Program-made: the position numbers and the translations under genes
Shown here: positions 1-64,000 of the stretch, piece after piece
How positions within the stretch are numbered: position 1 is the stretch's first letter
Layout: the number at the start of each line of letters is the position of its first letter
The notes under the pieces: model-generated
What the model was told of the DNA's origin: nothing
Databases searched by the model: none
Seen by the model: only the letters and a program-made list of their open reading frames with translations
Origin: an uncultured Chlorobiaceae bacterium
GTDB lineage: Bacteria > Bacteroidota > Ignavibacteria > UBA10030 > SZUA-254
Length of the DNA: 64,000 nucleotides
Assembly: GCA_964520905.1 (NCBI GenBank)
Contig: CAZFQL010000002.1
Span: 134,450-198,449 of the forward strand
Direction of reading: 5' to 3'

Positions 1-540
1 AGTAGTATCAACACCATTATAAGCAACACTACTAATCTTCCTGAGTCCGACGGTTTTATTCAGAAGATCATTCTTTACTGCCTCCGAATTGGCAATAACC
101 CTGTCGACAAATAATAATGCAAGAAGATTGAAGAACCAATATCGAAATGTACTATAAAAAACAATCACGCTGTAAACCACCGGCAAACGCAATCGAATGA
201 GTGATGGAAGAAGAAGGAGGAGTGAAAAGACGTCGCTGCATTGTATAACATCAATCTGCCGGTTTCGAAGAAGCTTCATGATTTTGAATGATGCCCGAAT
301 ATTTTTAATAATATTCCCCGGTTTAAGAAGAGCGGTGGGATTCGACACAACGAATGGGATGATGAAAGTCTCAATTCCATTCGCTTTAGCTTTATCAACG
401 AATACTCCCTTTTTATTGAAGAGCATGATTGGTTCAAAACGCGAACGATTAAGATTGTTTGCAAGATAATAAACAGAATACTCCCCGCCACCAAGCCAGG
501 TAAAAAGATTGAAATAGAGTACAGTTATTTTCTTAGTCGG
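1..540 (-). CDS. Glycosyltransferase family 4 (N-terminal part; C-terminus lies outside the window). Probable GTG start at 540.
   Basis: Minus-strand frame reads VPTKKITVLYFNLFTWLGGGEYSVYYLANNL..., the typical GT4 N-domain (GGxE) opening, and is open to the window edge. AGGA lies about 9 nt upstream of the GTG. Confidence 0.5.
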
Positions 541-792
541 CACAATTGATCCTGAGATACATCTCCACAATAGCTGGATTAAACAGATTATGGGGAGCAG
601 GTTGGTGAATAAAATCGCTTAAAATTTCATAAAAGTTACAGAATATAACCCAAAGAGTCAAGATATGCGAAGTGTGCTTAGTTCACTGCCCTATAAATAG
701 TCTAACTTGTTAAACTCTGTGTAATTTTCTTTTCGGACAAAAAAGAAATTTATTGCATTGTATTTAATCTTTGTCGTATATTCACATCACTC

Positions 793-2772
793 ATGAATGT
801 TGCAGGAAAAATAATATTCATATTTTGTTTTATTTTTATCCTACTCCACATCTGGGGTGCTGCCAACCCATCCCATATAAACTGGGGGTTTCAATCATTT
901 GCATATTACGATATCAGCACGTCGGTGATCGTTTTGATATTAATTCTGACGCTATTTATTCCATCGATCTTGCGTTTTTGGATTCGAACATTAGAACGCG
1001 GAACTGAGATATTTTCCGCTTTGCCGAATACGGTCGTTCTTCTCGGTTGTGCCGCCATATTAATATTTTTATCACTGCAATTTCCTTCCCGTGGTTTATT
1101 GTTAGGCGACAGCAAGTTAATACTCCTTACCACGAACGAGCTTCCGGAGAATCCGTTGGTATCGGCAAATTTTAGAAATCAACCGCTCGTTCTTGCATCA
1201 CTACACGGGATGGAGAGTGTTCTTGCTTTCATCGGGATCCACGGCATAAAGAATATTTACATCTGGACGGATATTATTGCGGGCATTATTTTCCTTGGGA
1301 TAGTTTATTTGTTTTTGTTAAACGAAAAAATATCGAGTATTGAAAAATTTTTAGCCGGACTGTTTATTTTCGCCGGAGCGGGCAGTCAGTTTTTCTTCGG
1401 ATACATTGAAAACTATGCACTACTGTATGCATTTATAACCGGCTACGTTGTAACGGCTTTACTTGTTTTACAGAAAAGAATTCACGTCCTCGTCCCGGTA
1501 ATTTTATTCGTTAGCATTGCCGGACTGCATCTTGGCACCCTGATATTTTTCCCAAGCATCATACTTCTTCTCATTTTATCATGGCAAGATAACAAGCGAA
1601 CTGTCATAGTTCTTTCAACTCTTCTCCCAGTGTTATTATTACTTTTAATATACCTGAGTAACTACGGCATACATCAGTTCATCGTTCGGATTCAGGCTGC
1701 TTTCATGTATGATTTTTTGCCATTTTTTAAGCCCATCCACGGAATTCCTTATACCGTATTTTCATGGGTACATTTAGTGGAATGGATTAATTTAAACTTC
1801 GTCATTGTGCCGCTGGGGTTGATCCCGGTGATAATAATTTTGATTGCCAACCGCCATAAAATATGGCAAAGTAATAAAGAACTACTGTTCCTGATAATGA
1901 CAACGGTTTGCGGATTAATATTTACATTTATCATGATTCCCGCATTAGGTATGTTTCGCGACTGGGACTTGATGGCGAGTTTTTTTATTCCACTCATTAT
2001 TCTTTCTTTATACCTCTTCACTCATTACTTCAGCGGCAATGTACGCAAGCAGGTAATCGCCGTGATAGCGCTTATATCCGTTACTCATACTGCATTCCGG
2101 ATAGGTGTAAATGCGGATGAAGATAGACATATCCGTCACGCCGAGATCATGGCACAGCCGTCATTACTTAGTACGTTTGCACAGCAATTATACTACGATA
2201 GGCTGGCAAATGTTTTTTGGGAACGAAAAGATTATGCAAAAACCAAATTATGGTACGAGCGTTATTTGACTATAGACAGCACGAATCCCCGTATCATTGC
2301 CAATTTATCGGATGTCTATAAAAAATTGAATGAAACCGAAAATGTATTTCGGATGCTAAAACGATCCGCAGAATTAGGAGCGAAAAGCCCCAGAGTCTAT
2401 ATCAATCTTGGAGTAGAATATTACAGGCACGGTGATATACAAAATGCCATCAGAGTAACAGAACAGGGTCTAAAAATCGATCCCAAGCAACCGATTTGCC
2501 ATGCGCATCTTGGTCTTTATTATCTGCAATTAGGTAAATACGCACAAGCTGCAGACCATTTTGAAAACTCCCTGCGTTTAGGGATGAGGGATCCTGTCGT
2601 GATAAAACATGCCGGGAATGCGCGCTTTGCACTCAATCATTATGCTAAAGCAGTGGAGCACTATAATAACTATATTCGTATTAATCCATCCGATTCACTT
2701 GTGAAAGAAAAAATAATTAAATTAAAAGTGATGCTAAGTTCCAATACTCCAAAATCAAAAAAACAAAAATAA
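793..2772 (+). CDS. Integral membrane protein with C-terminal TPR repeats (putative GT-C/PMT-like, DUF2723-like glycosyl transferase candidate)
   Basis: About 450 aa N-terminal region with about 10 hydrophobic helices, then a 200 aa TPR-like C-terminus. Tandem paralog of 2793..4760; shared motifs include HIWGA, FFFGY.ENY and RDWDL.ASFF.PL.ILS.YL. Confidence 0.6.
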   Translation: MNVAGKIIFIFCFIFILLHIWGAANPSHINWGFQSFAYYDISTSVIVLILILTLFIPSILRFWIRTLERGTEIFSALPNTVVLLGCAAILIFLSLQFPSRGLLLGDSKLILLTTNELPENPLVSANFRNQPLVLASLHGMESVLAFIGIHGIKNIYIWTDIIAGIIFLGIVYLFLLNEKISSIEKFLAGLFIFAGAGSQFFFGYIENYALLYAFITGYVVTALLVLQKRIHVLVPVILFVSIAGLHLGTLIFFPSIILLLILSWQDNKRTVIVLSTLLPVLLLLLIYLSNYGIHQFIVRIQAAFMYDFLPFFKPIHGIPYTVFSWVHLVEWINLNFVIVPLGLIPVIIILIANRHKIWQSNKELLFLIMTTVCGLIFTFIMIPALGMFRDWDLMASFFIPLIILSLYLFTHYFSGNVRKQVIAVIALISVTHTAFRIGVNADEDRHIRHAEIMAQPSLLSTFAQQLYYDRLANVFWERKDYAKTKLWYERYLTIDSTNPRIIANLSDVYKKLNETENVFRMLKRSAELGAKSPRVYINLGVEYYRHGDIQNAIRVTEQGLKIDPKQPICHAHLGLYYLQLGKYAQAADHFENSLRLGMRDPVVIKHAGNARFALNHYAKAVEHYNNYIRINPSDSLVKEKIIKLKVMLSSNTPKSKKQK

Positions 2773-2792
2773 ATTCATTCATAATTGCCGAC

Positions 2793-4760
2793 ATGTTACG
2801 ATTAAAATATTTTTTACTTGCCGCCTGCGCCATCGTTGTCTTGCTTCATATCTGGGGAGCGGTCTATCCCTCACATGATAATTGGGGAGTTCATTTTTTC
2901 GGTTTTTACGATGTATGGATTTCTATTTCAGCATTGGCATTGGTTATCCTATTCACAATTCCGAAAGTTCAATCATTTGTAATCCGGTACATAGACCGGT
3001 TTGCCCGCATACTCAGAAAATTACCTTTCCCAATAATTTTTGTTTTGATATCGGCAATATTGATCGGTTTAATCTATTTATTTTCAGCAAAACTGCATCT
3101 TCTTGGAGATGGTGCCATACTTCTGCGTTCTGTGTCGCGGGGTATTACAGGCGATGAAATCACATTAAGCTTCCGCAATCAGCCGCTGATGTTCTGGATT
3201 TACCGAACGGCGATGGCTCTTCATCCTTTCGAAGCCGCACCCAATCCTTATACTGTTTATTACGCTATCGATATTATCGCCGCGTTATCCTTCCTCGCTT
3301 TGGTATTCTGGAGTTTACGATATTCACAACAACCATTTGTAGAGAGAGTATTATTGGGATGTTTCTTGGTATTCTCAGCAGGTACCCAATTTTTCTTCGG
3401 TTACGTCGAGAATTATGTACTACAGTATGTCATGACGGCGGCATATGCCCTTACAGGGTGGTTTACGTTAGAAAAGCGTGTCTCAATAATCATCCCGATC
3501 TTGTGTTTTATATTATTGGTTATGCTTCATCTTGGCGATCTTGTCTATCTTCCAAGTTTGATTTTACTGATCGTTTTTAAATTGAAGAAGAACAAGCTTC
3601 AAGCCGCATTATTTCTTTTTATTATCGGTATTGCAGGAGCGGCTATAATGTATTTTGTTGGATTCAACCTGATCGATATGACACGTCATCTTAAAACCGG
3701 CTCGGTTGACTTTCTCCAGCCGTTCACAGCAATCGGCGGTGGATTTCCCTATCCAATGTTTTCGTTCGCCCATTTACTCGATTGGTTCAATGATTTGATG
3801 CTTGCAGCCCCGTTCGGACTTGTCATTGCAGTGATTCTTATTCTGATCTTACCGGCTGAACGGCGATGGAAAAATCCTGTTTTATTATTTCTTTTAGTCA
3901 CCACGTTCAGTGGTCTTTTGTTCACGTGGGTCATCAACAGCGGCTTGGGACTTGCGCGCGATTGGGATTTGTTTGCAAGTTTTTTCATGCCCCTGACAAT
4001 TCTTTCCTTCTATCTGCTGAATCAACCGATTGAGATACTTTTAAGACGAAATATTATTTTTTTGATCGTTGTAATTCTCTTAATTCATACCGCATCGTGG
4101 ATAGGTGTGAACGCTTCCCCGGACAAGCATCTGACAAGGATGCAATCCCTCAACGATCCGAAGTATCTTTCAAGGGGGACACAACTGACGTATAACGAAT
4201 CACTGGCGAATTTCTTTTTCGATAACCAGAGGTACGGTGATGCACGGATTTACTACGAACGTTACATGGTGATCGACTCGATGAATCCACGCATCATCGG
4301 GAACATTGCCGATGTTTTTAGAAAATTAGACGAGCGAGAGAAATATTTTTATATGCTTAATCGCGCCGTGGCTAATAATAGTCCGGACCCCGGTGTGTAT
4401 TCCAACTTAGGAGTGGAATACGCCAATCGCAGAGATACTGCTCGTGCAATTCAATTGAACGAGAAAGCGATCGCAATAAATCCTACGATGCAGAAAGCAC
4501 ATGCAAATCTTGGGATTTTATATATGAGCACGAAAAATTATAAGCTTGCAGATCAGCATTTCACTGCTGCAATTAATCTTGGAATGAGAGAGCCGGTACT
4601 TTTCCGCTATGCGGGAGATCTTTGTACTTTAACGGGTGACTACGGAAGAGCTTTGGAGTATTACGACACTTATCTTTCTTCGAATCCGGCTGATAAGCGT
4701 GTTCAGCAGATGAGAAACGAAATATTTAAGAATTCCAGAGCCGGACAACAAAAACCTTAA
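2793..4760 (+). CDS. Integral membrane protein with C-terminal TPR repeats (paralog of the upstream gene)
   Basis: Same architecture and collinear motifs as 793..2772. The two genes are separated by 20 bp. Confidence 0.6.
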   Translation: MLRLKYFLLAACAIVVLLHIWGAVYPSHDNWGVHFFGFYDVWISISALALVILFTIPKVQSFVIRYIDRFARILRKLPFPIIFVLISAILIGLIYLFSAKLHLLGDGAILLRSVSRGITGDEITLSFRNQPLMFWIYRTAMALHPFEAAPNPYTVYYAIDIIAALSFLALVFWSLRYSQQPFVERVLLGCFLVFSAGTQFFFGYVENYVLQYVMTAAYALTGWFTLEKRVSIIIPILCFILLVMLHLGDLVYLPSLILLIVFKLKKNKLQAALFLFIIGIAGAAIMYFVGFNLIDMTRHLKTGSVDFLQPFTAIGGGFPYPMFSFAHLLDWFNDLMLAAPFGLVIAVILILILPAERRWKNPVLLFLLVTTFSGLLFTWVINSGLGLARDWDLFASFFMPLTILSFYLLNQPIEILLRRNIIFLIVVILLIHTASWIGVNASPDKHLTRMQSLNDPKYLSRGTQLTYNESLANFFFDNQRYGDARIYYERYMVIDSMNPRIIGNIADVFRKLDEREKYFYMLNRAVANNSPDPGVYSNLGVEYANRRDTARAIQLNEKAIAINPTMQKAHANLGILYMSTKNYKLADQHFTAAINLGMREPVLFRYAGDLCTLTGDYGRALEYYDTYLSSNPADKRVQQMRNEIFKNSRAGQQKP

Positions 4761-4910
4761 CGGAAGATTATCGTCAATCTTTATTTCTTTTTAACTTAAT
4801 TCTCGCTTTCCCGAAGATTGAGAACCAAATGACAGTCAAGACTGCTTGTGGGAAAAAATCACACGCAAACCACAATAGAACACGATTATAATTCGATACT
4901 ATCCTATCCT

Positions 4911-4955
4911 GCGGAAAAAAACAAGCCACAAACATCTATCAGATGTCTATGGCTT
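4911..4955 (-). terminator. Rho-independent terminator downstream of tRNA-Met
   Basis: Nested hairpin aagcca/tggctt with inner acatct-atc-agatgt, followed on the minus strand by a T7 run. It lies immediately 3' of the tRNA. Confidence 0.55.
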
Positions 4956-4958
4956 AAG

Positions 4959-5032
4959 TGGGCCCTGTAGGACTTGAACCTACGACCCGCAGATTATGAG
5001 TCTGCTGCTCTAACCAACTGAGCTAAGGGCCC
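4959..5032 (-). tRNA. tRNA-Met (anticodon CAU; elongator type, could alternatively be lysidine tRNA-Ile2)
   Basis: Minus strand reads GGGCCCT-TA-GCTC-AGTTGGTTA-GAGC-A-GCAGA-CTCATAA-TCTGC-GGGTC-GTAGG-TTCAAGT-CCTAC-AGGGCCC-A. This is a canonical cloverleaf with a 7 bp acceptor stem, U8, a TPsiC loop and anticodon CAT. There is no GGG/CCC anticodon stem, so it is not the initiator. CCA is not encoded. Confidence 0.85.
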
Positions 5033-5288
5033 CTTCGATTTTACGTTCTATTCATCAAAATCGACTAAAATATACCACTTTTTGAGCTCAATTCAAAGAG
5101 TTTTGAAGAAAAAAAATCATCATTGACTCAATTGCAGGAATTTCATATATTAAACTAATGAATTTTATTTGGAATCACCCGCATTTGTATATAAAAGTCA
5201 ATCTATTATCACAGTCTACGCTTTTGGGAGGTAGCAATTCCCAGAACACATCGTCTTTTAAGCAGACCAAACATTCACTTTAAGGGGA

Positions 5289-5690
5289 ATGCCTATGGCT
5301 CGTACGAAATATTCAGAACAATTTTGTGCTTACTGCAACAAAGAAACAAAGATGGTTTTGGTTGGAACCATGGAGGGACAGACGGGAAAAATTTGGTATA
5401 AATGTACTCGCTGCCACTATACAAGTCTTTTAGAAGACAGCATGTCATCTGACCAGATAAACGGTAAGCTTGATCCGTTAACCGCAACGGTGTATAAACC
5501 GTGCCAGTGTTTCAAAATTGGAGAAGCAATCTTCCACAGCGAGTGGAACGATGTTGGCAAAGTATTAAGTAAATTAAAAACATCCGATGGAAGCCATGCA
5601 ATCGTCGTTTCTTTCGCGAAGCTGGGACAAAGAAAATTAATTGAAAATTTACAAGAAGAACCAATTTTGGAATTAACAACAACGGAGTAA
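5289..5690 (+). CDS. Hypothetical protein with N-terminal CxxC...CxxC zinc-ribbon
   Basis: CAYC-x21-CTRC motif. The ORF sits between the tRNA and rpsU. No recognisable family. Confidence 0.4.
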   Translation: MPMARTKYSEQFCAYCNKETKMVLVGTMEGQTGKIWYKCTRCHYTSLLEDSMSSDQINGKLDPLTATVYKPCQCFKIGEAIFHSEWNDVGKVLSKLKTSDGSHAIVVSFAKLGQRKLIENLQEEPILELTTTE

Positions 5691-5725
5691 CTTATTGAAA
5701 AAACAATCGGAAGGGGGTGAACGGT

Positions 5726-5920
5726 ATGGTTGGTATCATGATCCAGGAAAATGAGAATATCGACCGTGCGATACGAAGATTTAAGAAAAAGTACGAACGC
5801 TCAGGAATTCTGAAGGAAGTAAAAAAACGTTCGTATTTCACCAAACCTTCTGTAAAGAAGCGGATGGAAAAAATCAAAGCTGTCCGCCGCGCTCATAGAA
5901 CTATGATGGAAGAAATGTAA
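5726..5920 (+). CDS. rpsU: 30S ribosomal protein S21
   Basis: MVGIMIQENENIDRAIRRFKKKYERSGILKEVKKRSYFTKPSVKKRMEKIKAVRRAHR aligns with the S21 consensus (E. coli [42 protein letters not shown]...). Start moved to ATG 5726, which is 7 nt after the AAGGGGG RBS, rather than the GTG at 5717. Confidence 0.85.
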   Translation: MVGIMIQENENIDRAIRRFKKKYERSGILKEVKKRSYFTKPSVKKRMEKIKAVRRAHRTMMEEM

Positions 5921-5945
5921 TTGATTATTTCATCATGTAAATTGT

Positions 5946-5982
5946 AAAAAGGGTCGATCTTTGTATCGGCTCTTTTTATTTT
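5946..5982. terminator. Bidirectional rho-independent terminator between convergent rpsU and the yfhO-like gene
   Basis: 8 bp stem gggtcgat/atcggctc (two G-U pairs), with an A5 run on the 5' side and TTTTTATTTT on the 3' side. Confidence 0.5.
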
Positions 5983-5993
5983 GTCTACGACCT

Positions 5994-8546
5994 TCAGGAA
6001 TTTTCCGGCTTCGAATCATCTTCTGTTTGTTTCAACCTTAATTTTCGTCTCATCCAGGGCATCCGTATCAGTCCGAACACGATAACAATAAACGAAACAG
6101 CGTACGCACCGTGTGAAATATCGTAACCGAGATAATATACCGACGTCGGTTTAAAGCGATACTCAACTGAATGTTTGCCCGCGGGTACAACAACAGATCG
6201 AACGACATAATTTGTTTTGTAGATTTCAGTTTCATTTCCATCCACATAAGCGCTCCAGCCCGCCGGGTAATATGCATCGCTAAGAACCAGAAGTGCCGGA
6301 GTGGAACAATACGTTTCCAGAACGATCTCTTCCGACCAGTCCTTGGTGAAACGAACGAACGTCGAATCAGATTTCACCGGAGAGGTTGCAGGTTTCTTTT
6401 CTAATACCGCCATCGATTTGGGATTCCATGATGGAGCACTGAGAATGTTGAAAATTTCTGGCTTGGTGCTTGCGACAAAAATCGAGTCTACAAAAAAAGC
6501 GCGCGGCAAAACCCCGGGATTCAAGTATGTTATCATTTGTTTTGTTTGGTCAACATTTACTATCGGCATATCAGTGTTCGGTAGTTGACCCGGGACCACT
6601 ATGTACTTCGCACCGAGCATGCTTATCATGTTCATATTGAGCGGAAGTCGGGGTGGATACAATCCAAGCGAATCTATCATTTCCTGATATATTTTTAATT
6701 TTGCAGGACTATAGCCGCCGATGGAAGATATCGCATGATACATCCATGTATTGTCCTGAAATCCGGCGCCCTGACTTACAGGAAAAATACGGTAATTCGA
6801 TGTATCCGATTTTAAGAATTTAGTCGTCTGGTCGGGCTGGAAGAAATCTGCCTTAGCTGTGTTTGGTTTGGGTTCGATGAGCTTTGTATCCAGTATAAGC
6901 AAATCAACAAGCAGCACAACGATCAAAGCTGCCGTCAGCATTGTAAAGTTTAATTTTCGTTTAAGATAAGCAAGAATCAAACCGATACTCACACCAATGA
7001 TAAGAGCAAATTTTATGTAATCTTTCCAGAGTAGATCGAATCTCATTTTCTTAAGCTGGGTCAACACTTGCGGAGCTTCTGCGCCATACTGCTGTCGCAA
7101 TTGCTGAAGATCATCAGGTCTCTGGAACATTGAACCAGAGAGCGACGAATAAACTGTTTCGTTCGCGATCAACCCTATCAACAATATCGCTCCAATAACT
7201 CCAAGCGAGATGAAAAGTCCTTTCCGAAGTTTTTCGATATTGAACGATTTCGAATTTGCCCCCATCTCCGAAAGAACAGTTAGCCCGATGGCGGCTAATA
7301 TTCCGAAAGTAATCGGCATCAGATGAAGTATCAGAACCGGCACACGGAATTTGTTGAAGTACGGGAAATAGTTGAACATTAAATCGTAGAGTAGTCCGAA
7401 GTGCCGCCCGAAAGAAATGAAAAACATTATCATGGAAAAAATCACGAGAAACCATGTGAGTTTATTTCTCCTGTATATCAGCGCGAATACGAGTAATAAG
7501 ATCGGAACGACGCCAATATATACCGTGCTTTCCGTAAAAGGCATCCATCCCCAATAGAATGGTGATGCATAACCGAAGAAAGACGGAATAAGATAGTTCA
7601 TAATCTCAAATGGATGGAACGACCAGTTCGTTGCGTAATCATAATCCAAGCCGCCTGTGCTACCGGTAGTTCCACCACCACGAATTGAATATTGAGCGTA
7701 CTCTTGAGTCGGAAGATAAATATATGCTGAAATCGCCGCTCCGATTAGCAGCGCAAGCCCAACAATTACTACCGACTTAAGCGTTAAAGTTGGTTTTGAT
7801 TTGATGCTTGTTATGAGTTCAAAAAGAATGTAGAAACCAATAAGCATTAATCCATAAAAAATAACCTGAACATGCAGGGTGAAAAGCAATAACGCTGTCA
7901 CGATGGAAAGTAAACCGAAATAGAGTATATTTTTCCAGTATAAAATACGCTCACTATTTAATTGATGATATAGCTGATATGTGAATAAAAATAATAACGG
8001 GATCATTGCCAGTGCCTGAAGTTTAGACCCCTGATTCGACTGAAACACTCCAATTGCATACGGGTTAAGCATCAGTGTAAGACCAGCGACAAGAGAAGCG
8101 AGATGAGAAAACTTGAATGATCGTGAAAGCATGTACATGAAAATCCCGCCCAATAAAAGATAGATGACATCTCGCACCTCAGCCCAATTGGATGCAATAA
8201 GCTGCAAAGGAAATCGCAGTATAACATATTCTACGTAATTTATTTCTTTGGGTAAAAGCAAAGTTGAATGAATCGGTATACCTGAAAAAATATACGGTAT
8301 CCAGAAAACATCCGTGTGATTTTCTGTTGTTCTGATATGATCCATAGCTTTCGTCCAGGCATTAAATGCCGCGGCATCACCGCTGACAGCAAAAATCATT
8401 CCGCCGAAAAGAATGTCCCAGAACATGATGACCGTAATAAGCGCCATAACGCTGACGCAAATCCAGCCCTTCCTTGTTGATGAGAACCGGTCGAACCACG
8501 TTAATTCTGAACCGCGTTGTGTTGTAGTTTTATTTTTTGTTGTCAT
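5994..8546 (-). CDS. YfhO-family GT-C-like integral membrane glycosyl transferase (paralog 1)
   Basis: 850 aa with more than 12 TM helices. C-terminal motif GWSAYVDGNETEIYKTNYVVRSVVVPAGKHSVEYRFKP is characteristic of the YfhO family and is shared with 23232..25631. Confidence 0.7.
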   Translation of the reverse strand: MTTKNKTTTQRGSELTWFDRFSSTRKGWICVSVMALITVIMFWDILFGGMIFAVSGDAAAFNAWTKAMDHIRTTENHTDVFWIPYIFSGIPIHSTLLLPKEINYVEYVILRFPLQLIASNWAEVRDVIYLLLGGIFMYMLSRSFKFSHLASLVAGLTLMLNPYAIGVFQSNQGSKLQALAMIPLLFLFTYQLYHQLNSERILYWKNILYFGLLSIVTALLLFTLHVQVIFYGLMLIGFYILFELITSIKSKPTLTLKSVVIVGLALLIGAAISAYIYLPTQEYAQYSIRGGGTTGSTGGLDYDYATNWSFHPFEIMNYLIPSFFGYASPFYWGWMPFTESTVYIGVVPILLLVFALIYRRNKLTWFLVIFSMIMFFISFGRHFGLLYDLMFNYFPYFNKFRVPVLILHLMPITFGILAAIGLTVLSEMGANSKSFNIEKLRKGLFISLGVIGAILLIGLIANETVYSSLSGSMFQRPDDLQQLRQQYGAEAPQVLTQLKKMRFDLLWKDYIKFALIIGVSIGLILAYLKRKLNFTMLTAALIVVLLVDLLILDTKLIEPKPNTAKADFFQPDQTTKFLKSDTSNYRIFPVSQGAGFQDNTWMYHAISSIGGYSPAKLKIYQEMIDSLGLYPPRLPLNMNMISMLGAKYIVVPGQLPNTDMPIVNVDQTKQMITYLNPGVLPRAFFVDSIFVASTKPEIFNILSAPSWNPKSMAVLEKKPATSPVKSDSTFVRFTKDWSEEIVLETYCSTPALLVLSDAYYPAGWSAYVDGNETEIYKTNYVVRSVVVPAGKHSVEYRFKPTSVYYLGYDISHGAYAVSFIVIVFGLIRMPWMRRKLRLKQTEDDSKPENS

Positions 8547-8579
8547 AGTAATATTTTCTTAATGATGGTCAATCTATAT

Positions 8580-9716
8580 TTATTTCAATAACGGTGAGAA
8601 TAATTCAACTACATTTCTTCGGAAATGGTCAAGATCAAAATCCTCGTATCGTTTTCTGGCATTTCGACGAATGTCTTCAATATCGCACCTGACGTCGATA
8701 ATATCGGAAGTACGTGCGATCAGCTCATCAATACTGCTCCAAAGGAAACCGTCTACTCCGTGTGATACGCTTTCACGCTGACCGCCTTTATTGATAACCA
8801 CTGGAATACACCGCGCCGACATCGATTCGATTGTCGTCATGCCGAAGTGCTCGGTATTTTCAGGATTGGTTTCTTCATCTACATTATAACCCGCTGCATG
8901 CCAGAATACAGACGCTTCATTATACAACCTTACCAGCGACTCATACGGTTCATTGACATGAAAATAGACCGGATAATTTTTATTCTCAGTACGCAGTGAT
9001 TCAAGATATCCGCTGTTTGCCGGATCTTGCGCCGCACTGCCAGCGATATGATATTCCCAGCCGGAAAGCTCTTTTTGAGATGCCCGGCGAAATGCTTCTG
9101 TAAGAATATCGTATCGTTTATCGTTGTACAACCCGCGAAATATTCTACCGACACTTAAGATAATATTTTTTTTAGATATTCCCAGTCTGGAATAATCCTG
9201 GATCGGCGGATACAGTACTGTGCCGTTGACGCCATAATTACGAAGCAAAACACCGCGGACAAATTCCGAGTATACGAGAACAAGTGAAGCTTGCCGGCGC
9301 GCAAACGAGTGCAGTTGAAGACGATATATATCCTTGCCGGCTTCTTTGAATTCGCTATAAAGCATTTTTTTTAAGATAGTCGCAGGACTAATCTTCCCGT
9401 ATGGGATTTGAAGAACTTGCACCATTTTTCGGGCAGAAGTTCTAACCGCCCGAAATGTTGAAAGATTGACAAAAACATCCGCATCCCCCGCGAGTGTATC
9501 GAGTTCCTTGGAGTTGCGAACAAGCTTATATTGCACGTTAGAGAGGTTGGCACCCGAAAATTTTTCCAGAGCGAATTTCTGGATTTCATGGTTTTCGGAC
9601 AGCATAACAACTGAAGTATCTTCTAACCCTGAGAGGACTTCGGCAAGAAGCATCAGATATTTTTCGCCACCGCCAAAGGCATACCACGTTGGTGTGTATA
9701 TGAGGAGTGTTTTCAT
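8580..9716 (-). CDS. Glycosyltransferase family 4
   Basis: EX7E-type motif EHFGMTTIESMSARCIPVV and a GT-B fold C-domain. Confidence 0.8.
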   Translation of the reverse strand: MKTLLIYTPTWYAFGGGEKYLMLLAEVLSGLEDTSVVMLSENHEIQKFALEKFSGANLSNVQYKLVRNSKELDTLAGDADVFVNLSTFRAVRTSARKMVQVLQIPYGKISPATILKKMLYSEFKEAGKDIYRLQLHSFARRQASLVLVYSEFVRGVLLRNYGVNGTVLYPPIQDYSRLGISKKNIILSVGRIFRGLYNDKRYDILTEAFRRASQKELSGWEYHIAGSAAQDPANSGYLESLRTENKNYPVYFHVNEPYESLVRLYNEASVFWHAAGYNVDEETNPENTEHFGMTTIESMSARCIPVVINKGGQRESVSHGVDGFLWSSIDELIARTSDIIDVRCDIEDIRRNARKRYEDFDLDHFRRNVVELFSPLLK

Positions 9717-9723
9717 GAAAGGA

Positions 9724-10644
9724 TCAAAGTTTTAACCATCGACCTTTACCGTATTCACCGGTATAATAGCGACAGCCATCTATGATTGCAAAGATGATCG
9801 CTTTTGTCCCTGTGTAAGAATGCCACTTAATCGACATACGAACTATCTGTCTGCCATAATAAAAGAAAAGATACGGGAGATAAAGAAACCATTTTAACGG
9901 ACGACTATGTTTACGGATAAAAATTATTTTATTACGCATCGTAAAATATAGAAAAAAAGGACTATCGATTTTATTCGTGACGGACACCTTATGCCAAATT
10001 TGGGCATTTGGATTATACATGTTCCGCAAACCAAGTTTACGGGCACGCATACACCAATCCGCATCTTCATAGTAAATGAAAAGATTGTCGTCAAGTAAAC
10101 CTACTCTTTCAATTACTTCACGAGTTGCAAACATCATGCAACCTGTTGCAAGTTCTGTTTCTTCAACTTTATCATATTGTCCCTGATCTTCTTCCATAAT
10201 GCCGCGATGTATGCAATACCCGCTGTTGACCTTTAGAATTCCTCCGGCGTACCAAAATGTTTTAGGTTGAGAGTAGAAATAAATTTTGCACGATTGAAAC
10301 CCGATCGTATTATCTGCCTTTGCGAGTTCAATCAGCGGTTGTATGCAATCTTTATCGACAATAGTATCGTTATTCAGAAGCATAATAAAATCAGCGTCAC
10401 GCTCAATGGCAATTTTTATCCCTACATTATTGCCGCCGGCGAATCCTATATTTTCATTGGTACGGTGATATACTACATCGGGGAATTCAGCTTGCAGCCG
10501 TTCCCCGGAACCATCCGTTGAATTATTGTCGATAAGAACTATTTCGGTTGGTTTATACGAAACCTTCCGCAGGGATAGAATACACTCCCTCGTATGATCC
10601 TCTTGATTGAGATTAATTAAAACGATATAAACTTTATCAGCCAT
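9724..10644 (-). CDS. Glycosyltransferase family 2
   Basis: IVLIDNNSTDGS...DADFIMLLNNDTIV (DxD region). Typical GT-A GT2. Confidence 0.8.
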   Translation of the reverse strand: MADKVYIVLINLNQEDHTRECILSLRKVSYKPTEIVLIDNNSTDGSGERLQAEFPDVVYHRTNENIGFAGGNNVGIKIAIERDADFIMLLNNDTIVDKDCIQPLIELAKADNTIGFQSCKIYFYSQPKTFWYAGGILKVNSGYCIHRGIMEEDQGQYDKVEETELATGCMMFATREVIERVGLLDDNLFIYYEDADWCMRARKLGLRNMYNPNAQIWHKVSVTNKIDSPFFLYFTMRNKIIFIRKHSRPLKWFLYLPYLFFYYGRQIVRMSIKWHSYTGTKAIIFAIIDGCRYYTGEYGKGRWLKL

Positions 10645-10694
10645 TTACAATATTATATTCGATGATAGATGGACAGTCATTAATGATTTTCTGG

Positions 10695-11339
10695 TCAACA
10701 ATGACGAGCTTTGAAGATATACTGGAATGCGAGATACTCTTCAAGTTTTTGAAACATAATTAAATTTAGAAATTTCATTTTTCTACTTCCGACAACTCTT
10801 GGAAGAATAGATTCGATATGGAAACCCGCACTTGTGATTAAATCTTTCATGGATCGCAATGAGAAAAAACGAAGATGGGTGCGATCAAAAGGTCCATAAT
10901 CTTCATAATTCCATCCTTCGCGTATTAATTTTAGGATAACGGCATAGTGCCGCATGTTGGGAATGCTGCATATTATAACACCGTTGGGTTTAAGATAAGG
11001 TTTGAGTTTCCTCAAAACGGCAGCCGGTTCTAGCAGATGTTCCAGGATATCAGCAAATATAATGCAATCGAAAATCGCTCCCTGGAAAGGTAGGATCATC
11101 GTCTGGATATCTCCGGTAACGACTTGATCAAGATTCAACTTAGCTGCTTCCGCGGCAAGTATATCATACTCTATTCCGAACACTTTGCGCTCCGGAACAT
11201 CTCGTTTTAAATTTTTTCCTAAAATTCCATGGCCACATCCAACATCAAGGATCGAGAGCATCTGAGATTCAACCTGTGAAAATATTTCAGGCCTATCATT
11301 CTCATAATAACCAGCATCAAGTATAGTAGTGTTTATCAT
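10695..11339 (-). CDS. Class I SAM-dependent methyltransferase
   Basis: Motif I ILDVGCGHGILG and motif post-II FDCIIFADILEHL. 4 bp ATGA overlap with the upstream GT4. Confidence 0.75.
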   Translation of the reverse strand: MINTTILDAGYYENDRPEIFSQVESQMLSILDVGCGHGILGKNLKRDVPERKVFGIEYDILAAEAAKLNLDQVVTGDIQTMILPFQGAIFDCIIFADILEHLLEPAAVLRKLKPYLKPNGVIICSIPNMRHYAVILKLIREGWNYEDYGPFDRTHLRFFSLRSMKDLITSAGFHIESILPRVVGSRKMKFLNLIMFQKLEEYLAFQYIFKARHC

Positions 11340-12484
11340 AATAATGAATCGTAATGATTCTTATATTGCAGAGCCATCTTGGCAGCATCGAAATTCATTT
11401 CCGCTCTTTCTCTTCCTCGCTCGCCCAGCTCTTTTCTTTTTTGTTCATCCTGAATAAGGTTTTCAAGTGCATTCGCCAAGGAAAGAAAATCGTTCGGCTG
11501 GACAAACACTCCTGAGTCTCCAACAACCTCGGGGATAGAACCGCTCATCGTTGATATAACAGGTTTACCGCATGCCATACTCTCAATCAAAACATAACCG
11601 AATTGCTCCTGCCAAGTCGGGATCGGCAAACTTGGTAGAACAAAAATATCGGCAAGATTGTGAATCTTCTGCATGACGTCATACGAATGACTGCCGATCA
11701 ACTTCACATAATCATCCATCTGTAGATATTGTATCCAGTGCAGGATATTATCACGCTCTCTTCCCTTGCCGGCAATCAGAAGTTTAATCTTTTTCCTTGA
11801 TCCTGACCTGTTAAGTAGATGTCGAAAAGCGAATAGCAGATCGTAAATCCCTTTTTCCCGATATAAGTTAGCAACATACAAAACAATTATTTCGTCTTTA
11901 CCACAACCAAAGCGATTGAGAAGCTCGGGATCTTTTGACGCTGGTGAGAAATGTGTTGTGTCGATTCCCGACATCTGAATTTTAATTTTATATTCAGGCA
12001 CACCCTCTAAAATTAACGCTTCTTTAGCGCGCTGAGAAACGGCAAGAAACAAATCAGTCTTTTCGAAGACAACCTTCTTACATCTTTCAGTCGCCGGCAA
12101 ATGATGAAGGAAGGGAATATTTTCCCAAACAGTAACAACGAGTTTAAATTTTAATTGCTCTTTTACCTTCGCCGCTTGATAGGTATAATGCGATGAAGTC
12201 TCGGCGCTGTGGACGACATCGAATCCTCGCAGTGCAGCTCCCAAACCCTGCAGATCATGGAGATCGCCGAGGAAATGTATCATTGGTTTTCTCAAAAGAC
12301 GCATTCGGAGAGATTGGCCGAAAGAAAATAATTTTTTTACCTTGAATGGAATTTCACCGACGTTGAAATTATGACCGTAGCTCGCAAATCCCACAATATC
12401 ATAAGTATCCATAAGCGGTGAGAAATTTTGCATCTCCCAGCTATTCAAATAGGGACCACGAACAATGGCTAAGCGTTTTTTCAT
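11336..12484 (-). CDS. Glycosyltransferase family 4
   Basis: EQFGYVLIESMACGKPVIST (EX7E) C-domain. Confidence 0.8.
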   Translation of the reverse strand: MKKRLAIVRGPYLNSWEMQNFSPLMDTYDIVGFASYGHNFNVGEIPFKVKKLFSFGQSLRMRLLRKPMIHFLGDLHDLQGLGAALRGFDVVHSAETSSHYTYQAAKVKEQLKFKLVVTVWENIPFLHHLPATERCKKVVFEKTDLFLAVSQRAKEALILEGVPEYKIKIQMSGIDTTHFSPASKDPELLNRFGCGKDEIIVLYVANLYREKGIYDLLFAFRHLLNRSGSRKKIKLLIAGKGRERDNILHWIQYLQMDDYVKLIGSHSYDVMQKIHNLADIFVLPSLPIPTWQEQFGYVLIESMACGKPVISTMSGSIPEVVGDSGVFVQPNDFLSLANALENLIQDEQKRKELGERGRERAEMNFDAAKMALQYKNHYDSLL

Positions 12485-12579
12485 GAAATACTTTTTAACT
12501 ACTACGTAATTGTCATTTATTTGTCTGAATCATACATCTTTTTCGCATTTCCAAAGTAAGAGAATAATACATCAGAATC

Positions 12580-12617
12580 AACATTAAAACAAAGCCACCC
12601 TAAAATTGGGTGGCTTT
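12580..12617 (-). terminator. Rho-independent terminator after the secreted beta-propeller gene
   Basis: Perfect 10 bp stem aaagccaccc-taaaatt-gggtggcttt, followed on the minus strand by T-rich sequence. Confidence 0.55.
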
Positions 12618-12645
12618 AAGATTTATTTTAGATCTTGGGCAAAAA

Positions 12646-13947
12646 TTATTTTACTAGTGCCACCTTCTGTGTACCAATAAATTCGCCCGCTTTGATACGG
12701 CACAAATAGATGCCGCTGGCAAAATTGCCGGCATTCCACACTACTGAATAATGCCCAGCCATTTGCTGCCCATCGACAAGAGTAGCTACCTCCTGACCTA
12801 GTGAATTGTATATTGTGATATTTACCTGGCGTTCGTGCACAAGATCGTATTCAATGATTGTTTTGGGATTGAATGGATTAGGATATATCTGGTACAATTT
12901 AAATTCTTTTGGCATCTCTTTAACTTCTTTCACTTCTAACGGTGTGTACTCCGACGTTGCATAACCGATTTGCCAATAATCGCTTGCCATCCTACCGGAG
13001 TACCACATTTTGAACTGATTATCCTCAAACAATACGCTTAACATCCCTAATGTAGCCTCGTCCCAAGTCCCAGAACCACCTAAACTGATAATCGGGTTGT
13101 TTAAATATCGATGCCACGTTAATCCATCAGTCGAAGTAGCATATCCAATCTGGTATCCATATGCACCAGGTGCACCGAAATAAAACATATGATATGTATT
13201 CCCTATTTTAATAACTCTGGAATCTGTAACAAGGTATGATTCCCACAAATTAGATTTATCTGTAAAAAAAATCGGGTTACTTATATGCTTAACCCATGTA
13301 TAACCGTCTGACGACGTAGCATAACCAATCGCAGTAGTATCATGACTGGTGCCAGAATACCACATCTGATACATACCAGCACTATCTCTAATGACGCATG
13401 GAGAATGAACAGCATCACCATCCCATCCCGTTGACAAGCCGTGCACCAGTACCGGATTGTTTGAATATTTCGTCCAATGAATTCCGTCGGGAGATGTTGC
13501 TAAACCTATTGAAGCTTTCCATAAACTATTGAATCCCCCATAATAGAGCCGATACCCTGTAGTATCTTTAAGAACTGTTCCACCCCAAATAAAACTTTCT
13601 TCAAAACTTCCCGTGATGCCTCTTTTTAGAACTGGATTCTTTTGATATGGGAACCAATTAATTCCATCTTCCGAAATCGCATAACCTATACTATATTGCC
13701 TGGAATAATAATTTTCGTATCCAACATACAACATTTTGTAGATTCCATTGTCATGGATTACTGCCGGCATCCAAGCTTGGCGACTATCGAAACTACCGTC
13801 TATTCCATATGCACTCACGCCATTAAATACTCCGGAAGAAAGCACAGGATTATTGGTGTACTTTTGCCAAGTAATCTGGCTAAAGAGTTGTTCTTTCAGA
13901 AAAAGAGAACAACTTAATGAAAGAATAAAAAACAACTTAGTACGCAT
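12646..13947 (-). CDS. Secreted five-bladed beta-propeller glycoside hydrolase-like protein (GH43/GH130/GH32 clan type) with T9SS C-terminal sorting domain
   Basis: Signal peptide MRTKLFFILSLSCSLFL (start taken at the ATG preceded by GGAGGA). Four to five repeats of IGYATS-x-DG-x-(T)W...NP(V/I) . C-terminal FKLYQIYPNPFNPKTIIEYDL...VALVK is a Por/T9SS CTD. Confidence 0.55.
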   Translation of the reverse strand: MRTKLFFILSLSCSLFLKEQLFSQITWQKYTNNPVLSSGVFNGVSAYGIDGSFDSRQAWMPAVIHDNGIYKMLYVGYENYYSRQYSIGYAISEDGINWFPYQKNPVLKRGITGSFEESFIWGGTVLKDTTGYRLYYGGFNSLWKASIGLATSPDGIHWTKYSNNPVLVHGLSTGWDGDAVHSPCVIRDSAGMYQMWYSGTSHDTTAIGYATSSDGYTWVKHISNPIFFTDKSNLWESYLVTDSRVIKIGNTYHMFYFGAPGAYGYQIGYATSTDGLTWHRYLNNPIISLGGSGTWDEATLGMLSVLFEDNQFKMWYSGRMASDYWQIGYATSEYTPLEVKEVKEMPKEFKLYQIYPNPFNPKTIIEYDLVHERQVNITIYNSLGQEVATLVDGQQMAGHYSVVWNAGNFASGIYLCRIKAGEFIGTQKVALVK

Positions 13948-14002
13948 GGCATCCTCCATATTATTGTTGATAGAGTAAATTATTTAATAATACTACAATT
14001 AT

Positions 14003-14674
14003 TTATCTGTCAAATTTTCTGAAATGGCGTAGAAATTTAAGCAAATTATTTATGAGGAACTTCACCGTTGTTATTTTTAGTTGTTTAATACGAGATTCTA
14101 TAGATATGATGTGTGAAGGATTTGAAAATTTTACATCTGTAGATAAATCCTCTTCAATCCTAAGCGGGATAGTTTCCCTCCATTCATATTGTACATAATA
14201 ATCGCTAAAATGAGAATCTATGAATTCGGCAAATAACGAATCGTTTTGATACATCTGATGAAAATAATTTTTAAATGGAGAATCTGAAATTCGTGGACGC
14301 ATAATGATAGTATCGTTTTCGATCCGAACTATCCATTTATGGAAGGGCCAGCCGAATATTTTTTCTCCTAATTCTGACGGTGTCTCAATGTAGCCTGCTT
14401 TTGCAACTCTTGTAAGTTCGGCAATAAATTGTGTTGGATTATTCATATGTTCAAGTACATGTGACGTGATTACGTAATCAAAGCTCTTGCCTTTGAAAGG
14501 CAATGCTACACCATCAGCAACAACAAATGGTCGTTTGTCTATTACAAGATTTTCTTCGCCTGCTCTCTCGTAGTTACTCTCGATATACCTATCGCAGAGA
14601 AAATTTGAACGTTTGCGCGGACGGTTGCCGCTGCCTATTTCAAGAACACGATCTGTATGTTTAATATTGAACAT
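14003..14674 (-). CDS. Class I SAM-dependent methyltransferase
   Basis: VLEIGSGNRP...FDYVITSHVLEHM. Confidence 0.7.
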   Translation of the reverse strand: MFNIKHTDRVLEIGSGNRPRKRSNFLCDRYIESNYERAGEENLVIDKRPFVVADGVALPFKGKSFDYVITSHVLEHMNNPTQFIAELTRVAKAGYIETPSELGEKIFGWPFHKWIVRIENDTIIMRPRISDSPFKNYFHQMYQNDSLFAEFIDSHFSDYYVQYEWRETIPLRIEEDLSTDVKFSNPSHIISIESRIKQLKITTVKFLINNLLKFLRHFRKFDR

Positions 14675-14680
14675 TGGAAA

Positions 14681-16081
14681 TCATCTTGAAAATATTCTGG
14701 CGAGGAATTCCTTCTCTTGGTCACCGAACCCTCGCACCACCAACATAACAACAAAATATAACCCAACTCCTACCAAGATCACTGGGATAAGATACCAATC
14801 TTTTATGAAAAATAAAAGTGTTCCCATGATAGCTGATGCGATCAATATTTTTATATAATCGGCAAAATTCCCTAAGGTAAATCCAACTTTTATCAAGTAA
14901 AATACATAGACGATCAGTAATAAAAAATCTGTTGCCATGATAGTAAATGCCACGCCAAGGTAACCGAATTGAGGGACCACAATTACATTCATGCCAAATG
15001 ACATGATGGCAATGCTGATTGAAATCCACATACATATTTTTTGATATCCGATGGCTAACAAAAATACATAAACTACCCAAGCCAAGTATACAAACGCTTC
15101 TCCGCAAATGATAAGCTGCAGAACCATTGAGGCACTTTCGAATGAATTCGGATATACTAAGGAAATGATTTTAGGCGCCAGGAGAACAATCCCCACTGCT
15201 AATGGTATGGATATTTCCGCCATTACTCTTAATGAATCTTGAAGCGCTTTCAATAATTTGTGCTTAGCATTCGATGTGAACTCCGAAAATATCGGATAAA
15301 CTATTTGAGAAAATGTTATTGGGATTAAAGTGAGAATCGAGATCAATTTATATCCTGCACTGTATATTCCAACTTCTATATCACCACGAGTGTATTTCAG
15401 AATCGTTGCACCAACGAAAGTATACATTGAAATCCCGAGTGAGCTAATTGCGATAGGTAAACTTTCTTTAAGAAATTCCTTCCAGAGAGACATATCAATT
15501 TGAAAACGAGGGAAACCAATTCGTCTAACATACACGGCGAAAAGAATTCCAAGGTTCAGCAAAGCAACTACAATACTTAGCAACAATACAGTCATCACGA
15601 ACGGATATTGTGATAAGATTATAATTATGAATGCAGAAAGCAAGAGATCGTTCAGAATATTGGAGATGGAAACAACCACCATTTTGCGATGTGCCTGAAA
15701 TGCACTCAGGAAAACCATCGAGAGTCCATTGATTGCGAACACTACCGTTGTCAGGAGTATTGCCCAATTTGTGGTAGCATCGAAACGTGAGATTATCCCG
15801 AATAACCCGACAAGAAGACCCGCTGCGAATACTATTATCACTTTAAGCAATATCGCTTTGCCGACGAATTCCCTGGTTCGACTAAGATCTCTCGCTAGAT
15901 CTCTCGTGAGTAATTGAGATATCCCAAAATCGAAAAGTACCTGAAATAGAGAGCAAAAATAAAATGCAAAGTTTAATATCCCGAAACTTGCTACACCAAG
16001 ATAAGTCGCGAGATAGTTGAGCCGGACCATTCCCAGCAATAAGCCGATCACTTTCCCAAAAAACAGTGCGGCGGCATCCAA
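14681..16081 (-). CDS. Wzx-type oligosaccharide flippase (MOP/polysaccharide biosynthesis protein family)
   Basis: 466 aa with about 14 TM helices. The N-terminal segment is typical of the polysaccharide biosynthesis/flippase family. Sits inside the GT cluster. Confidence 0.7.
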   Translation of the reverse strand: MDAAALFFGKVIGLLLGMVRLNYLATYLGVASFGILNFAFYFCSLFQVLFDFGISQLLTRDLARDLSRTREFVGKAILLKVIIVFAAGLLVGLFGIISRFDATTNWAILLTTVVFAINGLSMVFLSAFQAHRKMVVVSISNILNDLLLSAFIIIILSQYPFVMTVLLLSIVVALLNLGILFAVYVRRIGFPRFQIDMSLWKEFLKESLPIAISSLGISMYTFVGATILKYTRGDIEVGIYSAGYKLISILTLIPITFSQIVYPIFSEFTSNAKHKLLKALQDSLRVMAEISIPLAVGIVLLAPKIISLVYPNSFESASMVLQLIICGEAFVYLAWVVYVFLLAIGYQKICMWISISIAIMSFGMNVIVVPQFGYLGVAFTIMATDFLLLIVYVFYLIKVGFTLGNFADYIKILIASAIMGTLLFFIKDWYLIPVILVGVGLYFVVMLVVRGFGDQEKEFLARIFSR

Positions 16082-16196
16082 TGTTATTTTTTTTGTCTGT
16101 GTAGGCAGAGCTTCTACCGAATATTATATTTTAAACTCATTGTTGTTAATAAACCGGTGCGGGTAAACTAGATAGTCACTAATTTATATTCTAATA

Positions 16197-17186
16197 TCAT
16201 TCCACCCAACTCCGTGGAAGGTTTTTAGTTATCTCTATATTATCGAATCTCTTGCTTTTCCGTACACCTGCTTTCTTTGCCCATTCTGCCATTCGGTGTA
16301 TCCCCTCATCCAGTTGAAATTTGGTGGTATGTTTAAAAACCTTTTGTACTTTAGAGTGATCGGAATACGCGTGAACAACTTCTTTGCGTGCATCCAAATA
16401 AGTGATATTTGGTTCAACGTTAAATTCGCGAGCTACTGCTCTTGCAATATCGTTTACAGCTACCGGCTCGTCTGCCCCGATATTGAATATATTATTATAT
16501 GCTTCAGGTACATCAATCGAATTGGCAATAACAGGTGAAACATCCAGGATGTATGTAAATGCACGCGTTTGCTTCCCGTCGCCGAAAATTGTCAATGCTT
16601 TACCTTGCATAATTTGATTCATGAAAATACCTAAAACATTTCGGTATTTATCTCCGAGATTTTGGTTCTCACCGTATACATTATGAGGGCGAAAAATAAT
16701 ATAATCCAAACCGAAGAGATGGCTCGAAGCTTTCAATTCCTGTTCTACTGCAAGCTTTGCAATACCATAAGAATCTTCGGGCACCGGCGTCATATCTTCG
16801 CGCATCGGCAATTGCGCTGCACCGTAAACGGCAATGGACGAAGTAAACACAAAGCACTTCACGTTATTATTGACCGAGGCATTAATGAGATTAACGCTAC
16901 CGATCAAATTATTTTCGTAGTTGAACCGTTTGATGAAATGGCTCAATCCTTCGGCTGCGTAAGCTGCGAGATGGAAAACATATTCAATGCGATAATCCTT
17001 GAAAATTTTATCTATAAGCGCAACATCATTGATTGAACCTTCGATGAATATAGCGGCAGGATTTACATTCTCTTTGAATCCGCCGCTGAGGTCATCAAGA
17101 GCAATGACTTGATGTTTCTTGGAAAGCAAATCATTTATGATATGAGAGCCAATGAACCCAGCTCCTCCTGTTACTAATATTGCCAT
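16197..17186 (-). CDS. NAD-dependent sugar-nucleotide epimerase/dehydratase (SDR family)
   Basis: ILVTGGAGFIGSH Rossmann motif and YxxxK (YGIAKLAVEQ). Confidence 0.8.
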   Translation of the reverse strand: MAILVTGGAGFIGSHIINDLLSKKHQVIALDDLSGGFKENVNPAAIFIEGSINDVALIDKIFKDYRIEYVFHLAAYAAEGLSHFIKRFNYENNLIGSVNLINASVNNNVKCFVFTSSIAVYGAAQLPMREDMTPVPEDSYGIAKLAVEQELKASSHLFGLDYIIFRPHNVYGENQNLGDKYRNVLGIFMNQIMQGKALTIFGDGKQTRAFTYILDVSPVIANSIDVPEAYNNIFNIGADEPVAVNDIARAVAREFNVEPNITYLDARKEVVHAYSDHSKVQKVFKHTTKFQLDEGIHRMAEWAKKAGVRKSKRFDNIEITKNLPRSWVE

Positions 17187-17226
17187 TGTATTATCCTTCT
17201 AGAGAATGCGTAAAATATAATTTTTT

Positions 17227-18081
17227 TTAGGAGTTCGATCCAAGCTTCTTTCCCTTCCTTAGTATCCCATAAATTCTGCCGCCAAACACTTGCGACGCAA
17301 AACGGAAGATTCCGTTATCGGCAATTTTCTTAATATCGAAGTTGTATAATTTTTCCAGCACCGGCGCGGGATATTTTAAACGGATGTCCCAATCTTCGAA
17401 CAGATCGAACGCTTCCTTCCAGTTTTTTAATGAGAATTGTGTTTCTAATATTCCATACTCCCGTTCGATAACTTTACCAAAGCGGAGATATGTTCCAATC
17501 CTCGCAACTTCATGAAGACCAAGCCAGCTCTTTAGAGCTTCTCTATTGAAATAAAAATAGCCGCCGTCTTTCAGTAATGAGTGGACTGTTTGAAAAACGG
17601 GTCTTGGATCAGGGAAATGATGAATTGTAGCGAAGCAGAAAACAAAATCTAATTGCTGCGGCTGTATATTTTCTTTCGCTTTAAGGAAATCATCTGCTAC
17701 CAGTACAAGCTTCTCGTGCGGCAGTTTTTTTTCTTTATAGTCATCCTTGAAACAGTTTTCAGAAATAATTCTGGAGATGTTCAGCATGTCGGGAGAAATA
17801 TCGAAGGCGTATCCTTTTTCAAGATTATAATGGTCGATCAGGGAAAGCACTCGCTGGGCGCGTTCAGCTCCAAATTCGCCAAACGCCATATTATTATTGA
17901 TACCGATTTTGTATTTTCGATCGAGTCCTTTAAAGATATTGAGAGTTTCTTCCATCCTTTGCTTCATTAAACCCATGAATCGCTCAGGATTATTCTCTTC
18001 AGCATCAGCTACTCCTTTTCGATAATTAATCTCACCAGCTTTATTCGAGTCAGCCTGATATTTATATCCATTTGATTTCAT
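17227..18081 (-). CDS. Putative SAM-dependent methyltransferase (divergent)
   Basis: LDFVFCFATIHHFPDP and LLKDGGYFYF resemble MTase motifs II/III. Motif I is degenerate. Confidence 0.45.
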   Translation of the reverse strand: MKSNGYKYQADSNKAGEINYRKGVADAEENNPERFMGLMKQRMEETLNIFKGLDRKYKIGINNNMAFGEFGAERAQRVLSLIDHYNLEKGYAFDISPDMLNISRIISENCFKDDYKEKKLPHEKLVLVADDFLKAKENIQPQQLDFVFCFATIHHFPDPRPVFQTVHSLLKDGGYFYFNREALKSWLGLHEVARIGTYLRFGKVIEREYGILETQFSLKNWKEAFDLFEDWDIRLKYPAPVLEKLYNFDIKKIADNGIFRFASQVFGGRIYGILRKGKKLGSNS

Positions 18082-18164
18082 CTTTCAATCCTTAACTAAA
18101 AATTTATATTCTAACGAATGGAAATATAACGATTTTCCCCTCGTGTTTCAACGGCAGAATCTGT

Positions 18165-19001
18165 TTATCTATCTATCTTTTTCACCCGGTACAGACTCGT
18201 TAGGAAATTCACAACGAATCCGAAAGGTATAGTCAGCCAATGATGCCAACGCGCGTAACGAGCCAGCAGACGAAGCTGACTTTTCAGTTTATTCCAATTC
18301 TTAAACCACGAGAGATGTCCACCCGAGCTGACGGATAATTTATGCCATACTACAGCCGCCGGCACATAAAGTAATGTGTAACCTGCTCTCGCAGTACGGA
18401 TACACCAATCCGCATCTTCTCCATAAATGTAATAGCTCTCATCGAGCATTCCGATTTGCTGAATGACTTCAGACTTAACAAGTACACAGCAGCCGGTGAT
18501 ATAATCCGTCTCAGACTGGATATCATATTGTCCGTTATCGATTTGACGCACCCCGACATGTGAAATCCAGCCCTTCCACCATTCGATTTTTCCGCCTGCG
18601 TACCAAATACGACGAGGATCGCCATGAAAAAATATTTTCGGTCCTGCCATCCCGACAAACGAATTCTTTTCCGCGGCATCGAGAAGATTATTGAGAAAAT
18701 TTTTCTCGACGACCGTATCGTTATTGAGAAGCATGATATATTTTGCTCCTTGACCGAGAGCTTTTTGAATTCCAACATTGTTGCCGCCGGCGAAGCGGAG
18801 GTTGGATTTATTTATCACTACTTCAATACCCGGAAATTCTTCGATTACCGCGGCGGCAGTTCCGTCGACAGAGGCATTATCGACAACTAAAATTTTGAAA
18901 TTTGAATATGTTACATCCCGAAGTGAGCGAAGACATTCGAGCGTATCATCTTTTCCATTCCAGGTGAGAACAACGATATAAACAAGCGGTTGCGCGACCA
19001 C
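18165..19001 (-). CDS. Glycosyltransferase family 2
   Basis: ILVVDNASVDGT...YIMLLNNDTVV. Confidence 0.8.
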   Translation of the reverse strand: MVAQPLVYIVVLTWNGKDDTLECLRSLRDVTYSNFKILVVDNASVDGTAAAVIEEFPGIEVVINKSNLRFAGGNNVGIQKALGQGAKYIMLLNNDTVVEKNFLNNLLDAAEKNSFVGMAGPKIFFHGDPRRIWYAGGKIEWWKGWISHVGVRQIDNGQYDIQSETDYITGCCVLVKSEVIQQIGMLDESYYIYGEDADWCIRTARAGYTLLYVPAAVVWHKLSVSSGGHLSWFKNWNKLKSQLRLLARYARWHHWLTIPFGFVVNFLTSLYRVKKIDR

Positions 19002-19003
19002 TG

Positions 19004-20110
19004 TTATTTTACTTTCTCAAGCAGAATGTCAATAATGCGTTTAGCCGATTTCCCATCTCCGTATGGATTTGCTTTGGTGGACATTTCTAGATATGCCTGC
19101 TTATCAGAAATCAATCGTTGTGCTGTGCTGATGATCTTATCTTTATCCGTTCCTACCAATTCTGCGGTACCCGCATCGATAGCTTCGGGACGCTCCGTAG
19201 TTTTCCGAAGCACGAGCACGGGTTTACCGAGCGTGGGGGCTTCCTCTTGTACACCGCCGGAATCCGTAAGAATCAGATAGGCTTTACTCATCAACTGAAC
19301 GAATGGGCGATACTCCATAGGTTCTATCAGATGAACACGCGGAACGCCTGCGAGAATTTTGTTTGCTGTTTTCTGAACATTCGGATTAGGATGTACCGGA
19401 TAAATCAATTCGACATCAGGATTAGTTTCAACAAGATGACGGCATGCAGAAAAGATGTTGGTCATCGGTTCCCCGAAATTTTCCCGCCGGTGCGAGGTCA
19501 GTAAAATTACGCGCCTTTTAATAAAGTCGATACTTTTCAGCGGCTCATCCTGAAACTTATACATCGGGTCTACAATCATCAGCAGGGCATCGATCACTGT
19601 GTTGCCTGTAACGAATATATCCTCCGGTTTGATACCTTCATTTAACAGATTCTTTTTCGCCCACTCTGTCGGGGCAAAATGAAAATCTGTGAGCCGTGTA
19701 GTCAACTGCCGGTTGGCTTCTTCCGGGAATGGATTTGTTTTATTCCAGGTACGCAATCCCGCTTCAACATGCCCGACCGGGATCTTTAAATAAAAAGCGG
19801 CAAGCCCCGCGGCAAAGGATGTCGTAGTATCGCCTTGCACTAACAATACATCCGGTTTTTCTTTAAGAAGCACCGGCTTGATTTCGTTCAGAACTGCGGT
19901 TGTCACGTGAAATAAATCCTGATTATGCTGCATGATATCAAGATCGTAAGCAGGAACGATTTTAAAAATATCTAACTTCTGGTCCAGCATCTCGCGATGT
20001 TGTGCTGTAACGATGACGACATGATCGAGTTTGCGGCGTTCAAGTTCTTTTACGATAGACGCCATTTTAATGGCTTCGGGCCTTGTTCCAAAAACAACTG
20101 CAATTTTCAT
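19004..20110 (-). CDS. wecB: UDP-N-acetylglucosamine 2-epimerase (non-hydrolysing)
   Basis: MKIAVVFGTRPEAIKMASIV...HVEAGLRT...LTDSGGVQEEAP, canonical WecB/MnaA. Confidence 0.85.
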   Translation of the reverse strand: MKIAVVFGTRPEAIKMASIVKELERRKLDHVVIVTAQHREMLDQKLDIFKIVPAYDLDIMQHNQDLFHVTTAVLNEIKPVLLKEKPDVLLVQGDTTTSFAAGLAAFYLKIPVGHVEAGLRTWNKTNPFPEEANRQLTTRLTDFHFAPTEWAKKNLLNEGIKPEDIFVTGNTVIDALLMIVDPMYKFQDEPLKSIDFIKRRVILLTSHRRENFGEPMTNIFSACRHLVETNPDVELIYPVHPNPNVQKTANKILAGVPRVHLIEPMEYRPFVQLMSKAYLILTDSGGVQEEAPTLGKPVLVLRKTTERPEAIDAGTAELVGTDKDKIISTAQRLISDKQAYLEMSTKANPYGDGKSAKRIIDILLEKVK

Positions 20111-20226
20111 GATTTAATTTTTAGTAGATTGATTAATAGAAATAAGTTTTATATTGTCATTGACTTTCATTTCAGACAATAACCGATCGATTCAGTTATA
20201 AATCGATATTATTGATAAACTTCTTA

Positions 20227-21348
20227 TCATTGGCTTTCCGCCAATTCTTCGATATTCCGCATTAGATTATCCCATGAATATTTGATCTTCTCGATCTTTA
20301 CGTTGTTCGCAAATTCTTCTTCCTTTTTCTCACGATAAAATTTTTCTATTACCATAGCAAGGCTATCCGGATTATTCGGCGGCACGATATATCCGGTTTT
20401 ATCATGCACGATAACTTCTGCAAGTTCGCCGACATCAGTTGCGATGACAGGCTTATTAAAATTATATGCGATTTGTGCGATACCGCTTTGCGTCGCCGAA
20501 AGATATGGAAGAACAACAACATCAGCCGCGCTGAAATATAAAGCTACCTGTTCGTTGGGCACATAATCGGATACAAATCGGATGTTAGATTCTAAGTTCA
20601 GTTCTTTCACTTTCTGCCGGTACTTAGTTTCATCATCATAAAATTCACCAACGGCAAGAAGATGTACATCCTTCAGCTTTTGCATTGCCTCAATCAGAAT
20701 CATCAATCCCTTATATGCACGTACATAGCCAAAATACAAAATTACTTTCCCTGCTTGAATGCCCAATTCGTGACGTGCTTGCTGTTTAGGAATTGGATCT
20801 CCGAAATTTTCATAAACAGGATGCGGGACTTTCCGGTATCTGGCATTGGGAAAATATTTCAACAAATCCCGTTCAACGGCATTCGATTGAACAATAAAAT
20901 AATCAGATTGTTTAAACGCATATCTCGTAAAGATCACATCACCTAACCGGCGTTCATGCGGAATGATATTATCGCATATGAATAGAACCTTAGCCCCTGT
21001 AATTTTCTTGACTAATTTCGCAATCGTTCCGAAGCATGGTCCGAAAAAAGGAAGCCAGTATTTAAAAATCAGTAAATCGGGTTTTAATTTTTTTATCATG
21101 AATGCTGCGCGAATCCAATTGAACGGATTTATCGAATCGATAATCTGTGGCGCCGCCGGCACACCGGTCAATTCACCTTTTTCTTCCTGTGATTTTCCCG
21201 GAAATAATATTTTAGGATATTGCCGTTTAAAAGTAACCGTCTCTATGTGATGGTGCTTTCTCAAATGAGAAGCGAGTAACGCATTAAAATGAGCGATACC
21301 GCCGCGAAGCGGGTAAGCCGTACCGACAATGACGATATTCACAAACAC
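20227..21348 (-). CDS. Glycosyltransferase family 4
   Basis: GT-B C-domain (VVLPYLSATQSGIAQIAYNFNKPVIATDVGELAE). Confidence 0.75.
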   Translation of the reverse strand: MFVNIVIVGTAYPLRGGIAHFNALLASHLRKHHHIETVTFKRQYPKILFPGKSQEEKGELTGVPAAPQIIDSINPFNWIRAAFMIKKLKPDLLIFKYWLPFFGPCFGTIAKLVKKITGAKVLFICDNIIPHERRLGDVIFTRYAFKQSDYFIVQSNAVERDLLKYFPNARYRKVPHPVYENFGDPIPKQQARHELGIQAGKVILYFGYVRAYKGLMILIEAMQKLKDVHLLAVGEFYDDETKYRQKVKELNLESNIRFVSDYVPNEQVALYFSAADVVVLPYLSATQSGIAQIAYNFNKPVIATDVGELAEVIVHDKTGYIVPPNNPDSLAMVIEKFYREKKEEEFANNVKIEKIKYSWDNLMRNIEELAESQ

Positions 21349-21522
21349 ACCATATTATTTCGTAATTTGAAAAATATATTCAAGTTTTTTCTGAATTGTT
21401 AACGAATCACCATTGGAAGATACAAGATTTTTAAACTGTTTACAAAATCCAACAGGTTTAAGCACACTCGGGCTTTTCCAATCCTTTGATAGATAATATA
21501 TACAGATGATAAGTAGATATTC

Positions 21523-22257
21523 TTAAGGTTTTTGTGCATTGATAAGAACAAGCGGGAGGAAACGTCGTATTGGAGAAAACCATTCAAGTCCCTTCTGGAT
21601 AGTTGAGATACCGGGGATATTATCTAATAATTGAGGTGGAAAAAATCCGGATCGTTTAATTTGGATATTAATAAATCCTACATCCCGTAATATTCTTGTC
21701 GTTGTGCTTGCACTGAACGTGAACATTCCTTTTTCCGCTTCCCATGTCATCTCGCGGCTAAACATCACCTGCAATAGAAAAAGCGGATTCAGACGATTCG
21801 GTTCTAGAAAACCAAGTCGTCCTCCTGATTTTAGCGTATCGAAAATTAGTTCAAACAACTTCACGTGGTTTGGAATATGATGAAGTATGAAGAAGCCGCT
21901 TATCGCATCGAACGATGAAGGACCGAAATCCAGTGGAAGATCGAAAACACTCGCACATGCAATATCGAGATTCGTCCCTGGGGCAGATTGACGTTCTAAT
22001 GCTCCAAGCAGCGCTTGAGACGTGTCAAGTGCCACAACTTTTTTGCAGTACGGTGCCAGGTGGAGTGTGAAACGTCCTGCACCCGCACCGATATCAAGAA
22101 CGGTATCGGAATTTGAAAGCGTTAACCCGCGAACCATCTGGTCGGTAAGCAGCTTTGCATAAGTGCTGTTCGGTTTGAACAATAGGTGGGTGTGTTTCTC
22201 GGCATCGATATAGAAATCATTCTGGACTTTCTGCCATTGTTCAGTTATTGACGCCAT
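21523..22257 (-). CDS. Class I SAM-dependent methyltransferase
   Basis: VLDIGAGAGRFTLHLA...VVALDTS. Confidence 0.75.
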   Translation of the reverse strand: MASITEQWQKVQNDFYIDAEKHTHLLFKPNSTYAKLLTDQMVRGLTLSNSDTVLDIGAGAGRFTLHLAPYCKKVVALDTSQALLGALERQSAPGTNLDIACASVFDLPLDFGPSSFDAISGFFILHHIPNHVKLFELIFDTLKSGGRLGFLEPNRLNPLFLLQVMFSREMTWEAEKGMFTFSASTTTRILRDVGFINIQIKRSGFFPPQLLDNIPGISTIQKGLEWFSPIRRFLPLVLINAQKP

Positions 22258-22265
22258 AAAAAAAA

Positions 22266-23192
22266 TTATTGTTTGTCGAAACCGATTTTTTCTTTTATCA
22301 CATAGAGCGGACGCTGTTTGACTTCATCATAAATACGCCCAAGGTATTCACCAATTATACCGAGCGTCAACAGAATCAGACCACCCATGAATAGAATGGT
22401 GAAGACCGGAGAGGCCCATCCCGGAGTTGCTTTGTCTGTAAAAAGTTTCGCATATAAGACATACAGCATGCCTATGAAGGCAAGAAATGCAATGCCGACA
22501 CCGACATATGTTGCAAGGCGAAGCGGTGCATTCGAAAACGAAAAAATTCCATCGAACGCAAGATGCATCAACCCACGGATAGTCATTTGCGGTTTGCCTG
22601 CGAAGCGTGCTTCACGGTCGTACTCAATACTAGTCTGCTTGAAACCCGCCCATGCTCGCATCCCGGCAATGTAGCGGTTCCTTTCTGGCATCGCCTGCAA
22701 TACGCCGACGACTTTACGATCCATGAGAGAGAAGTTTCCCGCTTCCATCGGAATTGGTATGGAAGAGAACATCACCATCAATTTATAGAACGAGTGGAAC
22801 GCAAATCGTTTAAGTGCATTCTCCTTCCGGCTTCGCTTGACAGTATAGATGACATCAAATCCATCATGCCACAGTGTAATCAATTTGGGAAGAAGTTCGG
22901 GCGGATCTTGCAAATCGCCATCCATGAGAATGACGGAGTCTCCTTTGGCAGAATCAATGCCTGCTGATATCGCAATCTGGTGGCCAAAGTTACGAGCCAG
23001 GTCGATCACTTTCACATGCGATTCCTGCTGAGCACAACGTCTGAGTTCATTTAGAGAATTATCACGACTACCGTCGTTGATATATATAATTTCATAAGAC
23101 CCGGAGACCTGAGCCATTGCCTGCGTGATTCGGCGATGAAGTTCGGGGATTGTTTCCCGTTCATTATAAATTGGAATGACAATAGATATCAT
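22266..23192 (-). CDS. Polyprenyl-phosphate sugar synthase, GT2 (GtrB/ArnC/DPM1-like) with C-terminal TM anchor
   Basis: ISIVIPIYNERE...INDGSRDNS...MDGDLQDPPE and two C-terminal TM helices. Lies immediately downstream of the yfhO-like gene (gene pair). Confidence 0.8.
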   Translation of the reverse strand: MISIVIPIYNERETIPELHRRITQAMAQVSGSYEIIYINDGSRDNSLNELRRCAQQESHVKVIDLARNFGHQIAISAGIDSAKGDSVILMDGDLQDPPELLPKLITLWHDGFDVIYTVKRSRKENALKRFAFHSFYKLMVMFSSIPIPMEAGNFSLMDRKVVGVLQAMPERNRYIAGMRAWAGFKQTSIEYDREARFAGKPQMTIRGLMHLAFDGIFSFSNAPLRLATYVGVGIAFLAFIGMLYVLYAKLFTDKATPGWASPVFTILFMGGLILLTLGIIGEYLGRIYDEVKQRPLYVIKEKIGFDKQ

Positions 23193-23231
23193 AATAAGCT
23201 CATCACAAATTAAGAATATATTTTCACATCC

Positions 23232-25631
23232 TCAAGCGGATGTGGGAGTACTCAGAGGTTTTCGTTTCCTCGCGTACAGAATAATAAGCCCTACCACACA
23301 AAATCCAAGTGTCGATAGGGAGATGGTTGCTCCTTGATAAAACGACGTCGGTTCATATCGCAACTCGACCGTATGCTCACCTTTATTGACTACAAGTGCA
23401 CGTAAACTCCAATCTGCACGGTACACTGGGGTCGCTTCACCGTCAACATATGCATTCCAGCCCGGGAAATAAATTTCGCTCAGTACCAATATCCCTTTCT
23501 TGGGTGTGAAGACTTTTAAACTAATTGTATTATTGGTATAAGATTGAAAAACTGACCTCGCCCCAGAGCTGATTGTGGTGTCACTTAAAAGATCATTGGT
23601 TGCACCTCTCAATGTCACGACATATCTTGGATCGAATTGGCTGCTACATATGAAGAGACTTTCCTGCTGCGCCGTTGAAAATGTTTTATAATTATAAACA
23701 AAGAATGCTCTCGGTACATATGTTGAATCGACCGCAAGACGTGATTGCAGCCGGAGTTGACCCTGAACACTCACTGTATCCAATTTCAATCGGTACTTAG
23801 CATTCAATAAATCGTACGATCTCATGCCGACCGGATATCTCCACTGTAACCCAAGCTGTGAATATCCTTCGAGTAAAAATATTTTATCCATCATTCCCTG
23901 ATTCCGGTCAAGGAGTATCATATTGCTGTTGCGCATATTGATACGGAAATACTCCGACTTCCCTTCTTCCTTCCACATCTGGATTAGCTCTGCCCGTTGG
24001 TTGAAATGTTCATCGGGATTGATTTTTCCGTTGTTCTGATCAAATCCAAAGATATACATATCGAGAAATTGGACTAAAAATAGAAGCACAATACCGAAAG
24101 TGGAAGATAATTTTCTACGCCATAATAGAAAAAGAATTGATAGTGAGACGAACACAATAATAGTTGAAATTAATGTCTGGCTTTGTGCAATGTCATATGC
24201 AACAGGTAATGCTATGCGGGACGATTCAATTCTTAAAGCACCGACATTAACTTGATCTAGAATAAAGCTATCTACAAGACGCATTTGGACAGTTACTGTG
24301 ATTAACAAAGCCAATACCCCGATCACGATCATAACTTTAAGATAGAATTTTTCCTTCACCTTCGAAAAAAGCAATTCCTGTAGACCGAAACCGCTCAGAA
24401 AAGCAACAGCAAAAACATAGAAGAATCCCCACCTGCCTAAGGAGCGAAACTTGTCAAAACCAGGAACGTAGTTGAAAAAAAAACTATGGACAAAGAAATG
24501 ATCACCAAGAGCATAAAGAAGCGCAAAGAATGCAAATCCTGCAACTACTGCAATGTGTCGGTTTTTCTTAAAAAACTTTAACGCAAAAAGCGCGAGCATT
24601 AAACCAGGAATACCCGTATAGATACACGTCTCCCAGAAATTCCAGTTATTCTCCGGTCCCCAATAAGGGGTCGGATTTTCTGATCCAAGTGCATTTGACG
24701 ACCCGAAGAATTTTGGAACAAGCACTGTGATTAGTTGTTGCCACGATAGTTCCCCTTCTGTCGATTTTGCAAACGATAATTCCTCTCGAACGGAGTAACT
24801 TGTCAATTCATTGGTCGGTAGTAACTGAACAGCACTTAGCCCAACTGCTATTACAATAATCCCCAAAACAAGAAGCGAGAGTTGAAGACTCTGCTTCGTT
24901 ACATTTTCGTTTCCTATATTTCGTTGTTCTCGAATGAAAGAAATCAATTCGACAATAAAGTAGACGAATAAAAAAAGCAGGAAATATAAAGTAATCTGAA
25001 TATGTCCGCTGCAAACAACTAATGACAGAACAAGCCCTCCGATGATCATCGAAGTTAGCGTCCGCGTTTTCAATGTCTTATGGAATAAGAGAACAACAAG
25101 CGGCATCCACGCTGCCTGGCAGATAATAACAAGATGTATGATGTGTACAATCATAAATCCGGAGAGCATATAAACAAGCCCGCTGAAGGCAGATGGAATT
25201 TTCGAGACACCGAAGGCACGCATACAATAGAACATAGTAATGCCGGCTAAGACCACGTGGACAAGAATATACATCTCAACATACCAGAAATTAAGCTTCC
25301 CGGCAGAAACAAATGGCACAAGAAGCAAATGTGGAAGGTAACACGACGTACCAGTAATATCTGCTAAAAACGGCATACCTGAAAAAGTATACGGATTCCA
25401 GAGCGGGATCTCACCGTTCGTTAGCGCAACACTCGCGAAATTTCTATATGGATAAAACTGATAGATGAAGTCTTCCCAAAGAAATGCCGACTGAAAAATA
25501 AGTTCTCTGAAGAAAATTGCTGCAAGAACCGCGAAAACCGCAAACCACTGCCATTCTCGAAGGGAGGCAATCCAATCATTAGTATTGACAAAGGTGACTT
25601 GTGGCTCTATCTTCTTTTTCTGTTTCGTCAT
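23232..25631 (-). CDS. YfhO-family GT-C-like integral membrane glycosyl transferase (paralog 2)
   Basis: 799 aa polytopic protein. C-terminal GWNAYVDGEATPVYRADWSLRALVVNKGEHTVELRYEP matches paralog 1 and the YfhO family. Confidence 0.7.
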   Translation of the reverse strand: MTKQKKKIEPQVTFVNTNDWIASLREWQWFAVFAVLAAIFFRELIFQSAFLWEDFIYQFYPYRNFASVALTNGEIPLWNPYTFSGMPFLADITGTSCYLPHLLLVPFVSAGKLNFWYVEMYILVHVVLAGITMFYCMRAFGVSKIPSAFSGLVYMLSGFMIVHIIHLVIICQAAWMPLVVLLFHKTLKTRTLTSMIIGGLVLSLVVCSGHIQITLYFLLFLFVYFIVELISFIREQRNIGNENVTKQSLQLSLLVLGIIVIAVGLSAVQLLPTNELTSYSVREELSFAKSTEGELSWQQLITVLVPKFFGSSNALGSENPTPYWGPENNWNFWETCIYTGIPGLMLALFALKFFKKNRHIAVVAGFAFFALLYALGDHFFVHSFFFNYVPGFDKFRSLGRWGFFYVFAVAFLSGFGLQELLFSKVKEKFYLKVMIVIGVLALLITVTVQMRLVDSFILDQVNVGALRIESSRIALPVAYDIAQSQTLISTIIVFVSLSILFLLWRRKLSSTFGIVLLFLVQFLDMYIFGFDQNNGKINPDEHFNQRAELIQMWKEEGKSEYFRINMRNSNMILLDRNQGMMDKIFLLEGYSQLGLQWRYPVGMRSYDLLNAKYRLKLDTVSVQGQLRLQSRLAVDSTYVPRAFFVYNYKTFSTAQQESLFICSSQFDPRYVVTLRGATNDLLSDTTISSGARSVFQSYTNNTISLKVFTPKKGILVLSEIYFPGWNAYVDGEATPVYRADWSLRALVVNKGEHTVELRYEPTSFYQGATISLSTLGFCVVGLIILYARKRKPLSTPTSA

Positions 25632-25643
25632 ACAATTATATAA

Positions 25644-26720
25644 TCAAGATAAAAGCGATTTAATTGATCCGAATACCCTCTCAACCGAAATGTACTGCAT
25701 ACAATTATTTTCGCAAGTCGGCGAATAGAAACAATTGCAATCAAAATCCGGCTCGATAATTTCACCGCGTCCGTATAGTTCGAACTCATATTTATTGAAA
25801 ATATTATTGAACAAGACAAGCTTCTTCTTCAACCCTATAGCAATGTGCATAGCCATTGTAACCGCTGTTACCACAAGGTCGCATTGGTTTACCTCGCTAA
25901 TAAACCGGTTGAGCGGGAAATGTCCGAGGTATATTGCGTTGCTTGCCATTGAGAGTTTCAAATTTTTTTGATGTTCCTGTTCACCCCCCAGAAGAAGCGG
26001 TATATATCCGGCTTTACGCAACTTCTTTGCAAGCGCGATCCAATTCTTTTCATCCCATAATCGTGAAGTCCACCTGCCGCCGCAACCTGTATTCAATCCG
26101 ATAATCTTTTTGCGCTTCGGTAGCTTCCAGGCATATTCCTTTACACCCGGCATGACGTACTCTTCACCGTCGAATGTATACCCGCAAATTTCGAACATCT
26201 CTTCCTGATAGCTTTTAGTGTTTGACTTGCTCAAATCATCGAATACCCCTGTGAGATATTTATGCTCTGCCTGAATATTTAAGGGACGGCACTTTCCTTT
26301 CTGTAGTGTGAATCCTTTCTTTATGCGTGCCGATACGCTGACACAGAGGGCACAAGCTTCTTTATCTTTATCCAGATTGATAAGAACATCAAACTGCACC
26401 GTTTGCAAAATCGCTAAACTTTGAGGTGTAAAAGGTAAAATAACATCTACACTTTTGGGAACTACTTCAGGCGTCAACGTTAGCCACCAAATTTCTGCCG
26501 AGGGTTCTATCGTTTTTAATTTATGTAAGAGCGGGGTCGTTCTAATTACGTCTCCGATCGCGCCGAGTTTGACGATCAATATTTTTTTGCCGGTCGGCTG
26601 GTAATAAGCGCACTCTTTACCTCGTTTATCAACGCAATGCACTTTATGTATTTTATGCGGTTTACACGGTATATCGCCGCGGAAATGGCGGCAATCGTAT
26701 TTTATATCTTTCACTTTCAT
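25644..26720 (-). CDS. Glycosyltransferase family 9 (heptosyltransferase-like) with Cys-rich N- and C-terminal extensions
   Basis: KILIVKLGAIGDVIRTTPLL is the GT9 hallmark. An extra N-terminal CRHFRGDIPCKPHKIHKVHCVDKRGKEC and a C-terminal DCNCFYSPTCENNC cluster are present. Confidence 0.7.
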   Translation of the reverse strand: MKVKDIKYDCRHFRGDIPCKPHKIHKVHCVDKRGKECAYYQPTGKKILIVKLGAIGDVIRTTPLLHKLKTIEPSAEIWWLTLTPEVVPKSVDVILPFTPQSLAILQTVQFDVLINLDKDKEACALCVSVSARIKKGFTLQKGKCRPLNIQAEHKYLTGVFDDLSKSNTKSYQEEMFEICGYTFDGEEYVMPGVKEYAWKLPKRKKIIGLNTGCGGRWTSRLWDEKNWIALAKKLRKAGYIPLLLGGEQEHQKNLKLSMASNAIYLGHFPLNRFISEVNQCDLVVTAVTMAMHIAIGLKKKLVLFNNIFNKYEFELYGRGEIIEPDFDCNCFYSPTCENNCMQYISVERVFGSIKSLLS

Positions 26721-26722
26721 AT

Positions 26723-28156
26723 TTAGTCTGATAGTTTTATTACTCTGATACCGTATCCTGAATCCAATCCTGCAACATAGACTGTTTTAAGATTTAACCG
26801 GTTAAGAACTGTGTCGCTGTATAAAAGAAAATTTAGTTGTGGACGATAAACCCGGACAACCCGCGCGCTGACAACGAGATACTTAGCGCGAACTTGATGA
26901 CAGAATGCGAGAATACTGTCAACCGGATCGTTTGGCATCGAGATGTACGATCCGCCCGCGTAAAACGCTGTGAATGGTTTGCGGTCGACAAAAATATCAC
27001 CTTCATGCGTCATCAGTTTCATAGCGATCCCTGCAGTGCAAAACTCAGTCGTCCCTTGATCCGGTATCGCCGCATAAGAGATAGTCGATGAATAACCCGC
27101 GATAATGATAACCGCGCTTAAAATCGCGATCCAATTTTTATTAAATCCGCTGACAAGGATAAATGAAAATATTGCCAGAAATGGGATATATGGGATGATA
27201 AATCGTTCGTTCGGATCAAGTCCGAATACAGGCAATATAAAAAGCATTGGGATACTTGCCAACAACATGTTCCTTTTTTTGATCATACCGAAAATACCGG
27301 CAATTACTAACGGGATGCCTGCAAATTTCAGGAAATGTTTTCCGTATTCCAATAATCTTGCGGGATAATACTGTAAACCCGAATTTATCCGATCTGATAA
27401 AGTAACCGCCGGAGCATTAGAAGCTTCATGCGCAACATTGATGCGCCAATCCTTTTCCCACACTCGAATATTCATGGTCTTTGGACTTATCGTCCATTCT
27501 CCGGTTTGAATACGTAAAAATAAAATGTACGGTAACACAAGAAGGAAAAAACTTGCCAGATAAAAACCGGCTGATTTCCACTTTCGGTTTTTGATGAAAT
27601 CAAAAAAGATCAGGATGCTAAAAAAAAGCAGCGCTTCGGGGCGGGTGAGGAATGCAAGACCGCTTGTAATACCGAATAATAGAGGACGGCGTTTTACAAA
27701 AAAGAAGAAGGCAGTTATTTCAAGAAAGATAAATAATGCCTCCGTAAGAGTAACCGCACCGTATCGAATTATTAAAGGATTAAATACAACGACCGATACT
27801 GCAAGTACAGAGAGCAAAGAATTCATATAATGCCGAGCCAAATAGAACAACGGTAAAGGTAGGAGAGCGCCTGCAACTACCGAGACCATCTGTGCCGCTC
27901 TAACGCCATCGGGGATCACAAGTCGAAACAGTTCAATAAAAAGTGAATACCCGGGATGAAAAACCGATTGCCAAGACGCATCGCGGAAATAATTGATGTA
28001 ATAAGCTCCATCCCAATTAACAAACGGATGATACTGTGTCACATATAGGCGAATCAACATACCACCCGCACACAATATCCCGATTAAGATCAATTCTATT
28101 TTTTTATCCCAGCAAGCAACAGATACTTTGGCGGCTTTGGATTGTAATTTTGCCAT
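26723..28156 (-). CDS. GT-C fold membrane glycosyl transferase (ArnT/PMT, GT39/GT83-like)
   Basis: 477 aa with about 11 TM helices and the typical N-terminal YHPFVNWDGAYY region. Immediately follows the ArnC-like gene. Confidence 0.6.
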   Translation of the reverse strand: MAKLQSKAAKVSVACWDKKIELILIGILCAGGMLIRLYVTQYHPFVNWDGAYYINYFRDASWQSVFHPGYSLFIELFRLVIPDGVRAAQMVSVVAGALLPLPLFYLARHYMNSLLSVLAVSVVVFNPLIIRYGAVTLTEALFIFLEITAFFFFVKRRPLLFGITSGLAFLTRPEALLFFSILIFFDFIKNRKWKSAGFYLASFFLLVLPYILFLRIQTGEWTISPKTMNIRVWEKDWRINVAHEASNAPAVTLSDRINSGLQYYPARLLEYGKHFLKFAGIPLVIAGIFGMIKKRNMLLASIPMLFILPVFGLDPNERFIIPYIPFLAIFSFILVSGFNKNWIAILSAVIIIAGYSSTISYAAIPDQGTTEFCTAGIAMKLMTHEGDIFVDRKPFTAFYAGGSYISMPNDPVDSILAFCHQVRAKYLVVSARVVRVYRPQLNFLLYSDTVLNRLNLKTVYVAGLDSGYGIRVIKLSD

Positions 28157-28166
28157 AGTACTGCAA

Positions 28167-29336
28167 CTATTTCCAGAATTCCCGTATCGAATACTCTTTC
28201 TCTGGCGTTCTACGCGTCTTCGTTATCATCTCACCAATTAATCCGATTGAAATAAATTGTACCCCGACAATAATCAATAATATGCCGCCGAAAAACAAAG
28301 GACGATTACTAAGCGCCATACCTTCGGTAAACTTCAGGGTGACAAGATATAGATCGATAGCAAAACCTGCCAGGAAAAATACCATACCCCAGAAGCCGAA
28401 AAGATGCAGGGGCCTCTGCATATAACGCGTGGTAAAAATAACCGTCAACAGATCGAGAAATCCTTTCCAAAATCTACCTATACCATATTTCGTTCTGCCA
28501 TATTTTCGCTGATGATGTTGCACGGGGATTTCACCGACTTTATATCCGAGCCAATGAGCGAGTACCGGTATATAACGATGCAGTTCCCCGTAAATTTCAA
28601 CCTCTTTCACAACTTCTTTTCTATATGCTTTCAGACCACAATTGAAGTCGTGGATTTTTATCCCGGTTATGATAGATGTGACAAAATTAAAAAACCGCGA
28701 CGGTATAGTTTTAGATATAGGATCACGTCGTTTTTTCTTCCAGCCCGAGATTAAGTCATATCCTTTTTTAATTTCGTTTACTAAATTAGGGATTTCATTC
28801 GGATCGTCCTGCAGATCGGCATCCATCGTGATTATAATATCACCTTCGGCTTTTGTAAAACCGACGGAAAGTGCCGCCGACTTGCCGTAGTTCCGACGGA
28901 AGCGAATAATCTTCACACGGCGATCCCGATTTCGTAATTCAAGAAGAACGCGCATCGATCCATCGGTACTGCCATCGTCAACGAAGATCACCTCAAATCG
29001 TCCGCTCCGAGTTAAGACATTGCGTATTTTATCAAACAACTCACGCAACGATTGCTCTTCGTTGTAAAGAGGAATCACTACCGATATTTCTTTGCTGCCA
29101 GTCCTATATTGCAGACTTTCAGATTGATGTGTTTGATGCCGACGTTGTTTGTATCGGCTTTGCCTGCCATCGTTCGCTTTATTCTTCTTCGGCATTCCAG
29201 ATGGTTCCTGCTGAGAAGATGTTGGTTGTGGGGAGGATCGAGTCTCTGGAGATAATTCACCTCCAGGGGTCATCTTTCTTTCATCTGTTTCATCGTTCGA
29301 AGCAGGGATTTCTTCATTTTGATTGTATTCGTTCAT
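28167..29336 (-). CDS. Polyprenyl-phosphate sugar synthase, GT2 (ArnC/Ppm1-like) with about 85 aa low-complexity N-terminal extension and C-terminal TMs
   Basis: ISVVIPLYNEE...VDDGSTDGS...MDADLQDDPNEIP...SGWKKKRRDPISK and two C-terminal TM helices. The N-terminus is S/P/Q/T/E-rich. First gene of the co-oriented block. Confidence 0.75.
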   Translation of the reverse strand: MNEYNQNEEIPASNDETDERKMTPGGELSPETRSSPQPTSSQQEPSGMPKKNKANDGRQSRYKQRRHQTHQSESLQYRTGSKEISVVIPLYNEEQSLRELFDKIRNVLTRSGRFEVIFVDDGSTDGSMRVLLELRNRDRRVKIIRFRRNYGKSAALSVGFTKAEGDIIITMDADLQDDPNEIPNLVNEIKKGYDLISGWKKKRRDPISKTIPSRFFNFVTSIITGIKIHDFNCGLKAYRKEVVKEVEIYGELHRYIPVLAHWLGYKVGEIPVQHHQRKYGRTKYGIGRFWKGFLDLLTVIFTTRYMQRPLHLFGFWGMVFFLAGFAIDLYLVTLKFTEGMALSNRPLFFGGILLIIVGVQFISIGLIGEMITKTRRTPEKEYSIREFWK

Positions 29337-29489
29337 TCTTCTCTCTTTTGATTTTTGTCAAAATACGATATTTTTTGATGATAATCAAAGTTTTGTTTTT
29401 AAGTGCACTTGATATAAAAGCTATATTTGGGTAAGTTTAGTTTAATATCAAACTCAACATTATCCAATATTTATAAGATAATATTCAAT

Positions 29490-30185
29490 GAAAAAAACTC
29501 TGTATTAGTTAGCTGATATCGTGACAACAGTTCTCATGATATTCTCTCATGCTTACTCCCAGATGGATTTAACAAAATATGCAAAAGTGACCCGTTGGAT
29601 ATCATTGGTTCATTCATTCTGGGCTTCAAAGGTAATTACTTCATACCTGACAGTTTACGAACCGGGCAGGGTTATTGGATTAAACTTAATCAACCAGGGG
29701 AACTCCTTTTGAGCGGAACTTATCCACCATTGCCAAAAACATCAGCTAATAAAATATTGTTGGGATTCAATACAATCACCATATGCGATGGAATAAATAA
29801 CTCCCAATCGCTGTACTTTGGTTCGGGTGAATTGTAAGGATTTACTCCCAGCTTCTTCAAACTGCCACCCAAGCCACCGTCAGGCAGTTTCGATGTAAGG
29901 TTCGGTTCTGGAAGAATGTTAGAATGCCTTGTAGATGTTCCAAACGAAAAATCTGAATACCAAATTTACATTCAGACTGAATCCAGTCCGATTAAAATAT
30001 GTTGTAATATGAAGCCGGAAGAAACTCGGAACTTCGTCATCCGGGATGAGTCAAGCAAGATTTATCCACTTGATAAAAATGGTAGTTTTGTACTCAACAA
30101 AGAAACATTAGAAATCAGAGTACTTACTCTGGCATCTGTGCTTACTCAAATCCTAAACTCGGATTTTTATTTATCACTATTATAA
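29490..30185 (+). pseudogene. Decayed gene for a secreted protein (signal peptide interrupted by a stop, then about 3 frame-shifted fragments)
   Basis: ATG-AAAAAAACTCTGTAT-TAG, followed in frame by LADIVTTVLMIFSHAYSQ, a classic signal peptide. Downstream fragments 29521..29712, 29595..29837 and 29916..30185 lie in different frames. Confidence 0.35.
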
Positions 30186-30390
30186 ATTATATTGTCAGTA
30201 TTGAGAATTCTATTAAAGTTGTAACCATAGCAAAGTTAAGTTTAAAGCCCGCAAATCTAAATGTAATCAATAAATTCACACTTTCTTATTTTAATTGTTT
30301 TCATTAATATTGGCATAATTTTAGAGTAAGATAGGCAGCCCGCTGAATTTATTGTTAAAATATTCTAACCCTTCTTGAAAGGAAAAGAAA

Positions 30391-30867
30391 ATGTCTGACA
30401 AAAGTCGTCGTGATTTTCTAAAAAAATCTTTAGCAATCGGGTCTGTGGCTACCGGACTTTCGACATCAACTTCAAAGGCGTCACCTAAGAATATTTTATC
30501 CGACGACAGGATGGGAGTTTTGGTTGACACAACTGTTTGTGTCGGCTGCCGTAATTGTGAGTGGGCTTGCAAAGATGCTCATAATTTACCTGCCGGTAAT
30601 TTAGATTCCTATGAAGACAGAAAAATTATAGAAACTAAAAGAAGACCTGATCAAACAGCACCCACAGTTGTTAATGAATATCCTCACGGTAAATATTCAA
30701 ATCTTCCCGTCGATGTGAAAGTACAGTGCATGCATTGCGATCACCCGGCTTGTGTCTCTGCTTCCATCGTGGACACTTTTTTAAACATCCTAACGAATTG
30801 GTTGACTGGCATTCAAAAAACCTTTCAGATAACCATGAAGATCATATTTTGTTTGATGACGAAGTAA
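30391..30867 (+). pseudogene. Truncated NrfC/HybA-like Tat-exported 4Fe-4S subunit (N-terminal remnant)
   Basis: Tat motif SRRDFLKKS and a first ferredoxin motif CVGCRNCEWAC. The second motif is degenerate (CMHCDHPACVSAS). After that the reading frame runs into unrelated sequence and stops. Collinear with the intact paralog 32750..33610. Confidence 0.5.
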
Positions 30868-30947
30868 GAAGTTATCCCTTGCTTCATTTAACTAAATTTG
30901 TATAATATTTCATTCAAAGATAAGTAATTAATGAAGGATAATTTAAA

Positions 30948-32114
30948 ATGATTGTATTAATTGTAATTCTTACGATTATTGTATTTGTGATTGTAGATTT
31001 TCTTTTACGAACACTGATGCAAAGAGTACAAAAAGTAAAATTAGAAAAAGAAAGGTCAGAAGCTCTTTATGTCGGATTAAGACTTGATTTTACAAGTGAA
31101 GCAAAATCCCTGAAACGCGTAGAAGTACAAAATCCAAAAGCCAAAATTCTGTGTGTTGATGATGAACCGGTAATTTTGGACAGCTTTAGGAAAATTCTAG
31201 TCGTTGATGGTTACTCTGTCGATACGGTGGAGACCGGGGCAGAAGTTCTTGGACTTATACAAAAACGAGACTATGATTTTGTTTTCACAGATCTTAAGAT
31301 GCCGGAAATGGATGGTGTGGATGTAACAAAAGCTGTGAAACATTTACGTCCCGATATTGATGTAATTGTAATTACCGGTTATGCAGCAGTCGAAACAGCC
31401 GTAGAAACCATGAAGTTTGGTGCTATGGATTATGTGCAAAAACCATTTACCGAAGGTGAATTAATTGAGTTTGTTAACAAATCTCTAATTAAGCGTCAGG
31501 AAAAAATTGAAAAACAGATGAAACCGACTGTACGATTAGTAACAGGTACGACAGCAGAATCTAGTTCGAAGCATGAATTCAATGTACCGGCAGGGGTTTT
31601 TATAGCCCATCAACACACATGGATAACAATTGAGATGAACGGCATAGTACGAATAGGAATTGATGATTTCATAAGAAAAATATTGAGAAAGATCGACGGA
31701 GTTGAGTTACCTAAAATTGGTAGTAAAATTAAGAAAGGAGATTTGTTGTTTACAATAAAACAGGAACATCAGTCATTCGATATTCCTTCTCCAATAAGCG
31801 GAAGAGTTATATCCGTAAATTCTGAACATGCAGAACACCCCGAGTGGATTGTGATAAAGCCCTTCGAGCTTAGCTGGATGTGTTTAATCGAACCTTCAAG
31901 TCTTTCTGAAGAATTACATTACTTAAAAATTGGACGTGAAACCATTGATTGGTACCAACAGGAAATAAATAAGTACAATGAGATTTTAAGAAAAGCTGAA
32001 AAAGAGAAAGAGCAAATTGAATCATCTGGCGAAGGAAATAATGCAGCAGAGAAAGAAAGGTTAGATAAGAAAATTTGGGGGGAGTTTTCGCAAACCTTTC
32101 TCAATAAAAAATAA
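30948..32114 (+). CDS. Membrane-anchored response regulator: N-terminal TM helix + CheY-like receiver + C-terminal GcvH-like (glycine cleavage H-protein fold) domain
   Basis: TM MIVLIVILTIIVFVIVDFLL. REC with DDE pocket, phospho-Asp (FTDLKMP), T (ITGY) and K (QKPF). C-terminal region HQHTWITIEMNGIVRIGIDDF...LPKIGSKIKKGDLLFTIKQ...SPISGRVISVN aligns with GcvH (HEW...G..T.GIT.HAQ..LGD...V.LP.VG..V..G......ESVKA.S.I.APVSG.I..VN). Confidence 0.8.
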   Translation: MIVLIVILTIIVFVIVDFLLRTLMQRVQKVKLEKERSEALYVGLRLDFTSEAKSLKRVEVQNPKAKILCVDDEPVILDSFRKILVVDGYSVDTVETGAEVLGLIQKRDYDFVFTDLKMPEMDGVDVTKAVKHLRPDIDVIVITGYAAVETAVETMKFGAMDYVQKPFTEGELIEFVNKSLIKRQEKIEKQMKPTVRLVTGTTAESSSKHEFNVPAGVFIAHQHTWITIEMNGIVRIGIDDFIRKILRKIDGVELPKIGSKIKKGDLLFTIKQEHQSFDIPSPISGRVISVNSEHAEHPEWIVIKPFELSWMCLIEPSSLSEELHYLKIGRETIDWYQQEINKYNEILRKAEKEKEQIESSGEGNNAAEKERLDKKIWGEFSQTFLNKK

Positions 32115-32168
32115 TAAATTTCAGGTAGTTATATTGTTTTTAAATTTAATATCTAAAATGAGGTAATT

Positions 32169-32705
32169 ATGATTAAATATCTTTTCATTGCGCAAACAAT
32201 ATTCCTTTTAATAGCTGGCGTTTTAAGTGCTCCATTTAAAAAAGGAACTGAATTAGGCAAAGTAGTAACTTCATACAGATCGGAAATAAACTCTACTTTA
32301 GCAACAAGTATCTCCAATGAGGACACCTTGCAAATACCATCTGAATTAAAAATACCCTCCTCTCTTGGGGAGGTTGTATTTCCTCATAAACTCCATCTGG
32401 AAGATTTGGAAATCAAATGTGTAGAGTGTCATCATCAACTTAATGCTAAAAAATTAAATACCCCACATCCAAATTATTTGAAGAATAGTTGCAGCAGTTG
32501 TCATGTTGAATCAGATAAGACCCATAAAAAAATTTATAATTGTACGGTATGCCATCGTTCTCACATTGCAAATATAGCTGACGAAATGCTAAGTAGAAAA
32601 GTAGCCATACATGAAAAATGCTGGCAGTGTCATGAGTCTGAAACAGGTAAGCAAGCAAGTGAAAATTGCGGGATGTGCCACAATGGTAAAAAAACAAAGT
32701 TTTAA
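32169..32705 (+). CDS. Periplasmic pentaheme cytochrome c, c3/c7 family
   Basis: Signal peptide and five CXXCH motifs (CVECH, CSSCH, CTVCH, CWQCH, CGMCH). VVFPHKLH matches the c7/c3 distal-His signature (PpcA VKFPHKAH). Confidence 0.85.
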   Translation: MIKYLFIAQTIFLLIAGVLSAPFKKGTELGKVVTSYRSEINSTLATSISNEDTLQIPSELKIPSSLGEVVFPHKLHLEDLEIKCVECHHQLNAKKLNTPHPNYLKNSCSSCHVESDKTHKKIYNCTVCHRSHIANIADEMLSRKVAIHEKCWQCHESETGKQASENCGMCHNGKKTKF

Positions 32706-32749
32706 TTTTATAATTCTTTTATATAGATTGCATTTCAATAGGAGTTACG

Positions 32750-33610
32750 ATGAACAGAAGAAATTTTATTAGAACAACAGCTACCATTAGTACAGCAGCT
32801 TTACCTCTGGGGAAATTAAATGCTCAGGAGAATAAAGAGAAAAAGGAATTTGTCGGAGTGCTGGTTGATACAACTAGATGCCTCGGATGTAGATTGTGTG
32901 AGGTTGCTTGTTCTGAAGAGCACGGCAATTATGTGCCAGACGTGAAAAATGATCATGCCCTTGAAAAAATTAGAGATACGAGTGAAAAACAGTGGACTGT
33001 TGTGAACAGATTTGAAACCAAAAACGGTGAAGTGTTCGTAAAAAGACAATGTATGCACTGCTGGCAACCAGCATGTACTGCAGCTTGCCTTACTAATGCA
33101 ATGTTTAAAACTAAAGAAGGACCGGTTACTTGGGATGGAGATAAATGTATGGGATGCAGATATTGCATGGTATCCTGCCCATTCGATATTCCCAAATTTG
33201 AATATAACAAATGGAATCCAAAAATCCAGAAATGCAATATGTGTTATGAAAGATTGCAAGAAGGTAAGAAACCAGCCTGTGTACAAGCTTGTCCAAAAGA
33301 TGCCTTATTATTCGGCATTAAAAGAGAACTCATGGAAGTGGCAAGACACCGTGTTTACAGTTATCCTGATAAATATGTCCATAAAATATATGGAGAACAT
33401 GAGGTAGGGGGAACCGGTTGGCTTTATCTTTCAGGAGTTCCGTTTGAGCAAATCGGATTTAGGACAGACCTTGGTACAACTCCATATCCTGAATATACAA
33501 AAGAATTCCTCTTTTCTGTTCCACTTGTTTTATTCGGTGTACCTGCACTATTGTTTGGCTTTAATTTGCTAACGGACAGGAAAAATGAAATAAATAAAAG
33601 GGAGAGATAG
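32750..33610 (+). CDS. Tat-exported 4Fe-4S ferredoxin-type subunit (NrfC/HybA/PsrB-like) with C-terminal TM anchor
   Basis: Tat signal MNRRNFIRTTA. Four Cys clusters: CLGCRLCEVAC, CMHCWQPACTAAC, CMGCRYCMVSCP and CNMCYERLQEGKKPACVQACP. C-terminal helix FLFSVPLVLFGVPALLFGF. Confidence 0.85.
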   Translation: MNRRNFIRTTATISTAALPLGKLNAQENKEKKEFVGVLVDTTRCLGCRLCEVACSEEHGNYVPDVKNDHALEKIRDTSEKQWTVVNRFETKNGEVFVKRQCMHCWQPACTAACLTNAMFKTKEGPVTWDGDKCMGCRYCMVSCPFDIPKFEYNKWNPKIQKCNMCYERLQEGKKPACVQACPKDALLFGIKRELMEVARHRVYSYPDKYVHKIYGEHEVGGTGWLYLSGVPFEQIGFRTDLGTTPYPEYTKEFLFSVPLVLFGVPALLFGFNLLTDRKNEINKRER

Positions 33611-33613
33611 AAA

Positions 33614-34813
33614 ATGATTAATACTGCAGTTTTCAGTGGTGAATTTAAAAGGTTTATTAAGTTTTTTATACAAGAATTAAAACCCCGAGGTAAATGGCTC
33701 ACACCATTTAATGTTATATCTATTCCAATTATACTTTTAGGTCTTGTAATCCTTTTCTTTCGGTTTACTCAGGGGCTTGGATCGGTTACTAATCTTTCTC
33801 AGCAATTTCCATGGGGATTCTGGATTGGGTTTGATGTTGTTACTGGTGTGGCTTTTGCTGGTGGTGCTTATGTTATCACTTTTGTCGTTTATGTAATGAG
33901 AGTTGATAAATATCATTCTATTGTTAGAGTAACAGTTTTAAACGGATTATTGGCTTACATTTTTTACGCTGGCGCATTGGTTTTGGATTTGGGAAGACCT
34001 TGGCATATAATTAATCCAATTATAGGCAACTCGTTTGGTTTTAACTCAGTATTATTTTTAGTCTCGTGGCATTTCATGCTTTACATGATTGCGGAGTTTG
34101 TTGAGTTTTCACCTGTAATCGCAGAATGGGCACATTGGGAGAAAATACGTAAATTTGTTACTGCACTTACTCTTGGAGCTGTCATATTCGGAATTTCACT
34201 TTCAATGTTACACCAGTCAGGTCTTGGCGCGCTCTTTTTAATGGCAAAGCCCAAAATACATCCGCTCTGGTATTCTGAATTTATTCCGATCCTATTTTTT
34301 GTGTCAAGCATTTTTGCCGGTTTATCAATGATAATTTTTGAAGGAACTATAAGCCACAAAGTTTTCAAAGATAAGATTGACCCCAAGAGTCATGGTACAT
34401 TTGATGATATAATTTTTGGTTTAGCAAAAGGGGCCGCCATTTCGATGTTTGTATATTATTTTTTTAAGGCACTTATCTTCATCCATGGAGAAGAATGGGT
34501 TCTTATAAATGATTTTTGGGGCTTCTGGTTCCTTTTAGAAGTGATTGGTTTTGTTCTGATTCCATGTTTTATGTTTGCCTATGGAGTAAAACACAGGAGT
34601 TTAGGTATTATACGAGTTGCATCTGTATTAACCTTAATTGGTATAATTCTCAATAGATTAAATATATCAATCATCACATTTAATTGGACTTCACAGGTAA
34701 GGTATTATCCATCCTGGCAAGAAATAGTAGTGACACTGATGGTTATATTCTCTGAGATTTGGGTCTTCCGATGGGTTGTTACAAGGATGCCTGTATTTCA
34801 GAAATCTCATTAG
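33614..34813 (+). CDS. NrfD/PsrC-family integral membrane quinol-interacting subunit
   Basis: 399 aa, polytopic. Starts 4 bp after the NrfC-like stop. Has the NrfD-family arrangement. Confidence 0.75.
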   Translation: MINTAVFSGEFKRFIKFFIQELKPRGKWLTPFNVISIPIILLGLVILFFRFTQGLGSVTNLSQQFPWGFWIGFDVVTGVAFAGGAYVITFVVYVMRVDKYHSIVRVTVLNGLLAYIFYAGALVLDLGRPWHIINPIIGNSFGFNSVLFLVSWHFMLYMIAEFVEFSPVIAEWAHWEKIRKFVTALTLGAVIFGISLSMLHQSGLGALFLMAKPKIHPLWYSEFIPILFFVSSIFAGLSMIIFEGTISHKVFKDKIDPKSHGTFDDIIFGLAKGAAISMFVYYFFKALIFIHGEEWVLINDFWGFWFLLEVIGFVLIPCFMFAYGVKHRSLGIIRVASVLTLIGIILNRLNISIITFNWTSQVRYYPSWQEIVVTLMVIFSEIWVFRWVVTRMPVFQKSH

Positions 34814-34848
34814 CATAAAATATTCTTTAAAATATAATGGATTAAAAA

Positions 34849-34980
34849 ATGGAAACATATACATACGTAAACATCTTTGAAACAAAAGGACTGGAATATC
34901 TTTTATTAATTTGTTTTCTTGTACTTTTTGTGCTGTTAGTCCGATATCTATCCCCTACGAATAAAAAAAACAGAGACTAG
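34849..34980 (+). CDS. Small single-TM protein (43 aa), possible accessory subunit
   Basis: METYTYVNIFETKGLEYLLLICFLVLFVLLVRYLSPTNKKNRD lies 35 bp after nrfD-like. No strong RBS. Below the size cutoff of the ORF track. Confidence 0.25.
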   Translation: METYTYVNIFETKGLEYLLLICFLVLFVLLVRYLSPTNKKNRD

Positions 34981-35343
34981 AGAATTGACATATAATTGAA
35001 TATCTATTCCGGCTCAGATACTTGTAGCGGATAAAATACAAAATCTCGGTAATTTTGGATGATATTAAATAACGGACGAATTTCTATAAAAGATAAAAAA
35101 ACACGGCTCTGTGTCGTTTTATATAGGTAAAACAATGATTAAATTAGAAAGATGATTAGCTAAGAATTATTAAATGATAATTAACTACACGTAATGATGA
35201 TAAGGAAGATTTGCATCAAGATTTGAATTTTAGTACAGAGCAAGCTTGCAATAATTGTCATGATGATTACTGTTTTCCAAAGCAAAAACCAGGAAAGTTA
35301 GTTGGTAAATAATTAAATTTGAATTGAATAATAATTTCGTAAT

Positions 35344-37215
35344 ATGCTTTTTAAGAAGATTGGTTTTCGGTTAATATTTGCTGTTGCATTAACATCGCTT
35401 GTAATAATTGGCGTGTTTGCGTACTTCAATATCAAATCGCAGAGCAGCAGCTTGATATCTGAAGTTGAGCGACACGCAAACCAGCTTGGTGAAACCGTTA
35501 TATCAAGTACACGTTTTGATATGATGTTAAATCAAAGAGATAGAATTCAACAGACGATTAATTCAATTGGAACGCAGCCGCAAATAAGAGATGTGAGAAT
35601 TATAAATAAAATCGGTGAGATTATTTATTCATCCGATTCTAAAAACATCAATAAAATGGTTGATAAGCGTGCTGAGAGTTGTTATGCCTGCCACTCGGAA
35701 GATCAACCTTTAGAGCAGATATCTATCACCGAGCGAACCCGAATATTCAAGATTCATCCAGACTCCAACCGTGTTCTTGGAATAATTACCCCGATTTACA
35801 ACGAAACATCGTGCTGGCAGGCAAAATGCCACGCGCATCCACAAAATCAAAAAGTTCTCGGTGTACTGGATGTTTCTATATCTCTTGCAGAGGTTGATAA
35901 AGCGATTATTACACGAGAATGGGAAATTGTGATCTTTGCAATCGTTGCAATAATCACTGTCGGATTATTAATAGCTTTCTTCGTAAGGCGCTGGGTATCT
36001 AATCCCGTTAATGATTTATTAAATGCGACACAACAGGTTAGTCAGGGTAATTTGAATTATGCCATTAAAGATCTCAGCGATGATGAAATAGGGAAACTTG
36101 GTTCTTCATTTAACAATATGACAAAGAAACTTGCAGAAGCACGCATGCAGCTTTTTCAATCGGATAAAATGGCTTCGCTCGGGCGGCTTGCTGCAGGTGT
36201 TGCACACGAAATAAATAACCCTCTTACTGGAGTTCTTACATACAGCAGTTTTCTTTTAAAAAGAACAAAGAATAATCCCGAACTTCAAGAAGATCTGAAT
36301 ATTATTGTCAGAGAAACTATACGAAGCCGGGAAATTGTAAAAAGCTTATTAGATTTTGCACGTCAATCAGTTCCCAGAAAAAGCAGTGCAAGTATAAATG
36401 AAATTATTGACAAAGCAATCATTGTGGTTGAAAAACAGTTGTCGTTCAAAAAAATAAAAATTATAAGACAGTCGGAAAATAAACTTCCCCAAATAACTGT
36501 CGATTCAAATCAAATTCAGCAAGTATTCATTAATCTTTTTGTAAATGCTTCAGATGCAATTGGCAAAGACGGCGGAACAATAACAATAGTTAAAAAACAA
36601 ATTTCTCTTTCCCCATTTGGAGTTGCTCAAATAAAGAAAGCATCATGTCCAAAACGTCATAGTCTAATTGATAATGATTTTAAGATTGACGGACTACCAG
36701 CATTGAAAGTGAAAGTGGTTTCTGCCGGTAAGGAGGGAATAATTCATCTTGATCCAGTTTACGGGAAACATCGTAACTATTATTATCCTGATGTTAAAAT
36801 AGATAAAGACACAAAATTTGTTTGTCCAGATTGCGATACATCTCTTGTTCAACTGGACAAATTCTGCCCCAAATGTGGTGCACCTGCTCTTGCATTCGAG
36901 ATCAACGGACAGGGTGTTTACGAAGTATGCTCTTCCGAAAACAGTAACTGGGAGAAATGGGATTTTATTGACTCTTCAGGATTAAAAGATTATATAGAAA
37001 TAAAAATCAGCGACACGGGTTGCGGAATAAGTAAAGATGATCTTCAAAAAATCTTTGAGCCATTTTTCTCAACCAAAGGACAAAAAGGTACCGGACTTGG
37101 TTTGGCTGTTATCTGGGGAATAATTGATAATCATAACGGAACAATAAACGTTGAAAGCGAGGAAGGAAAGGGTACAACTTTCGTTGTCCGACTTCCTCTT
37201 ACGCAGCAGAAGTAA
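35344..37215 (+). CDS. Sensor histidine kinase with c-type-heme-binding periplasmic domain (TM-periplasmic-TM-HAMP-HisKA-HATPase_c with zinc-ribbon insertion)
   Basis: TM1 at about 8-28 and TM2 IVIFAIVAIITVGLLIAFFV. The periplasmic segment carries CYACH (CXXCH) and CWQAKCH (CX4CH). H-box is AHEINNPL, N-box NLFVNASDA, G-box DTGCGI...GTGLGL. A roughly 120 aa insert between N and G1 contains CPDCD-x11-CPKCG. Confidence 0.85.
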   Translation: MLFKKIGFRLIFAVALTSLVIIGVFAYFNIKSQSSSLISEVERHANQLGETVISSTRFDMMLNQRDRIQQTINSIGTQPQIRDVRIINKIGEIIYSSDSKNINKMVDKRAESCYACHSEDQPLEQISITERTRIFKIHPDSNRVLGIITPIYNETSCWQAKCHAHPQNQKVLGVLDVSISLAEVDKAIITREWEIVIFAIVAIITVGLLIAFFVRRWVSNPVNDLLNATQQVSQGNLNYAIKDLSDDEIGKLGSSFNNMTKKLAEARMQLFQSDKMASLGRLAAGVAHEINNPLTGVLTYSSFLLKRTKNNPELQEDLNIIVRETIRSREIVKSLLDFARQSVPRKSSASINEIIDKAIIVVEKQLSFKKIKIIRQSENKLPQITVDSNQIQQVFINLFVNASDAIGKDGGTITIVKKQISLSPFGVAQIKKASCPKRHSLIDNDFKIDGLPALKVKVVSAGKEGIIHLDPVYGKHRNYYYPDVKIDKDTKFVCPDCDTSLVQLDKFCPKCGAPALAFEINGQGVYEVCSSENSNWEKWDFIDSSGLKDYIEIKISDTGCGISKDDLQKIFEPFFSTKGQKGTGLGLAVIWGIIDNHNGTINVESEEGKGTTFVVRLPLTQQK

Positions 37216-37224
37216 CTTTAATGT

Positions 37225-38043
37225 ATGAGTAAAACAGCAAACATATTGGTTATTGATGATGAGAAGGTAATAATAGATGGAGTAGTTAAAATCTGCTCAC
37301 TCGAAAATTACTCAATTGATGTTGCTTTAAATATAAAAACAGCCATTGAAAAGATCTCAAAAAAATATTACTCAGTTATTATCTGCGATATTATGATGCC
37401 CGATGGTGATGGTTTCCAGGTTTTAAATGAGCTTCAAACGAGAAATATAGACAGTGCTTTAATAATGATGACAGGTTATTCGACTGTAGAAAACGCTGTT
37501 AATTCACTTTACCGGGGTGCGATAGATTTTATTCCCAAACCATTTACGGTTGACGAGTTGCTGAGTTCAATTTATCGCGCAAACAAATATCAGCAAATTA
37601 AAGAAAAGCAAAAACAATCCTCAAGAGATAATCATAAAGTTGAACTATTTTACGTTGAATGTCCGTCAAAATATTATCGCCTCGGTCGTTCAAGCTGGTT
37701 GTTTGAAGAAAGAGACGGTTCAGTTTTAATAGGTGTTTGCGATTTTTTTCTTTCAACGATTGATTCAATAACGGAAATCGAATTTCTTGAGCTTGAAGAA
37801 GAAATTGCACAAGGCATTAGCTGCCTTACAATCAAATCAAGCGATGAGAGAATACATAAAATTCATTCTCCCGTTTCAGGCAGAATAATTGATGTGAATA
37901 AAAATCTTAAATTAGTTTCTAATCTGATCGAAAAAGATCCGTACTTTGAAGGATGGGTATATCGCGTTATACCTCATGACCTTGGTTATGAAATTAAAAA
38001 TTTGGTTCCTTGCAGTTCAGATAGAATGCAGATTCGTACTTAA
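37225..38043 (+). CDS. Response regulator: receiver domain + GcvH-like C-terminal domain (soluble)
   Basis: REC with ILVIDDEKV, ICDIMMPDGDG, MMTGY and PKPF. C-terminus YYRLGRSSWLFEERDGSVLIGVCDF...CLTIKSSDERIHKIHSPVSGRIIDVNKNLKLVSNLIEKDPYFEGWVYRVIP aligns with GcvH, including PY.GW. Starts 10 bp after the kinase. Confidence 0.8.
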   Translation: MSKTANILVIDDEKVIIDGVVKICSLENYSIDVALNIKTAIEKISKKYYSVIICDIMMPDGDGFQVLNELQTRNIDSALIMMTGYSTVENAVNSLYRGAIDFIPKPFTVDELLSSIYRANKYQQIKEKQKQSSRDNHKVELFYVECPSKYYRLGRSSWLFEERDGSVLIGVCDFFLSTIDSITEIEFLELEEEIAQGISCLTIKSSDERIHKIHSPVSGRIIDVNKNLKLVSNLIEKDPYFEGWVYRVIPHDLGYEIKNLVPCSSDRMQIRT

Positions 38044-38079
38044 CAAGAGTTCAATAAATTATTTTTTAGGAGAAACGTC

Positions 38080-39243
38080 ATGGCATTATTAATACTAGCA
38101 GTAATTATATTCATCATTGCGGATATCTTAATCCGGATGATCAGCAAGCGCTTAACTGAAAATAAGTTAAAGAAAGAACGTGAAAGTGCATTGCAGGAAA
38201 GTCTTAAGTTAGATTTTACCAGCGAAGCAAAAACATTAAAACGTGCTGAAGTCCAAAATCCAAAAGCCAAAATCCTTTGTGTTGATGATGAAGAAGTTAT
38301 TCTTGGCAGCTTCAGAAAAATTCTTGTGCTTGATGGTTACGCTATAGATACTGTAGAAACAGGTCAGGAAGCTCTTGGTTTGATACAGAAGCATCATTAT
38401 GATTTTGTTTTTACAGATCTTAAAATGCCGCTTATGGATGGAGTTGAAGTGACAAAATCAGTAAAGCATTTACGCCCCGATATAGATGTAATTATTATTA
38501 CCGGTTATGCTTCTGTGGAAACTGCCGTTGAAACAATGAAATACGGTGCAATGGATTATGTTCAAAAGCCTTTCACTGAAGACGAGCTTCTGGCATTTGT
38601 GAAGAAAATATTAATTAAAAGACAGGATAAAATTCAAAAACAGCTTAAACCAAAAGTGCATATCACTCATCTTCCAGCATCGCACGATTTTATTAAAGGT
38701 GAATTTTCAATCCCTGGCGGTGTGTTCATATCTAAGAATCATACGTGGTTTAGCATCAATCAAGAAGGAATTGCCAAAATTGGTATAGATGACTTTGCTA
38801 AAAAACTAATTGGTAAAATAGATTCGATTGAACTTCCAAATCTTGGGATGAACGTAAAAGCCGGTCAGCCCTTATTTACGGTAAAACAAGGAGACAGAAG
38901 TGTTGCTTTTAATTCTCCCATTACCGGAAAAGTATCACAGATAAATACCGTTTTGCTGAGAAATCTTGTGGCACTGGAACTGAGTTCTTATGAAAGAAAT
39001 TGGATTTGCGCTCTCGATACCGATAAAATAGATGACGAAATTAAAGGAATGTGCATCGGTAAATCTGCTGTTGCTCTATTCCAGAATGATATTGAAAAGT
39101 GCAAAATTTTATTGAAAGATCTATTGAAATCCGAAAAACGCGAAGGTGAGTATATTGAAGAAGGTCAGATTTACATCGGGCAGCTTGAAGAACTTTCTGA
39201 TGTGAATTGGCAGAAAGTAGTCGCGGAATTTTTTAGAAGATAA
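38080..39243 (+). CDS. Membrane-anchored response regulator: TM + receiver + GcvH-like domain (close paralog of 30948..32114)
   Basis: The receiver domain is nearly identical at protein level and clearly similar at DNA level to 30948..32114. C-terminus NHTWFSINQEGIAKIGIDDFAKKLIGKIDSIELPNLGMNVKAGQPLFTVKQ...SPITGKVSQIN...YERNWI is GcvH-like. Confidence 0.8.
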   Translation: MALLILAVIIFIIADILIRMISKRLTENKLKKERESALQESLKLDFTSEAKTLKRAEVQNPKAKILCVDDEEVILGSFRKILVLDGYAIDTVETGQEALGLIQKHHYDFVFTDLKMPLMDGVEVTKSVKHLRPDIDVIIITGYASVETAVETMKYGAMDYVQKPFTEDELLAFVKKILIKRQDKIQKQLKPKVHITHLPASHDFIKGEFSIPGGVFISKNHTWFSINQEGIAKIGIDDFAKKLIGKIDSIELPNLGMNVKAGQPLFTVKQGDRSVAFNSPITGKVSQINTVLLRNLVALELSSYERNWICALDTDKIDDEIKGMCIGKSAVALFQNDIEKCKILLKDLLKSEKREGEYIEEGQIYIGQLEELSDVNWQKVVAEFFRR

Positions 39244-39273
39244 AAACAATTTTACTCCTATCCGCTTAAATAA

Positions 39274-39312
39274 CCTTCAAGGTCGCAGTTAAAGACCTTG
39301 AGGGTTTTTTGT
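39274..39312 (+). terminator. Rho-independent terminator ending the kinase/regulator operon
   Basis: 11 bp stem ccttcaaggtc-gcagttaaa-gaccttgaggg followed by TTTTTT. Confidence 0.75.
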
Positions 39313-39927
39313 TATTATTATAAATAATATTCTTCTCGCACAATTCCTGTAGATTCCAACTATTATGAATATCAAAAAAAAATCGTTGTCTATGTATATC
39401 TTTATATTCAAATTCTACGTTTATTTTAGACGAAGCATAACTTGATGGAATAGCGGCAATTGTTCCAATTCACCACCCCTCTAAACAATTCTATGGATTA
39501 GAATCAAATCACACCTTAATGCTAGAACGTTTGGAGAAAGAAATTATCCACAAACTCTGTCATATTTTCGAATTGATACACTGCCATCAGTTTGAGTGCA
39601 CGATGCGTTCGTCAACTTATGTCGAGGAGATCGACTTGAAACAGCACCTGCCCTGTTCATCTTGCCGGCGAATTCTGCGGGACAAAGTCAATCGTTTATA
39701 CCGCGAAGTCGGTATCGGTAAGAATGCTGTGAAATGAGTATTAAGACATAAATATCTCAAATCTGCAAAAATCCCTCTTTTTGCTTTCATTATTGATAAC
39801 TTTTTGCCTAAAATCCAGCATTAAATTCCATTATTTTATCGAAATGAAAAGATAAATTGATGGAATGATTCTTGTAATAATTAGCACCGATAACATTTAA
39901 CTTCACATCATCTGACGAAATATAATT

Positions 39928-42900
39928 ATGGATACAAAAAAAAATCGCACAATGGTAACAATCGACGGTAACGAAGCCGCCGCTTACGTTGCGCATAAAT
40001 TAAACGAAGTAATTGCAATTTACCCGATTACCCCGTCATCCCCCATGGGTGAATGGTCAGATGAATGGTCTGCACTCGGAAGAAAAAATTTATGGGGAAC
40101 GATTCCCCATGTGATCGAGATGCAAAGCGAAGGCGGAGCTGCCGGTGCTGTACATGGCGCACTTCAAACAGGCGCACTTTCAACTACATTCACATCGGCA
40201 CAGGGACTTCTCTTAATGATCCCAAATATGTTTAAGATTGCCGGCGAGCTTACACCCACAGTTTTCCATATTGCGGCGCGAACCGTTGCCACTCATGCCC
40301 TTTCGATATTCGGCGAGCATAGCGATGTTTACGCTGCCCGATCTACAGGTTTTGCTATGCTTGCATCCAATTCGATTCAAGAAATTATGGATTTCGCCCT
40401 CATCTCACAAGCGGCAACTCTGGAAGCGCGGGTACCATTCATGCATTTCTTCGATGGTTTTCGATCTTCACATGAAGTTATGAAAATTGAGCAGCTCGAT
40501 GAAAGCGATATGCGCACGATGATAGATGATGAATTGATTCGTGCACACCGTAAGCGCTCAATGTCGCCGGAACATCCTGTCCTTCGCGGCACTGCACAAA
40601 ATCCGGATGTATATTTTCAGGCTCGCGAGACTGTAAATCCATTTTACGACGCTTGCCCTGGTATCGTTCAAAAAGTGATGGATAAATTTGAAAAAGTTGT
40701 TGGAAGAAAATATAAACTCTTTCAGTATTTCGGCGCTCCTGATGCAGATCGAATTATAATAATGATGGGATCCGGGGCTGAAACAGCACAAGAAACAGTT
40801 GAATATCTGAATGCCCGCGGTGAAAAAATCGGTCTGCTCAAAGTACGTCTCTATAGGCCCTTCTCTGTCGAACACTTTCTGAATGAAATACCGAAAACTG
40901 TTAAGACTATTGTCGTGCTGGACCGGACGAAAGAACCGGGCGCAACGGCTGAACCACTGCACCTCGATGTCATTACAGCAATTAGCGAAGCCTTCACAAA
41001 CGGGAAACTTCCCTTGCAATCTTATCCCCGTATAATTGGCGGACGGTATGGACTTTCATCGAAGGAATTCACTCCGGCTATGGTCAAGGGTGTATTTGAT
41101 GAATCAAAAAAATCGCAACCGAAAAATCATTTCACTATCGGCATACTCGACGACATCACAAAAACCAGCCTTGATTACGATCCGTCTTTCACCACGGAAC
41201 CGGATGATGTTGTTCGTGCCATTTTCTATGGTTTAGGGGCTGATGGCACAGTAAGCGCAAATAAAAACTCAATCAAAATTATCGGTGAAGACACGGAGTT
41301 TTTTGCCCAGGGATATTTTGTATACGATTCAAAGAAATCGGGTTCAACCACAACATCGCACTTGCGCTTCGGTCCACGTCCGATACATTCTACTTATTTG
41401 ATAGATAAGGCAAGCTTCATGGCATGCCATCAATGGTTCTTCCTTGAAAAATATGATGTTTTAAGATCTGCAATCTCCGGAGCTACATTTCTGCTGAACA
41501 GTCTCTACGGTCCCGAAGAAGTATGGGGAAAACTTCCGCGCCACATTCAGAAAGAAATTATTGAGAAGCGTATAAAATTTTATGTGATCGATGCATACAA
41601 AGTCGCGCGCCAGACCGGCATGGGCGGCAGAATCAATACGATCATGCAAACCTGTTTCTTTGCGATCTCGGGCGTATTACCGAAAGACGAAGCGATAGCG
41701 GCTATAAAAAAATCGATAGAAAAAACATACGGCAAGAAAGGCGCCGATATCGTAACGCAAAACTTCGAGGCTGTCGATCTGACTCTTGCTAATCTCTTCC
41801 AGGTAAAAATTCCGAATAACGTCACCAGCACCGTTGAAATGCCGCCTACTGTCTCAGAGAAAGCTCCAAGCTATGTACGGGAAGTTCTGGCAAAAATTAT
41901 CACTAACGATGGAGACAACCTGCCCGTGAGTACAATGCCGGTGGATGGAACATTTCCAACGGCGACTGCACAATGGGAAAAGAGAAATATCGCACTAGAG
42001 ATTCCAACATGGGAAGCAGAAATCTGTATCCAATGCAATAAATGTGTAATGGTCTGCCCACATGCCACTATACGAGCCAAGGTTTATGATCCAAAAGAAT
42101 TGGCAAATGCACCTTCAACATTTAAGTCGATCGACTTCAAAGGCGTAGAATACAAAGGAATGAAATATACGATTCAAATTGCGCCGGAAGATTGCACCGA
42201 GTGCGGGTTGTGTGTGGACGTCTGCCCTGCAAAGAGTAAGTCGGAAGCAAAGGTTAAAGCAATCAATATGAAACCGCAACCTCCGATTCGTGAATCAGAA
42301 CGCGCCAATTATGATTTCTTCCTTGCAATACCGGAAATCGATAGGCGCACAGTTAAAGTTGATACAATCAAAGGGTCTCAATTCCTCCAACCATTGTTTG
42401 AATACTCCGGTGCCTGTGCCGGATGCGGTGAAACACCCTATGTGAAACTTGTAAGTCAACTCTTTGGCGACCGGGCAATCATTGCTAACGCAACCGGATG
42501 TTCATCGATCTATGGAGGCAATCTTCCAACTACGCCATGGAGTATAAACAACGACGGTCGCGGACCGACATGGTCTAATTCGCTGTTTGAAGACAATGCG
42601 GAATTCGGTTTGGGGATGCGTTTAACAGTCGATAAACATACCGAAATGGCAAAAGAATTAGCGCTAAAGCTTTCTAATGAGATCGGCGATAAGCTCGTCA
42701 ATGATATAATGAATGCCGATCAATCGAATGAAGCCGGAATTTATGATCAGCGAGAACGCGTAAAACTGCTGAAAGAAAAAATTAGTACCGTAAATACTCC
42801 CGAAGCAAAAAGTTTACTGAGTATCTGCGACAATCTCGTGAAGCGCAGTATCTGGATAATCGGCGGTGACGGTTGGGCATACGATATAGGTTATGGCGGA

Positions 42901-43506
42901 CTCGATCATGTGATTGCATCTGGGAAGAATGTGAATATCCTTGTTTTGGATACCGAAGTTTACTCAAACACTGGTGGACAGATGTCGAAAGCGACAGCCC
43001 GCTCTGCAATAGCAAAGTTCGCCGCTAACGGTAAACCTACGGCGAAGAAAGATCTCGGCATGCTCGCTATGGCATATGGTAATGTGTACGTTGCATCTGT
43101 AGCAATGGGGTCGAACGATTTACAAACACTTCGCGCTTTTCTGGAAGCTGAGGCATACGATGGACCATCAATTATTATTGCCTATAGTCACTGCATTGCC
43201 CACGGAATCAATATGACTAAGGGAATGCAGAACCAGAAATTAGCGGTAGACACCGGTTATTGGTCTTTGTACCGTTACAATCCGATGTTAGTGAAAGAAG
43301 GGAAAAACCCGCTTAAACTCGATTCGAAAGAACCGAAATTGCCGCTAAAAGAATTTACATCGATGGAAACGCGATTCAAAATGTTAGAAAAGAGTTATCC
43401 AGAGCGTGCAAAGGCACTCGGGGTTCTTGCGCAAAACGATGTAAATGCGCGATGGAAAATATATGAGCATCTTGCTCAAGATGGAAATTCGGAAAATAAA
43501 AAATAA
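39928..43506 (+). CDS. nifJ: Pyruvate:ferredoxin (flavodoxin) oxidoreductase, single-polypeptide PFOR
   Basis: 1192 aa. N-terminal TIDGNEAAAYVAHKLNEVIAIYPITPSSPMGEW. Two ferredoxin motifs (CIQCNKCVMVCPH, CTECGLCVDVCP). TPP domain GGDGWAYDIGYGGLDH. Confidence 0.95.
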   Translation: MDTKKNRTMVTIDGNEAAAYVAHKLNEVIAIYPITPSSPMGEWSDEWSALGRKNLWGTIPHVIEMQSEGGAAGAVHGALQTGALSTTFTSAQGLLLMIPNMFKIAGELTPTVFHIAARTVATHALSIFGEHSDVYAARSTGFAMLASNSIQEIMDFALISQAATLEARVPFMHFFDGFRSSHEVMKIEQLDESDMRTMIDDELIRAHRKRSMSPEHPVLRGTAQNPDVYFQARETVNPFYDACPGIVQKVMDKFEKVVGRKYKLFQYFGAPDADRIIIMMGSGAETAQETVEYLNARGEKIGLLKVRLYRPFSVEHFLNEIPKTVKTIVVLDRTKEPGATAEPLHLDVITAISEAFTNGKLPLQSYPRIIGGRYGLSSKEFTPAMVKGVFDESKKSQPKNHFTIGILDDITKTSLDYDPSFTTEPDDVVRAIFYGLGADGTVSANKNSIKIIGEDTEFFAQGYFVYDSKKSGSTTTSHLRFGPRPIHSTYLIDKASFMACHQWFFLEKYDVLRSAISGATFLLNSLYGPEEVWGKLPRHIQKEIIEKRIKFYVIDAYKVARQTGMGGRINTIMQTCFFAISGVLPKDEAIAAIKKSIEKTYGKKGADIVTQNFEAVDLTLANLFQVKIPNNVTSTVEMPPTVSEKAPSYVREVLAKIITNDGDNLPVSTMPVDGTFPTATAQWEKRNIALEIPTWEAEICIQCNKCVMVCPHATIRAKVYDPKELANAPSTFKSIDFKGVEYKGMKYTIQIAPEDCTECGLCVDVCPAKSKSEAKVKAINMKPQPPIRESERANYDFFLAIPEIDRRTVKVDTIKGSQFLQPLFEYSGACAGCGETPYVKLVSQLFGDRAIIANATGCSSIYGGNLPTTPWSINNDGRGPTWSNSLFEDNAEFGLGMRLTVDKHTEMAKELALKLSNEIGDKLVNDIMNADQSNEAGIYDQRERVKLLKEKISTVNTPEAKSLLSICDNLVKRSIWIIGGDGWAYDIGYGGLDHVIASGKNVNILVLDTEVYSNTGGQMSKATARSAIAKFAANGKPTAKKDLGMLAMAYGNVYVASVAMGSNDLQTLRAFLEAEAYDGPSIIIAYSHCIAHGINMTKGMQNQKLAVDTGYWSLYRYNPMLVKEGKNPLKLDSKEPKLPLKEFTSMETRFKMLEKSYPERAKALGVLAQNDVNARWKIYEHLAQDGNSENKK

Positions 43507-43609
43507 TTTATTCAAAAATAGGCGGTGTTTTATCTTTCTACAAAATCAACACAAAAGCGCCAACTGTTGACTAAATTGAAATCAAAAATCTAAATAACCG
43601 GAAAAAATT

Positions 43610-44599
43610 ATGGATATTACAACATCATATCTCGGACTGAAATTAAAAAATCCTATCGTTCCCTCCGCTTCACCGTTGTCGTACACTTTAGAAAGCATGA
43701 AGCAACTCGAGGATGCCGGTGCTTCGGCGATAGTAATGTTTTCGCTATTTGAAGAACAGATTGTTCATGAAACATCGGAACTTCTGCATTACCTTTCACA
43801 GGGGACAGAAAGTTATGCTGAAGCACTTTCGTACTTTCCGGATGTTCAACAATATAATCTGGGCCCTGATGAATATATCGATTTGATCTATAAAGCAAAG
43901 AAATCTTTGGAAATTCCGGTCATTGGAAGTTTGAACGGAGCATCGGTCGGCGGCTGGATTAATTATGCGAAGAAAATTGAGGAAGCCGGCGCCGATGCGC
44001 TCGAATTGAATATCTATTATATCCCGACCGATCCTTCACTTTCGGGAAGCGAGATCGAAAACCGGTATCTCAAAGTTCTCAAGATGGTTAAGAGCACAAT
44101 AAAAATACCCGTGGCAGTAAAAATAAGTCCTTTCTTCAGCGGGTTATCACATATGGCACAACAGTTGGATAAAGAAGGCGCAAATGGATTGGTTCTTTTT
44201 AACAGATTTTATCAACCCGATATAGACCTTGAGACAATGGAAGTTAGGCCAAGCGTTATACTCAGTACTCCACAGGCGATGCGATTACCGCTCCGGTGGA
44301 TCGCAATTCTTTACAATAAAGTGAAAGCAAATCTTGCCGCAACGAGCGGCATTCACACTGCTGAAGATGTTTTGAAGATGCTGATGGCTGGCGCAGATGT
44401 TACAATGATGTGTTCTGCAATCTTAAAGCATGGTCCCGAACATATTAAAAATGTTCTTCGGGATATGGAGCGCTGGATGACTGATAATGAATATGTTTCT
44501 GTAACGCAGATGAAAGGAAGCATGAGCCAAAAATCTATCGCTGACCCGACAGCTTTTGAGCGTGCAAACTATATGAAATCGCTTCACAGTTATAAATAA
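43610..44599 (+). CDS. Dihydroorotate dehydrogenase-family TIM-barrel protein (DHOD-like; catalytic Cys motif not conserved)
   Basis: [16 protein letters not shown] and overall class-1 DHOD/DPD-like layout. The expected N(L/I)SCPN region reads LNIYYIPTD. Confidence 0.55.
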
Positions 44600-44660
44600 T
44601 CATTTTTGCTTTTTCATTGGAATAGCTGTAATTTAAGACTATATTATCTGAAATAAAACT

Positions 44661-45098
44661 ATGAGTATTATATTCAGCCGGCAATGTGAGTATGCTATCC
44701 AAGCAGTGCTCTACCTTGCCTTGAATTCTAACGGTAAGATGATCTCGATTCGAGAACTAACGAATAAATTGGATATTCCTTATCATTTTGTGGCAAAGAT
44801 ACTTCAAGACCTTACGCGCAAAGGTCTTCTCGTTTCTCACAAAGGTCCATCCGGCGGTTTTTCTTTAGGAACGCCCGCAAAAGATATTACTCTGCTTGAA
44901 ATCGTTGAAGCAATCGACGGTTCAGGGTTCATGGATAATTGTGTATTCGGTTTTCCATCTTGTACCTGTAATAACCCTTGCGCTGTTCATGAACAATGGG
45001 ATAAGGTCCGAAATAGTATCCATAAGATGCTTGCAACGAAAAGTATTTTAGAAATGGCTGGGGAAACAAAGAAACCTCAATATCAAATAAAAGAATGA
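44661..45098 (+). CDS. Rrf2-family transcriptional regulator (IscR/NsrR-like, Cys ligands present)
   Basis: N-terminal wHTH. Cys cluster CVFGFPSCTCNNPCAVH in the usual position. Confidence 0.8.
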   Translation: MSIIFSRQCEYAIQAVLYLALNSNGKMISIRELTNKLDIPYHFVAKILQDLTRKGLLVSHKGPSGGFSLGTPAKDITLLEIVEAIDGSGFMDNCVFGFPSCTCNNPCAVHEQWDKVRNSIHKMLATKSILEMAGETKKPQYQIKE

Positions 45099-45154
45099 TA
45101 CACCAAAAATTTTTTGTATTATAATCGGATAAATTAGTCTGAATATATTATCGT

Positions 45155-46393
45155 ATGGATCTTCAACAAAAATCAATCGAACAGGACGACCAATACATTC
45201 CAAGAATTATGACAGATAGGCAACAGGACACTAATTGGGAACCAGAGGTTACGAAAACAGTGGCCAGAAAAACTATCATTAAAAAAATTCCATTGGAGCT
45301 TCACCTGAAAAAAACAAATTTCAATCAAGAGCCATTATGGTACGAGCGAATTGCATGGAGACTCAAGGAAGATCCTCAATTTCTCAGATCTACGATACAA
45401 ACAACATTTATTCTTCTTTGCATCTGGATAGGATTGGAATTCTTTCTCTTCGTCAAATGGGGGATGACATCCGGACAATCATCTTTCATACCACGCTCTC
45501 CCGGCGTAGAGGGATTCCTCCCCATAAGTGCATTGATCAGTCTGAAATATTGGATACAAACCGGAATAATAAACGACATACATCCCTCAGGATTATTTAT
45601 ACTAATCGGAATACTTGCTACCGGTTTGCTCATGAAAAAGGCTTTCTGCAGTTGGCTATGTCCGGTTGGAACATTGAGTGAAGCTCTTTGGATGTTCGGA
45701 AAAAAAATATTCCGAAAAAATTTATCTACACCGAAGTGGCTGGATTATCCTCTCCGTTCCCTGAAATACATCCTATTATTGTTCTTCCTGTTATCGATTT
45801 GGCAGATGGATGTACCGTCGCTTAAAGCATTTATCTACAGTCCATACAATAAAGTTGCGGACATCAAGATGTTTTTGTTCTTCGCAAATATATCAACTTT
45901 TGCCATCTGGACAATTGTTATCTTGATGATATTTTCGGTGTTCATAAAAAATTTCTGGTGCCGATATCTTTGTCCTTATGGCGGACTGCTGGGAATATTG
46001 AGTTGGCTAAGTCCATTGAAGGTAACGAGGAATAAATCAACTTGCATCGACTGCGAACTATGTACTAAGGTTTGTCCGTCAAATATCAAAGTTCACAAGA
46101 CAACAAAAGTCTGGAGTGACGAGTGTACGAATTGCCTGGCATGTGTTCAGGCTTGTCCGGTAAAAAATACGCTTGACATCCGCACTTCCTTAACAAAAAC
46201 GAAGGTTCCAAACTGGGTTTTTGGAGTACTTGTTATCGGCGTCTTCGTCGCAATTACCGGATTGGCTATGCTAACAGGGCATTGGCAGAATAGTATTACG
46301 AAGGAAGAATATTTGAAACGATTTAAAGAACTTGATACACCGCTTTATCAACATTTTCAGGGGAATGTTCCTGAGTATGGTCAGAATGATTGA
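45155..46393 (+). CDS. NapH/NosR/MauN-type membrane-bound polyferredoxin
   Basis: Two CxxxCPxG motifs (CSWLCPVGTL, CRYLCPYGGL) within TM regions, plus two C-terminal CxxCxxCxxxCP ferredoxin motifs. Confidence 0.6.
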   Translation: MDLQQKSIEQDDQYIPRIMTDRQQDTNWEPEVTKTVARKTIIKKIPLELHLKKTNFNQEPLWYERIAWRLKEDPQFLRSTIQTTFILLCIWIGLEFFLFVKWGMTSGQSSFIPRSPGVEGFLPISALISLKYWIQTGIINDIHPSGLFILIGILATGLLMKKAFCSWLCPVGTLSEALWMFGKKIFRKNLSTPKWLDYPLRSLKYILLLFFLLSIWQMDVPSLKAFIYSPYNKVADIKMFLFFANISTFAIWTIVILMIFSVFIKNFWCRYLCPYGGLLGILSWLSPLKVTRNKSTCIDCELCTKVCPSNIKVHKTTKVWSDECTNCLACVQACPVKNTLDIRTSLTKTKVPNWVFGVLVIGVFVAITGLAMLTGHWQNSITKEEYLKRFKELDTPLYQHFQGNVPEYGQND

Positions 46394-46429
46394 AAAATTA
46401 AAATAATTGGAAAGATTGGAATAATATTT

Positions 46430-47236
46430 ATGGTTAAAAGAAAAATAATTAAAATTGATGAATCGCTTTGCGATGGATGTGCTCTTTGCATACCTTCCTG
46501 CCCAGAAGGTGCGCTGCAAATCATCGACGGCAAAGCAAGACTGGTAAAAGAAAGTTTCTGCGATGGACTTGGTGCTTGCCTGGGTGACTGCCCTCAGGGC
46601 GCTCTCATAATCGTTGAAGCCGAAACCGAGCAATATGACGAACCCGGCGTGATTGAACATATTAAAACAAATGCCCCGGAAAAACTTCATTCGCACATCG
46701 AACATATGAATCAACATAAAAATGAAATGAGCGGACATTCACAACAATCGCATTTCGGCGGTTGTCCATCTTCACGTATGATGCAATTTGGAGAGCCATC
46801 ACACGCGGAGCCAACGGCACGTGTTTCTTCACAACTTCGTCAGTGGCCCATTCAACTTCATCTTGTTCCGCCAACAGCGCCATATTTCCAGAATGCAAAT
46901 ATTTTCTTAGTTGCCGATTGCGTTCCATTTGCATATGCCAATTTTCATTCCGATATTTTAGCTGGAAATGCAATCGCTATTGCATGCCCCAAGCTTGATG
47001 ATGTTAGTGAATATGTTGATAAGGTAACACAAATATTCAGAAATTCTACACCAAAGAGTATAACAGTTGCTATCATGGAAGTACCATGCTGTTCAGGTTT
47101 AGTACAGATTGCACGTCAAGCCGCAATCAATGCAGAACTGAACCTGCCGATTGAAGTTATCGTGATCGGAATTAGGGGGAATCTGATCTCAAAACGGACA
47201 ATCCAAGATCAAGTGGAAAGTATTCAACGTGAGTAA
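46430..47236 (+). CDS. 4Fe-4S ferredoxin-domain protein with C-terminal Cys-containing domain of unknown function
   Basis: N-terminal CDGCALCIPSCP and CDGLGACLGDCP. Downstream Cys residues include a PCCSG motif. Confidence 0.5.
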   Translation: MVKRKIIKIDESLCDGCALCIPSCPEGALQIIDGKARLVKESFCDGLGACLGDCPQGALIIVEAETEQYDEPGVIEHIKTNAPEKLHSHIEHMNQHKNEMSGHSQQSHFGGCPSSRMMQFGEPSHAEPTARVSSQLRQWPIQLHLVPPTAPYFQNANIFLVADCVPFAYANFHSDILAGNAIAIACPKLDDVSEYVDKVTQIFRNSTPKSITVAIMEVPCCSGLVQIARQAAINAELNLPIEVIVIGIRGNLISKRTIQDQVESIQRE

Positions 47237-47993
47237 GATAGATGTTAAAACATTTTATAACACTTTGGCGGATGAGTACGACTCGATGACGTCGTTCGAG
47301 CAACGTCTTATTAAGGAAGAGTCGATGTTTCGCGCAATCGTGGAAAAACATAAAATTAAAACCGCACTCGATGCTGGCTCTGGCACAGGGTTACACTCAC
47401 TTCTGCTGGCGAAGGCAGGTGTTGAAGTTACAGCCGTTGATATCTCTCGTGAAATGCTCCGTCATCTCAATATCCACTCGAAAAACCAGAAGTTAAAAAT
47501 CAAAACAGTTAAAACCGACTTCTTGAACCTTCCAACGAAGATTCATCAGAAATTTGATGCTGTCTTCTGCATGGGTAACCCATTAGTTCACGCTAAAACT
47601 CAAAGAGAACTTAATAAGATTCTTTTCAACTTCCATAGGTTGTTAAAACCGAACGGAGTTTTATTCATACAAATCCTTAACTACGATAGAATCATTTCGA
47701 GGCGAGAAATAATTCAGAGCATCAAGGAATTAAATGGGAAATTCTACATCCGCTTTTATGGATTTAATAACAACTATATCGATTTTAATCTGCTAACAAT
47801 TGAGCGAAAAGATGAGATACTACGCCACAAAATGCAAACGATAAAACTGAGACCCATACTACAAAAGGAAATTCTTGCGCTACTAAAAGATGTTGGATTC
47901 AAAAAGATTGAATCACTTGGCGGATTAAATGGTAATAAATTTTCAAAATATACATCCAAAGATTTATTAATCGTAGTAAAAAAAAGCCATTAA
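47229..47993 (+). CDS. Class I SAM-dependent methyltransferase
   Basis: ALDAGSGTGLHSLLLA...VTAVDIS. Overlaps the upstream gene by 8 bp. Confidence 0.7.
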   Translation: MSKIDVKTFYNTLADEYDSMTSFEQRLIKEESMFRAIVEKHKIKTALDAGSGTGLHSLLLAKAGVEVTAVDISREMLRHLNIHSKNQKLKIKTVKTDFLNLPTKIHQKFDAVFCMGNPLVHAKTQRELNKILFNFHRLLKPNGVLFIQILNYDRIISRREIIQSIKELNGKFYIRFYGFNNNYIDFNLLTIERKDEILRHKMQTIKLRPILQKEILALLKDVGFKKIESLGGLNGNKFSKYTSKDLLIVVKKSH

Positions 47994-48622
47994 TCACAAG
48001 TGATGGCGGAAGCGATTAGAACGATTGCCGCTCTGTAATGAAAGAATCAGACAGATCATTGATAATTAGATTTGAAATTAATAAATAAAGTTAGTAGAAT
48101 TAGATTAGATAGTAAAAGAAAGATTGATCGCCAACTATAAATAATGGAGGATTTTATGACATCGGTTGAAACACAAGACAAACGAGATATTAAAACTGAG
48201 AAGAAATTGTGGAGACAATTGGGTAAGCTCAAAACAAAACGAAAACTAACCACTGACAATACAAAACAATTCCGGATAGTGCAGAGCGTGAACGCGGGTC
48301 ACATTCGCGGAGGTCATGCCTTTCATTAGGGAATAAAACCCTGATTACATTTAGAAACGCTTCTCGCTGGATTTTATATTTACTATCAATGAGAATCAGC
48401 GATATAAGAGAAGGTTTTTTAAAGTCCATACTTCACTTTCTCGTTGTGCCAATATACGTTCCAATCTATTGATTTTCCTCTGCATTGCACCAAGATTTAC
48501 CTTTCGATTTAGATCAAAATGCAGAACCATATTTTTGCCACGTTTTGGTTGTACCTGCTTCGCCCTTGTATGATATTCCTTCCGATGCATTTCGCTTCTC
48601 CTTACCTTTATTATTTAATCGA

Positions 48623-49708
48623 TCATGAAATAGAATCCATTGTTATATTTTCCTTCGAATACCATTCTTTTGTATAATAAAATATTTTATTCTTTCCTGT
48701 TCGCTGAGCTTCGAATAGCGCATTTTTTACAGTAACCAGCAACTCATCTATCGTAAGTGCATTTTGAGGGTATGATGAAATTCCGATACTGATTGTCGAT
48801 ATAAAACCACGATTAGTAAAATTTGTCTTTTCAACCTTTTCTCGTAGTATTGCCGCATAACTTACGGCATCGCGCAAACAACAATTCTCCAGTAATATAA
48901 TAAATTCATCATATCCATATCGACCAATTGCAAATGGATACGTTTGCTCTGACTTAGCCATCTCCGCTAACTCGCGCAGTAAAGCTCCAGCGGTTTCCTG
49001 TCCATATGTATTCGTGATAGTTTTAAAATTATCTATATCCAACAGGAGCAAACTGAAGTGTTCATTGCTTTTTTGTGCTCTATCTAAGGTGAGCTTTAAT
49101 TTTTCTGCAAAGGGTGAATATTTCTCAACGCCAGTCTCTCGATCTATCCGCTCCGCTCTTAAATTCTCTTCATGCAGTTGAAATTTATAAAAAGCGATAC
49201 CGGCAAGATTAGCGAACATTTGAAATAACTGTATTTCTTTTTCTCCGAAAATATATTTTTCTATGCTATCGGCGTAGAGATAACCTAAGGTTCGATGATC
49301 AATGGAAATTTGCACACATATACACGAACCAAATTTGTGTTCAAGCCGAAGTTCATTGCATAACTCTGATTGTTGTTCATCATCGGGAATGATTATCGGT
49401 TTTCCAGTCCATAACAATTTCCCAATTGCGCCCGTTGCCAGATTCTTTTGAAACTCATTGCAAAAGGTTTGAGACAATCCGTAGCTGTTATAGATAGTTA
49501 GATATTCTGTTTTGTGATGAATAAGGACAATTGCAGTAGTCTGGCAATTAAATAGACGCGCAAGCCGGTAAACAACAAGATGAAATACTCTTTCATATTG
49601 AGGAGTTGTCTTTAGTGTATGGATAATTTCAGAAAAATATTCCAAACATTGATTAATGTGTAAACCATTTTCTATCATAGATTCTCCATCGGATATCATC
49701 ATATTCAT
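48623..49708 (-). CDS. GAF-GGDEF protein with degenerate active-site motif (GYDEF)
   Basis: The C-terminal GGDEF fold reads RYGYDEF in place of GG(D/E)EF. No RxxD I-site. N-terminal about 180 aa GAF-like. Confidence 0.7.
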   Translation of the reverse strand: MNMMISDGESMIENGLHINQCLEYFSEIIHTLKTTPQYERVFHLVVYRLARLFNCQTTAIVLIHHKTEYLTIYNSYGLSQTFCNEFQKNLATGAIGKLLWTGKPIIIPDDEQQSELCNELRLEHKFGSCICVQISIDHRTLGYLYADSIEKYIFGEKEIQLFQMFANLAGIAFYKFQLHEENLRAERIDRETGVEKYSPFAEKLKLTLDRAQKSNEHFSLLLLDIDNFKTITNTYGQETAGALLRELAEMAKSEQTYPFAIGRYGYDEFIILLENCCLRDAVSYAAILREKVEKTNFTNRGFISTISIGISSYPQNALTIDELLVTVKNALFEAQRTGKNKIFYYTKEWYSKENITMDSIS

Positions 49709-50089
49709 TCAATAGCATTTATTTCGCATATGCTATTTAAGAAGAGATAGCGTGCCTTCTGTCAAAAAAAAGAACCATTATTAAGAAAGCAATGAAAAAT
49801 ACTGGCAAGAATTATTTTTTCCCAAATTGAAGTGGTAATTAAAGTGAGAGCGTTGTAAGATAATCGAATTTGCAACGTTCCTAAACCTAATCTCTGAATC
49901 ACGACAACTTGGATGGCATTCTTGCCACAATCCTGAGATATCCCTGCTTGTCGTAATTTATATTATTAATCATCAAAAGTCAACGAAAAAATATTACAAT
50001 TAGGCAAACGATGGTTAGTGCAACTGAGTAAAAAATAATATGGTCCGGCAGGAGCAACCTACAAGAGAATAAACAACTTCTGGATGGTG

Positions 50090-51004
50090 TTATTTGTTTA
50101 CACTGCTCATTACAACTCCAAGCGCTACTGAAAGCATTTTAGCATCCCTCTTATCAGCGCGGGATGGAATGAGAATTGGAATTTTACCACCTACAATAAC
50201 ATGCGCGAGCCTGAAACCGGCTAAGTAAGTAGTGCCTTTAGCAAATATATTTGCGGCTTCGATATTCGGCAGTATGAGAATTTCGGCATTTCCGGCAACC
50301 GGCGATTTGATTCCTTTCTCATCGGCAGCCTCGATAGAAATAGCATTGTCGAGGGCAAGCGGTCCATACACTATGCATCCTTTAATTTGACCGCCTTCAT
50401 TCATTTGGGTAAGTTCAGCCGCATCGACTGTAGATTGAAGTTTGGGATTGACAAACTCAGTTGCTGAGAGAACTGCTACTCTTGGATTCATGTTACCCAA
50501 AGAATGTGCTACCTCCACCGCATTATTGATTAACTCAACTTTATCTTGCAAATTCGGAGAGAGAGTTAATCCTCCATCGGTGATCATAATCAGTTTATTT
50601 CCAATTCGTGAAGGATATTCAAATATGAAAACATCTGAGAGCAATCTTCCGGTTCTAATACCGGATTCCTCTTGAAGAACCGCTTTCATCAAAGTACCGG
50701 TATCGACGCCGCCTTTTAAAAGAACGTCTCCCATTCCCTGCCGGATAATATCGATAGATGCTTGTAAAGCGTTGTTTACCACAGGTTCATGAATTATTTC
50801 TATTCCCGCCGGTATGCTGCCATCAAGCGTAATTTTTTTCCTGATGATTGCCTCGTCTCCGACCAGAATAAAATTGGCAAGTCTTTTTGAAAGCGCTTGC
50901 GTTACAGCCAAAAGAGTTTCCTCGTTATTCGGGAAAGCGACAATGACACGTTTGTTCGTAATTCTTGATGCAGTTTCGAGTAATTCATCAAAATTTTTGA
51001 TCAT
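50090..51004 (-). CDS. ptb: Phosphate butyryltransferase (phosphotransacylase family)
   Basis: 304 aa Pta/Ptb-family sequence. Immediately downstream of butyrate kinase. Confidence 0.75.
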   Translation of the reverse strand: MIKNFDELLETASRITNKRVIVAFPNNEETLLAVTQALSKRLANFILVGDEAIIRKKITLDGSIPAGIEIIHEPVVNNALQASIDIIRQGMGDVLLKGGVDTGTLMKAVLQEESGIRTGRLLSDVFIFEYPSRIGNKLIMITDGGLTLSPNLQDKVELINNAVEVAHSLGNMNPRVAVLSATEFVNPKLQSTVDAAELTQMNEGGQIKGCIVYGPLALDNAISIEAADEKGIKSPVAGNAEILILPNIEAANIFAKGTTYLAGFRLAHVIVGGKIPILIPSRADKRDAKMLSVALGVVMSSVNK

Positions 51005-51007
51005 GGC

Positions 51008-52075
51008 TCAATACTCCTTCTGTTGCTCTTCCTCTTTGAGAACACGCAAAGCTCCTTGCGCCAGCGAAAGCATTTCATCCTCACCGGGATAAACAAGGAT
51101 TGGTGCAATGAAACGAATACGTTCCTCTATCCACCCAACCAGCATCTTTGATTTTGCTATACCACCGGTAATAACAATCGCATTCACTTTTCCATTAAGT
51201 ACAGCAGCCATTGCCCCAATTTCTTTTGAAATTTGATATGCCATCGCCTGGAATACTTCTTTAGCCGTCTCATCGCCCTGCGAGATTCGTTGTTCAACTT
51301 CAAGGATTGAGTTAGTTCCAAGGTATGCAACCATTCCGCCCTTTCCCATTACCAACTTTCGAATTTCATCTTCTTTGTAGTCACCTGAGAAACAAAGGGA
51401 AATAAACTGCTGAAGCGGTAACCCGCCGGTTCGCTCTGGTGAAAACGGACCATCGCTTGAAGCATCATTGACGTCGATTATTTTCCCGCCACGAACGGGA
51501 GCTATCGATATCCCTCCTCCCAGATGGCAGATCACCATCGAAGACTGAGAAAGAGATATTTTCAACTCTGCCGCTCCACGCCGTGCAGCCGCATGTATGC
51601 TCAGGGCATGGGAAAGACATTTACGTTTGATTATCGGGTGTCCCGAATAAAATGCCAACGGTTCAAATTCATCGACAGAAACAGGATCGACAACAAAAGC
51701 CGTGCAATTGTATTTTGATGCAATATCATAAGCAAGCGCACAACCGAGGTTCGAGGCATGCTCACCCTGTAAATTTGCCCGCGCATCTTTCAACATCCGA
51801 TCATTAACAAGATAAGTACCTCCTTGAAGCGGACGGAGCAACCCGCCCATCGCAACAACAGCCGAACATTCACTCATTCGCTGTGATGCCCATTCTTCAC
51901 ACAACTTTAAGCGATAGGGGTATTGCTCCCAAATATTCTTAAATTTTTGGATATCTTCGGCGGAATGGATAATTATATCGCGCTCTCTGATAGTATCATT
52001 TTCACAAAGTGCGACTTTGGTAGAAGTAGAGCCGGGATTTACAGCAAGAATTGTAAAATGCGTTTGCATCAACAA
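51008..52075 (-). CDS. buk: Butyrate kinase
   Basis: ILAVNPGSTSTKVAL N-terminus and ASKHGGD-type acetate/butyrate kinase fold, 355 aa. Confidence 0.85.
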   Translation of the reverse strand: MLMQTHFTILAVNPGSTSTKVALCENDTIRERDIIIHSAEDIQKFKNIWEQYPYRLKLCEEWASQRMSECSAVVAMGGLLRPLQGGTYLVNDRMLKDARANLQGEHASNLGCALAYDIASKYNCTAFVVDPVSVDEFEPLAFYSGHPIIKRKCLSHALSIHAAARRGAAELKISLSQSSMVICHLGGGISIAPVRGGKIIDVNDASSDGPFSPERTGGLPLQQFISLCFSGDYKEDEIRKLVMGKGGMVAYLGTNSILEVEQRISQGDETAKEVFQAMAYQISKEIGAMAAVLNGKVNAIVITGGIAKSKMLVGWIEERIRFIAPILVYPGEDEMLSLAQGALRVLKEEEQQKEY

Positions 52076-53557
52076 TTATTGCATTTTGTGTTCCTGTTCA
52101 GCTTTTTCAATGACATTGTCATTCCCTTTACCGTCGAGTTTTGAAAGCAAATATTTGTGAATGTTCTCTGCCGCAATCTTACCATCTCTCATTGCAAGAA
52201 TAACGGTTGCACCGCCGCGCGTAAGATCACCGCCCGCGAAAATACCCTCACGGCTCGTCAATTGAATATCATTCACTACAATCGTTCCACGCTTGCTGAC
52301 ATCCAACCCGGATGTAGTCGTTTGTATAATCGGATTCGGCTTTTGGCCAACCGCTTCAATAATAGTTTGAACAGGAATGACATACTCAGACCCTTTTATC
52401 GGAATCGGTTTGCGACGACCAGATTCATCCGGTTCACCAAGTTCCATCTTCTGACATTCAATTCCGGTAACCCATCCGTTTGCATCACCAATAATGCGGA
52501 TAGGGTTGGTTAGCATTACGAACTCGACCCCTTCCTCTTCAGCATGATGTACTTCCTCTTCACGTGCCGGCATTTCCTTGCGAGATCGACGATAGATGAG
52601 ATACGCTTTCTTAGCACCGAGTCGGAGTGAAGTACGTACCGCATCCATTGCTGTGTTTCCACCGCCGATTACAGCTATTTCTTTTCCAACTTTTATAGGA
52701 GTATCCGAATCAGGAAATTGATACGCCTTCATCAAATTGATGCGGGTTAAATATTCATTCGCCGAGTATACACCGCTTAAACTTTCACCGGGAATTCCCA
52801 TAAAGGTTGGAGTTCCGGCACCCGTGCCAAGGAATATTGCACCGAATCCCCATTCATTAAACAACTCGTCAATCGTAGCAGTGCGACCAATGACAAAGTT
52901 AGGGTATATTTCAACACCCAGAGACTTGATTCGGTCAGTTTCTAAATCAAGAATTGTACGTGGTAAACGAAACTCCGGAATACCATACCTCAATACACCC
53001 CCCACAGCATGGAGTGCCTCAAATATTGTTACCTTATAACCGAGCTTGGCAAGCTCTGCTGCACAAGTCAAACCCGCAGGTCCGGAACCAACGATTGCGA
53101 CTTTCTGATCAAGATGTTCTGTAATAACCGGCGCAACAAAAAGATTATGAGCCAGCTCATAATCGGCAACGAACCGTTCCAACTTACCAATGGCAACCGG
53201 ATCATGCTTCTTCCCCAGAGTACACACAATCTCGCATTGACTTTCTTGCGGGCAAACGCGACCACAAATTGCCGGTAAGTAATTCGCTTCACGGATTTTA
53301 TTAACTGCACCAATGTAATCTTTCTGGAGTATAAGCTGGATGAATGTACGAATATCGATTGTAACCGGGCATCCTTCAATGCACACAGGATTTTTACATT
53401 CAAGACAGCGTTTTGCTTCTATTAGCGCGCGCTCTTCATCCAAACCGGAGGAGACTTCAAGAAAATTTTTGTTCCGATCTTCCGGGGTTTGCTCGATTGA
53501 TGATTGGCGAGGAAGCTTCATTCTCTCAGAGGGCTTCATGGGGTTAACGTTATTCAT
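52076..53557 (-). CDS. nfnB: NfnB-like (GltD-family) subunit of NADH-dependent reduced ferredoxin:NADP+ oxidoreductase / sulfide dehydrogenase alpha
   Basis: Two N-terminal Cys clusters (CLECKNPVCIEGCP) and IVGSGPAGLTCAAELAKLG FAD/NAD motifs. Start set at MNNVNP (RBS GGGAGGTGG), giving an ATGA overlap with nfnA. Confidence 0.75.
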   Translation of the reverse strand: MNNVNPMKPSERMKLPRQSSIEQTPEDRNKNFLEVSSGLDEERALIEAKRCLECKNPVCIEGCPVTIDIRTFIQLILQKDYIGAVNKIREANYLPAICGRVCPQESQCEIVCTLGKKHDPVAIGKLERFVADYELAHNLFVAPVITEHLDQKVAIVGSGPAGLTCAAELAKLGYKVTIFEALHAVGGVLRYGIPEFRLPRTILDLETDRIKSLGVEIYPNFVIGRTATIDELFNEWGFGAIFLGTGAGTPTFMGIPGESLSGVYSANEYLTRINLMKAYQFPDSDTPIKVGKEIAVIGGGNTAMDAVRTSLRLGAKKAYLIYRRSRKEMPAREEEVHHAEEEGVEFVMLTNPIRIIGDANGWVTGIECQKMELGEPDESGRRKPIPIKGSEYVIPVQTIIEAVGQKPNPIIQTTTSGLDVSKRGTIVVNDIQLTSREGIFAGGDLTRGGATVILAMRDGKIAAENIHKYLLSKLDGKGNDNVIEKAEQEHKMQ

Positions 53558-54408
53558 CGTCCACCTCCCGCTGCATCTGCAAGCAGTAACAGCTTGCACC
53601 GCTCTTCAGATATTTTTTCAAGATCAACATATGTTCTATTTCTCATAATCAATTCATCAAAATCTACAAGATGAGCGTCAAATTCCGGTCCATCAACACA
53701 GGCAAATTTCATTTGCCCACCTATCGATACACGACACCCGCCGCACATTCCTGTTCCATCAACCATAATAGCATTTAAACTCACAAGTGTTTTTGTTCCA
53801 TATATTTTTGTCAGATTTGAAACTGCTTTCATCATTGGAAGCGGGCCAATTGCATACACAGCATGAATATCCTTCTTCGTGTCAAGCAAATCTTTCAAAG
53901 GGTCGGTAACGATACCTTTCCGACCATACGATCCGTCATCGGTTGTTACAAAGCTTTCTTTAGAAAGCGCTGCCATTTCATTTTCAAGTATGATCAAATC
54001 TTTCGATCTCGCCCCCACTATACTATAAATCGTATTTCCGGCATCCTTTAACGCACGAGCAATTGGAAAAACTTCAGCAGTTCCAACACCTCCGCCGATG
54101 CAAACTGCTGCACCATGATTCTCTATCGGTGTCGGCATGCCAAGTGGTCCTACAACATCCAATATAGAATCGCCTACCTTCTTCGTCGCAAGCAGCTTAG
54201 TTGTTTTTCCGATTGCTTGAACGATTATTGTGATTGTACCGGCAGAAATATCGCTATCGACAATTGTGATTGGGATGCGCTCACCATTCTCAACAACCCG
54301 AAGCATTATAAAGTTACCCGCTTTACGCTTCCGGGCGATAAATGGGGCTTTAATTACGTATTTCGTTAATGTAGGTGAAAGTATTTCTTTTTCAATAATT
54401 GGAAACAT
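53554..54408 (-). CDS. nfnA: NfnA-like (PyrK-family FAD/[2Fe-2S]) subunit
   Basis: PyrK-like ferredoxin-NADP reductase fold with C-terminal CGGCRV [2Fe-2S] cysteines. Confidence 0.75.
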   Translation of the reverse strand: MFPIIEKEILSPTLTKYVIKAPFIARKRKAGNFIMLRVVENGERIPITIVDSDISAGTITIIVQAIGKTTKLLATKKVGDSILDVVGPLGMPTPIENHGAAVCIGGGVGTAEVFPIARALKDAGNTIYSIVGARSKDLIILENEMAALSKESFVTTDDGSYGRKGIVTDPLKDLLDTKKDIHAVYAIGPLPMMKAVSNLTKIYGTKTLVSLNAIMVDGTGMCGGCRVSIGGQMKFACVDGPEFDAHLVDFDELIMRNRTYVDLEKISEERCKLLLLADAAGGGR

Positions 54409-54489
54409 TATTTCTCCGAAAATTTTACCATATAATATACCACTTTTTTAAAAACTTACCTAACATTATCCGCTTTTTTTCAGTGAGAA

Positions 54490-55035
54490 CTAATTTACTG
54501 AGATAATATCTTTTCGAAGCTGCTCATATTCTTCTGATCGCAATACACGCTTCACCATCGGAAAGAGGATTGTATTTTCTTTGATGATATGATTCCTAAA
54601 CTTTTCAACAACCTCTTGGGAGGATCGGATAAGCTCACGAATTGTTGTTCCATGTATCCGACCATCTTCAACATCTTTAATAGATGCTATCAGCTCGTTG
54701 AATGCCTGCCAGATTTCCCGGCGTTCGTGCCTCATTATATTGGGGGATTCAAAGATGTGTTTATCCAACAACGGGAAAAGGAATTTTTCTTCTTTATCAC
54801 TATGTTTACGCATTTCAGTTGATATATAAGATGTGGCGTTTGTCAGGTCTTGAAATGCTCGCCCAGAAAATCCATGCAATTGAATTGACTCGATAGAATC
54901 TGTTATGACCGAAAGCTTCTCTATTGCTTCACCATGTTCTTTCATTAATACTTCGATCGGGTCATCACATTGCATTCGGGATTCCTCAATTACCGATCTC
55001 TTATTTACTGCCTGAACTTTATCTTTCATCTTCAC
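54490..55035 (-). CDS. Hemerythrin-like (HHE cation-binding) domain protein
   Basis: Repeated H...E spacing (HGEAIEKL, HSDKEEKFLFP, HERREIW, HIIKENTILFP). Confidence 0.55.
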   Translation of the reverse strand: MKMKDKVQAVNKRSVIEESRMQCDDPIEVLMKEHGEAIEKLSVITDSIESIQLHGFSGRAFQDLTNATSYISTEMRKHSDKEEKFLFPLLDKHIFESPNIMRHERREIWQAFNELIASIKDVEDGRIHGTTIRELIRSSQEVVEKFRNHIIKENTILFPMVKRVLRSEEYEQLRKDIISVN

Positions 55036-55063
55036 TATGGATTGATCAACTATTATATAACCG

Positions 55064-55090
55064 ATAGAGTAACATCAATTGGTGTGCCAG
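55064..55090 (+). repeat. Left copy of exact 27 bp direct repeat ATAGAGTAACATCAATTGGTGTGCCAG
   Basis: Identical 27-mer at 57722..57748. Lies in the intergenic region upstream of the hemerythrin gene. Confidence 0.9.
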
Positions 55091-55416
55091 TATAAAAATG
55101 AATTATTTTGAGAAAAGATTTTATTGACTTTGATATTTCTTGATAAAAAGTGGAAACGTACATCGGCAAAATCCATTTCAAGGTCGACGCTTCTCATGGG
55201 TGAAAATATGGATCAGTATTAAATCTCAGAGGTGATAACAGTTCAATATTCTCTGGAAATGGTGTAAAACAAGCATTTCGGAGTAATCACCCAATACTTT
55301 TACCGAAGCTATTTTAGTTTTTAAAATATTTGTTGACATTGAAGTGGTATTTTCTTACCCTTACTTAAACAGTTAATTAGAAAGTTCTACAGGGTAAATA
55401 TTTCGTCAAACTATTA

Positions 55417-56532
55417 TTGGAAGTTGTAATGAAACATATTAATTTTTTTCTAACATTGTTGCTCGTAGTTCTCGGTTGGAGTTGTCAACAAGCTCAGGAG
55501 GGTACTACCGATCCGGGAACAATCAATAAGATGGGCAAAGTCTCAATCTCAATTTCTCAAGCGCCCGATGAAATTACAAATGTGATAGCAACACTATCTC
55601 GCCCCAATTTTGAAGATCAGATTTTAATCTTATCAATCTCAGATTCAGGTCAAGGTGCATCGGGTGAATTCACAGATATACCGATAGGAATGTGGCACTT
55701 AAAGGTTGATGCGAAAGATAATCTTGGTATAGTTCGATACAGCGGGGAGACAAGTATAGAAATTTTTCCTGGGCAAACATCGGTTGTTGATTTAGAGTTA
55801 CTACCGACAACCGGAAATATTAAGATTCATGTAACATGGGGAACGAGATGTACTCCACCGCCTTCCGGACTCGTCAGTTGGTGGCCCGGAGATGGAACGG
55901 CGGTTGATATTGTTGATTCAAATAATGGAACAGTGATGAATGGTGCATCGTTTGCTCAGGGAAAAGTTGGGAAAGCTTTTCTGCTTGATGGTATAAATGA
56001 TTACGTGCAGATTCCCCATTCAGCTAAACTAAATCCCACTGGCAACTTTACTGTAGATGCATGGATATATCCAACGAGAGATGCACATGCAACTGTAATC
56101 GGTAAGTGGGGTGATCGTCTGGACTGGAGCAATCAACGGGCGTGGGTTTTAGCCGTTCGTCCAAATAGAAGAGTTGAATTTAGTATCTCAGATTCTTTAC
56201 ATCAAAGCGATTCATCATTTCATATTTTCAAGACTCCAGTAGGCACTATTGAACTTAATCAATGGAATCACATTGCAGGGGTTTATAATAAAATAACAGG
56301 ATCACGCAGAATTTACATCAATGGTGTAAAAATTTCAGAGCGCGTGGATCAATCCATAACCATTTTTAAAAGCATCGCAGATGTATCCATAGGCGTAGAA
56401 TTATATTCTCCATATAGTTCTGATTATTTCTTCCCAGGTCTTATCGATGAGGTAGATTTCTACAATAAAGCTCTAACAGGAGGGGAAATACGGGCAGTTT
56501 ATTCTGCCGGTTCGTCTGGCAAGTGTAGATAA
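55417..56532 (+). CDS. Lipoprotein with C-terminal LamG/concanavalin-A-like lectin domain
   Basis: Lipobox LVVLGWSC. C-terminal GKAFLLDGINDYVQIPH...FTVDAWIYP...WNHIAGVY is typical of the Laminin-G_3 jelly-roll. Confidence 0.5.
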   Translation: MEVVMKHINFFLTLLLVVLGWSCQQAQEGTTDPGTINKMGKVSISISQAPDEITNVIATLSRPNFEDQILILSISDSGQGASGEFTDIPIGMWHLKVDAKDNLGIVRYSGETSIEIFPGQTSVVDLELLPTTGNIKIHVTWGTRCTPPPSGLVSWWPGDGTAVDIVDSNNGTVMNGASFAQGKVGKAFLLDGINDYVQIPHSAKLNPTGNFTVDAWIYPTRDAHATVIGKWGDRLDWSNQRAWVLAVRPNRRVEFSISDSLHQSDSSFHIFKTPVGTIELNQWNHIAGVYNKITGSRRIYINGVKISERVDQSITIFKSIADVSIGVELYSPYSSDYFFPGLIDEVDFYNKALTGGEIRAVYSAGSSGKCR

Positions 56533-56863
56533 GTTAAAATCTTTTTTACTATCTGGTCGTTTGAAGAGTATCGGGGTTTTAGTAAGAATATTATCTTAGT
56601 GTGTCACAAGTAAATTAAGAATCTTGCGACAATAAGATATTTTTTTACATCGGATAATCTTCAGGAGGTAGGGCTTTTGCTCGAAGCAAAAAGGAGGGAA
56701 TGAGTGTAACCTATCTATGATAAAATGTATTCACATTCATTATAGTTGTTAAAAACTTTTCTTTGAAAATGCTCTATAAATTTTTATATTAGTTAAATTT
56801 TTTTCGGTCATGATTATTATCAAATTCATCAACACTTAAATTCTGATTTCAAGATAAGATTGA

Positions 56864-57730
56864 ATGTCTGCTGCTATTCGTGATAAGATTATTCGCAATA
56901 CCCTATATTCAATTGTAGGGCGAATTTGGACGATCTTAATTGGATTAGTGCTCATTCCATACATCATTAATATGATCGGTGTCGACCGTTTTGGTGTTTG
57001 GTCCTTACTATCAATTAAACAGGTTATTTCGCCCTTTTAGATTTTGGGATCGGTGTTTCCTATACTAGATTTATTGCCGAAGCATATGCACGAAATAATT
57101 TTTTCGAGATCAATCGCATTGTTAATTCTGGGTTTGTGTTTTATATTTTAATATCGTTTCCTCTTCTATTAATTAGCTATTATTGCCGAGAAATTCTATT
57201 CTCTTTTTTACAGGTTGATGCTCAGATGATTCCTGATGCTATTATTGCTTATTATGGTGTATTGATAATATTTTTACTTTCTGCTGTTATGAGCGGTTTA
57301 CTCTGTTCTTCTAGGAATTCAAAGAATTGATATAACAAATAAGATCGCCGTTTTAGTCACGATACCTAACACCATTACTACAGTTTATTTCCTCCAGAGT
57401 GGATTAAAGTTGAATGGTTTGTTGTGGGCAAATTGTGTTTCCACATTATGTGGTTTGGGTTTGTCGATTTATTATTCAAAAAAATGTTTACCTTCTCTGC
57501 GATTTAATCCAATTATGTTTTCATGGCAAACAATAAGCAAACTGCTTCCTTTCGGTTTAAAATTACAATTTGCAAAAATTGCCGACATAATCACTTTCCA
57601 AACTGATAGAGCTTTTGTTTCCTATTTTACTGGTGTTAATTCAGTAACCTATTATCATTTAGGTTCACAACTTAACTGGCGGATTCGTGACGTTCCATTA
57701 TTGCTGCTAACGTCGTTATCTATAGAGTAA
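56864..57730 (+). pseudogene. Wzx-type flippase pseudogene (at least two frameshifts, C-terminally truncated at the direct repeat)
   Basis: The ORF track gives fragments at 57136..57330 and 57410..57730. Fragments MSAAIRDKIIRNTLYSIVGRIWTILIGLVLIPYIINMIGVDRFGVWSLLS and LDFGIGVSYTRFIAEAYARNNFFEINRIVNSGFVFYILISFPLL and GLKLNGLLWANCVS... lie in three frames. The sequence ends at about 290 aa against an intact length near 470. Confidence 0.6.
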
Positions 57731-57748
57731 CATCAATTGGTGTGCCAG
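57722..57748 (+). repeat. Right copy of exact 27 bp direct repeat
   Basis: Identical to 55064..55090. Overlaps the stop of the flippase pseudogene. Confidence 0.9.
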
Positions 57749-57898
57749 CAAGAAATTAAATCTATTATTTAGAAGTTTCAACTGACTTCCAAATCCTTAT
57801 CAAAATGGAAGGCATATCGATTTACAGACCTTAATGTGTTGAATAGTTCTCAGGCATGAAAAATTCGTTGGGTATTAACTCTCAGACATGATAACAAG

Positions 57899-59836
57899 TT
57901 AATAAGGCGAAATTAAAACCATTTTCCCGGTTACTTGCTTGTTTGATGTTTGCATCCTATAAAAATAAACGCCGGAAGGGAATCCGCCTGCATTCCAGAC
58001 GGCAGTATAATTTCCCATCGTCTTTACTTCATCGCACAAAGTTACAACTTTCTGACCAAGAACGTTGTATACTACCAATTTCACTCTGGTTCTGCTGGGA
58101 ACATGATAATCAATCCGTGTACTCACTTTGAACGGGTTCGGATAATTCTGGCTTAAGGAAAAATCCGAATATATTTCTTCAAGTATGTTACGAAGGATCC
58201 ACTCTCCTGGATCTAATTGAACTTCAGTAACAGTATGGGATACTGGAACATAAAATATTTGTTCCGTGGAATTATTGAAAACGGTAACCGTTGTGTCCCA
58301 TCCTTCACCGATTAGTTTTAAATCAATCGGCATCGTGAAGAACGCGAGATTTGTCGTATTCATTGTTTGCTTGATCGTTACGGCTATGGTATTCTGGCTC
58401 TGTGCATTGTCAACATGCCATCCCAATGAATAGTGTGGGAAATTCTCGCCATATATCCACTCATCAAAAAAATAACCAAGATCTTTGCCGCTGACATATT
58501 CACAAACCGATCTAAAATCTTTTGTCTCCGCGGTGCCATATTTTAAAGACGTATGATTTGCATATTCGTACATGGAATTAAAAAACACGGTGTCGCCTAA
58601 TACATGACGAAGCATATGTAGAACAGAAGCGCCTTTTGAATAAACCAGTCTGCCGTCAAATAGGTTTCTCACTACAGCAGTATCTTTTACATAAACACTC
58701 CCGACTGCCAGCCGTGCGTTACTCAATTGATTTCTCATGTAGTTCCAATATTCTCTTTCGCCGTATTTCTTCTCTAAATATAATGCAGTTGCATACTGTG
58801 CAAATCCTTCATTTAGCCACAAGTCCGACCAAGTTCTGCATGTGATCATATCCCCAAACCATTGATGCGCAAGCTCGTGGGCAATCGTGTTCTCCTCATA
58901 AGTTGTTGTTGATGTCATTGTCTGGTGTTCCATCGCACCTCCTCTTCCAAAATCGGCATGGCCATACTTTTCTTTGATGAACGGATATAAACCAAACAGG
59001 TCAGAGAAGATTTTTAACATATCTATCGTTTTCGGAAGTTCAGACAGTGCAGAAGAAAGACGCTCAGGAATGACATAATTCAGTATCTCCATTGAGTCTG
59101 TAGGACTGTAATGAAACCAATTAGAGAATTGCTGATAATTTGTAATTGCAATCGAAATAAGGTATGAGGCAATCGGATAGCGTTCTTGCCAGTAGTGCGT
59201 TTTCGTTCCATCTCCGTTGTTTATCACCGCAAAAAGTTTTCCGTTCGATCCGACTTTGAATGAAGAATCACAAGTAACCGTTATATCTGCCGAGTCCGCT
59301 TTATCAGATGGATGATCTTTACACGGAAACCAATCGCGCGCACCATAAGGTTCACTCAACGACCAAACCCAGGGAACATCTGAGTGCATACCGAACATGA
59401 AACTTCCAAAGCCGGTTCCAACGGGTAATCCTTGATAATATATCTCAATTTTTAATTTCATGTCAGCCGGATATATGACATCCAAATTAACATCTAACGA
59501 TGCGGGCTGTTGAACGAATGTATATAATATCCCATCTACTTTCACCGAATCTACATGCAGAGAGTTCATTAGATCGAATGTTAATATTGTAGAAACCGGC
59601 TCCCGACATATACCTTCGATTGTAACTATGCCTTTGAGATGCTGTGGGCTTGTGATTACTGTAAGATTCAAACCGTAGTATGTAACATCAAACCATGAAC
59701 TTGCGATACTGTTTTGCTTTTGAATTGAAAGATGTTTTTCGTGCTGGTTTATTTCAGATTGAAATAATTCTTTTTCTTGTCCGATAGATGGTTTTGAATA
59801 ACAAAGGAGAATCCCAATGACAAATAATCTGAACAT
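57899..59836 (-). CDS. M1-family zinc aminopeptidase with T9SS C-terminal sorting domain
   Basis: Signal peptide. GAMEHQTM (GxMEN) and HELAHQWFGD...WLNEGFAQY (HExxH-x18-E). C-terminal NYPNPF...GVYFYRM...KMVLISPY CTD. Confidence 0.85.
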   Translation of the reverse strand: MFRLFVIGILLCYSKPSIGQEKELFQSEINQHEKHLSIQKQNSIASSWFDVTYYGLNLTVITSPQHLKGIVTIEGICREPVSTILTFDLMNSLHVDSVKVDGILYTFVQQPASLDVNLDVIYPADMKLKIEIYYQGLPVGTGFGSFMFGMHSDVPWVWSLSEPYGARDWFPCKDHPSDKADSADITVTCDSSFKVGSNGKLFAVINNGDGTKTHYWQERYPIASYLISIAITNYQQFSNWFHYSPTDSMEILNYVIPERLSSALSELPKTIDMLKIFSDLFGLYPFIKEKYGHADFGRGGAMEHQTMTSTTTYEENTIAHELAHQWFGDMITCRTWSDLWLNEGFAQYATALYLEKKYGEREYWNYMRNQLSNARLAVGSVYVKDTAVVRNLFDGRLVYSKGASVLHMLRHVLGDTVFFNSMYEYANHTSLKYGTAETKDFRSVCEYVSGKDLGYFFDEWIYGENFPHYSLGWHVDNAQSQNTIAVTIKQTMNTTNLAFFTMPIDLKLIGEGWDTTVTVFNNSTEQIFYVPVSHTVTEVQLDPGEWILRNILEEIYSDFSLSQNYPNPFKVSTRIDYHVPSRTRVKLVVYNVLGQKVVTLCDEVKTMGNYTAVWNAGGFPSGVYFYRMQTSNKQVTGKMVLISPY

Positions 59837-59888
59837 CGTGTTAGCGAATTCTCCTTCTAAAATAATCCGGTATTTAGATAAAGATTGT

Positions 59889-60398
59889 TTATTTTTTTTC
59901 CGTCTTCTCTAATAATCTTTTTCTTGTATATGCAATCAAACCGCCTGCATCAACAATTGCTTGCCTGGCTTTGGGTAGCGGTTCAATTGGAAAAGTTTTG
60001 CCTTTTGTTACATTCACAACTTTATCTGATAGGATTTCTAACTCATCCCCTTCTGTGGCTTCAACTGTTGGACAAACAACCGTTTTCAATCCAAGATTTA
60101 CTGAATTCTGGAGAAAGATTCGCGCAAATCCCTTTGCGACAATAACAATTTCATAACCTTTGATTGTTGATACTGCCTGCTCACGCGATGAGCCACAGCC
60201 AAAGTTCGCGCCGGCAACGATAACACTGCCTTGCGGAATTTCCTTGTTCTTCAACCGTTTATTCAGTTCAGTCATATCCGCAAAACAGTACTGCGGTGTT
60301 TCGGTTGGAAGAACTGTTGCCATGAATCTGCCGGGATAAATTATATCTGTTGAAATATCGTTTGGCATTAATGCAACAACTTTTGATGTGTTCGGCAT
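59889..60398 (-). CDS. leuD: 3-isopropylmalate/(methyl)malate dehydratase small subunit, short LeuD type
   Basis: 169 aa aconitase swivel-domain protein. Downstream of the LeuC-like gene. Confidence 0.7.
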   Translation of the reverse strand: MPNTSKVVALMPNDISTDIIYPGRFMATVLPTETPQYCFADMTELNKRLKNKEIPQGSVIVAGANFGCGSSREQAVSTIKGYEIVIVAKGFARIFLQNSVNLGLKTVVCPTVEATEGDELEILSDKVVNVTKGKTFPIEPLPKARQAIVDAGGLIAYTRKRLLEKTEKK

Positions 60399-60577
60399 AA
60401 CAATTCCTTTCTCGAATTTATAAGTCCCGTAGAGACGATATATTTATAGAAATATCCAAAATAGTTTCATTAGCCCCATCGGGGCGACACATTGACGTAC
60501 CGCTCCTACGGAGCTTAATACATTTTTCATTTTATATCTATATACATATTACTCCTATCGGAGTAAAATAGATTTAT

Positions 60578-61867
60578 TTATTTAAATCCTCTCGGATCGG
60601 TTATAACACCTGTGATTGCGCTTGCGGCGGCTACAGCGGCAGAGCAGAGATATACTTCTGAATTTGGATTTCCCTGTCTGCCTTTGAAGTTTCGATTTGT
60701 TGTTGAAAGCGATACGTCGCCGTCTGCCAGCGCGCCCTGATGAACACCAAGACAACAGCCGCAATTTGAATTCATGATAACAGCGCCGGCATCCATTAGA
60801 TCGGCGATGTAACCGCGCTTGAGCGCTTCTTTGTAAATCCTCCACGATGCCGGGAATACTAACATTCGAACATCCTTGGCAACTTTCTTTCCTTTTAGAA
60901 TTTTTGCCGCCACTTCTAAATCATCTAACCGACCGTTTGTGCATGATCCGATGACGATCTGATTTAATTTCACGTTCTTTACTTCTGAAATCGGTTTTAC
61001 ATTATCAACGGTGTGTGGCTTTGCAATTTGTGGTTCGAGCGTTGCAACATCGACCTCTATTACCTGATCGTATTTTGCATCAGGATCTGGTTTCAATAGT
61101 TCACCCTTATATCCAACGAACGCATCCTCACGCAAGTATCGCAATGTTTCTTCGTCAGGAGGAACAATTCCCGATGTTGCACCCGCTTCCACCGACATAT
61201 TGGAAAGTGTTAAACGACCGGATGTGCTCATGTTTTTGATTGTCTCGCCATGAAATTCGAGAACTTTAAAGTTCGCACCCTCGGCAGTTAATTTTCCGAT
61301 AAGATATAGAATTAAATCTTTAGGATAGACACTTGCAGGAAATTTTCCGTTCACATTTACTTTAATTGTACCGGGCACTTCGACATTAAGAACTGTTCCA
61401 AGCGTCCACACACTCGCCATCTCAGTCGCACCTATTCCAAATGCGAACGTGCCGAGTGCCCCGTGACTCGTCGTATGACTATCGGTACCAACGATAACTG
61501 ATCCCGGTATCACATAACCGTATTCGGGTAATATTTGATGACAGATACCGCCTTCATCGCCGCGGATGTCGTGAAATTTTGTGATCCCTTGTTTGCCCAC
61601 GAAGTCACGAATCTTTTTCTGGTTTGTTGCTGTCTTCGAGCTTTCAGCAGGTACGCGATGATCGAAGATGATTGCAATCTTCGATGGATCCCAAACCTTG
61701 AGTGGAATGCCAGTATCTTTATATATTTCTGTGAATTGGTTAATAACCAGCGCCGCATTCTCATGCGACATAGCCAGATCAACCTTCGGCTCAAGAACAT
61801 CACCTGCTTTTACCATCGCTTGCCCTGTTGCCTTTGCCAAAATTTTTTCAACTAATGTCATTGACAT
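60578..61867 (-). CDS. leuC: 3-isopropylmalate/(methyl)malate dehydratase large subunit (aconitase family, type 2 LeuC/homoaconitase-like)
   Basis: 429 aa with GIxHQ, TDSHT and the C-terminal Cys ligands (NSNCGCCLG, CSAAV). The substrate cannot be assigned from sequence. Confidence 0.7.
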   Translation of the reverse strand: MSMTLVEKILAKATGQAMVKAGDVLEPKVDLAMSHENAALVINQFTEIYKDTGIPLKVWDPSKIAIIFDHRVPAESSKTATNQKKIRDFVGKQGITKFHDIRGDEGGICHQILPEYGYVIPGSVIVGTDSHTTSHGALGTFAFGIGATEMASVWTLGTVLNVEVPGTIKVNVNGKFPASVYPKDLILYLIGKLTAEGANFKVLEFHGETIKNMSTSGRLTLSNMSVEAGATSGIVPPDEETLRYLREDAFVGYKGELLKPDPDAKYDQVIEVDVATLEPQIAKPHTVDNVKPISEVKNVKLNQIVIGSCTNGRLDDLEVAAKILKGKKVAKDVRMLVFPASWRIYKEALKRGYIADLMDAGAVIMNSNCGCCLGVHQGALADGDVSLSTTNRNFKGRQGNPNSEVYLCSAAVAAASAITGVITDPRGFK

Positions 61868-61910
61868 AAATTACAGTATCTCCTTTATTTAATAATATTC
61901 TTCTTTCTGA

Positions 61911-61989
61911 CCCTCTCCCCGTTCCAATCCCGACAAGTCGGGACGGAACACCCCTCTCCCAATTTGGGAGAGGGGTTACGGGGTGAGGG
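61911..61989 (+). repeat. G/C-rich palindromic intergenic element A (CCCTCTCCCC / GGGAGAGGGG decamers, G-quadruplex motif)
   Basis: ccctctcccc-gttcc..ggaac-cccctctccc-aattt-gggagagggg-ttac-ggggtgaggg has a 10 bp perfect stem, and GGGAGAGGGGTTACGGGGTGAGGG gives four G-runs. It sits in an AT-rich spacer. Confidence 0.6.
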
Positions 61990-63183
61990 TTATATAATTT
62001 TCTTTTCTTTAAAACTTTTTATTTCTTCTTCAGTGTATCCAATACTCTTCAGCACCTCCGTTGTATGTTCAGATAATTTCGGAGGTGGTGCATCTATCGA
62101 ACCGGGAGTTTTACTGAACTTAGCTGTTAAATTGAAAAGTTTCAAGTCGCCGATACCTTCGCTGTGAATCGACTTTATCGTCTCACGATGTTTAATTTGG
62201 TGTTGATTCAATGCATCCTCCAGAGTTAGAATATCACCAGAAGGCACATCGTTTTCGTTTAGTTTATCAACCCAATATTTTGTTTCCTGTTCAGCGAGCT
62301 TTGCTTCTAACAGCGGAGTGAGAAGTTTCCGGTTTTTCTTCCGCGTATCCCGTTCCTGAAATCGCGAATCCGTTTTCAACTCAGGAACTCCAAGCACATC
62401 CGCAACCGATTCCCATTGCTCTTGTTTATTCGCCGCGATGTTGATATAGCCGTCCTTAGTTTTGAATACACCGGATGGAGCGGCAGTAAAATTATCGTTA
62501 CCCATAAGTACCGGTTGTTGTCCACCTATTAACAAATTGGCTGCGACCCAACCCATAAGCGGCATAATCGAATCGAGAAGCGCAATATCGATGAACTGTC
62601 CTTCACCTGTTTTCTCACGATAGTAAAGTGCAGCCATAATTGCAAACGCGGCATTCAATCCGCCAACAGTATCGCATACCGGAAAACCGGCACGAAGCGG
62701 ACTTAACCGCTCATCACCGTTGATTGCCATTTCACCGCTAAGTCCCTGGATGATTTGATCGTATGCGGGCTTCATTGCATCGGGTCCATCTACACCGAAG
62801 CCGGATATGGCACAGTAAATTAGCTTCGGATTGATTTCGCTTAGAACATTATATCCCAAACCAAGTCGACCCATTACATCCGGACGGAAATTTTCTACAA
62901 CAACATCGGCGGTCTTTACCAATTTTTTGAAGATTTCTTTTGCCTGCGGGTCTTTCAGGTTAAGCGTGACAGATTTCTTATTCGCATTCTGCGCGAGGAA
63001 GCTTGTTCCCATTTGTTTTTTGTTTAACTCAGGGAGACAGCCCAATGCGCGTGCAAGATCGCCGCCTGTTGGGTTTTCGATTTTAATAACCTCGGCGCCA
63101 AGAAGTGCAAGGTGGAGTGTTGCAAAAGGTCCTGATAAGACGTTTGTCAAATCGAGTATGCGGATATTGGCTAATAATTTCAT
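61990..63183 (-). CDS. Family III CoA-transferase (CaiB/BaiF/Frc family)
   Basis: MKLLANIRILDLTNVLSGPFATLHLALLGAEVIKIE N-terminus and overall length are typical. Confidence 0.8.
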   Translation of the reverse strand: MKLLANIRILDLTNVLSGPFATLHLALLGAEVIKIENPTGGDLARALGCLPELNKKQMGTSFLAQNANKKSVTLNLKDPQAKEIFKKLVKTADVVVENFRPDVMGRLGLGYNVLSEINPKLIYCAISGFGVDGPDAMKPAYDQIIQGLSGEMAINGDERLSPLRAGFPVCDTVGGLNAAFAIMAALYYREKTGEGQFIDIALLDSIMPLMGWVAANLLIGGQQPVLMGNDNFTAAPSGVFKTKDGYINIAANKQEQWESVADVLGVPELKTDSRFQERDTRKKNRKLLTPLLEAKLAEQETKYWVDKLNENDVPSGDILTLEDALNQHQIKHRETIKSIHSEGIGDLKLFNLTAKFSKTPGSIDAPPPKLSEHTTEVLKSIGYTEEEIKSFKEKKII

Positions 63184-63391
63184 TTAATATTGATTCCTTT
63201 TAACTTTGTAATACAGTTTTTGTTCTCTTACTTGAAAACCAATTTGCTGTTTTGGCTTTCTTCTTCTTAAGAATCATTTTATCATACAACTTTTTATTTT
63301 CGCACCATCATCAACACACCCCTTGCACCAGTGGCGCATCCGCCTCCGACGGAAAATCCCATCCTTCGACTCCGCTCAGGACAGGTCTCAA

Positions 63392-63436
63392 GAGGGGACT
63401 TCTAATTCCCCTCCATTGGAGGGGTTAGGGGTGGGT
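63392..63436 (+). repeat. G/C-rich palindromic intergenic element B (related to element A)
   Basis: gaggggacttctaattcccctcc-att-ggagggg-ttaggggtggg has alternative 6-7 bp stems around CCCCTC(C), and GGAGGGGTTAGGGGTGGG gives G-runs. Shares the ...GAGGGGTTA(C/G)GGGTG(A/G)GG core with element A. Confidence 0.55.
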
Positions 63437-63462
63437 ACATGAGCATTTCCTTTTTAAATTGT

Positions 63463-64000
63463 CTATTGCTTACCGATAATCGGTCCAGTTTTATAAACAA
63501 GTCCCAGCATCTCGCGGTTGAAAAACGCAGAGAAATCTTTTGCCAGTTCAATCAGTTTCATCAGATCAATCTCTTTTCTGAAACCCATCCTCTGAAGAGC
63601 ATGAACGAAATCTTCCGTACAAACATTACCAGCCGCAACTTTTGTGAAGGGACAACCACCGAGACCGGCAATTGAAGATTCGTAATTCTGCACACCAATC
63701 TTCATTGCCGCATAAACATTTGCAAGCCCCATTCCGTATGTGTTGTGGAAATGACAAGCAGCTTCAACAGAGCTATCGAGTTTGAAGATTGCTTCGTACA
63801 ACTTTTCAACTTGGTCGGGAATTGCATGACCGGCAGTATCGGCAAGCGAGATATTCTTCAGATCAGCTTCGAGATATTTTTGTACGATGCTTAGAACCTT
63901 CTCCTGCGGAACAATTCCTTCAAATCCGCAACCAAAAGCCGACTGCACTGAAACCTGAACTTTTTTTCCAGCGGATACAGCTTGTTTCGCCGTTGCAATA
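63463..64000 (-). CDS. HMG-CoA lyase-family (DRE-TIM) protein, C-terminal part; start lies beyond the window
   Basis: CHFHNTYGMGLANVYAAMKIGV...AGLGGCPF (HMGL-like signature). Confidence 0.6.
   Translation of the reverse strand, partial: IATAKQAVSAGKKVQVSVQSAFGCGFEGIVPQEKVLSIVQKYLEADLKNISLADTAGHAIPDQVEKLYEAIFKLDSSVEAACHFHNTYGMGLANVYAAMKIGVQNYESSIAGLGGCPFTKVAAGNVCTEDFVHALQRMGFRKEIDLMKLIELAKDFSAFFNREMLGLVYKTGPIIGKQ

Follow-up and report, generated by a model that had tools for sequence, protein, structure and literature searches.

The closest described counterparts of the locus considered here are the general protein O-glycosylation (LFG) loci of Bacteroidales and Tannerella, known from B. fragilis (BF4298-4306) and from a 27-kb cluster of T. 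forsythia. These are large co-oriented clusters with a Wzx flippase, several GT4 and GT2 glycosyltransferases, WecB and several SAM methyltransferases. They combine conserved genes with a species-variable block (PMC12871550), contain neither a polymerase nor an initiating transferase, and occur in hosts whose clade carries a D(S/T)(hydrophobic) sequon signature. The oligosaccharyltransferase (OTase) and the ligase of Bacteroidota were still undiscovered according to a 2025 review (PMC12871550).

A second set of relevant pathways consists of the three-component systems, namely GtrA/GtrB/Gtr* of Shigella and Salmonella, CsbB/GtcA/YfhO of Bacillus and Listeria, and the streptococcal GtrB/PgtC2 and PgfS/PgfM1. 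Here a GtrB-type GT2 synthase with two C-terminal transmembrane (TM) helices adjoins a GT-C glycosyltransferase of the YfhO family, and the pair acts as a swappable cassette. In streptococci, pairs of the YfhO+GtrB type have been proven to O-glycosylate proteins (PMC11092751). In the haloarchaeal Agl pathway, AglJ initiates on Dol-P, cytoplasmic glycosyltransferases extend the glycan, AglB transfers it, and AglD/AglS add a final sugar derived from Dol-P-Man. The TPR-bearing GT-Cs, eukaryotic TMTC1-4 and TMEM260 and P. aeruginosa TfpW, which likewise act on proteins, have an N-terminal GT-C_A domain followed by extracytoplasmic C-terminal TPRs. Finally, ArnC/ArnT-type pairs, found in the Arn pathway and related to Lgm and Flm, classically modify lipid A.

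The present locus occupies about 23 kb (5994..29336) of a 64-kb window, the whole stretch of DNA that was analysed, in an uncultured host of the class Ignavibacteria. Window ORFs were annotated with Pfam and NCBIfam, Pfam being applied to every ORF of 120 aa or more. By ORF calls, the locus holds 19 genes, all on the minus strand: three GT4, two soluble GT2, two polyprenyl-P-sugar synthases, a GT9-like enzyme, WecB, an SDR epimerase, Wzx, four SAM methyltransferases, one PMT_2 and two YfhO GT-Cs, and a GH130 protein that is secreted and carries a type IX secretion (T9SS) sorting tail. Every coordinate in a preliminary description of this DNA matches an ORF, and its GT9, WecB, SDR and Wzx assignments (Pfam/NCBIfam) and its four methyltransferases (Pfam) are borne out. 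Its count of 20 genes has to be lowered, as do its four GT4 (only those starting at 8580, 11336 and 20227 are GT4) and its three GT2 (the soluble ones start at 9724 and 18165, beside the two synthases). The several 4-bp overlaps reported there come down, with longest-ORF calls, to a single one, between the methyltransferase at 10695..11339 and the GT4 at 11336..12484; the remaining intergenic gaps measure 2-174 bp. A terminator scan found, at 12618..12590 of the minus strand, a strong hairpin resembling an intrinsic terminator, which suggests that the locus forms at least two transcription units.

The LFG features listed above, from the co-oriented layout to the sequon signature, are common to both, the lack of a polymerase here being only an apparent one. 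The differences are equally clear: there is no metG neighbour here, the Wzx, which scores 28 bits with the NCBIfam O-glycosylation Wzx model (cut-off 720), is no orthologue, and the host belongs to the Ignavibacteria rather than the Bacteroidia. Moreover, described LFG loci lack polyprenyl-P-sugar synthases and GT-Cs, whereas this locus has two synthases and, with its flank, five GT-C-type proteins.

The proximal half of the locus is the more constant one. The module ArnC-like–GT9–YfhO–(GtrB)–GT4–(WecB)–GT2 keeps its synteny across most of the 80 species-level genomes compared, with 60-82% identity across the class, and the distal part, lower in GC, varies between relatives. Gene 1 of the locus (28167..29336), part of the conserved core and present in 40 of the 45 long related loci, encodes an ArnC/AglJ-like polyprenyl-phosphate sugar synthase, a GT2 with two C-terminal TM helices (Pfam Glycos_transf_2, 131 bits) behind an N-terminal low-complexity stretch of about 80 aa. 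Its NCBIfam scores are 214 bits for ArnC (cut-off 529) and 82 bits for AglJ (cut-off 325). As in the Arn pathway, the gene immediately downstream of this synthase encodes an ArnT/PMT-clan GT-C, the PMT_2-family protein at 26723..28156 (10 TM helices; Pfam 33 bits, cut-off 26.1). Both of the synthase/GT-C gene pairs first proposed are confirmed by Pfam and NCBIfam. Pairing of ArnC-like with PMT_2 as a fixed unit, however, is not general: by iterated HMM, PMT_2 is an accessory gene found in about 5 of the 80 related loci and is thus missing from most of them, and the conserved order is ArnC–GT9–YfhO.

The next core gene (25644..26720; 33/45 long loci) encodes a GT9-like, heptosyltransferase-family GT-B enzyme, matching Pfam Glyco_transf_9 at 34 bits, PDB 3tov at E 2e-4 and the WaaC model at 48 bits (cut-off 185). 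An N-terminal Cys4 motif (Cys10/19/29/37) is invariant among 54 orthologues. Across the class its homologues share about 70% identity, and hence the inner glycan structure is probably conserved. Downstream of the cassette described below, the core continues with a GT4 (20227..21348; Pfam Glycos_transf_1, 83 bits; 37/45), the semi-conserved UDP-GlcNAc 2-epimerase WecB (19004..20110; Pfam Epimerase_2, 405 bits; 21/45, 66-85% identity) and a soluble GT2 (18165..19001; Pfam Glycos_transf_2, 78 bits; 37/45).

The YfhO-family GT-C at 23232..25631 is both the anchor gene of the core, present in all 45 long loci, and a member of a swappable cassette. It has 13 TM helices and a periplasmic beta-rich domain (Pfam YfhO, 68.7 bits), an invariant W52-x-D54-F55 motif in the homologue alignment, and 594 homologues, most of them in Ignavibacteria MAGs. 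The best Foldseek matches of its AF2 model (pLDDT 80) are ArnT, EmbB, AglB, STT3 and PglB, with ArnT first. It is followed by a GtrB/PgfS-like polyprenyl-phosphate sugar synthase (22266..23192), a GT2 with two C-terminal TM helices that scores 265 bits against PgfS (cut-off 500, NCBIfam), occurs in 22 of the 45 long loci and co-travels with YfhO. The third cassette gene, methyltransferase MT4 (21523..22257; Pfam Methyltransf_11, 58 bits), is restricted to 'type A' cassettes (loci L002, L003, L004, L023 and L025). The closest relative carries a divergent YfhO–GtrB–TM-TPR cassette in exact exchange for YfhO–GtrB–MT; joint replacement of the GtrB-like and YfhO genes is seen in L079. Adjacency and swapping are thus as in the three-component systems. 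The differences are that the small GtrA/GtcA-like flippase of those systems is absent from this locus, that the pair lies inside a conserved multi-glycosyltransferase locus instead of being stand-alone or phage-borne, and that work on YfhO is known only from Firmicutes, whereas the host here is diderm.

To our knowledge, all characterised GT9 enzymes act on the LPS inner core. Could the locus then build an LPS or LOS core and its outer glycan? In that case the GT9-like, GT4 and GT2 enzymes would add sugars straight to lipid A–Kdo at the cytoplasmic face and would need no phosphoglycosyltransferase; phmmer with E. coli seeds detected none in the window or in the 80 related loci. After flipping by MsbA, the synthases and the PMT_2 and YfhO GT-Cs would decorate lipid A or core in the periplasm in the manner of ArnC/ArnT, and the variable part with Wzx may make a short O-unit, perhaps a glycolipid that anchors T9SS cargo. 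We regard this reading as the main rival of the one preferred below, and as less likely than it. On its side are GT9 family membership, with homologues annotated 'ADP-heptose:LPS heptosyltransferase' in IMG; the ArnC-like and ArnT-clan matches; T9SS cargo genes within and near the locus; and a proximal module as strongly conserved class-wide as an inner core should be. The YfhO–GtrB exchange also recalls Gtr-type serotype conversion of O antigens (PMC11127046). Set against this, the 64-kb window has neither a Kdo transferase nor a WaaL-type ligase and none of the Lpx and Lpt genes, the GT9-like enzyme matches its family weakly (see above), and no Arn equivalog threshold is reached in the window (NCBIfam), ArnC included, with ArnA, ArnB, ArnD, ArnE and ArnF all absent. 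WecB, several O-methyltransferases and TPR-bearing GT-Cs are commoner in protein-glycan or O-unit pathways, and the sequon and glycoproteomic evidence below shows that a heptose/methyl-sugar protein glycan must be encoded somewhere.

The distal part falls into two variable blocks. Block 1 (12646..18081), of lower GC (0.37-0.39), comprises by Pfam the methyltransferase MT3 (17227..18081), the SDR epimerase (16197..17186), the Wzx flippase (14681..16081; Wzx-like genes occur in 39 of the 80 loci by iterated HMM), MT2 (14003..14674) and, just before the hairpin, the GH130 gene (12646..13959). This last protein had been taken for a glycosyltransferase, an assignment rejected on its signal peptide, GH130 match and T9SS C-terminal sorting domain. 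Anchoring of T9SS cargo requires a dedicated surface glycolipid, and the locus could encode such a glycolipid instead of a protein glycan. Block 2 (5994..12484) holds, again by Pfam, a GT4 (11336..12484), MT1 (10695..11339), a soluble GT2 (9724..10644) and a second GT4 (8580..9716), and ends in YfhO-850 (5994..8546), a divergent second YfhO GT-C without an adjacent synthase. Although its Pfam YfhO score (24.8 bits) falls short of the cut-off, an hhalign comparison with the YfhO alignment (probability 100%, E 4e-58) upholds the original call; L012, L040, L057 and L064 carry similar genes at their distal ends. Methyltransferases recur among the related loci.

Two paralogous genes on the plus strand (793..2772 and 2793..4760), convergent with the locus, encode TM-TPR proteins with a GT-C_A-fold membrane domain and C-terminal TPR repeats. 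The architecture is that of TMTC1-4, TMEM260 and TfpW, but the membrane domain of these putative enzymes has no detectable sequence similarity to theirs; it matches no Pfam family, and PDB sequence matches cover the TPR part alone.

The earlier statement that Wzy/Wzz/Wza-type genes are lacking holds for Wza and Wzc, which were found neither in the window (by the Pfam annotation above or by phmmer searches seeded from E. coli) nor, by phmmer, in the 80 related loci with 10-kb flanks, a search in which Wzx seeds do match; Wzy seeds gave no match but are too divergent to tell. These absences bear on a further possibility, a Wzx-dependent exopolysaccharide, capsule or S-layer-specific glycan whose polymerase, chain-length regulator and exporter lie elsewhere in the genome and whose side-chain sugars alone are added by the GT-Cs after polymerisation. 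Besides Wzx, the sub-threshold matches of GT4 and GT2 enzymes to generic models (HpsO, EpsE, EpsD) point this way, side-chain addition by three-component systems is a widespread modification of polymers (PMC11127046), and the single unclassified polytopic ORF in each of some related loci could be a Wzy. We nevertheless consider it improbable, given the missing Wza and Wzc, a proximal identity well above that usual for exopolysaccharide or capsule loci, and a number of GT-C-type proteins that is excessive for side-chain decoration.

The logic of the locus also resembles that of the Agl pathway: a Dpm1/AglJ-like GT2 as gene 1, soluble glycosyltransferases, a flippase, GT-Cs, a second lipid-P-sugar synthase and no phosphoglycosyltransferase. 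The resemblance is in logic only, with AglJ below its cut-off and no AglB/STT3 orthologue here. We know of no monophosphate-linked oligosaccharide donor demonstrated in bacteria. The ArnC/ArnT-type pairs, the link of GT9 to LPS and the lack of a GtrA-like flippase and of an initiating transferase are observations that run counter to an O-glycosylation reading.

Evidence for a protein acceptor comes from the clade at large. The sequon D(S/T)(A/I/L/V/M/T), to which the preliminary description had drawn attention on secreted proteins, has an observed/expected ratio of 1.87 (CI 1.66-2.12) in the clade's 110 predicted exported proteins, a sample defined by heuristic signal-peptide calls in about 1.3 Mb of loci picked for carrying this locus. 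Weighting by 49 homology clusters gives 1.83, and cytoplasmic proteins of the clade give 1.19. The identical analysis of exported proteins of E. coli, the one negative-control organism in a design without a positive control, gives 1.01. E[ST]h is depleted (0.57), and the third-position preferences run from L (2.46) and I (2.38) through T (1.66) and V (1.64) to A (1.42). A metaproteomics study reports oligosaccharides with heptose and methyl-deoxyhexose on multiple proteins of Ignavibacteria strains, with glycan masses of about 1290 Da (nonulosonic-acid marker ion) and about 1300 Da (heptose ion) (10.1101/2020.12.03.409086). Such glycans fit a locus with a GT9-like enzyme and several methyltransferases.

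Our tentative preference, held with slightly less than even confidence, is therefore a pathway that assembles a lipid-linked oligosaccharide, includes periplasmic GT-C steps and feeds general protein O-glycosylation in the class Ignavibacteria. Its general logic, as first proposed (cytoplasmic assembly, Wzx, two synthases, periplasmic GT-C steps), is upheld by the gene families. For the O-glycosylation part, the sequon enrichment, the metaproteomics and the precedents of YfhO+GtrB pairs and TPR-bearing GT-Cs argue in favour, and the absence of the LFG hallmarks (metG, O-glycosylation Wzx) argues against. In the order of steps that we infer, WecB and the SDR epimerase would supply nucleotide sugars on the cytoplasmic face, the GT9-like, GT4 and GT2 enzymes of the proximal module would build a conserved inner glycan, and the distal GT4 and GT2 enzymes with the four methyltransferases would add a strain-specific outer part. 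Wzx would flip the lipid-linked glycan. The ArnC-like and GtrB-like synthases would make two polyprenyl-P-monosaccharides, from which the PMT_2 and YfhO GT-Cs would add single sugars in the periplasm. The product is most likely a methylated hetero-oligosaccharide on a polyprenyl-phosphate carrier, completed in the periplasm, and exported proteins would be its likeliest destination, with attachment at the Ser/Thr of their D(S/T)(hydrophobic) sequons.

Which protein might transfer the finished glycan to its acceptor? The GT-Cs had been put forward as OTase candidates, but single-sugar transfer, rather than OTase activity, is what one expects of a GT-C that adjoins a polyprenyl-P-sugar synthase of its own. 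Only YfhO-850 and the TM-TPR proteins, which have no synthase of their own, are reasonable OTase or ligase candidates, and one of them may carry out this transfer. The locus and its flank thus supply candidate genes for the missing glycan-transferring enzyme.

The locus on the minus strand between 5994 and 29336 is genuine and shows more structure than the sequence alone had suggested. The description that suits it best is a YfhO-anchored envelope-glycan locus, found class-wide in a diderm lineage, with an unannotated family of TPR-bearing GT-C proteins. ORF calls in the window give 19 co-oriented genes, with intergenic gaps of 2-174 bp and a single 4-bp overlap. The preliminary description was right about a large co-oriented locus, but it had counted 20 genes, several 4-bp overlaps and four GT4 enzymes; the gene taken as the fourth GT4 (12646..13959) encodes a GH130 protein, not a glycosyltransferase, and had been miscounted. 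Listed from the operon's 5' end, and assigned by Pfam, NCBIfam and a hydropathy scan, the minus-strand genes encode an ArnC-like GT2 with two C-terminal TM helices (28167..29336), a PMT_2 GT-C protein (26723..28156), a GT9-like protein (25644..26720), a YfhO protein that we call YfhO-799 (23232..25631), a GtrB/PgfS-like GT2 (22266..23192), a methyltransferase (21523..22257), a GT4 (20227..21348), WecB (19004..20110), a GT2 (18165..19001), a methyltransferase (17227..18081), an SDR epimerase (16197..17186), a Wzx flippase (14681..16081; 118 bits), a methyltransferase (14003..14674), the GH130 protein, a GT4 (11336..12484), a methyltransferase (10695..11339), a GT2 (9724..10644), a GT4 (8580..9716) and a divergent YfhO protein, YfhO-850 (5994..8546).

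The GH130-like protein carries a signal peptide and a T9SS sorting tail. It belongs to the beta-1,2-mannoside phosphorylase/mannosidase family, lies mid-locus among biosynthetic genes, occurs in only 2-3 related loci, and could be a surface enzyme that trims or remodels the glycan. A terminator-like hairpin 3' of its gene (12618..12590, minus strand) suggests that the locus is probably expressed in at least two transcripts. At the other end, the region of about 1 kb 5' of the ArnC-like gene (29337..30390), which is without a convincing ORF or an Rfam match, is presumably a promoter and regulatory region that also serves the divergently oriented 4Fe-4S gene (30391). Rfam and tRNA scans gave nothing beyond one tRNA-Met (4958..5032, minus strand). 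This tRNA gene and a small Zn-ribbon-like ORF (5289..5690, plus strand) lie between the locus and a pair of plus-strand genes for TPR-bearing membrane proteins; in one related locus (L040), a copy of this ORF with 56% identity adjoins a YfhO-850-like gene. Further along the window, three response regulators (30948..32114, 37225..38043 and 38080..39243) have receiver domains fused to glycine-cleavage H-protein-like domains, an unusual output domain in response regulators. They flank a cytochrome c7/4Fe-4S/NrfD module (32169..34813), and a nearby histidine kinase (35344..37215) has a zinc-ribbon between its HisKA and HATPase domains.

Comparison of the window proteins by tblastn with 80 related loci, found by scanning a single genome from each species, divides the locus into two parts. 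Most species of the set share, in synteny, the proximal order ArnC-like–GT9–YfhO–(GtrB)–GT4–(WecB)–GT2. Among the 45 loci that are 18 kb or longer, YfhO is present in all 45, ArnC in 40, GT4 and GT2 in 37 each, GT9 in 33, GtrB in 22 and WecB in 21, and amino-acid identities are high for the evolutionary depth (60-82% for ArnC, 56-75% for GT9, 66-85% for WecB). The distal genes vary between loci, and their GC content is lower (0.37-0.39 versus 0.44-0.45). Methyltransferases recur in the related loci, as do divergent Wzx genes, which an iterated HMM search finds in 39 of the 80; plain tblastn under-counts them (4/45 loci). The PMT_2 gene is rare, occurring in 5 loci. The proposed pairing of the ArnC-like and PMT_2 genes thus describes their adjacency in the window but not a general arrangement, and a fixed ancestral pairing was rejected.

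The closest relative, L079 (contig JAGVIE010000061), provides an example of exchange within the proximal module. It is 92-94% identical in DNA to window positions 29393..25671 and 21461..17255, while the intervening 4.2 kb with YfhO, GtrB and a methyltransferase (window 21461..25671) are swapped for 5.1 kb (9940..15079 of L079) that code for a YfhO protein of 43% identity, a GtrB protein of 65% identity and a TPR-bearing membrane protein. The exchanged segment is cut at gene boundaries. L071, L009, L041 and L078 have this "type B" cassette as well, which implies that two cassette types circulate in the class. YfhO and its synthase thus behave as one exchangeable unit, like the serotype-converting Gtr cassettes. 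As in three-component Gtr systems, the synthase adjoins a GT-C protein (GtrB-like 22266..23192 with YfhO, ArnC-like with PMT_2); unlike them, the locus has no small flippase of the GtrA/GtcA, SMR or MATE type. No small 4-TM ORF is present in the locus, where gaps do not exceed 174 bp, and the sole flippase-type gene is the MOP-family Wzx. With GtrA missing, assignment as a complete Gtr module was rejected.

Which of the membrane proteins could carry out the final transfer? YfhO-799 matches the YfhO profile PF09586 with 68.7 bits (cut-off 28.5), and the top Foldseek matches of its AF2 model (pLDDT 80) are all of the GT-C_A type, ArnT first and then EmbB, AglB, STT3 and PglB, with PMT also found. 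Its W52-x-D54-F55 motif is invariant in 26 homologues and places an acidic residue in a loop that we infer to be the first on the extracytoplasmic side, so that profile match, GT-C fold and conserved acidic residue are all found, as in the YfhO family. Of its 594 homologues, the named ones are nearly all from Ignavibacteria or from MAGs labelled 'Bacteroidota bacterium'. YfhO-850 reaches only 24.8 bits against PF09586, under the cut-off of 28.5, although profile comparison clearly points to a family member (hhalign against the YfhO alignment: probability 100%, E 4e-58, 715 columns).

The two plus-strand genes convergent with the locus (793..2772 and 2793..4760) encode paralogues of about 655 aa with 10-12 TM helices and C-terminal TPR repeats, here called TM-TPR proteins. 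Pfam has no family that matches their membrane part, and when the YfhO profile, PMT_2 and the TM-TPR proteins were searched against PDB sequences, no membrane-domain relatives were returned, the TM-TPR matches being confined to the TPR part. An AlphaFold model built from 23 homologues (pLDDT 87.8, pTM 0.83) predicts a GT-C_A fold joined to TPR domains, and the invariant charged residues (G105-D106, E206 and R389-D-W-D392) would fit an enzyme. The predicted architecture is like that of TMTC, TMEM260 and TfpW, in which a GT-C membrane domain is also fused to extracytoplasmic TPR repeats; the TM-TPR proteins differ in having no sequence homology to DUF1736, TMEM260 or TfpW, and protein is for them a candidate acceptor. 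The family comprises 1,904 clusters at E<=1e-3, and in a cluster look-up its named members were from Ignavibacteriales and Zixibacteria only. In 11 of the 80 species a TM-TPR homologue lies within the locus, directly 3' of YfhO/GtrB, and in several species YfhO-850-like genes stand at the locus end. These arrangements argue that the flanking TM-TPR genes of the window are functionally part of the system.

How is the glycan started, and is it polymerised or exported? Searches with phmmer (E<=1e-3) detected no WcaJ-, MraY/WecA-, Wza- or Wzc-type proteins in the window or the 80 related loci (about 1.3 Mb), whereas Wzx seeds taken from the E. coli region that supplied the others do match counterparts in the related loci. 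E. coli Wzy seeds also found no match, an uninformative result because the seeds are very divergent. Of the earlier claim that Wzy, Wzz and Wza genes are missing, the absence of Wza thus holds for the window and all 80 loci, together with that of Wzc, but Wzy is not excludable by sequence. Relative to Wzx/Wzy-dependent loci, then, Wzx is present and the initiator, Wza and Wzc are not found. A role in making exopolysaccharide or capsule is the least likely reading, and a very improbable one, given that export genes are absent from 80 of 80 loci and that so conserved a core does not suit it.

The gene for the initiator may lie in another part of the genome, like wecA in E. coli. Another solution is suggested by the ArnC-like GT2, the first and most conserved gene of the proximal module, which scores 82 bits against the AglJ model; haloarchaeal AglJ starts a glycan on dolichyl phosphate. 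Initiation by the ArnC-like enzyme on undecaprenyl monophosphate would explain why a phosphoglycosyltransferase is lacking in 80 of 80 loci. One could imagine a complete scheme, a bacterial equivalent of the haloarchaeal Agl pathway, in which this ArnC/AglJ-like GT2 starts the glycan, the GT9-like, GT4 and GT2 enzymes extend it on the monophosphate, and a YfhO-family or TM-TPR GT-C protein acts as O-oligosaccharyltransferase (OTase) or outer-glycan ligase at D(S/T)(hydrophobic) sequons in Ignavibacteria and, through its homologues, in other members of the FCB group; we regard this scheme, its initiation step included, as improbable. The GT9-like protein has, at residues 9-40, the motif D-C-R-x-F-R-G-D-x-P-C-K-P-H-K…H-C…C, in which all four cysteines are invariant across 54 orthologues, a pattern suggestive of a metal-binding cap. 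The protein-heptosylating enzymes TibC and AAH have a Cys4 iron site too, at another position.

The missing phosphoglycosyltransferase is explained equally well if the locus makes an LPS core with lipid A decoration and a short O-unit, since the glycosyltransferases of a core use lipid A–Kdo itself as acceptor and therefore need no such enzyme. The GT9 and ArnC/ArnT-like families agree with a product of this kind. Against it, the 64-kb window contains no Kdo transferase, WaaL or Lpx genes, the GT30 and Wzy_C/WaaL families that mark a waa-type inner-core cluster are undetected there, and no gene of the locus reaches an NCBIfam equivalog cut-off. The GT9-like protein, for instance, scores 48 bits versus a cut-off of 185 for heptosyltransferase I and 36 versus 135 for heptosyltransferase II. 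The Arn lipid A pathway was rejected (ArnC 214 bits versus 529; no ArnT equivalog, ArnA, ArnB or ArnD in the window), and a search of the literature on Ignavibacteria LPS found nothing usable. We consider LPS the foremost alternative to protein, though a rather unlikely main destination. It does not compete outright with transfer to protein, because some bacteria use common lipid-linked glycans for LPS and proteins.

Evidence bearing on a protein acceptor comes from the exported proteins of the class. In Bacteroidota, O-glycans are attached at D(S/T)(L/I/V/T/A/S/M) (2025 review, PMC12871550). We compared predicted exported and cytoplasmic proteins of the window and the 80 loci, using heuristic signal-peptide calls. 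The observed/expected ratio of D[ST][AILVMT] in exported Ignavibacteria-class proteins (n=110) is 1.87 (bootstrap CI 1.66-2.12), or 1.83 (CI 1.41-2.27) when 49 homology clusters serve as weights, versus 1.19 in cytoplasmic proteins (n=547) and 1.01 (CI 0.72-1.34) in exported proteins of E. coli K-12, the only control, run through the same pipeline (n=32). D is the most enriched first residue, E(S/T)(hydrophobic) is depleted (0.57), and the reversed motif is neutral (0.95). At the third position L (2.46), I (2.38), T (1.66), V (1.64) and A (1.42) are favored, and charged residues, N and P occur less often than expected. The suggestion that the window's own secreted proteins might carry the motif was borne out, with 11 motifs versus 4.8 expected in five exported proteins. 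An M1-family peptidase with a T9SS sorting tail (57899..59836) has 6 matches versus 1.8 expected and is a candidate glycoprotein reporter. On this statistical signature, exported proteins of the host clade appear to use the D(S/T)(A/I/L/V/M/T) sequon, and the Bacteroidota O-glycosylation sequon would extend to Ignavibacteria; we found no paper stating such an enrichment in this class.

Metaproteomics of anammox reactors assigned oligosaccharides that contain heptose and methyl-deoxyhexose to several proteins of Ignavibacteria bacterium OLB4, and a different type of glycan to UTCHB3 (10.1101/2020.12.03.409086); a later preprint gives masses of ~1290 and ~1300 Da. Glycans of the OLB4 type would need a GT9-like enzyme and several methyltransferases. 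In streptococci, pairs of a YfhO-family protein and a GtrB-type synthase O-glycosylate Ser/Thr-rich protein regions (PMC11092751). Bacteroidota O-glycan loci mix conserved and variable genes, and their glycans are often methylated (PMC12871550). The likeness to the Bacteroidales general O-glycosylation (LFG) loci extends to the sequon signature in host exported proteins but not to Wzx orthology (28.1 bits against the O-glycosylation Wzx model NF058658, cut-off 720) or to metG, which is not found within the 64-kb window, and membership of the LFG family as defined in Bacteroidales was rejected. Two terminal glycosyltransferases are kept across species in the LFG type; the Ignavibacteria clade has its own conserved GT9-like, GT4 and GT2 enzymes. 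By analogy, the locus would work like a hybrid between an LFG-type O-glycan locus of Bacteroidota and the Gtr/YfhO three-component systems.

In the pathway that we propose, a lipid-linked oligosaccharide would be built in the cytoplasm, with the proximal module making a conserved inner part and the distal genes a variable, methylated outer part. Wzx would then flip it, in the periplasm PMT_2 and YfhO would attach single sugars donated by two polyprenyl-P-sugars, and an unpaired GT-C protein, either YfhO-850 or a TM-TPR protein, would carry out the final transfer, most likely onto proteins. This logic of assembly, flipping and periplasmic GT-C steps very probably holds. That protein is the main acceptor we put at slightly less than an even chance, all links from locus to protein being inferential. 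Protein O-glycosylation, the interpretation first offered for the locus, is plausible and has indirect support.

To our knowledge, YfhO enzymes have so far been studied only in Firmicutes; here a YfhO gene anchors an envelope-glycan locus that is conserved in a lineage of diderms. The exchange of the YfhO–GtrB cassette between near-identical strains suggests variation of surface antigens. Should the LPS reading be the true one, the locus would define the core-oligosaccharide pathway of Ignavibacteria. As of the 2025 review, neither the Bacteroidota OTase nor the ligase that joins outer to core glycan had been identified (PMC12871550). The search for these enzymes is now narrowed to GT-C candidates in a sister class, the two YfhO types and the TM-TPR family of about 1,900 clusters, and these candidates are credible because the class shows both the sequon signature and, in metaproteomics, protein glycans with heptose and methyl sugars.

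Follow-up and report, generated by a model that had tools for sequence, protein, structure and literature searches.

Positions 32169-34980 of the analysed window (the whole stretch of 64,000 nucleotides) encode a four-gene membrane complex that probably connects the quinone pool with periplasmic cytochromes. With a probability of about 70%, we read the region jointly as a four-subunit oxidoreductase of the Hmc/Nhc type, a signalling half made up of a kinase and REC–GcvH-fold proteins, and a replacement scar at 30391-30867, with 32169-34980 being a periplasm-facing, pentahaem cytochrome c:menaquinone oxidoreductase. The first-pass annotation had seen here a minimal three-subunit module. The module has more than the minimum of parts and does not stand alone: it belongs to a cross-phylum cassette of ~9 kb (30233-39243), in which the redox genes are combined with a predicted haem-sensor kinase and three REC–GcvH-fold proteins. 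Its conservation was traced over 80 species-level loci from more than 10 bacterial phyla, with hosts in the Ignavibacteria, KSB1, Acidobacteriota, Gemmatimonadota, Proteobacteria and others, all comparison genomes being MAGs or metagenome contigs.

Subunits of the membrane complex

An ORF check gave the module and the upstream remnant the same coordinates as the first-pass annotation, and the gene content which it proposed for 32169-34813 was borne out. The first gene (32169-32705, like all features described here on the forward strand) encodes a 178-aa periplasmic cytochrome c of the c3/c7 class, with an N-terminal signal or anchor, five CxxCH motifs, which are present in all complete orthologues, and seven further histidines. 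Profile searches recovered the Pfam families Cytochrome_C7 (41.4 bits, cut-off 24.8) and Cytochrom_CIII (37.7 bits, cut-off 22.9), as well as the NCBIfam models TmcA (37.6 bits) and HmcA (31.9 bits, positions 470-539 of 541). The cytochrome also matches residues 489-558 of PDB 1z1n (E 2.3e-5), and it is its C-terminal half that the last domain of HmcA resembles. It is the sole multihaem ORF in the window; single CxxCH motifs occur in three others, namely the kinase and the ORFs at 5262-5687 and 16176-16535.

The second gene (32750-33610) encodes a 286-aa HmcB/HybA-like 4x[4Fe-4S] subunit, with a Tat motif (RRNFIR), a Fer4_11 match (74.5 bits), 16 cysteines forming four cluster motifs and a hydrophobic C-terminal transmembrane anchor. 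Its NCBIfam scores are 332.5 bits for HmcB, 218.8 for HybA, 99.3 for NrfC and 61.9 for QrcC, and it is 60-80% identical across phyla. The third gene (33614-34813) specifies a 399-aa NrfD-family membrane subunit of the HmcC/HybB-like kind, predicted to interact with quinone (Pfam NrfD 62.6 bits; NCBIfam HmcC 401.6, HybB 246.5, QrcD 62.6), which shows 62-87% identity over the 80 species-level genomes. Its residues R105/Y115/E164/H200 match R89/Y99/E148/H184 of HybB, which are functionally tested proton-pathway residues (PMC8076601).

A possible 43-aa single-TM ORF after the NrfD gene, which the first-pass annotation had mentioned without counting it as a subunit, is real and conserved (34849-34980). 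The motif ME.Y.YVNIFETKGLEYLLL followed by a transmembrane segment is kept after NrfD in all cytochrome-containing loci whose contig reaches that far, and the conservation of the ORF is far above chance. Searches for this small subunit recovered 75 cluster representatives among 1.84 billion proteins. HmcD of NCBIfam is the best match of the window peptide, but with an E-value of 0.038; it is matched by 11 of 26 orthologues, at best with E 3.4e-5. The product, with a predicted N-out, C-in topology, is a real fourth subunit that is remotely HmcD-like, the link to HmcD being weak for the window peptide itself.

The earlier annotation sought the kin of these proteins among NrfC/NrfD, Qrc or ACIII. 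A three-subunit conduit from menaquinol to cytochrome, of a stripped-down NrfBCD, ACIII or Qrc type and accompanied by a remnant NrfC duplicate that decayed in place, is in our estimation unlikely. The kinds of subunit do agree with it (multihaem c, four-cluster iron-sulfur protein, NrfD), the cytochrome weakly resembles ActA of ACIII (E 0.065-0.19), and the ten-helix model of the NrfD subunit, which is of low confidence (pLDDT 57), finds its best PDB matches in ActC/ActF. However, the profile scores favour HmcB (332 bits) and HmcC (402), and then HybA/HybB, over NrfC (99, cut-off 378), QrcC (62, cut-off 400) and QrcD (63, cut-off 570). Moreover, Pfam gives no NrfB-family match, a QrcB or ActB molybdopterin-like domain is absent, there is a single NrfD-like gene, and a fourth, HmcD-like subunit is present. 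The scores with the Hmc models all remain below the NCBIfam equivalog cut-offs (HmcB 332 vs 420, HmcC 402 vs 550, HmcD 14 vs 34), and the module is a relative rather than an orthologue of the Desulfovibrio complexes.

In the Hmc/Nhc-type complex that we favour, periplasmic redox partners would exchange electrons with the pentahaem cytochrome, and the HmcB-like subunit, exported by Tat, would provide the next carriers with its four [4Fe-4S] clusters. The path would end at a quinone site of the NrfD/HmcC-like subunit, which is without cofactors and keeps the HybB-type proton-pathway residues. The 43-aa HmcD-like helix would complete the membrane part. As the module has no b-haem and no cytoplasmic redox subunit, there would be no electron transfer across the membrane. 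The earlier idea of electron transfer between quinone and periplasmic cytochromes stands in its general form, whereas the sequence does not settle the direction proposed with it, from quinol to cytochrome.

The window ORFs also agree with the previously noted absence of a catalytic subunit: no molybdopterin, NrfA or hydrogenase protein occurs among the ten largest, and the window contains no partner cytochrome, hydrogenase or reductase. Alternatively, the iron-sulfur/NrfD pair might be the anchor of a Hyd-2-type periplasmic [NiFe] hydrogenase or a formate dehydrogenase encoded elsewhere, with the cytochrome as an accessory. Scores of 219 bits with HybA and 246 bits with HybB would suit such an anchor, as would the kept HybB proton-pathway residues and the fact that five Acidobacteriota loci, of which at least three are labelled Thermoanaerobaculia, have a HybO/HybC-type hydrogenase immediately upstream of the cassette. 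Yet these five loci hold a separate HybA/HybB-like pair beside the hydrogenase, and no hydrogenase is encoded within 10 kb in 75 of the 80 related loci (5/80 have one). The type A redox operon is always headed by the cytochrome gene and the Hmc models score above the Hyb models, all of which renders the anchor role very improbable. Many related loci adjoin large multihaem cytochromes.

Predicted haem-sensor kinase and REC–GcvH-fold proteins

Three genes of the cassette encode proteins in which a REC domain is combined with a GcvH fold. RGL1 (30948-32114; Response_reg 106 bits, GCV_H 70 bits) is membrane-anchored, and its AF2 model (pLDDT 75) comprises a helix (2-45), a REC domain (56-190), a GcvH fold (210-325) and then two long C-terminal helices, the GcvH fold matching the E. 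coli H-protein (3ab9) with a TM-score of 0.9 and an rmsd of 1.9 Å. RGS (37225-38043) is a soluble protein of 272 aa (Response_reg 88.6 bits, GCV_H 57.6 bits), whose gene comes after that of the kinase in most loci. RGL2 (38080-39243; Pfam) is a second membrane-anchored version of 387 aa, 53% identical to RGL1. The phospho-acceptor residues of the REC domains are invariant, the lipoyl lysine is absent, 176 family members having G, S, D or E in its column, and none of the three proteins possesses a DNA-binding domain. We found no description of such GcvH-fold partners within the literature searchable here.

The sensor histidine kinase (35344-37215; Pfam HAMP, HisKA and HATPase_c) is organized as a TM helix, a periplasmic sensor, a second TM helix, HAMP, HisKA and a HATPase domain interrupted by a Cys-rich insertion. 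Its sensor contains a CxxCH and a Cx4CH motif, and 77 orthologues show little or no variation at C113/C116/H117, C157/C162/H163 and H165. Together with weak matches to the 3b42 haem-c sensor domain (E 0.27) and Pfam Mcp40H-20_sensor, this predicts a di-haem c sensor. The kinase may sense the periplasmic redox state and then phosphorylate the REC–GcvH proteins, whose non-lipoylated GcvH-fold domains would act on the complex at its cytoplasmic face; this last step, the least certain of the scheme, would amount to protein-level regulation via the GcvH fold.

The five-haem cytochrome is encoded in 49 of the 80 species-level loci and the same kinase family in 64. A GcvH-fold gene adjoins the redox genes in 66 of 69 informative loci, in 60 of them directly upstream on the same strand; in the remaining three (L037, L065 and L079) the redox genes are present and no GcvH-fold gene was found. 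In type B loci, which lack the cytochrome, the HmcD-like anchor is itself fused to a GcvH fold, encoded right after NrfD, and in one single case (L073) NrfD, anchor and GcvH fold are all fused, with a puzzling topology.

This near-obligate co-occurrence with kinase and GcvH-fold genes, the type B anchor–GcvH fusion and the type A cassettes without DNA-binding output could also be explained by a mainly sensory complex, which would report on how reduced the quinone pool or the periplasmic cytochromes are, via the HmcD-like and GcvH-fold proteins, to the two-component system rather than carry bulk respiratory flux. We hold this to be highly improbable: the kinase owns an invariant haem-binding periplasmic sensor, and NrfD is under very strong constraint that includes the proton-pathway residues (62-87% identity), for which reason an energy-coupled enzyme fits better than a sensor.

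Cassette boundaries and replacement scars

Homology to the type C cassettes of L094, L096 and L097 starts abruptly at 30233, the left boundary, beyond which the flanks differ, and ends at 39243, where the stop codon of RGL2 forms the right boundary. The segment 30233-30390 is 87.5% identical in nucleotide sequence to what precedes FeS2 in these three loci; it contains a putative promoter and 5' leader, and this retained type C upstream region would drive expression.

The remnant noted earlier, with its Tat signal and iron-sulfur motif, is real, and is what is left of the 5' part of FeS2, an HmcB/HybA-like gene of type C that is a pseudogene here (30391-30867). Its 158-aa ORF shows the motifs SRRDFLK, CVGCRNCEWAC and CMHCDHPACVSA, and matches full-length iron-sulfur proteins of 260-304 aa over residues 1-130 only (82% aa identity to P0122). 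The remnant was said to lose frame; a 1-nt deletion near 30781 is indeed present, and in the second cluster motif a Cys has been replaced by Ser, but homology itself stops at ~30803, at a rearrangement breakpoint detected with blastn, and the final ~20 codons are unrelated junction read-through. Intact FeS2 orthologues (302-304 aa) are present in L094, L096 and L097, the sister genome L015 has a shorter stub (~210 nt of FeS2), and close relatives (87-90% nt identity) have an intact FeS2–NrfD2–13-haem-cytochrome block ahead of the same kinase genes. The window kinase is at least 90% identical in amino acids to those of intact type C cassettes.

A second scar, at ~35232-35312, consists of the last ~27 codons and stop of the type C 13-haem cytochrome gene, Cyt2 (...ACNNCHDDYCFPKQKPGKLVGK in the window, ...GCNSCHENFVYPKQKPGKLVGK at the Cyt2 C-terminus of L096), and blastn homology to type C cassettes restarts at 35246. 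The remnant and the intact iron-sulfur gene are paralogues (34% identity), in line with the in-place decay of an NrfC duplicate that the Nrf-type alternative and the first-pass annotation propose. However, since the remnant's orthologues head an intact, different cassette and a second stub lies at the far end, replacement rather than local duplication is indicated. The cassette of the ancestral lineage would have been of type C (FeS2, NrfD2, 13-haem cytochrome, kinase, RGS and RGL). An RGL1–cytochrome–FeS–NrfD–HmcD segment from a type A cassette would then have replaced its redox genes between codon ~137 of FeS2 and the final ~27 codons of the cytochrome gene; the type C upstream region and signalling genes would have been retained.

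Comparison with known systems

A close parallel in composition is NhcABCD of Desulfovibrio, the nine-haem cytochrome complex of the Hmc family, a TpI-c3:menaquinone oxidoreductase (PMC8076601). In both, a single operon encodes a multihaem cytochrome of the c3 class, an HmcB-type periplasmic protein with 4x[4Fe-4S], a 10-helix NrfD-type HmcC/NhcC and a small single-TM HmcD/NhcD, and neither has a b-haem or a cytoplasmic subunit. The window cytochrome, however, has five haems in 178 aa rather than nine, the scores fall short of the equivalog cut-offs, the system occurs outside sulfate reducers, and it comes linked with a haem-sensor kinase and with GcvH-fold proteins, neither of which the Nhc description mentions (PMC8076601). 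HmcABCDEF of Desulfovibrio vulgaris supplies, with HmcB, HmcC and HmcD, the top-scoring NCBIfam models for the window subunits, and the C-terminal half of the window cytochrome aligns with the last HmcA domain. In contrast, the window lacks the 16-haem HmcA, HmcE (a NarI-type cytochrome b) and the HdrD-like HmcF, which leaves electrons no route through the membrane to the cytoplasm.

Escherichia coli hydrogenase-2 is comparable in its Tat-exported, tail-anchored four-cluster protein (34% identity to HybA) and its cofactor-less HybB-type subunit (27% identity, R89/Y99/E148/H184 conserved), whereas in the window hydrogenase subunits are absent, a cytochrome c substitutes for the catalytic dimer and an HmcD-like protein is added. 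Cbc4 (CbcSTU) of Geobacter sulfurreducens and other predicted Cbc quinol:cytochrome c oxidoreductases, compared by description, likewise combine a multihaem cytochrome that is anchored, a protein with 4x[4Fe-4S] and a subunit integral to the membrane in an inner-membrane complex thought to join menaquinone with periplasmic cytochromes; by the same description, CbcS is tetrahaem with a NapC/NirT-like haem core, as against the pentahaem c3/c7 class of the window. Finally, the C-terminal domains of RGL1, RGS and RGL2 share the H-protein fold with GcvH and other lipoate-binding proteins, but are fused to REC domains or membrane anchors, lack the lipoyl lysine and are encoded beside a respiratory complex.

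The redox genes and their small membrane subunit

The ORFs of the redox module proposed in the first-pass annotation are all present, on the forward strand. The leading gene (32169-32705) encodes a 178-aa pentahaem cytochrome that has a hydrophobic signal or anchor at its N-terminus and five CxxCH motifs accompanied by seven further histidines, which scores above the Pfam thresholds for both Cytochrome_C7 and Cytochrom_CIII. It is followed by an FeS subunit (32750-33610; 286 aa) with a twin-arginine motif, 16 cysteines distributed over four cluster motifs and a C-terminal end that is hydrophobic, and by a membrane subunit of 399 aa with ten predicted helices (33614-34813). The latter belongs to the NrfD/PsrC superfamily, as indicated by its match to PF03916 (62.6 bits against a cut-off of 25.8) and the adjacent four-cluster FeS gene; its structure model is poor (pLDDT 57) and the fold matches obtained with it are indicative only. 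The module had also been described as devoid of a catalytic subunit, and indeed no molybdopterin enzyme, NrfA or hydrogenase is encoded by the ten longest ORFs in the window. The cytochrome is the sole multihaem ORF of the window, single CxxCH motifs being found in the kinase discussed below and in two unrelated ORFs (5262-5687 and 16176-16535). No NarI- or HdrD-like gene is present in the surrounding cassette (30233-39243), and scans for sigma-70 promoters and terminators gave no signal above background.

The possible 43-aa single-TM ORF noted after nrfD (34849-34980) is a real gene, as it is kept across relatives in more than 10 phyla. In all cytochrome-containing relatives with contig sequence beyond the NrfD gene, the set on which conservation was counted, that gene is succeeded by an ORF for a peptide of the form ME.Y.YVNIFETKGLEYLLL, which continues into a TM helix and ends in a basic tail. 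The best NCBIfam match of the window peptide is HmcD (E 0.038; 14 bits against a cut-off of 34), a family matched by 11 of its 26 orthologues with a best E of 3.4e-5. Searches of 1.84 billion cluster representatives recovered 75 relatives, most of them 36-114 aa in length; the only two long ones (232 and 244 aa, in an unbiased library) both carry a GCV_H domain.

Cassette layouts and the GcvH-fold partners

A one-genome-per-species scan recovered 354 stretches encoding an NrfD relative, which gives an upper estimate of about 350 species-level genomes with this variant of the complex. The best 80 of these 354 were examined: their NrfD proteins are 62-87% identical and derive from more than 10 phyla, the sources including Ignavibacteria, Calditrichota, KSB1, Acidobacteriota, Gemmatimonadota, Beta- and Gammaproteobacteria, Spirochaetota, Myxococcota, Planctomycetia, Bacteroidales and others. 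A five-haem cytochrome is encoded in 49 of the 80 loci, a kinase of the same sensor family in 64 and at least one GcvH-fold gene in 71. Among the 69 loci with enough upstream sequence the GcvH-fold gene lies directly upstream on the same strand in 60, is divergently adjacent or fragmented in six and is absent from three.

Three layouts can be distinguished. Type A, seen in the window, has a membrane-anchored REC-GcvH protein (TM-REC-GcvH; RGL1, 30948-32114), the five-haem cytochrome, FeS, NrfD and HmcD-like genes, and is flanked by the kinase (35344-37215), a soluble REC-GcvH protein (RGS, 37225-38043) and a further TM-REC-GcvH protein (RGL2, 38080-39243). Type B, found in Bacteroidales and others, lacks a cytochrome and combines TM-GcvH, FeS, NrfD, a fusion of an HmcD-like anchor to a GcvH domain, the kinase and a sigma-54-type regulator. 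Type C comprises FeS2, NrfD2, a 13-haem cytochrome (Cyt2), the kinase, REC-GcvH and TM-REC-GcvH. At one locus (L010, 6761-9398, minus strand) a set of TM-GcvH, FeS, NrfD, a 239-aa unknown protein, the kinase and a sigma-54 regulator stands divergent from a type C cassette, implying that several such cassettes can stand side by side in one genome.

Targeted searches of the flanking genes for hydrogenases and multihaem ORFs showed that about 25 related loci adjoin 7-21-haem cytochromes, some of them accompanied by MtrB/PioB-like porins, and that a Hyd-2-type hydrogenase lies beside five Acidobacteriota loci, at least three of them labelled Thermoanaerobaculia. These neighbours point to lineage-specific partners; within the window none of the three (7-21-haem cytochromes, MtrB/PioB-like porins, Hyd-2-type hydrogenase) was found. 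In the Acidobacteriota MAGs L025 and L031-L034, three of which are labelled Thermoanaerobaculia, a complete Hyd-2-type operon is placed directly upstream of the cassette kinase, with HybO/HybC 45-57% identical to those of E. coli and a HybA/HybB-like pair of its own.

The periplasmic sensor of the kinase is marked by C113-x2-C116-H117, C157-x4-C162-H163, H165 and M60, all invariant or nearly so in 77 kinases. The second motif aligns, weakly (E 0.27), with the haem site of the chemotaxis-protein sensor domain 3b42, the Geobacter haem-c PAS sensor, and there is also a weak match to Pfam Mcp40H-20_sensor. The HATPase domain is split by an insertion of about 120 aa (residues ~425-545) with paired CxxC motifs and weak zinc-ribbon matches, only residues 548-620 being matched by Pfam HATPase_c.

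RGL1, RGS and RGL2 all match Pfam GCV_H above the cut-off, and their receiver domains keep all phospho-acceptor residues. The AlphaFold2 model of the GcvH-fold output domain (pLDDT 75) superposes on 3ab9 with a target-normalised TM-score of 0.90 and an rmsd of 1.9 Å, and on the basis of this model the output domains possess a genuine H-protein barrel-sandwich fold. A role of these domains as lipoyl carriers or redox proteins was considered and rejected: the column of the lipoyl lysine (E. coli K65) is occupied by G (56), S (30), D (23) and E (15) in 176 domains, and the same 176 domains have no conserved lysine in the neighbouring columns and no other invariant residue suited to a cofactor, be it Cys, His or Lys. 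The complex also offers electrons no path through the membrane.

In type B the N-termini of 10 of 15 proteins encoded after NrfD match HmcD (best E 4.1e-6), and this fusion of an HmcD-like helix to a GcvH fold means that the H-protein fold is physically attached to one of the subunits of the complex. Type A has this fold under receiver control, with a membrane anchor of its own. DNA-binding output is absent from the type A cassettes, and their gene content suggests that the complex might be regulated at the protein level. In type B there is additionally a third class of GcvH-fold protein, in which an N-terminal Cys-rich segment (C.W..AG...YKLCDR...CE.C) replaces the membrane anchor or receiver (L017 15818-16618; L091 11997-12872; L070 11925-12554; L089 5856-6614). 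One locus (L073 3101-5041) encodes a 646-aa in-frame fusion in which an acidic linker of 45 aa joins NrfD to the HmcD-like helix and the GcvH fold; its predicted topology is a misfit, as the C-terminus of NrfD is cytoplasmic and the N-terminus of the HmcD-like part predicted to be periplasmic, and it may be a sequencing artefact.

Automatic annotation labels the cassette proteins 'hypothetical', 'Fe-S dehydrogenase component' or 'CheY-like/glycine cleavage H'. Full-text literature searches returned no description of a linkage of REC-GcvH proteins with NrfD or the kinase and no published function for the REC-GcvH family, which has thousands of members; the accessory system of kinase and GcvH-fold proteins is thus undescribed in the searchable literature.

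Replacement of the redox genes within a retained signalling unit

Upstream of RGL1 lies a 158-aa ORF (30391-30867), which matches full-length HmcB/HybA-like proteins of 260-304 aa over residues 1-130 only. It does not represent an intact small ferredoxin family, since homologues whose two ends are complete are without exception 260-304 aa long, shorter ones come from contig ends or from assemblies prone to frameshifts, and the sister genome (L015, JAGVIE010000061) keeps only 68 codons. Nor did it arise by recent tandem duplication of the neighbouring FeS gene, to which it is only 34% identical. The first-pass annotation had read it as an ancient duplication followed by decay or rearrangement; this reading gives way to block replacement, which is shown by two stubs and by intact type C relatives. 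Identity ranking of the kinase gave about 57-62% for both type A and type C and was uninformative, so the origin of the kinase-RGS-RGL2 segment was settled through close relatives in the 90% cluster of the kinase. The contigs of two other members of this cluster (L094, L096, L097) hold an intact type C cassette, with FeS2 of 302-304 aa, NrfD2 of 415 aa and Cyt2 of 379 aa with 13 CxxCH motifs; the kinase (623 aa), RGS (272 aa) and RGL (387 aa) have the same lengths as in the window. At the nucleotide level 30233-30803 matches L096 6547-7120 (87.5%) and 35246-39243 matches L096 9929-13901 (89.8%), with no match to L096 in the DNA between 30803 and 35246. In the left stub one nucleotide is deleted near 30781 and a Cys is changed to Ser; the right stub (~35232-35312) still reads ...ACNNCHDDYCFPKQKPGKLVGK*, the C-terminus of Cyt2. 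As L015 has the same arrangement and flanks, with about 210 nt of the left stub kept, the type C redox genes must have been replaced by a type A block that included RGL1 before the lineages split. The two stubs thus record a clean and datable replacement of a respiratory module through which the old upstream region and the signalling genes were retained.

Both ends of the cassette, at 30233 and 39243, are sharp, its flanks differ from those in L094, L096 and L097, and its G+C content (34-36%) is lower than that of most of its surroundings; these features fit relocation or transfer of the whole unit. A segment of about 1.8 kb (31544-33343), covering the 3' part of RGL1, the cytochrome and most of the FeS gene, is 99-99.7% identical to L015 and the adjoining parts 68-90%, a mosaic that reflects either recent recombination between lineages or a chimeric MAG contig. 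At 29586-29720 an orphan stretch of about 45 aa resembles the C-termini of large secreted proteins in L094, L096 and L097 (a Peptidase_S8 and a 1029-aa protein); the stretch probably derives from a type IX secretion sorting domain and adds to the debris at the left junction, and its two small ORFs have no Pfam match. Glycosyltransferase and YfhO-type envelope genes lie upstream of the cassette, and a full-length pyruvate:ferredoxin oxidoreductase (39928-43506; 1906 bits to TIGR02176) directly downstream.

These observations can be combined into a model in which non-lipoylated GcvH-fold proteins would be cytoplasmic-face subunits of a widespread Nhc-type respiratory complex, tethered through the HmcD-like helix in the cytochrome-less variant and having gained receiver domains in the cytochrome-containing one. 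A periplasmic di-haem sensor kinase would then switch this quinone-coupled complex on or off by acting directly at the level of the protein, without a transcription factor. The redox modules, in light of the swap scar in the window, could be exchangeable cartridges under a single signalling unit. Taken jointly, true subunits, a direct kinase switch and exchangeable cartridges form a tentative reading, to which we would give about three chances in ten. If the GcvH-fold proteins are indeed regulatory subunits, a respiratory enzyme would be directly controlled by a two-component system, which is rare, and the H-protein fold would have a new role.

Relationship to known quinone-linked complexes

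The top-scoring NCBIfam families for the subunits are HmcB, HmcC and HmcD, each below its equivalog cut-off. The FeS subunit scores 332.5 bits against HmcB (cut-off 420) and 218.8 against HybA (263), and the membrane subunit 401.6 against HmcC (550) and 246.5 against HybB (450). As all the NCBIfam scores lie under the equivalog cut-offs, the window subunits are relatives rather than orthologues of these proteins. The cytochrome can be aligned over its final 70 residues with the C-terminal domain of the 16-haem HmcA (NCBIfam; PDB 1z1n), the HmcA model giving 31.9 bits against a cut-off of 400 over these residues only.

The systems to which the module had earlier been likened are less close. A resemblance to NrfBCD is not upheld, the FeS subunit scoring 99.3 bits against NrfC (cut-off 377.6), with no Cytochrom_c_NrfB-like match and no NrfA-like ORF in the window. 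The likeness to Qrc likewise fails on QrcC (61.9 against 400), QrcD (62.6 against 570) and the lack of a molybdopterin-family ORF equivalent to QrcB. ACIII has an ActB in which molybdopterin-like and FeS domains are fused, two NrfD-like subunits (ActC and ActF), the pentahaem ActA and ActE, whereas the 286-aa FeS protein of the window lacks an N-terminal molybdopterin-like domain and is accompanied by a single NrfD gene; ActB is matched weakly (6btm_B, E 1.4e-4) and similarity to ActA reaches only E 0.065.

Among the routes into and out of the quinone pool of anaerobes, Hmc-, Nhc- and Cbc-type complexes are the least understood. Of the known systems, the window module comes closest to NhcABCD, HmcABCDEF, the HybA/HybB anchor and the Geobacter Cbc complexes; among the latter, Cbc4 (CbcSTU) is compared through its published description. 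The FeS subunit is 34% identical to E. coli HybA and the membrane subunit 27% to HybB. Replacement of R89, Y99, E148 or H184 in HybB impairs H2 oxidation (PMC8076601), and these residues are kept as R105, Y115, E164 and H200 in the window protein. The Hyd-2 anchor differs in that its equivalog cut-offs are not reached and the window has no hydrogenase. What the sequences establish is the make-up of subunits, the cofactor motifs, the kinship to known families, the conservation and the gene linkage. The complex might exchange electrons reversibly between menaquinone and cytochromes of the periplasm, with coupling to proton movement as in HybB. HmcABCDEF is set apart by the 16-haem HmcA, the cytochrome b HmcE and the HdrD-like HmcF, genes for which are missing from 30233-39243. 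With the HmcD-like gene being real, the module has the four-subunit composition of NhcABCD (PMC8076601), but with a pentahaem cytochrome: in both, one operon supplies a multihaem c3-class cytochrome, an HmcB-type FeS protein, an NrfD-type protein and a small TM subunit, and a b-haem or cytoplasmic subunit is lacking. It differs from Nhc in having five CxxCH motifs in 178 aa where NhcA has nine haems (the match to the nine-haem 1ofw is weak, E 0.76), in its taxonomic range and in its linkage to kinase and GcvH-fold genes. The window complex is also notable for its small, tractable pentahaem cytochrome and for the haem-sensor kinase and REC-GcvH family that accompany it.

Follow-up and report, generated by a model that had tools for sequence, protein, structure and literature searches.

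Three response regulators encoded beside a small respiratory membrane module use a GcvH-like domain without the lipoyl-lysine as their output, which is a new output-domain variant of response regulators. They lie, together with a sensor kinase, in a stretch of 64,000 nucleotides from an uncultured Chlorobiaceae bacterium (the window). Our main reading, to which we assign a probability of about 45%, is a two-component system without a transcription-factor output that is wired to the respiratory membrane module: a heme-redox kinase would act through docking regulators that tune electron flow. To our knowledge, almost all response regulators studied so far act on DNA, c-di-GMP or motors. If the reading is true, the locus would be a candidate case of a two-component system controlling a respiratory complex directly and post-translationally.

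The three open reading frames reported in the initial annotation are all present on the forward strand, at 30948..32114 (RR1), 37225..38043 (RR2) and 38080..39243 (RR3). RR1 (388 aa) consists of a TM helix (aa 1-27), an amphipathic helix, a receiver domain (REC, aa 64-185), the lysine-less GcvH-like domain (aa 212-326) and a two-helix C-extension (aa 327-388), as delimited by Pfam, AF2, Foldseek, hydropathy, CheY residue mapping and the hairpin register. Based on Pfam and hydropathy, RR3 (387 aa), which travels with the kinase and RR2, likewise has a TM helix, a REC, a lysine-less GcvH-like domain and a two-helix C-extension, and RR2 (272 aa) is a soluble protein of REC and lysine-less GcvH-like domain, with neither TM helix nor C-extension. 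Pfam Response_reg matched all three proteins (E 4e-25 to 1e-30), and the equivalents of CheY D12, D13, D57, T87 and K109 are retained in each, in agreement with the claim that the phospho-acceptor residues are kept. Two of the copies had also been described as membrane-anchored; the N-terminal helix (aa 1-27) is indeed strongly hydrophobic in RR1 (KD19 3.4) and RR3 (KD19 2.9), and hydropathy revealed no such helix in RR2. This tethering helix is conserved in sequence and contains a conserved Asp, which suggests a specific intramembrane contact. The AF2 model of RR1 reached a pLDDT of 87 with uncertain inter-domain geometry (pTM 0.55), and the C-extension gave neither a structural nor a Pfam match.

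In profile searches with Pfam and NCBIfam, none of the three regulators showed a DNA-binding domain or an enzymatic one. The NCBIfam models for NtrC, AtoC and ZraR matched only the REC part. Receivers of the NtrC/NtrX/NtrC1 type are the closest in both structure and sequence, and the model resembles that group in the long alpha5-linker helix that connects the receiver to the output domain. In contrast to NtrC-type proteins, the regulators lack the AAA+ (Sigma54_activat) and HTH_8 domains in Pfam, carry a GcvH-like output instead, and two of the three are membrane-anchored. RR1 and RR3 are much closer in the REC (83% amino acid and 76% DNA identity) than in the GcvH-like domain (38%) or the C-extension (29%), and the DNA string that had been cited as an example of this similarity matches at 39/42 nt. 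Compared with the RR3 RECs of this lineage, the RR1 REC is 83-86% identical. Judged from these alignments, such identity is what would be expected if the resident kinase serves both proteins. The proposal of a shared kinase with diversified outputs thus fits, the highly conserved REC being combined with two ancient GcvH-like (GcvHL) orthogroups.

A kinase of the cognate HAMP-HisKA-HATPase_c type is encoded nearby on the same strand (35344..37215). According to Pfam, it consists of a TM helix, a periplasmic domain with the motifs CYACH and CWQAKCH, a second TM helix, HAMP, HisKA and a HATPase_c domain that is split by a Zn-ribbon insert of ~120 aa. The heme-type CxxCH and Cx4CH motifs of the periplasmic domain have a fixed spacing, and of 51 homologues, with identities as low as 27%, nearly all keep them. 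When the insert and the sensor domain were searched against PDB sequences, no match was significant (for the sensor domain, E 0.27 to the Geobacter heme-PAS sensor 3b42).

The fold of the output domain is truly that of GcvH, as seen in the profile match, the AF2 model and Foldseek. Pfam GCV_H (PF01597) matched all three regulators with E 2e-16 to 2e-19 and 58-70 bits, compared with a gathering score of 22.2. What did not hold is the lysine. The initial annotation had placed a Lys at the lipoyl-lysine position, but the residue facing K64 of E. coli GcvH is H274 in RR1, E in RR2 and D in RR3; the ungapped HMMER alignment to E. coli GcvH, the MAFFT alignments and counting from the invariant SPxSG motif all agree on this register. 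The Lys that had been named lies three residues upstream of the lipoyl column (four in RR2). In the RR1 model it is part of the beta-strand 266-272, and E273-H274 form the tip of the hairpin. Since the lipoyl column holds H, E or D here and never Lys in 65 relatives, lipoylation of these domains appears very unlikely, and we rejected a lipoylated output domain on the basis of hairpin register and conservation.

The lysine also decides how the idea of a lipoylated or biotinylated swinging arm, which would provide a lipoylation- or redox-dependent signalling step, is to be judged. Apart from the significant GCV_H matches, this idea could draw on a weak match to Biotin_lipoyl (PF00364; 15.3 bits, below the threshold of 22.1, and with no Lys at the tip) and on the Lys near the hairpin that occurs in about half of the family. 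However, this nearby Lys lies within its strand and is not conserved (33/65), in the wider family a position one residue from the tip alternates between Lys and Arg, and the scores for the NCBIfam GcvH equivalogs reach only about half of the cut-off (TIGR00527: 62 bits vs 115.85; NF002270: 58-70 bits vs 117). With the lipoyl-Lys missing family-wide, swinging-arm chemistry is extremely improbable. In work by Wallis and Perham from 1994, shifting the Lys of a lipoyl domain by one position reportedly abolished lipoylation. The cavity that normally shelters the lipoamide arm in GcvH might instead bind a free small ligand (fatty acyl, quinone or lipoate-like), making the domain a ligand sensor or carrier; the hairpin residues are variable (D/S/T/N/H), which speaks against it, and we regard this as decidedly unlikely.

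While fold and profile are shared with GcvH, the differences are considerable. GcvH is a stand-alone protein of ~130 aa with the lipoyl-lysine at the tip of the beta-hairpin (E/S-V-K-A/S) and is found in the context of gcvT/gcvP, whereas the regulators (272-388 aa) are lysine-less, fused to a REC, equipped in RR1 and RR3 with a TM anchor and the two-helix C-extension, and located in a respiratory context. The GcvH-L of Streptococcus pyogenes, which is linked to SirTM, is both lipoylated and ADP-ribosylated; it differs from the regulators described here in its Lys, which they lack, and in its gene context.

The respiratory context is a compact gene block in the order RR1-cytochrome-FeS-NrfD-small ORF, all on the forward strand. 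The gene at 32169..32705 encodes a c3/c7-type cytochrome c of 178 aa, membrane-anchored or secreted, with five CxxCH motifs counted in the translation; it matched Pfam Cytochrome_C7 and Cytochrom_CIII, and the NCBIfam TmcA, c7 and HmcA-like models matched it at scores that are all below their cut-offs. It is followed by an HmcB/HybA-like four-cluster FeS protein (32750..33610; Fer4_11; HmcB 332.5 bits with a cut-off of 420, HybA 219 bits), which is predicted to be Tat-exported by its RRNF twin-arginine motif and has a C-terminal TM helix (hydrophobic aa 251-275). The third subunit is an HmcC/HybB-like integral membrane protein of the quinone-interacting NrfD family (33614..34813; Pfam NrfD; HmcC 401.6 bits with a cut-off of 550). 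The block ends with a conserved single-TM protein of 43 aa (34849..34980), of which 65-85% identical copies follow NrfD in L001-L007 and L018. This small protein corresponds, as a separate gene product, to the 'type B' N-terminal anchor to which the GcvH-like domain is attached in Bacteroidia-type loci, and an N-terminal motif is common to it and to the TM-GcvHL proteins in 12 loci.

The module resembles the Desulfovibrio Hmc complex (HmcABCDEF) in having a c3-type cytochrome and a receiver-domain gene close by (rrf1/rrf2 downstream of hmc), and HmcB and HmcC are the best-scoring families for the FeS and NrfD subunits, yet below the equivalog cut-offs. In contrast to Hmc, the cytochrome has five hemes and not sixteen as in HmcA, HmcD/E/F are missing, and no cytochrome b or HdrD-like genes were found between 30 and 40 kb of the window. 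Rrf1 (DVU_0530) affects the regulation of the hmc operon and is treated in the only paper found on it as a CheY-like single-domain regulator rather than a GcvH fusion (bioRxiv 10.64898/2026.06.30.735679); we therefore discarded it as a REC-GcvH protein. Compared by description only, Cbc4 of Geobacter sulfurreducens (CbcS/CbcT/CbcU), which has been proposed to act as a quinol:cytochrome c oxidoreductase, has the same composition: an integral membrane subunit, an FeS protein with four clusters and a small multiheme cytochrome anchored in the membrane. Its CbcS was put in the NapC/NirT family, unlike the cytochrome here, which matches c7/c3 models, and no GcvH-like partner was reported (bioRxiv 10.1101/2025.04.14.648717). 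The GcvHL regulators offer a handle on such small FeS-NrfD(-cytochrome) modules, whose role is unknown in the way that this preprint states for Cbc4.

Synteny gives strong support to the suggested link with the adjacent quinol:cytochrome module. In nearly all cases GcvHL genes adjoin an HmcB/HmcC-like FeS–NrfD pair, and an NrfD gene lies within 5 kb in 39/48 GcvHL loci. When 58 loci were chosen by REC similarity alone, the 2x2 table of GcvHL and NrfD read 17/4/1/36 (Fisher p 5e-10), the loci not being phylogenetically independent. The order HK-RR2-RR3 is conserved, with the FeS-NrfD pair, in >12 loci of different phyla, and the exact cassette occurs also in L001, L006, L007 and L018. An unfused TM-GcvHL gene is located directly upstream of FeS-NrfD in L012 and L015, and the type B anchor, whether or not it bears a GcvHL domain, directly downstream of NrfD. 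L058 contains the cytochrome-FeS-NrfD-small ORF module and a kinase without any GcvHL gene, and four loci have GcvHL without NrfD, indicating that the link is strong, not obligate.

The proteins with a REC fusion form a minority branch within a larger family that is tethered to the membrane and comprises 138 clusters at E<=1e-30 with the architectures TM–GcvHL, periplasmic domain–TM–GcvHL and TM–REC–GcvHL. In other lineages the REC-less domain occurs either in a TM-anchored protein or at the cytoplasmic end of proteins whose periplasmic domain is large; for the periplasmic domain of one such protein of 565 aa, the PDB sequence search returned non-significant matches only. The architecture had been noted as one not recognised as characterised. 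It is uncharacterised: full-text searching for REC/GcvH/NrfD combinations found nothing relevant, and database names are generic or wrong. Rare it is not: the profile matches at least 831 clusters (90% identity), the MAGs that carry it belong to many phyla, and every homologue seen is of MAG or metagenome origin. The archaeal census of Galperin 2018 does not mention GcvH. Our analysis corrects a recurrent annotation error, the name 'glycine cleavage system H lipoate-binding protein'.

The usual membrane tethering and the almost constant gene adjacency to an Hmc-like module suggest that the GcvHL family probably links redox sensing to the module and not to transcription. The kinase would bind c-type heme, read the periplasmic or quinone-linked redox state and phosphorylate all three REC domains. 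Phosphorylation may then alter the contact between the GcvH-like domain, which would serve for protein-protein docking rather than carry a cofactor, and a membrane partner, most likely the cytoplasmic face of the NrfD/FeS/small-TM complex, so that electron flow between the quinone pool and periplasmic cytochromes would be tuned post-translationally. RR1 would be the module-linked regulator, with a REC inserted between TM anchor and GcvH-like domain, and RR2 and RR3 the kinase-linked ones. Phosphorylation-controlled docking, which had already been considered, is the best mechanistic idea that we infer. A more general proposal is doubtful: that the lysine-less GcvH-like plus helical-hairpin domain represents an unrecognised class of membrane-tethered regulatory subunits for NrfD-type quinone modules, here under phosphorylation control, with a heme-sensing kinase gating electron flow via three docking regulators and no transcriptional output. 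If true, a widespread membrane-tethered, cofactor-less GcvH-fold output tied to an Hmc/Cbc4-like quinone module would constitute a new output class.

Instead of binding the complex, the GcvH-like plus helical unit could be a signalling adaptor whose target is the kinase or a distant transcription factor, as in a three-component or connector system, with the respiratory genes as the regulated target. The ~560-aa proteins, in which a single TM helix joins a large periplasmic domain to a cytoplasmic GcvHL, resemble co-sensors, and the Zn-ribbon insert, found only in kinases followed by RR2-RR3, might serve for docking. Kinases of this type stand next to an NtrC-type sigma-54 activator in Bacteroidia-type loci. 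This makes the ancestral circuit a transcriptional one, a point against our main reading, and the GcvHL proteins of those loci might act as co-sensors or as partners of the kinase. However, the cassette in the window has neither a transcription factor nor a sigma-54 promoter match, GcvHL genes bracket FeS-NrfD and not the kinase, and the type B anchor is retained downstream of NrfD as a small membrane protein in its own right, which makes the adaptor somewhat unlikely. The tight gene order, small intergenic gaps and conserved TM anchors would suit structural or chaperone-like assembly subunits of the FeS-NrfD complex, the REC fusion merely timing assembly. This is rather unlikely, because the L058 module exists without GcvHL, RR2 is soluble, and three paralogues with diverged outputs and fully competent RECs point to switching rather than scaffolding.

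Across the window, 25 sigma-54 promoter matches compared with 25.6 expected, none of them in the intergenic regions of the cassette; the sigma-70 promoter scan (49 vs 42.5 +/- 6.5 in shuffles) and the terminator scan (11 vs 5.6 +/- 2.6) were not clearly above shuffles. A functional link to the adjacent PFOR (39928-43506) was treated as coincidental, because only the window, L003-L005 and L083 have PFOR or POR genes in the vicinity, and the closest relatives, L012 and L015, have none within 10 kb downstream. Two gene remnants on the forward strand flank the block. The one at 30361..30867 keeps the 5' part of an ancestral FeS gene; it covers the first ~140 aa, breaks off near 30775, shows 78-84% identity in tblastx to the intact genes of L012 and L015 and matches NCBIfam HmcB at positions 1-125 only. 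An ORF at 35211..35312, immediately before the kinase gene, encodes the last 33 aa of an ancestral multiheme cytochrome, matching the end of the 380-aa cytochrome of L015 (6012-7154). Read from these remnants, an older FeS-NrfD-multiheme cytochrome module has been swapped for another and HK-RR2-RR3 stayed put.

The response regulators RR1 (30948..32114), RR2 (37225..38043) and RR3 (38080..39243), all on the forward strand, were present as open reading frames exactly where the initial annotation had placed three fusions of a receiver (REC) to a domain resembling the glycine-cleavage H-protein GcvH. Pfam matched Response_reg in each (E 4e-25 to 1e-30), and the GCV_H model reached 58-70 bits at a gathering score of 22.2. 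In NCBIfam, NtrC/AtoC/FixJ-type receivers ranked first for the N-terminal half, and GcvH models matched the C-terminal half with roughly half the score that their cut-offs demand. All three receivers are competent and, as had been claimed, keep the equivalents of CheY D12, D13, D57, T87 and K109; a DNA-binding domain was found in none of the three. The proposed membrane anchoring of two copies applies to RR1 and RR3, where a strongly hydrophobic N-terminal helix is followed by basic residues; RR2 lacks this helix. RR1 and RR3 are indeed closer in the receiver (83% identity) than in the GcvH-like domain (38%), and the string quoted for similarity at the DNA level agrees at 39 of 42 nt.

The assignment of a conserved lysine to the lipoyl-lysine position did not hold, as this residue sits three residues upstream of the lipoyl column, which is occupied by H in RR1, E in RR2 and D in RR3. 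Escherichia coli GcvH K64 ('ESVKAAS') aligns with RR1 H274 ('KQEHQSF') without gaps across the hairpin using HMMER, MAFFT gave the same result, and so did a residue count running N-terminally from the invariant SPxSG proline. Among 65 family members, the lipoyl column contains D (33), S (19), T (3), N (3), E (2), A (2), R (2) or H (1) and in no case Lys, and the column originally proposed carries Lys in only 33 of them. In the predicted structure of RR1, K271 lies within a strand (266-272) and E273-H274 form the hairpin tip. When the wider family is considered, G, D or N predominates in the tip column, with Lys and Arg alternating one residue later. Arginine cannot be lipoylated. The hairpin register, the 0/65 count for Lys and the Lys/Arg alternation together make a lipoyl carrier very unlikely; the output domain is a cofactor-less GcvH fold.

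A word-indexed search queried with the C-terminal region returned 68 metagenomic relatives, mostly REC + GCV_H. With a profile built to include non-REC forms, clusters matching at E<=1e-10 numbered at least 831. The best 120 of these are nearly all REC + GCV_H proteins of about 387 aa from MAGs, including Ignavibacteriaceae, KSB1, Deferribacteres, Beta- and Gammaproteobacteria, Brocadiaceae and Bacteroidetes, and bear generic or wrong names. When 1.84 billion representatives were scanned exhaustively with HMMER, 138 clusters reached E<=1e-30, in three length classes (~230, ~560 and 345-425 aa). ORF-level analysis of 85 fetched loci resolved four architectures: a TM helix with the GcvH-like domain and a C-terminal extension, lacking REC; a ~330-aa periplasmic domain, one TM helix, the GcvH-like domain and the extension; TM-REC-GcvH-like with the extension, as in RR1 and RR3; and a soluble REC-GcvH-like form, as in RR2. 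The extension consists of two helices with a 'W..F...FL' motif at its end, is kept family-wide and had no match in Pfam or among structures. REC fusions make up a minor branch of this larger membrane-tethered family, which is undescribed, widespread and so far seen only in MAGs and metagenomes.

Proteins of the ~560-aa class (L071, 3439-5136; also loci L054, L063, L065, L067, L070, L072 and L076) have a signal peptide, the ~330-aa periplasmic domain, for which Pfam and PDB gave no match, one TM helix and a cytoplasmic GcvH-like domain with extension; their genes lie directly upstream of FeS-NrfD. Two delta-proteobacterial MAGs encode ~300-aa GcvH-like proteins with the extension and a Cys-containing N-terminus (L051, 12372-13277 (-); L080, 11966-12859 (-)). 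Both proteins share a C.W..AGVI motif, the one from L080 has an additional Cys, and neither gene has NrfD nearby. L080 has two more genes of the family without this N-terminus. In the 1391-aa protein P0184, the GcvH-like profile matches three stretches.

The membrane anchors are of two kinds. Type A, compared between the window (30948-31030, 38080-38160) and loci L012, L015, L035, L045 and L069, is common to RR1, RR3 and unfused TM-GcvH-like proteins and carries a conserved Asp within the helix (..F[IV]xxD[IL]xxR), which is unusual for a passive anchor. In L015, an 86-aa ORF (2953-3213 (-)) with a type A-like anchor (MLTFLLILILVFIGVDLLVRF) and no GcvH-like domain adjoins a TM-GcvH-like gene. 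The 43-aa single-TM ORF following NrfD in the window (34849-34980) is 65-85% identical to small post-NrfD ORFs elsewhere. Its 'YTYxNIFETKGxEYL' N-terminus and TM segment match the anchor (type B) of a GcvH-like protein in 12 loci, and in Bacteroidia-type loci its N-terminal segment (MDGFTYHNIFETKGIEYL...PFW) anchors TM-GcvH-like proteins of ~240 aa. This sequence relationship suggests gene fission or fusion.

The adjacent module comprises a cytochrome (32169..32705), an FeS protein (32750..33610) and NrfD (33614..34813). The FeS subunit, with a twin-arginine signal and a C-terminal TM helix, best matched HmcB in NCBIfam (332 bits, cut-off 420), followed by HybA; NrfD best matched HmcC (402 bits, cut-off 550), followed by HybB. 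The cytochrome, 178 aa long and with five CxxCH motifs, matched c7/c3/TmcA models below their cut-offs. In subunit composition the module is similar to Cbc4 of Geobacter, a complex without an assigned role (bioRxiv 10.1101/2025.04.14.648717).

The suspected link between the regulators and this quinol:cytochrome module was reinforced by gene neighbourhoods. The full order RR1, cytochrome, FeS, NrfD, small ORF, kinase, RR2, RR3 recurs in L001, L006 and L018; L007 keeps it through the kinase, with RR2 upstream of RR1 and RR3 not found. In Ignavibacteriales, Melioribacteraceae, Bacteroidota and Caldithrix MAGs, the kinase-RR2-RR3 triplet stands beside a more distant FeS-NrfD pair. Bacteroidia-type loci run periplasmic-TM-GcvH-like or TM-GcvH-like, FeS, NrfD, type B anchor-GcvH-like fusion, kinase and an NtrC-type sigma-54 activator. 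NrfD lies within 5 kb of a GcvH-like gene in 39 of 48 loci bearing one, and for 58 loci retrieved via REC similarity alone, which are not phylogenetically independent, the GcvH-like/NrfD table (17/4/1/36) gave a Fisher p of 5e-10.

The sensor domain of the histidine kinase (35344-37215, forward strand) carries CYACH and CWQAKCH (aa ~113-163). Of 51 kinase homologues, nearly all have CxxCH and Cx4CH (Cx3CH in one) with the spacing fixed, and the heme-type motifs persist in Bacteroidia kinases at ~27% identity. This conservation makes the domain a likely di-heme redox sensor; the one pointer from the PDB was a non-significant match to a Geobacter heme-PAS sensor. HATPase_c is interrupted by a Zn-ribbon insert of ~120 aa (aa ~426-547 in this kinase); such inserts are present in kinases followed by RR2-RR3, which are the longer ones.

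Membrane tethers and heme-type motifs are conserved, and the linkage to FeS-NrfD is tight and repeated. We propose that the kinase would receive a periplasmic redox signal and phosphorylate the three regulators, whose GcvH-like domains may then dock on and modulate a partner in the membrane, with the NrfD complex as the likeliest candidate. Under the main rival explanation, the GcvH-like unit is a signalling adaptor acting on the kinase or on a transcription factor, a reading favoured by the periplasmic-TM-GcvH-like architecture and by the NtrC-type regulator in Bacteroidia loci. The literature searched contains no description of REC-GcvH proteins, in line with the initial annotation, or of GcvH-like partners of NrfD modules. 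In a preprint (bioRxiv 10.64898/2026.06.30.735679), Rrf1, which adjoins the hmc operon of Desulfovibrio, figures as a receiver with a single domain. We class REC-GcvH-like proteins as response regulators with a new variant of output domain.

The locus also retains traces of its history. ORF 30361-30867 corresponds to the first ~140 residues of an FeS gene (78-84% identity, break near 30775), and a 33-aa ORF (35211-35312) to the C-terminus of a 380-aa multiheme cytochrome whose gene precedes the kinase in L015; the closest relatives, L012 and L015, retain intact copies of both genes. These remnants flank the block from RR1 to the small ORF and indicate that a foreign block replaced an ancestral FeS-NrfD-multiheme cytochrome module of similar function, with kinase, RR2 and RR3 kept in place. 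GC content is ~0.35 across 30001-40000, which includes both the inserted block and kinase-RR2-RR3, versus 0.40-0.45 in the flanks; GC skew turns positive over the same interval. The GcvH-like domains of RR1 and RR3 type share 54-78% identity within and 31-43% between types and form ancient orthogroups. The REC of RR1 shares 83-86% identity with Ignavibacterial RR3 RECs versus 75-81% with RR1 orthologues, and in L018 the RR1 and RR3 RECs are only 65% identical; this pattern fits an RR1 receiver adapted or converted to the resident kinase.

Downstream (39928-47993) lie genes for a pyruvate:ferredoxin oxidoreductase (1192 aa), whose adjacency is not kept in the closest relatives, a DHO_dh-family protein, a Fer4_5-type FeS protein, another ferredoxin-like protein and a SAM methyltransferase.
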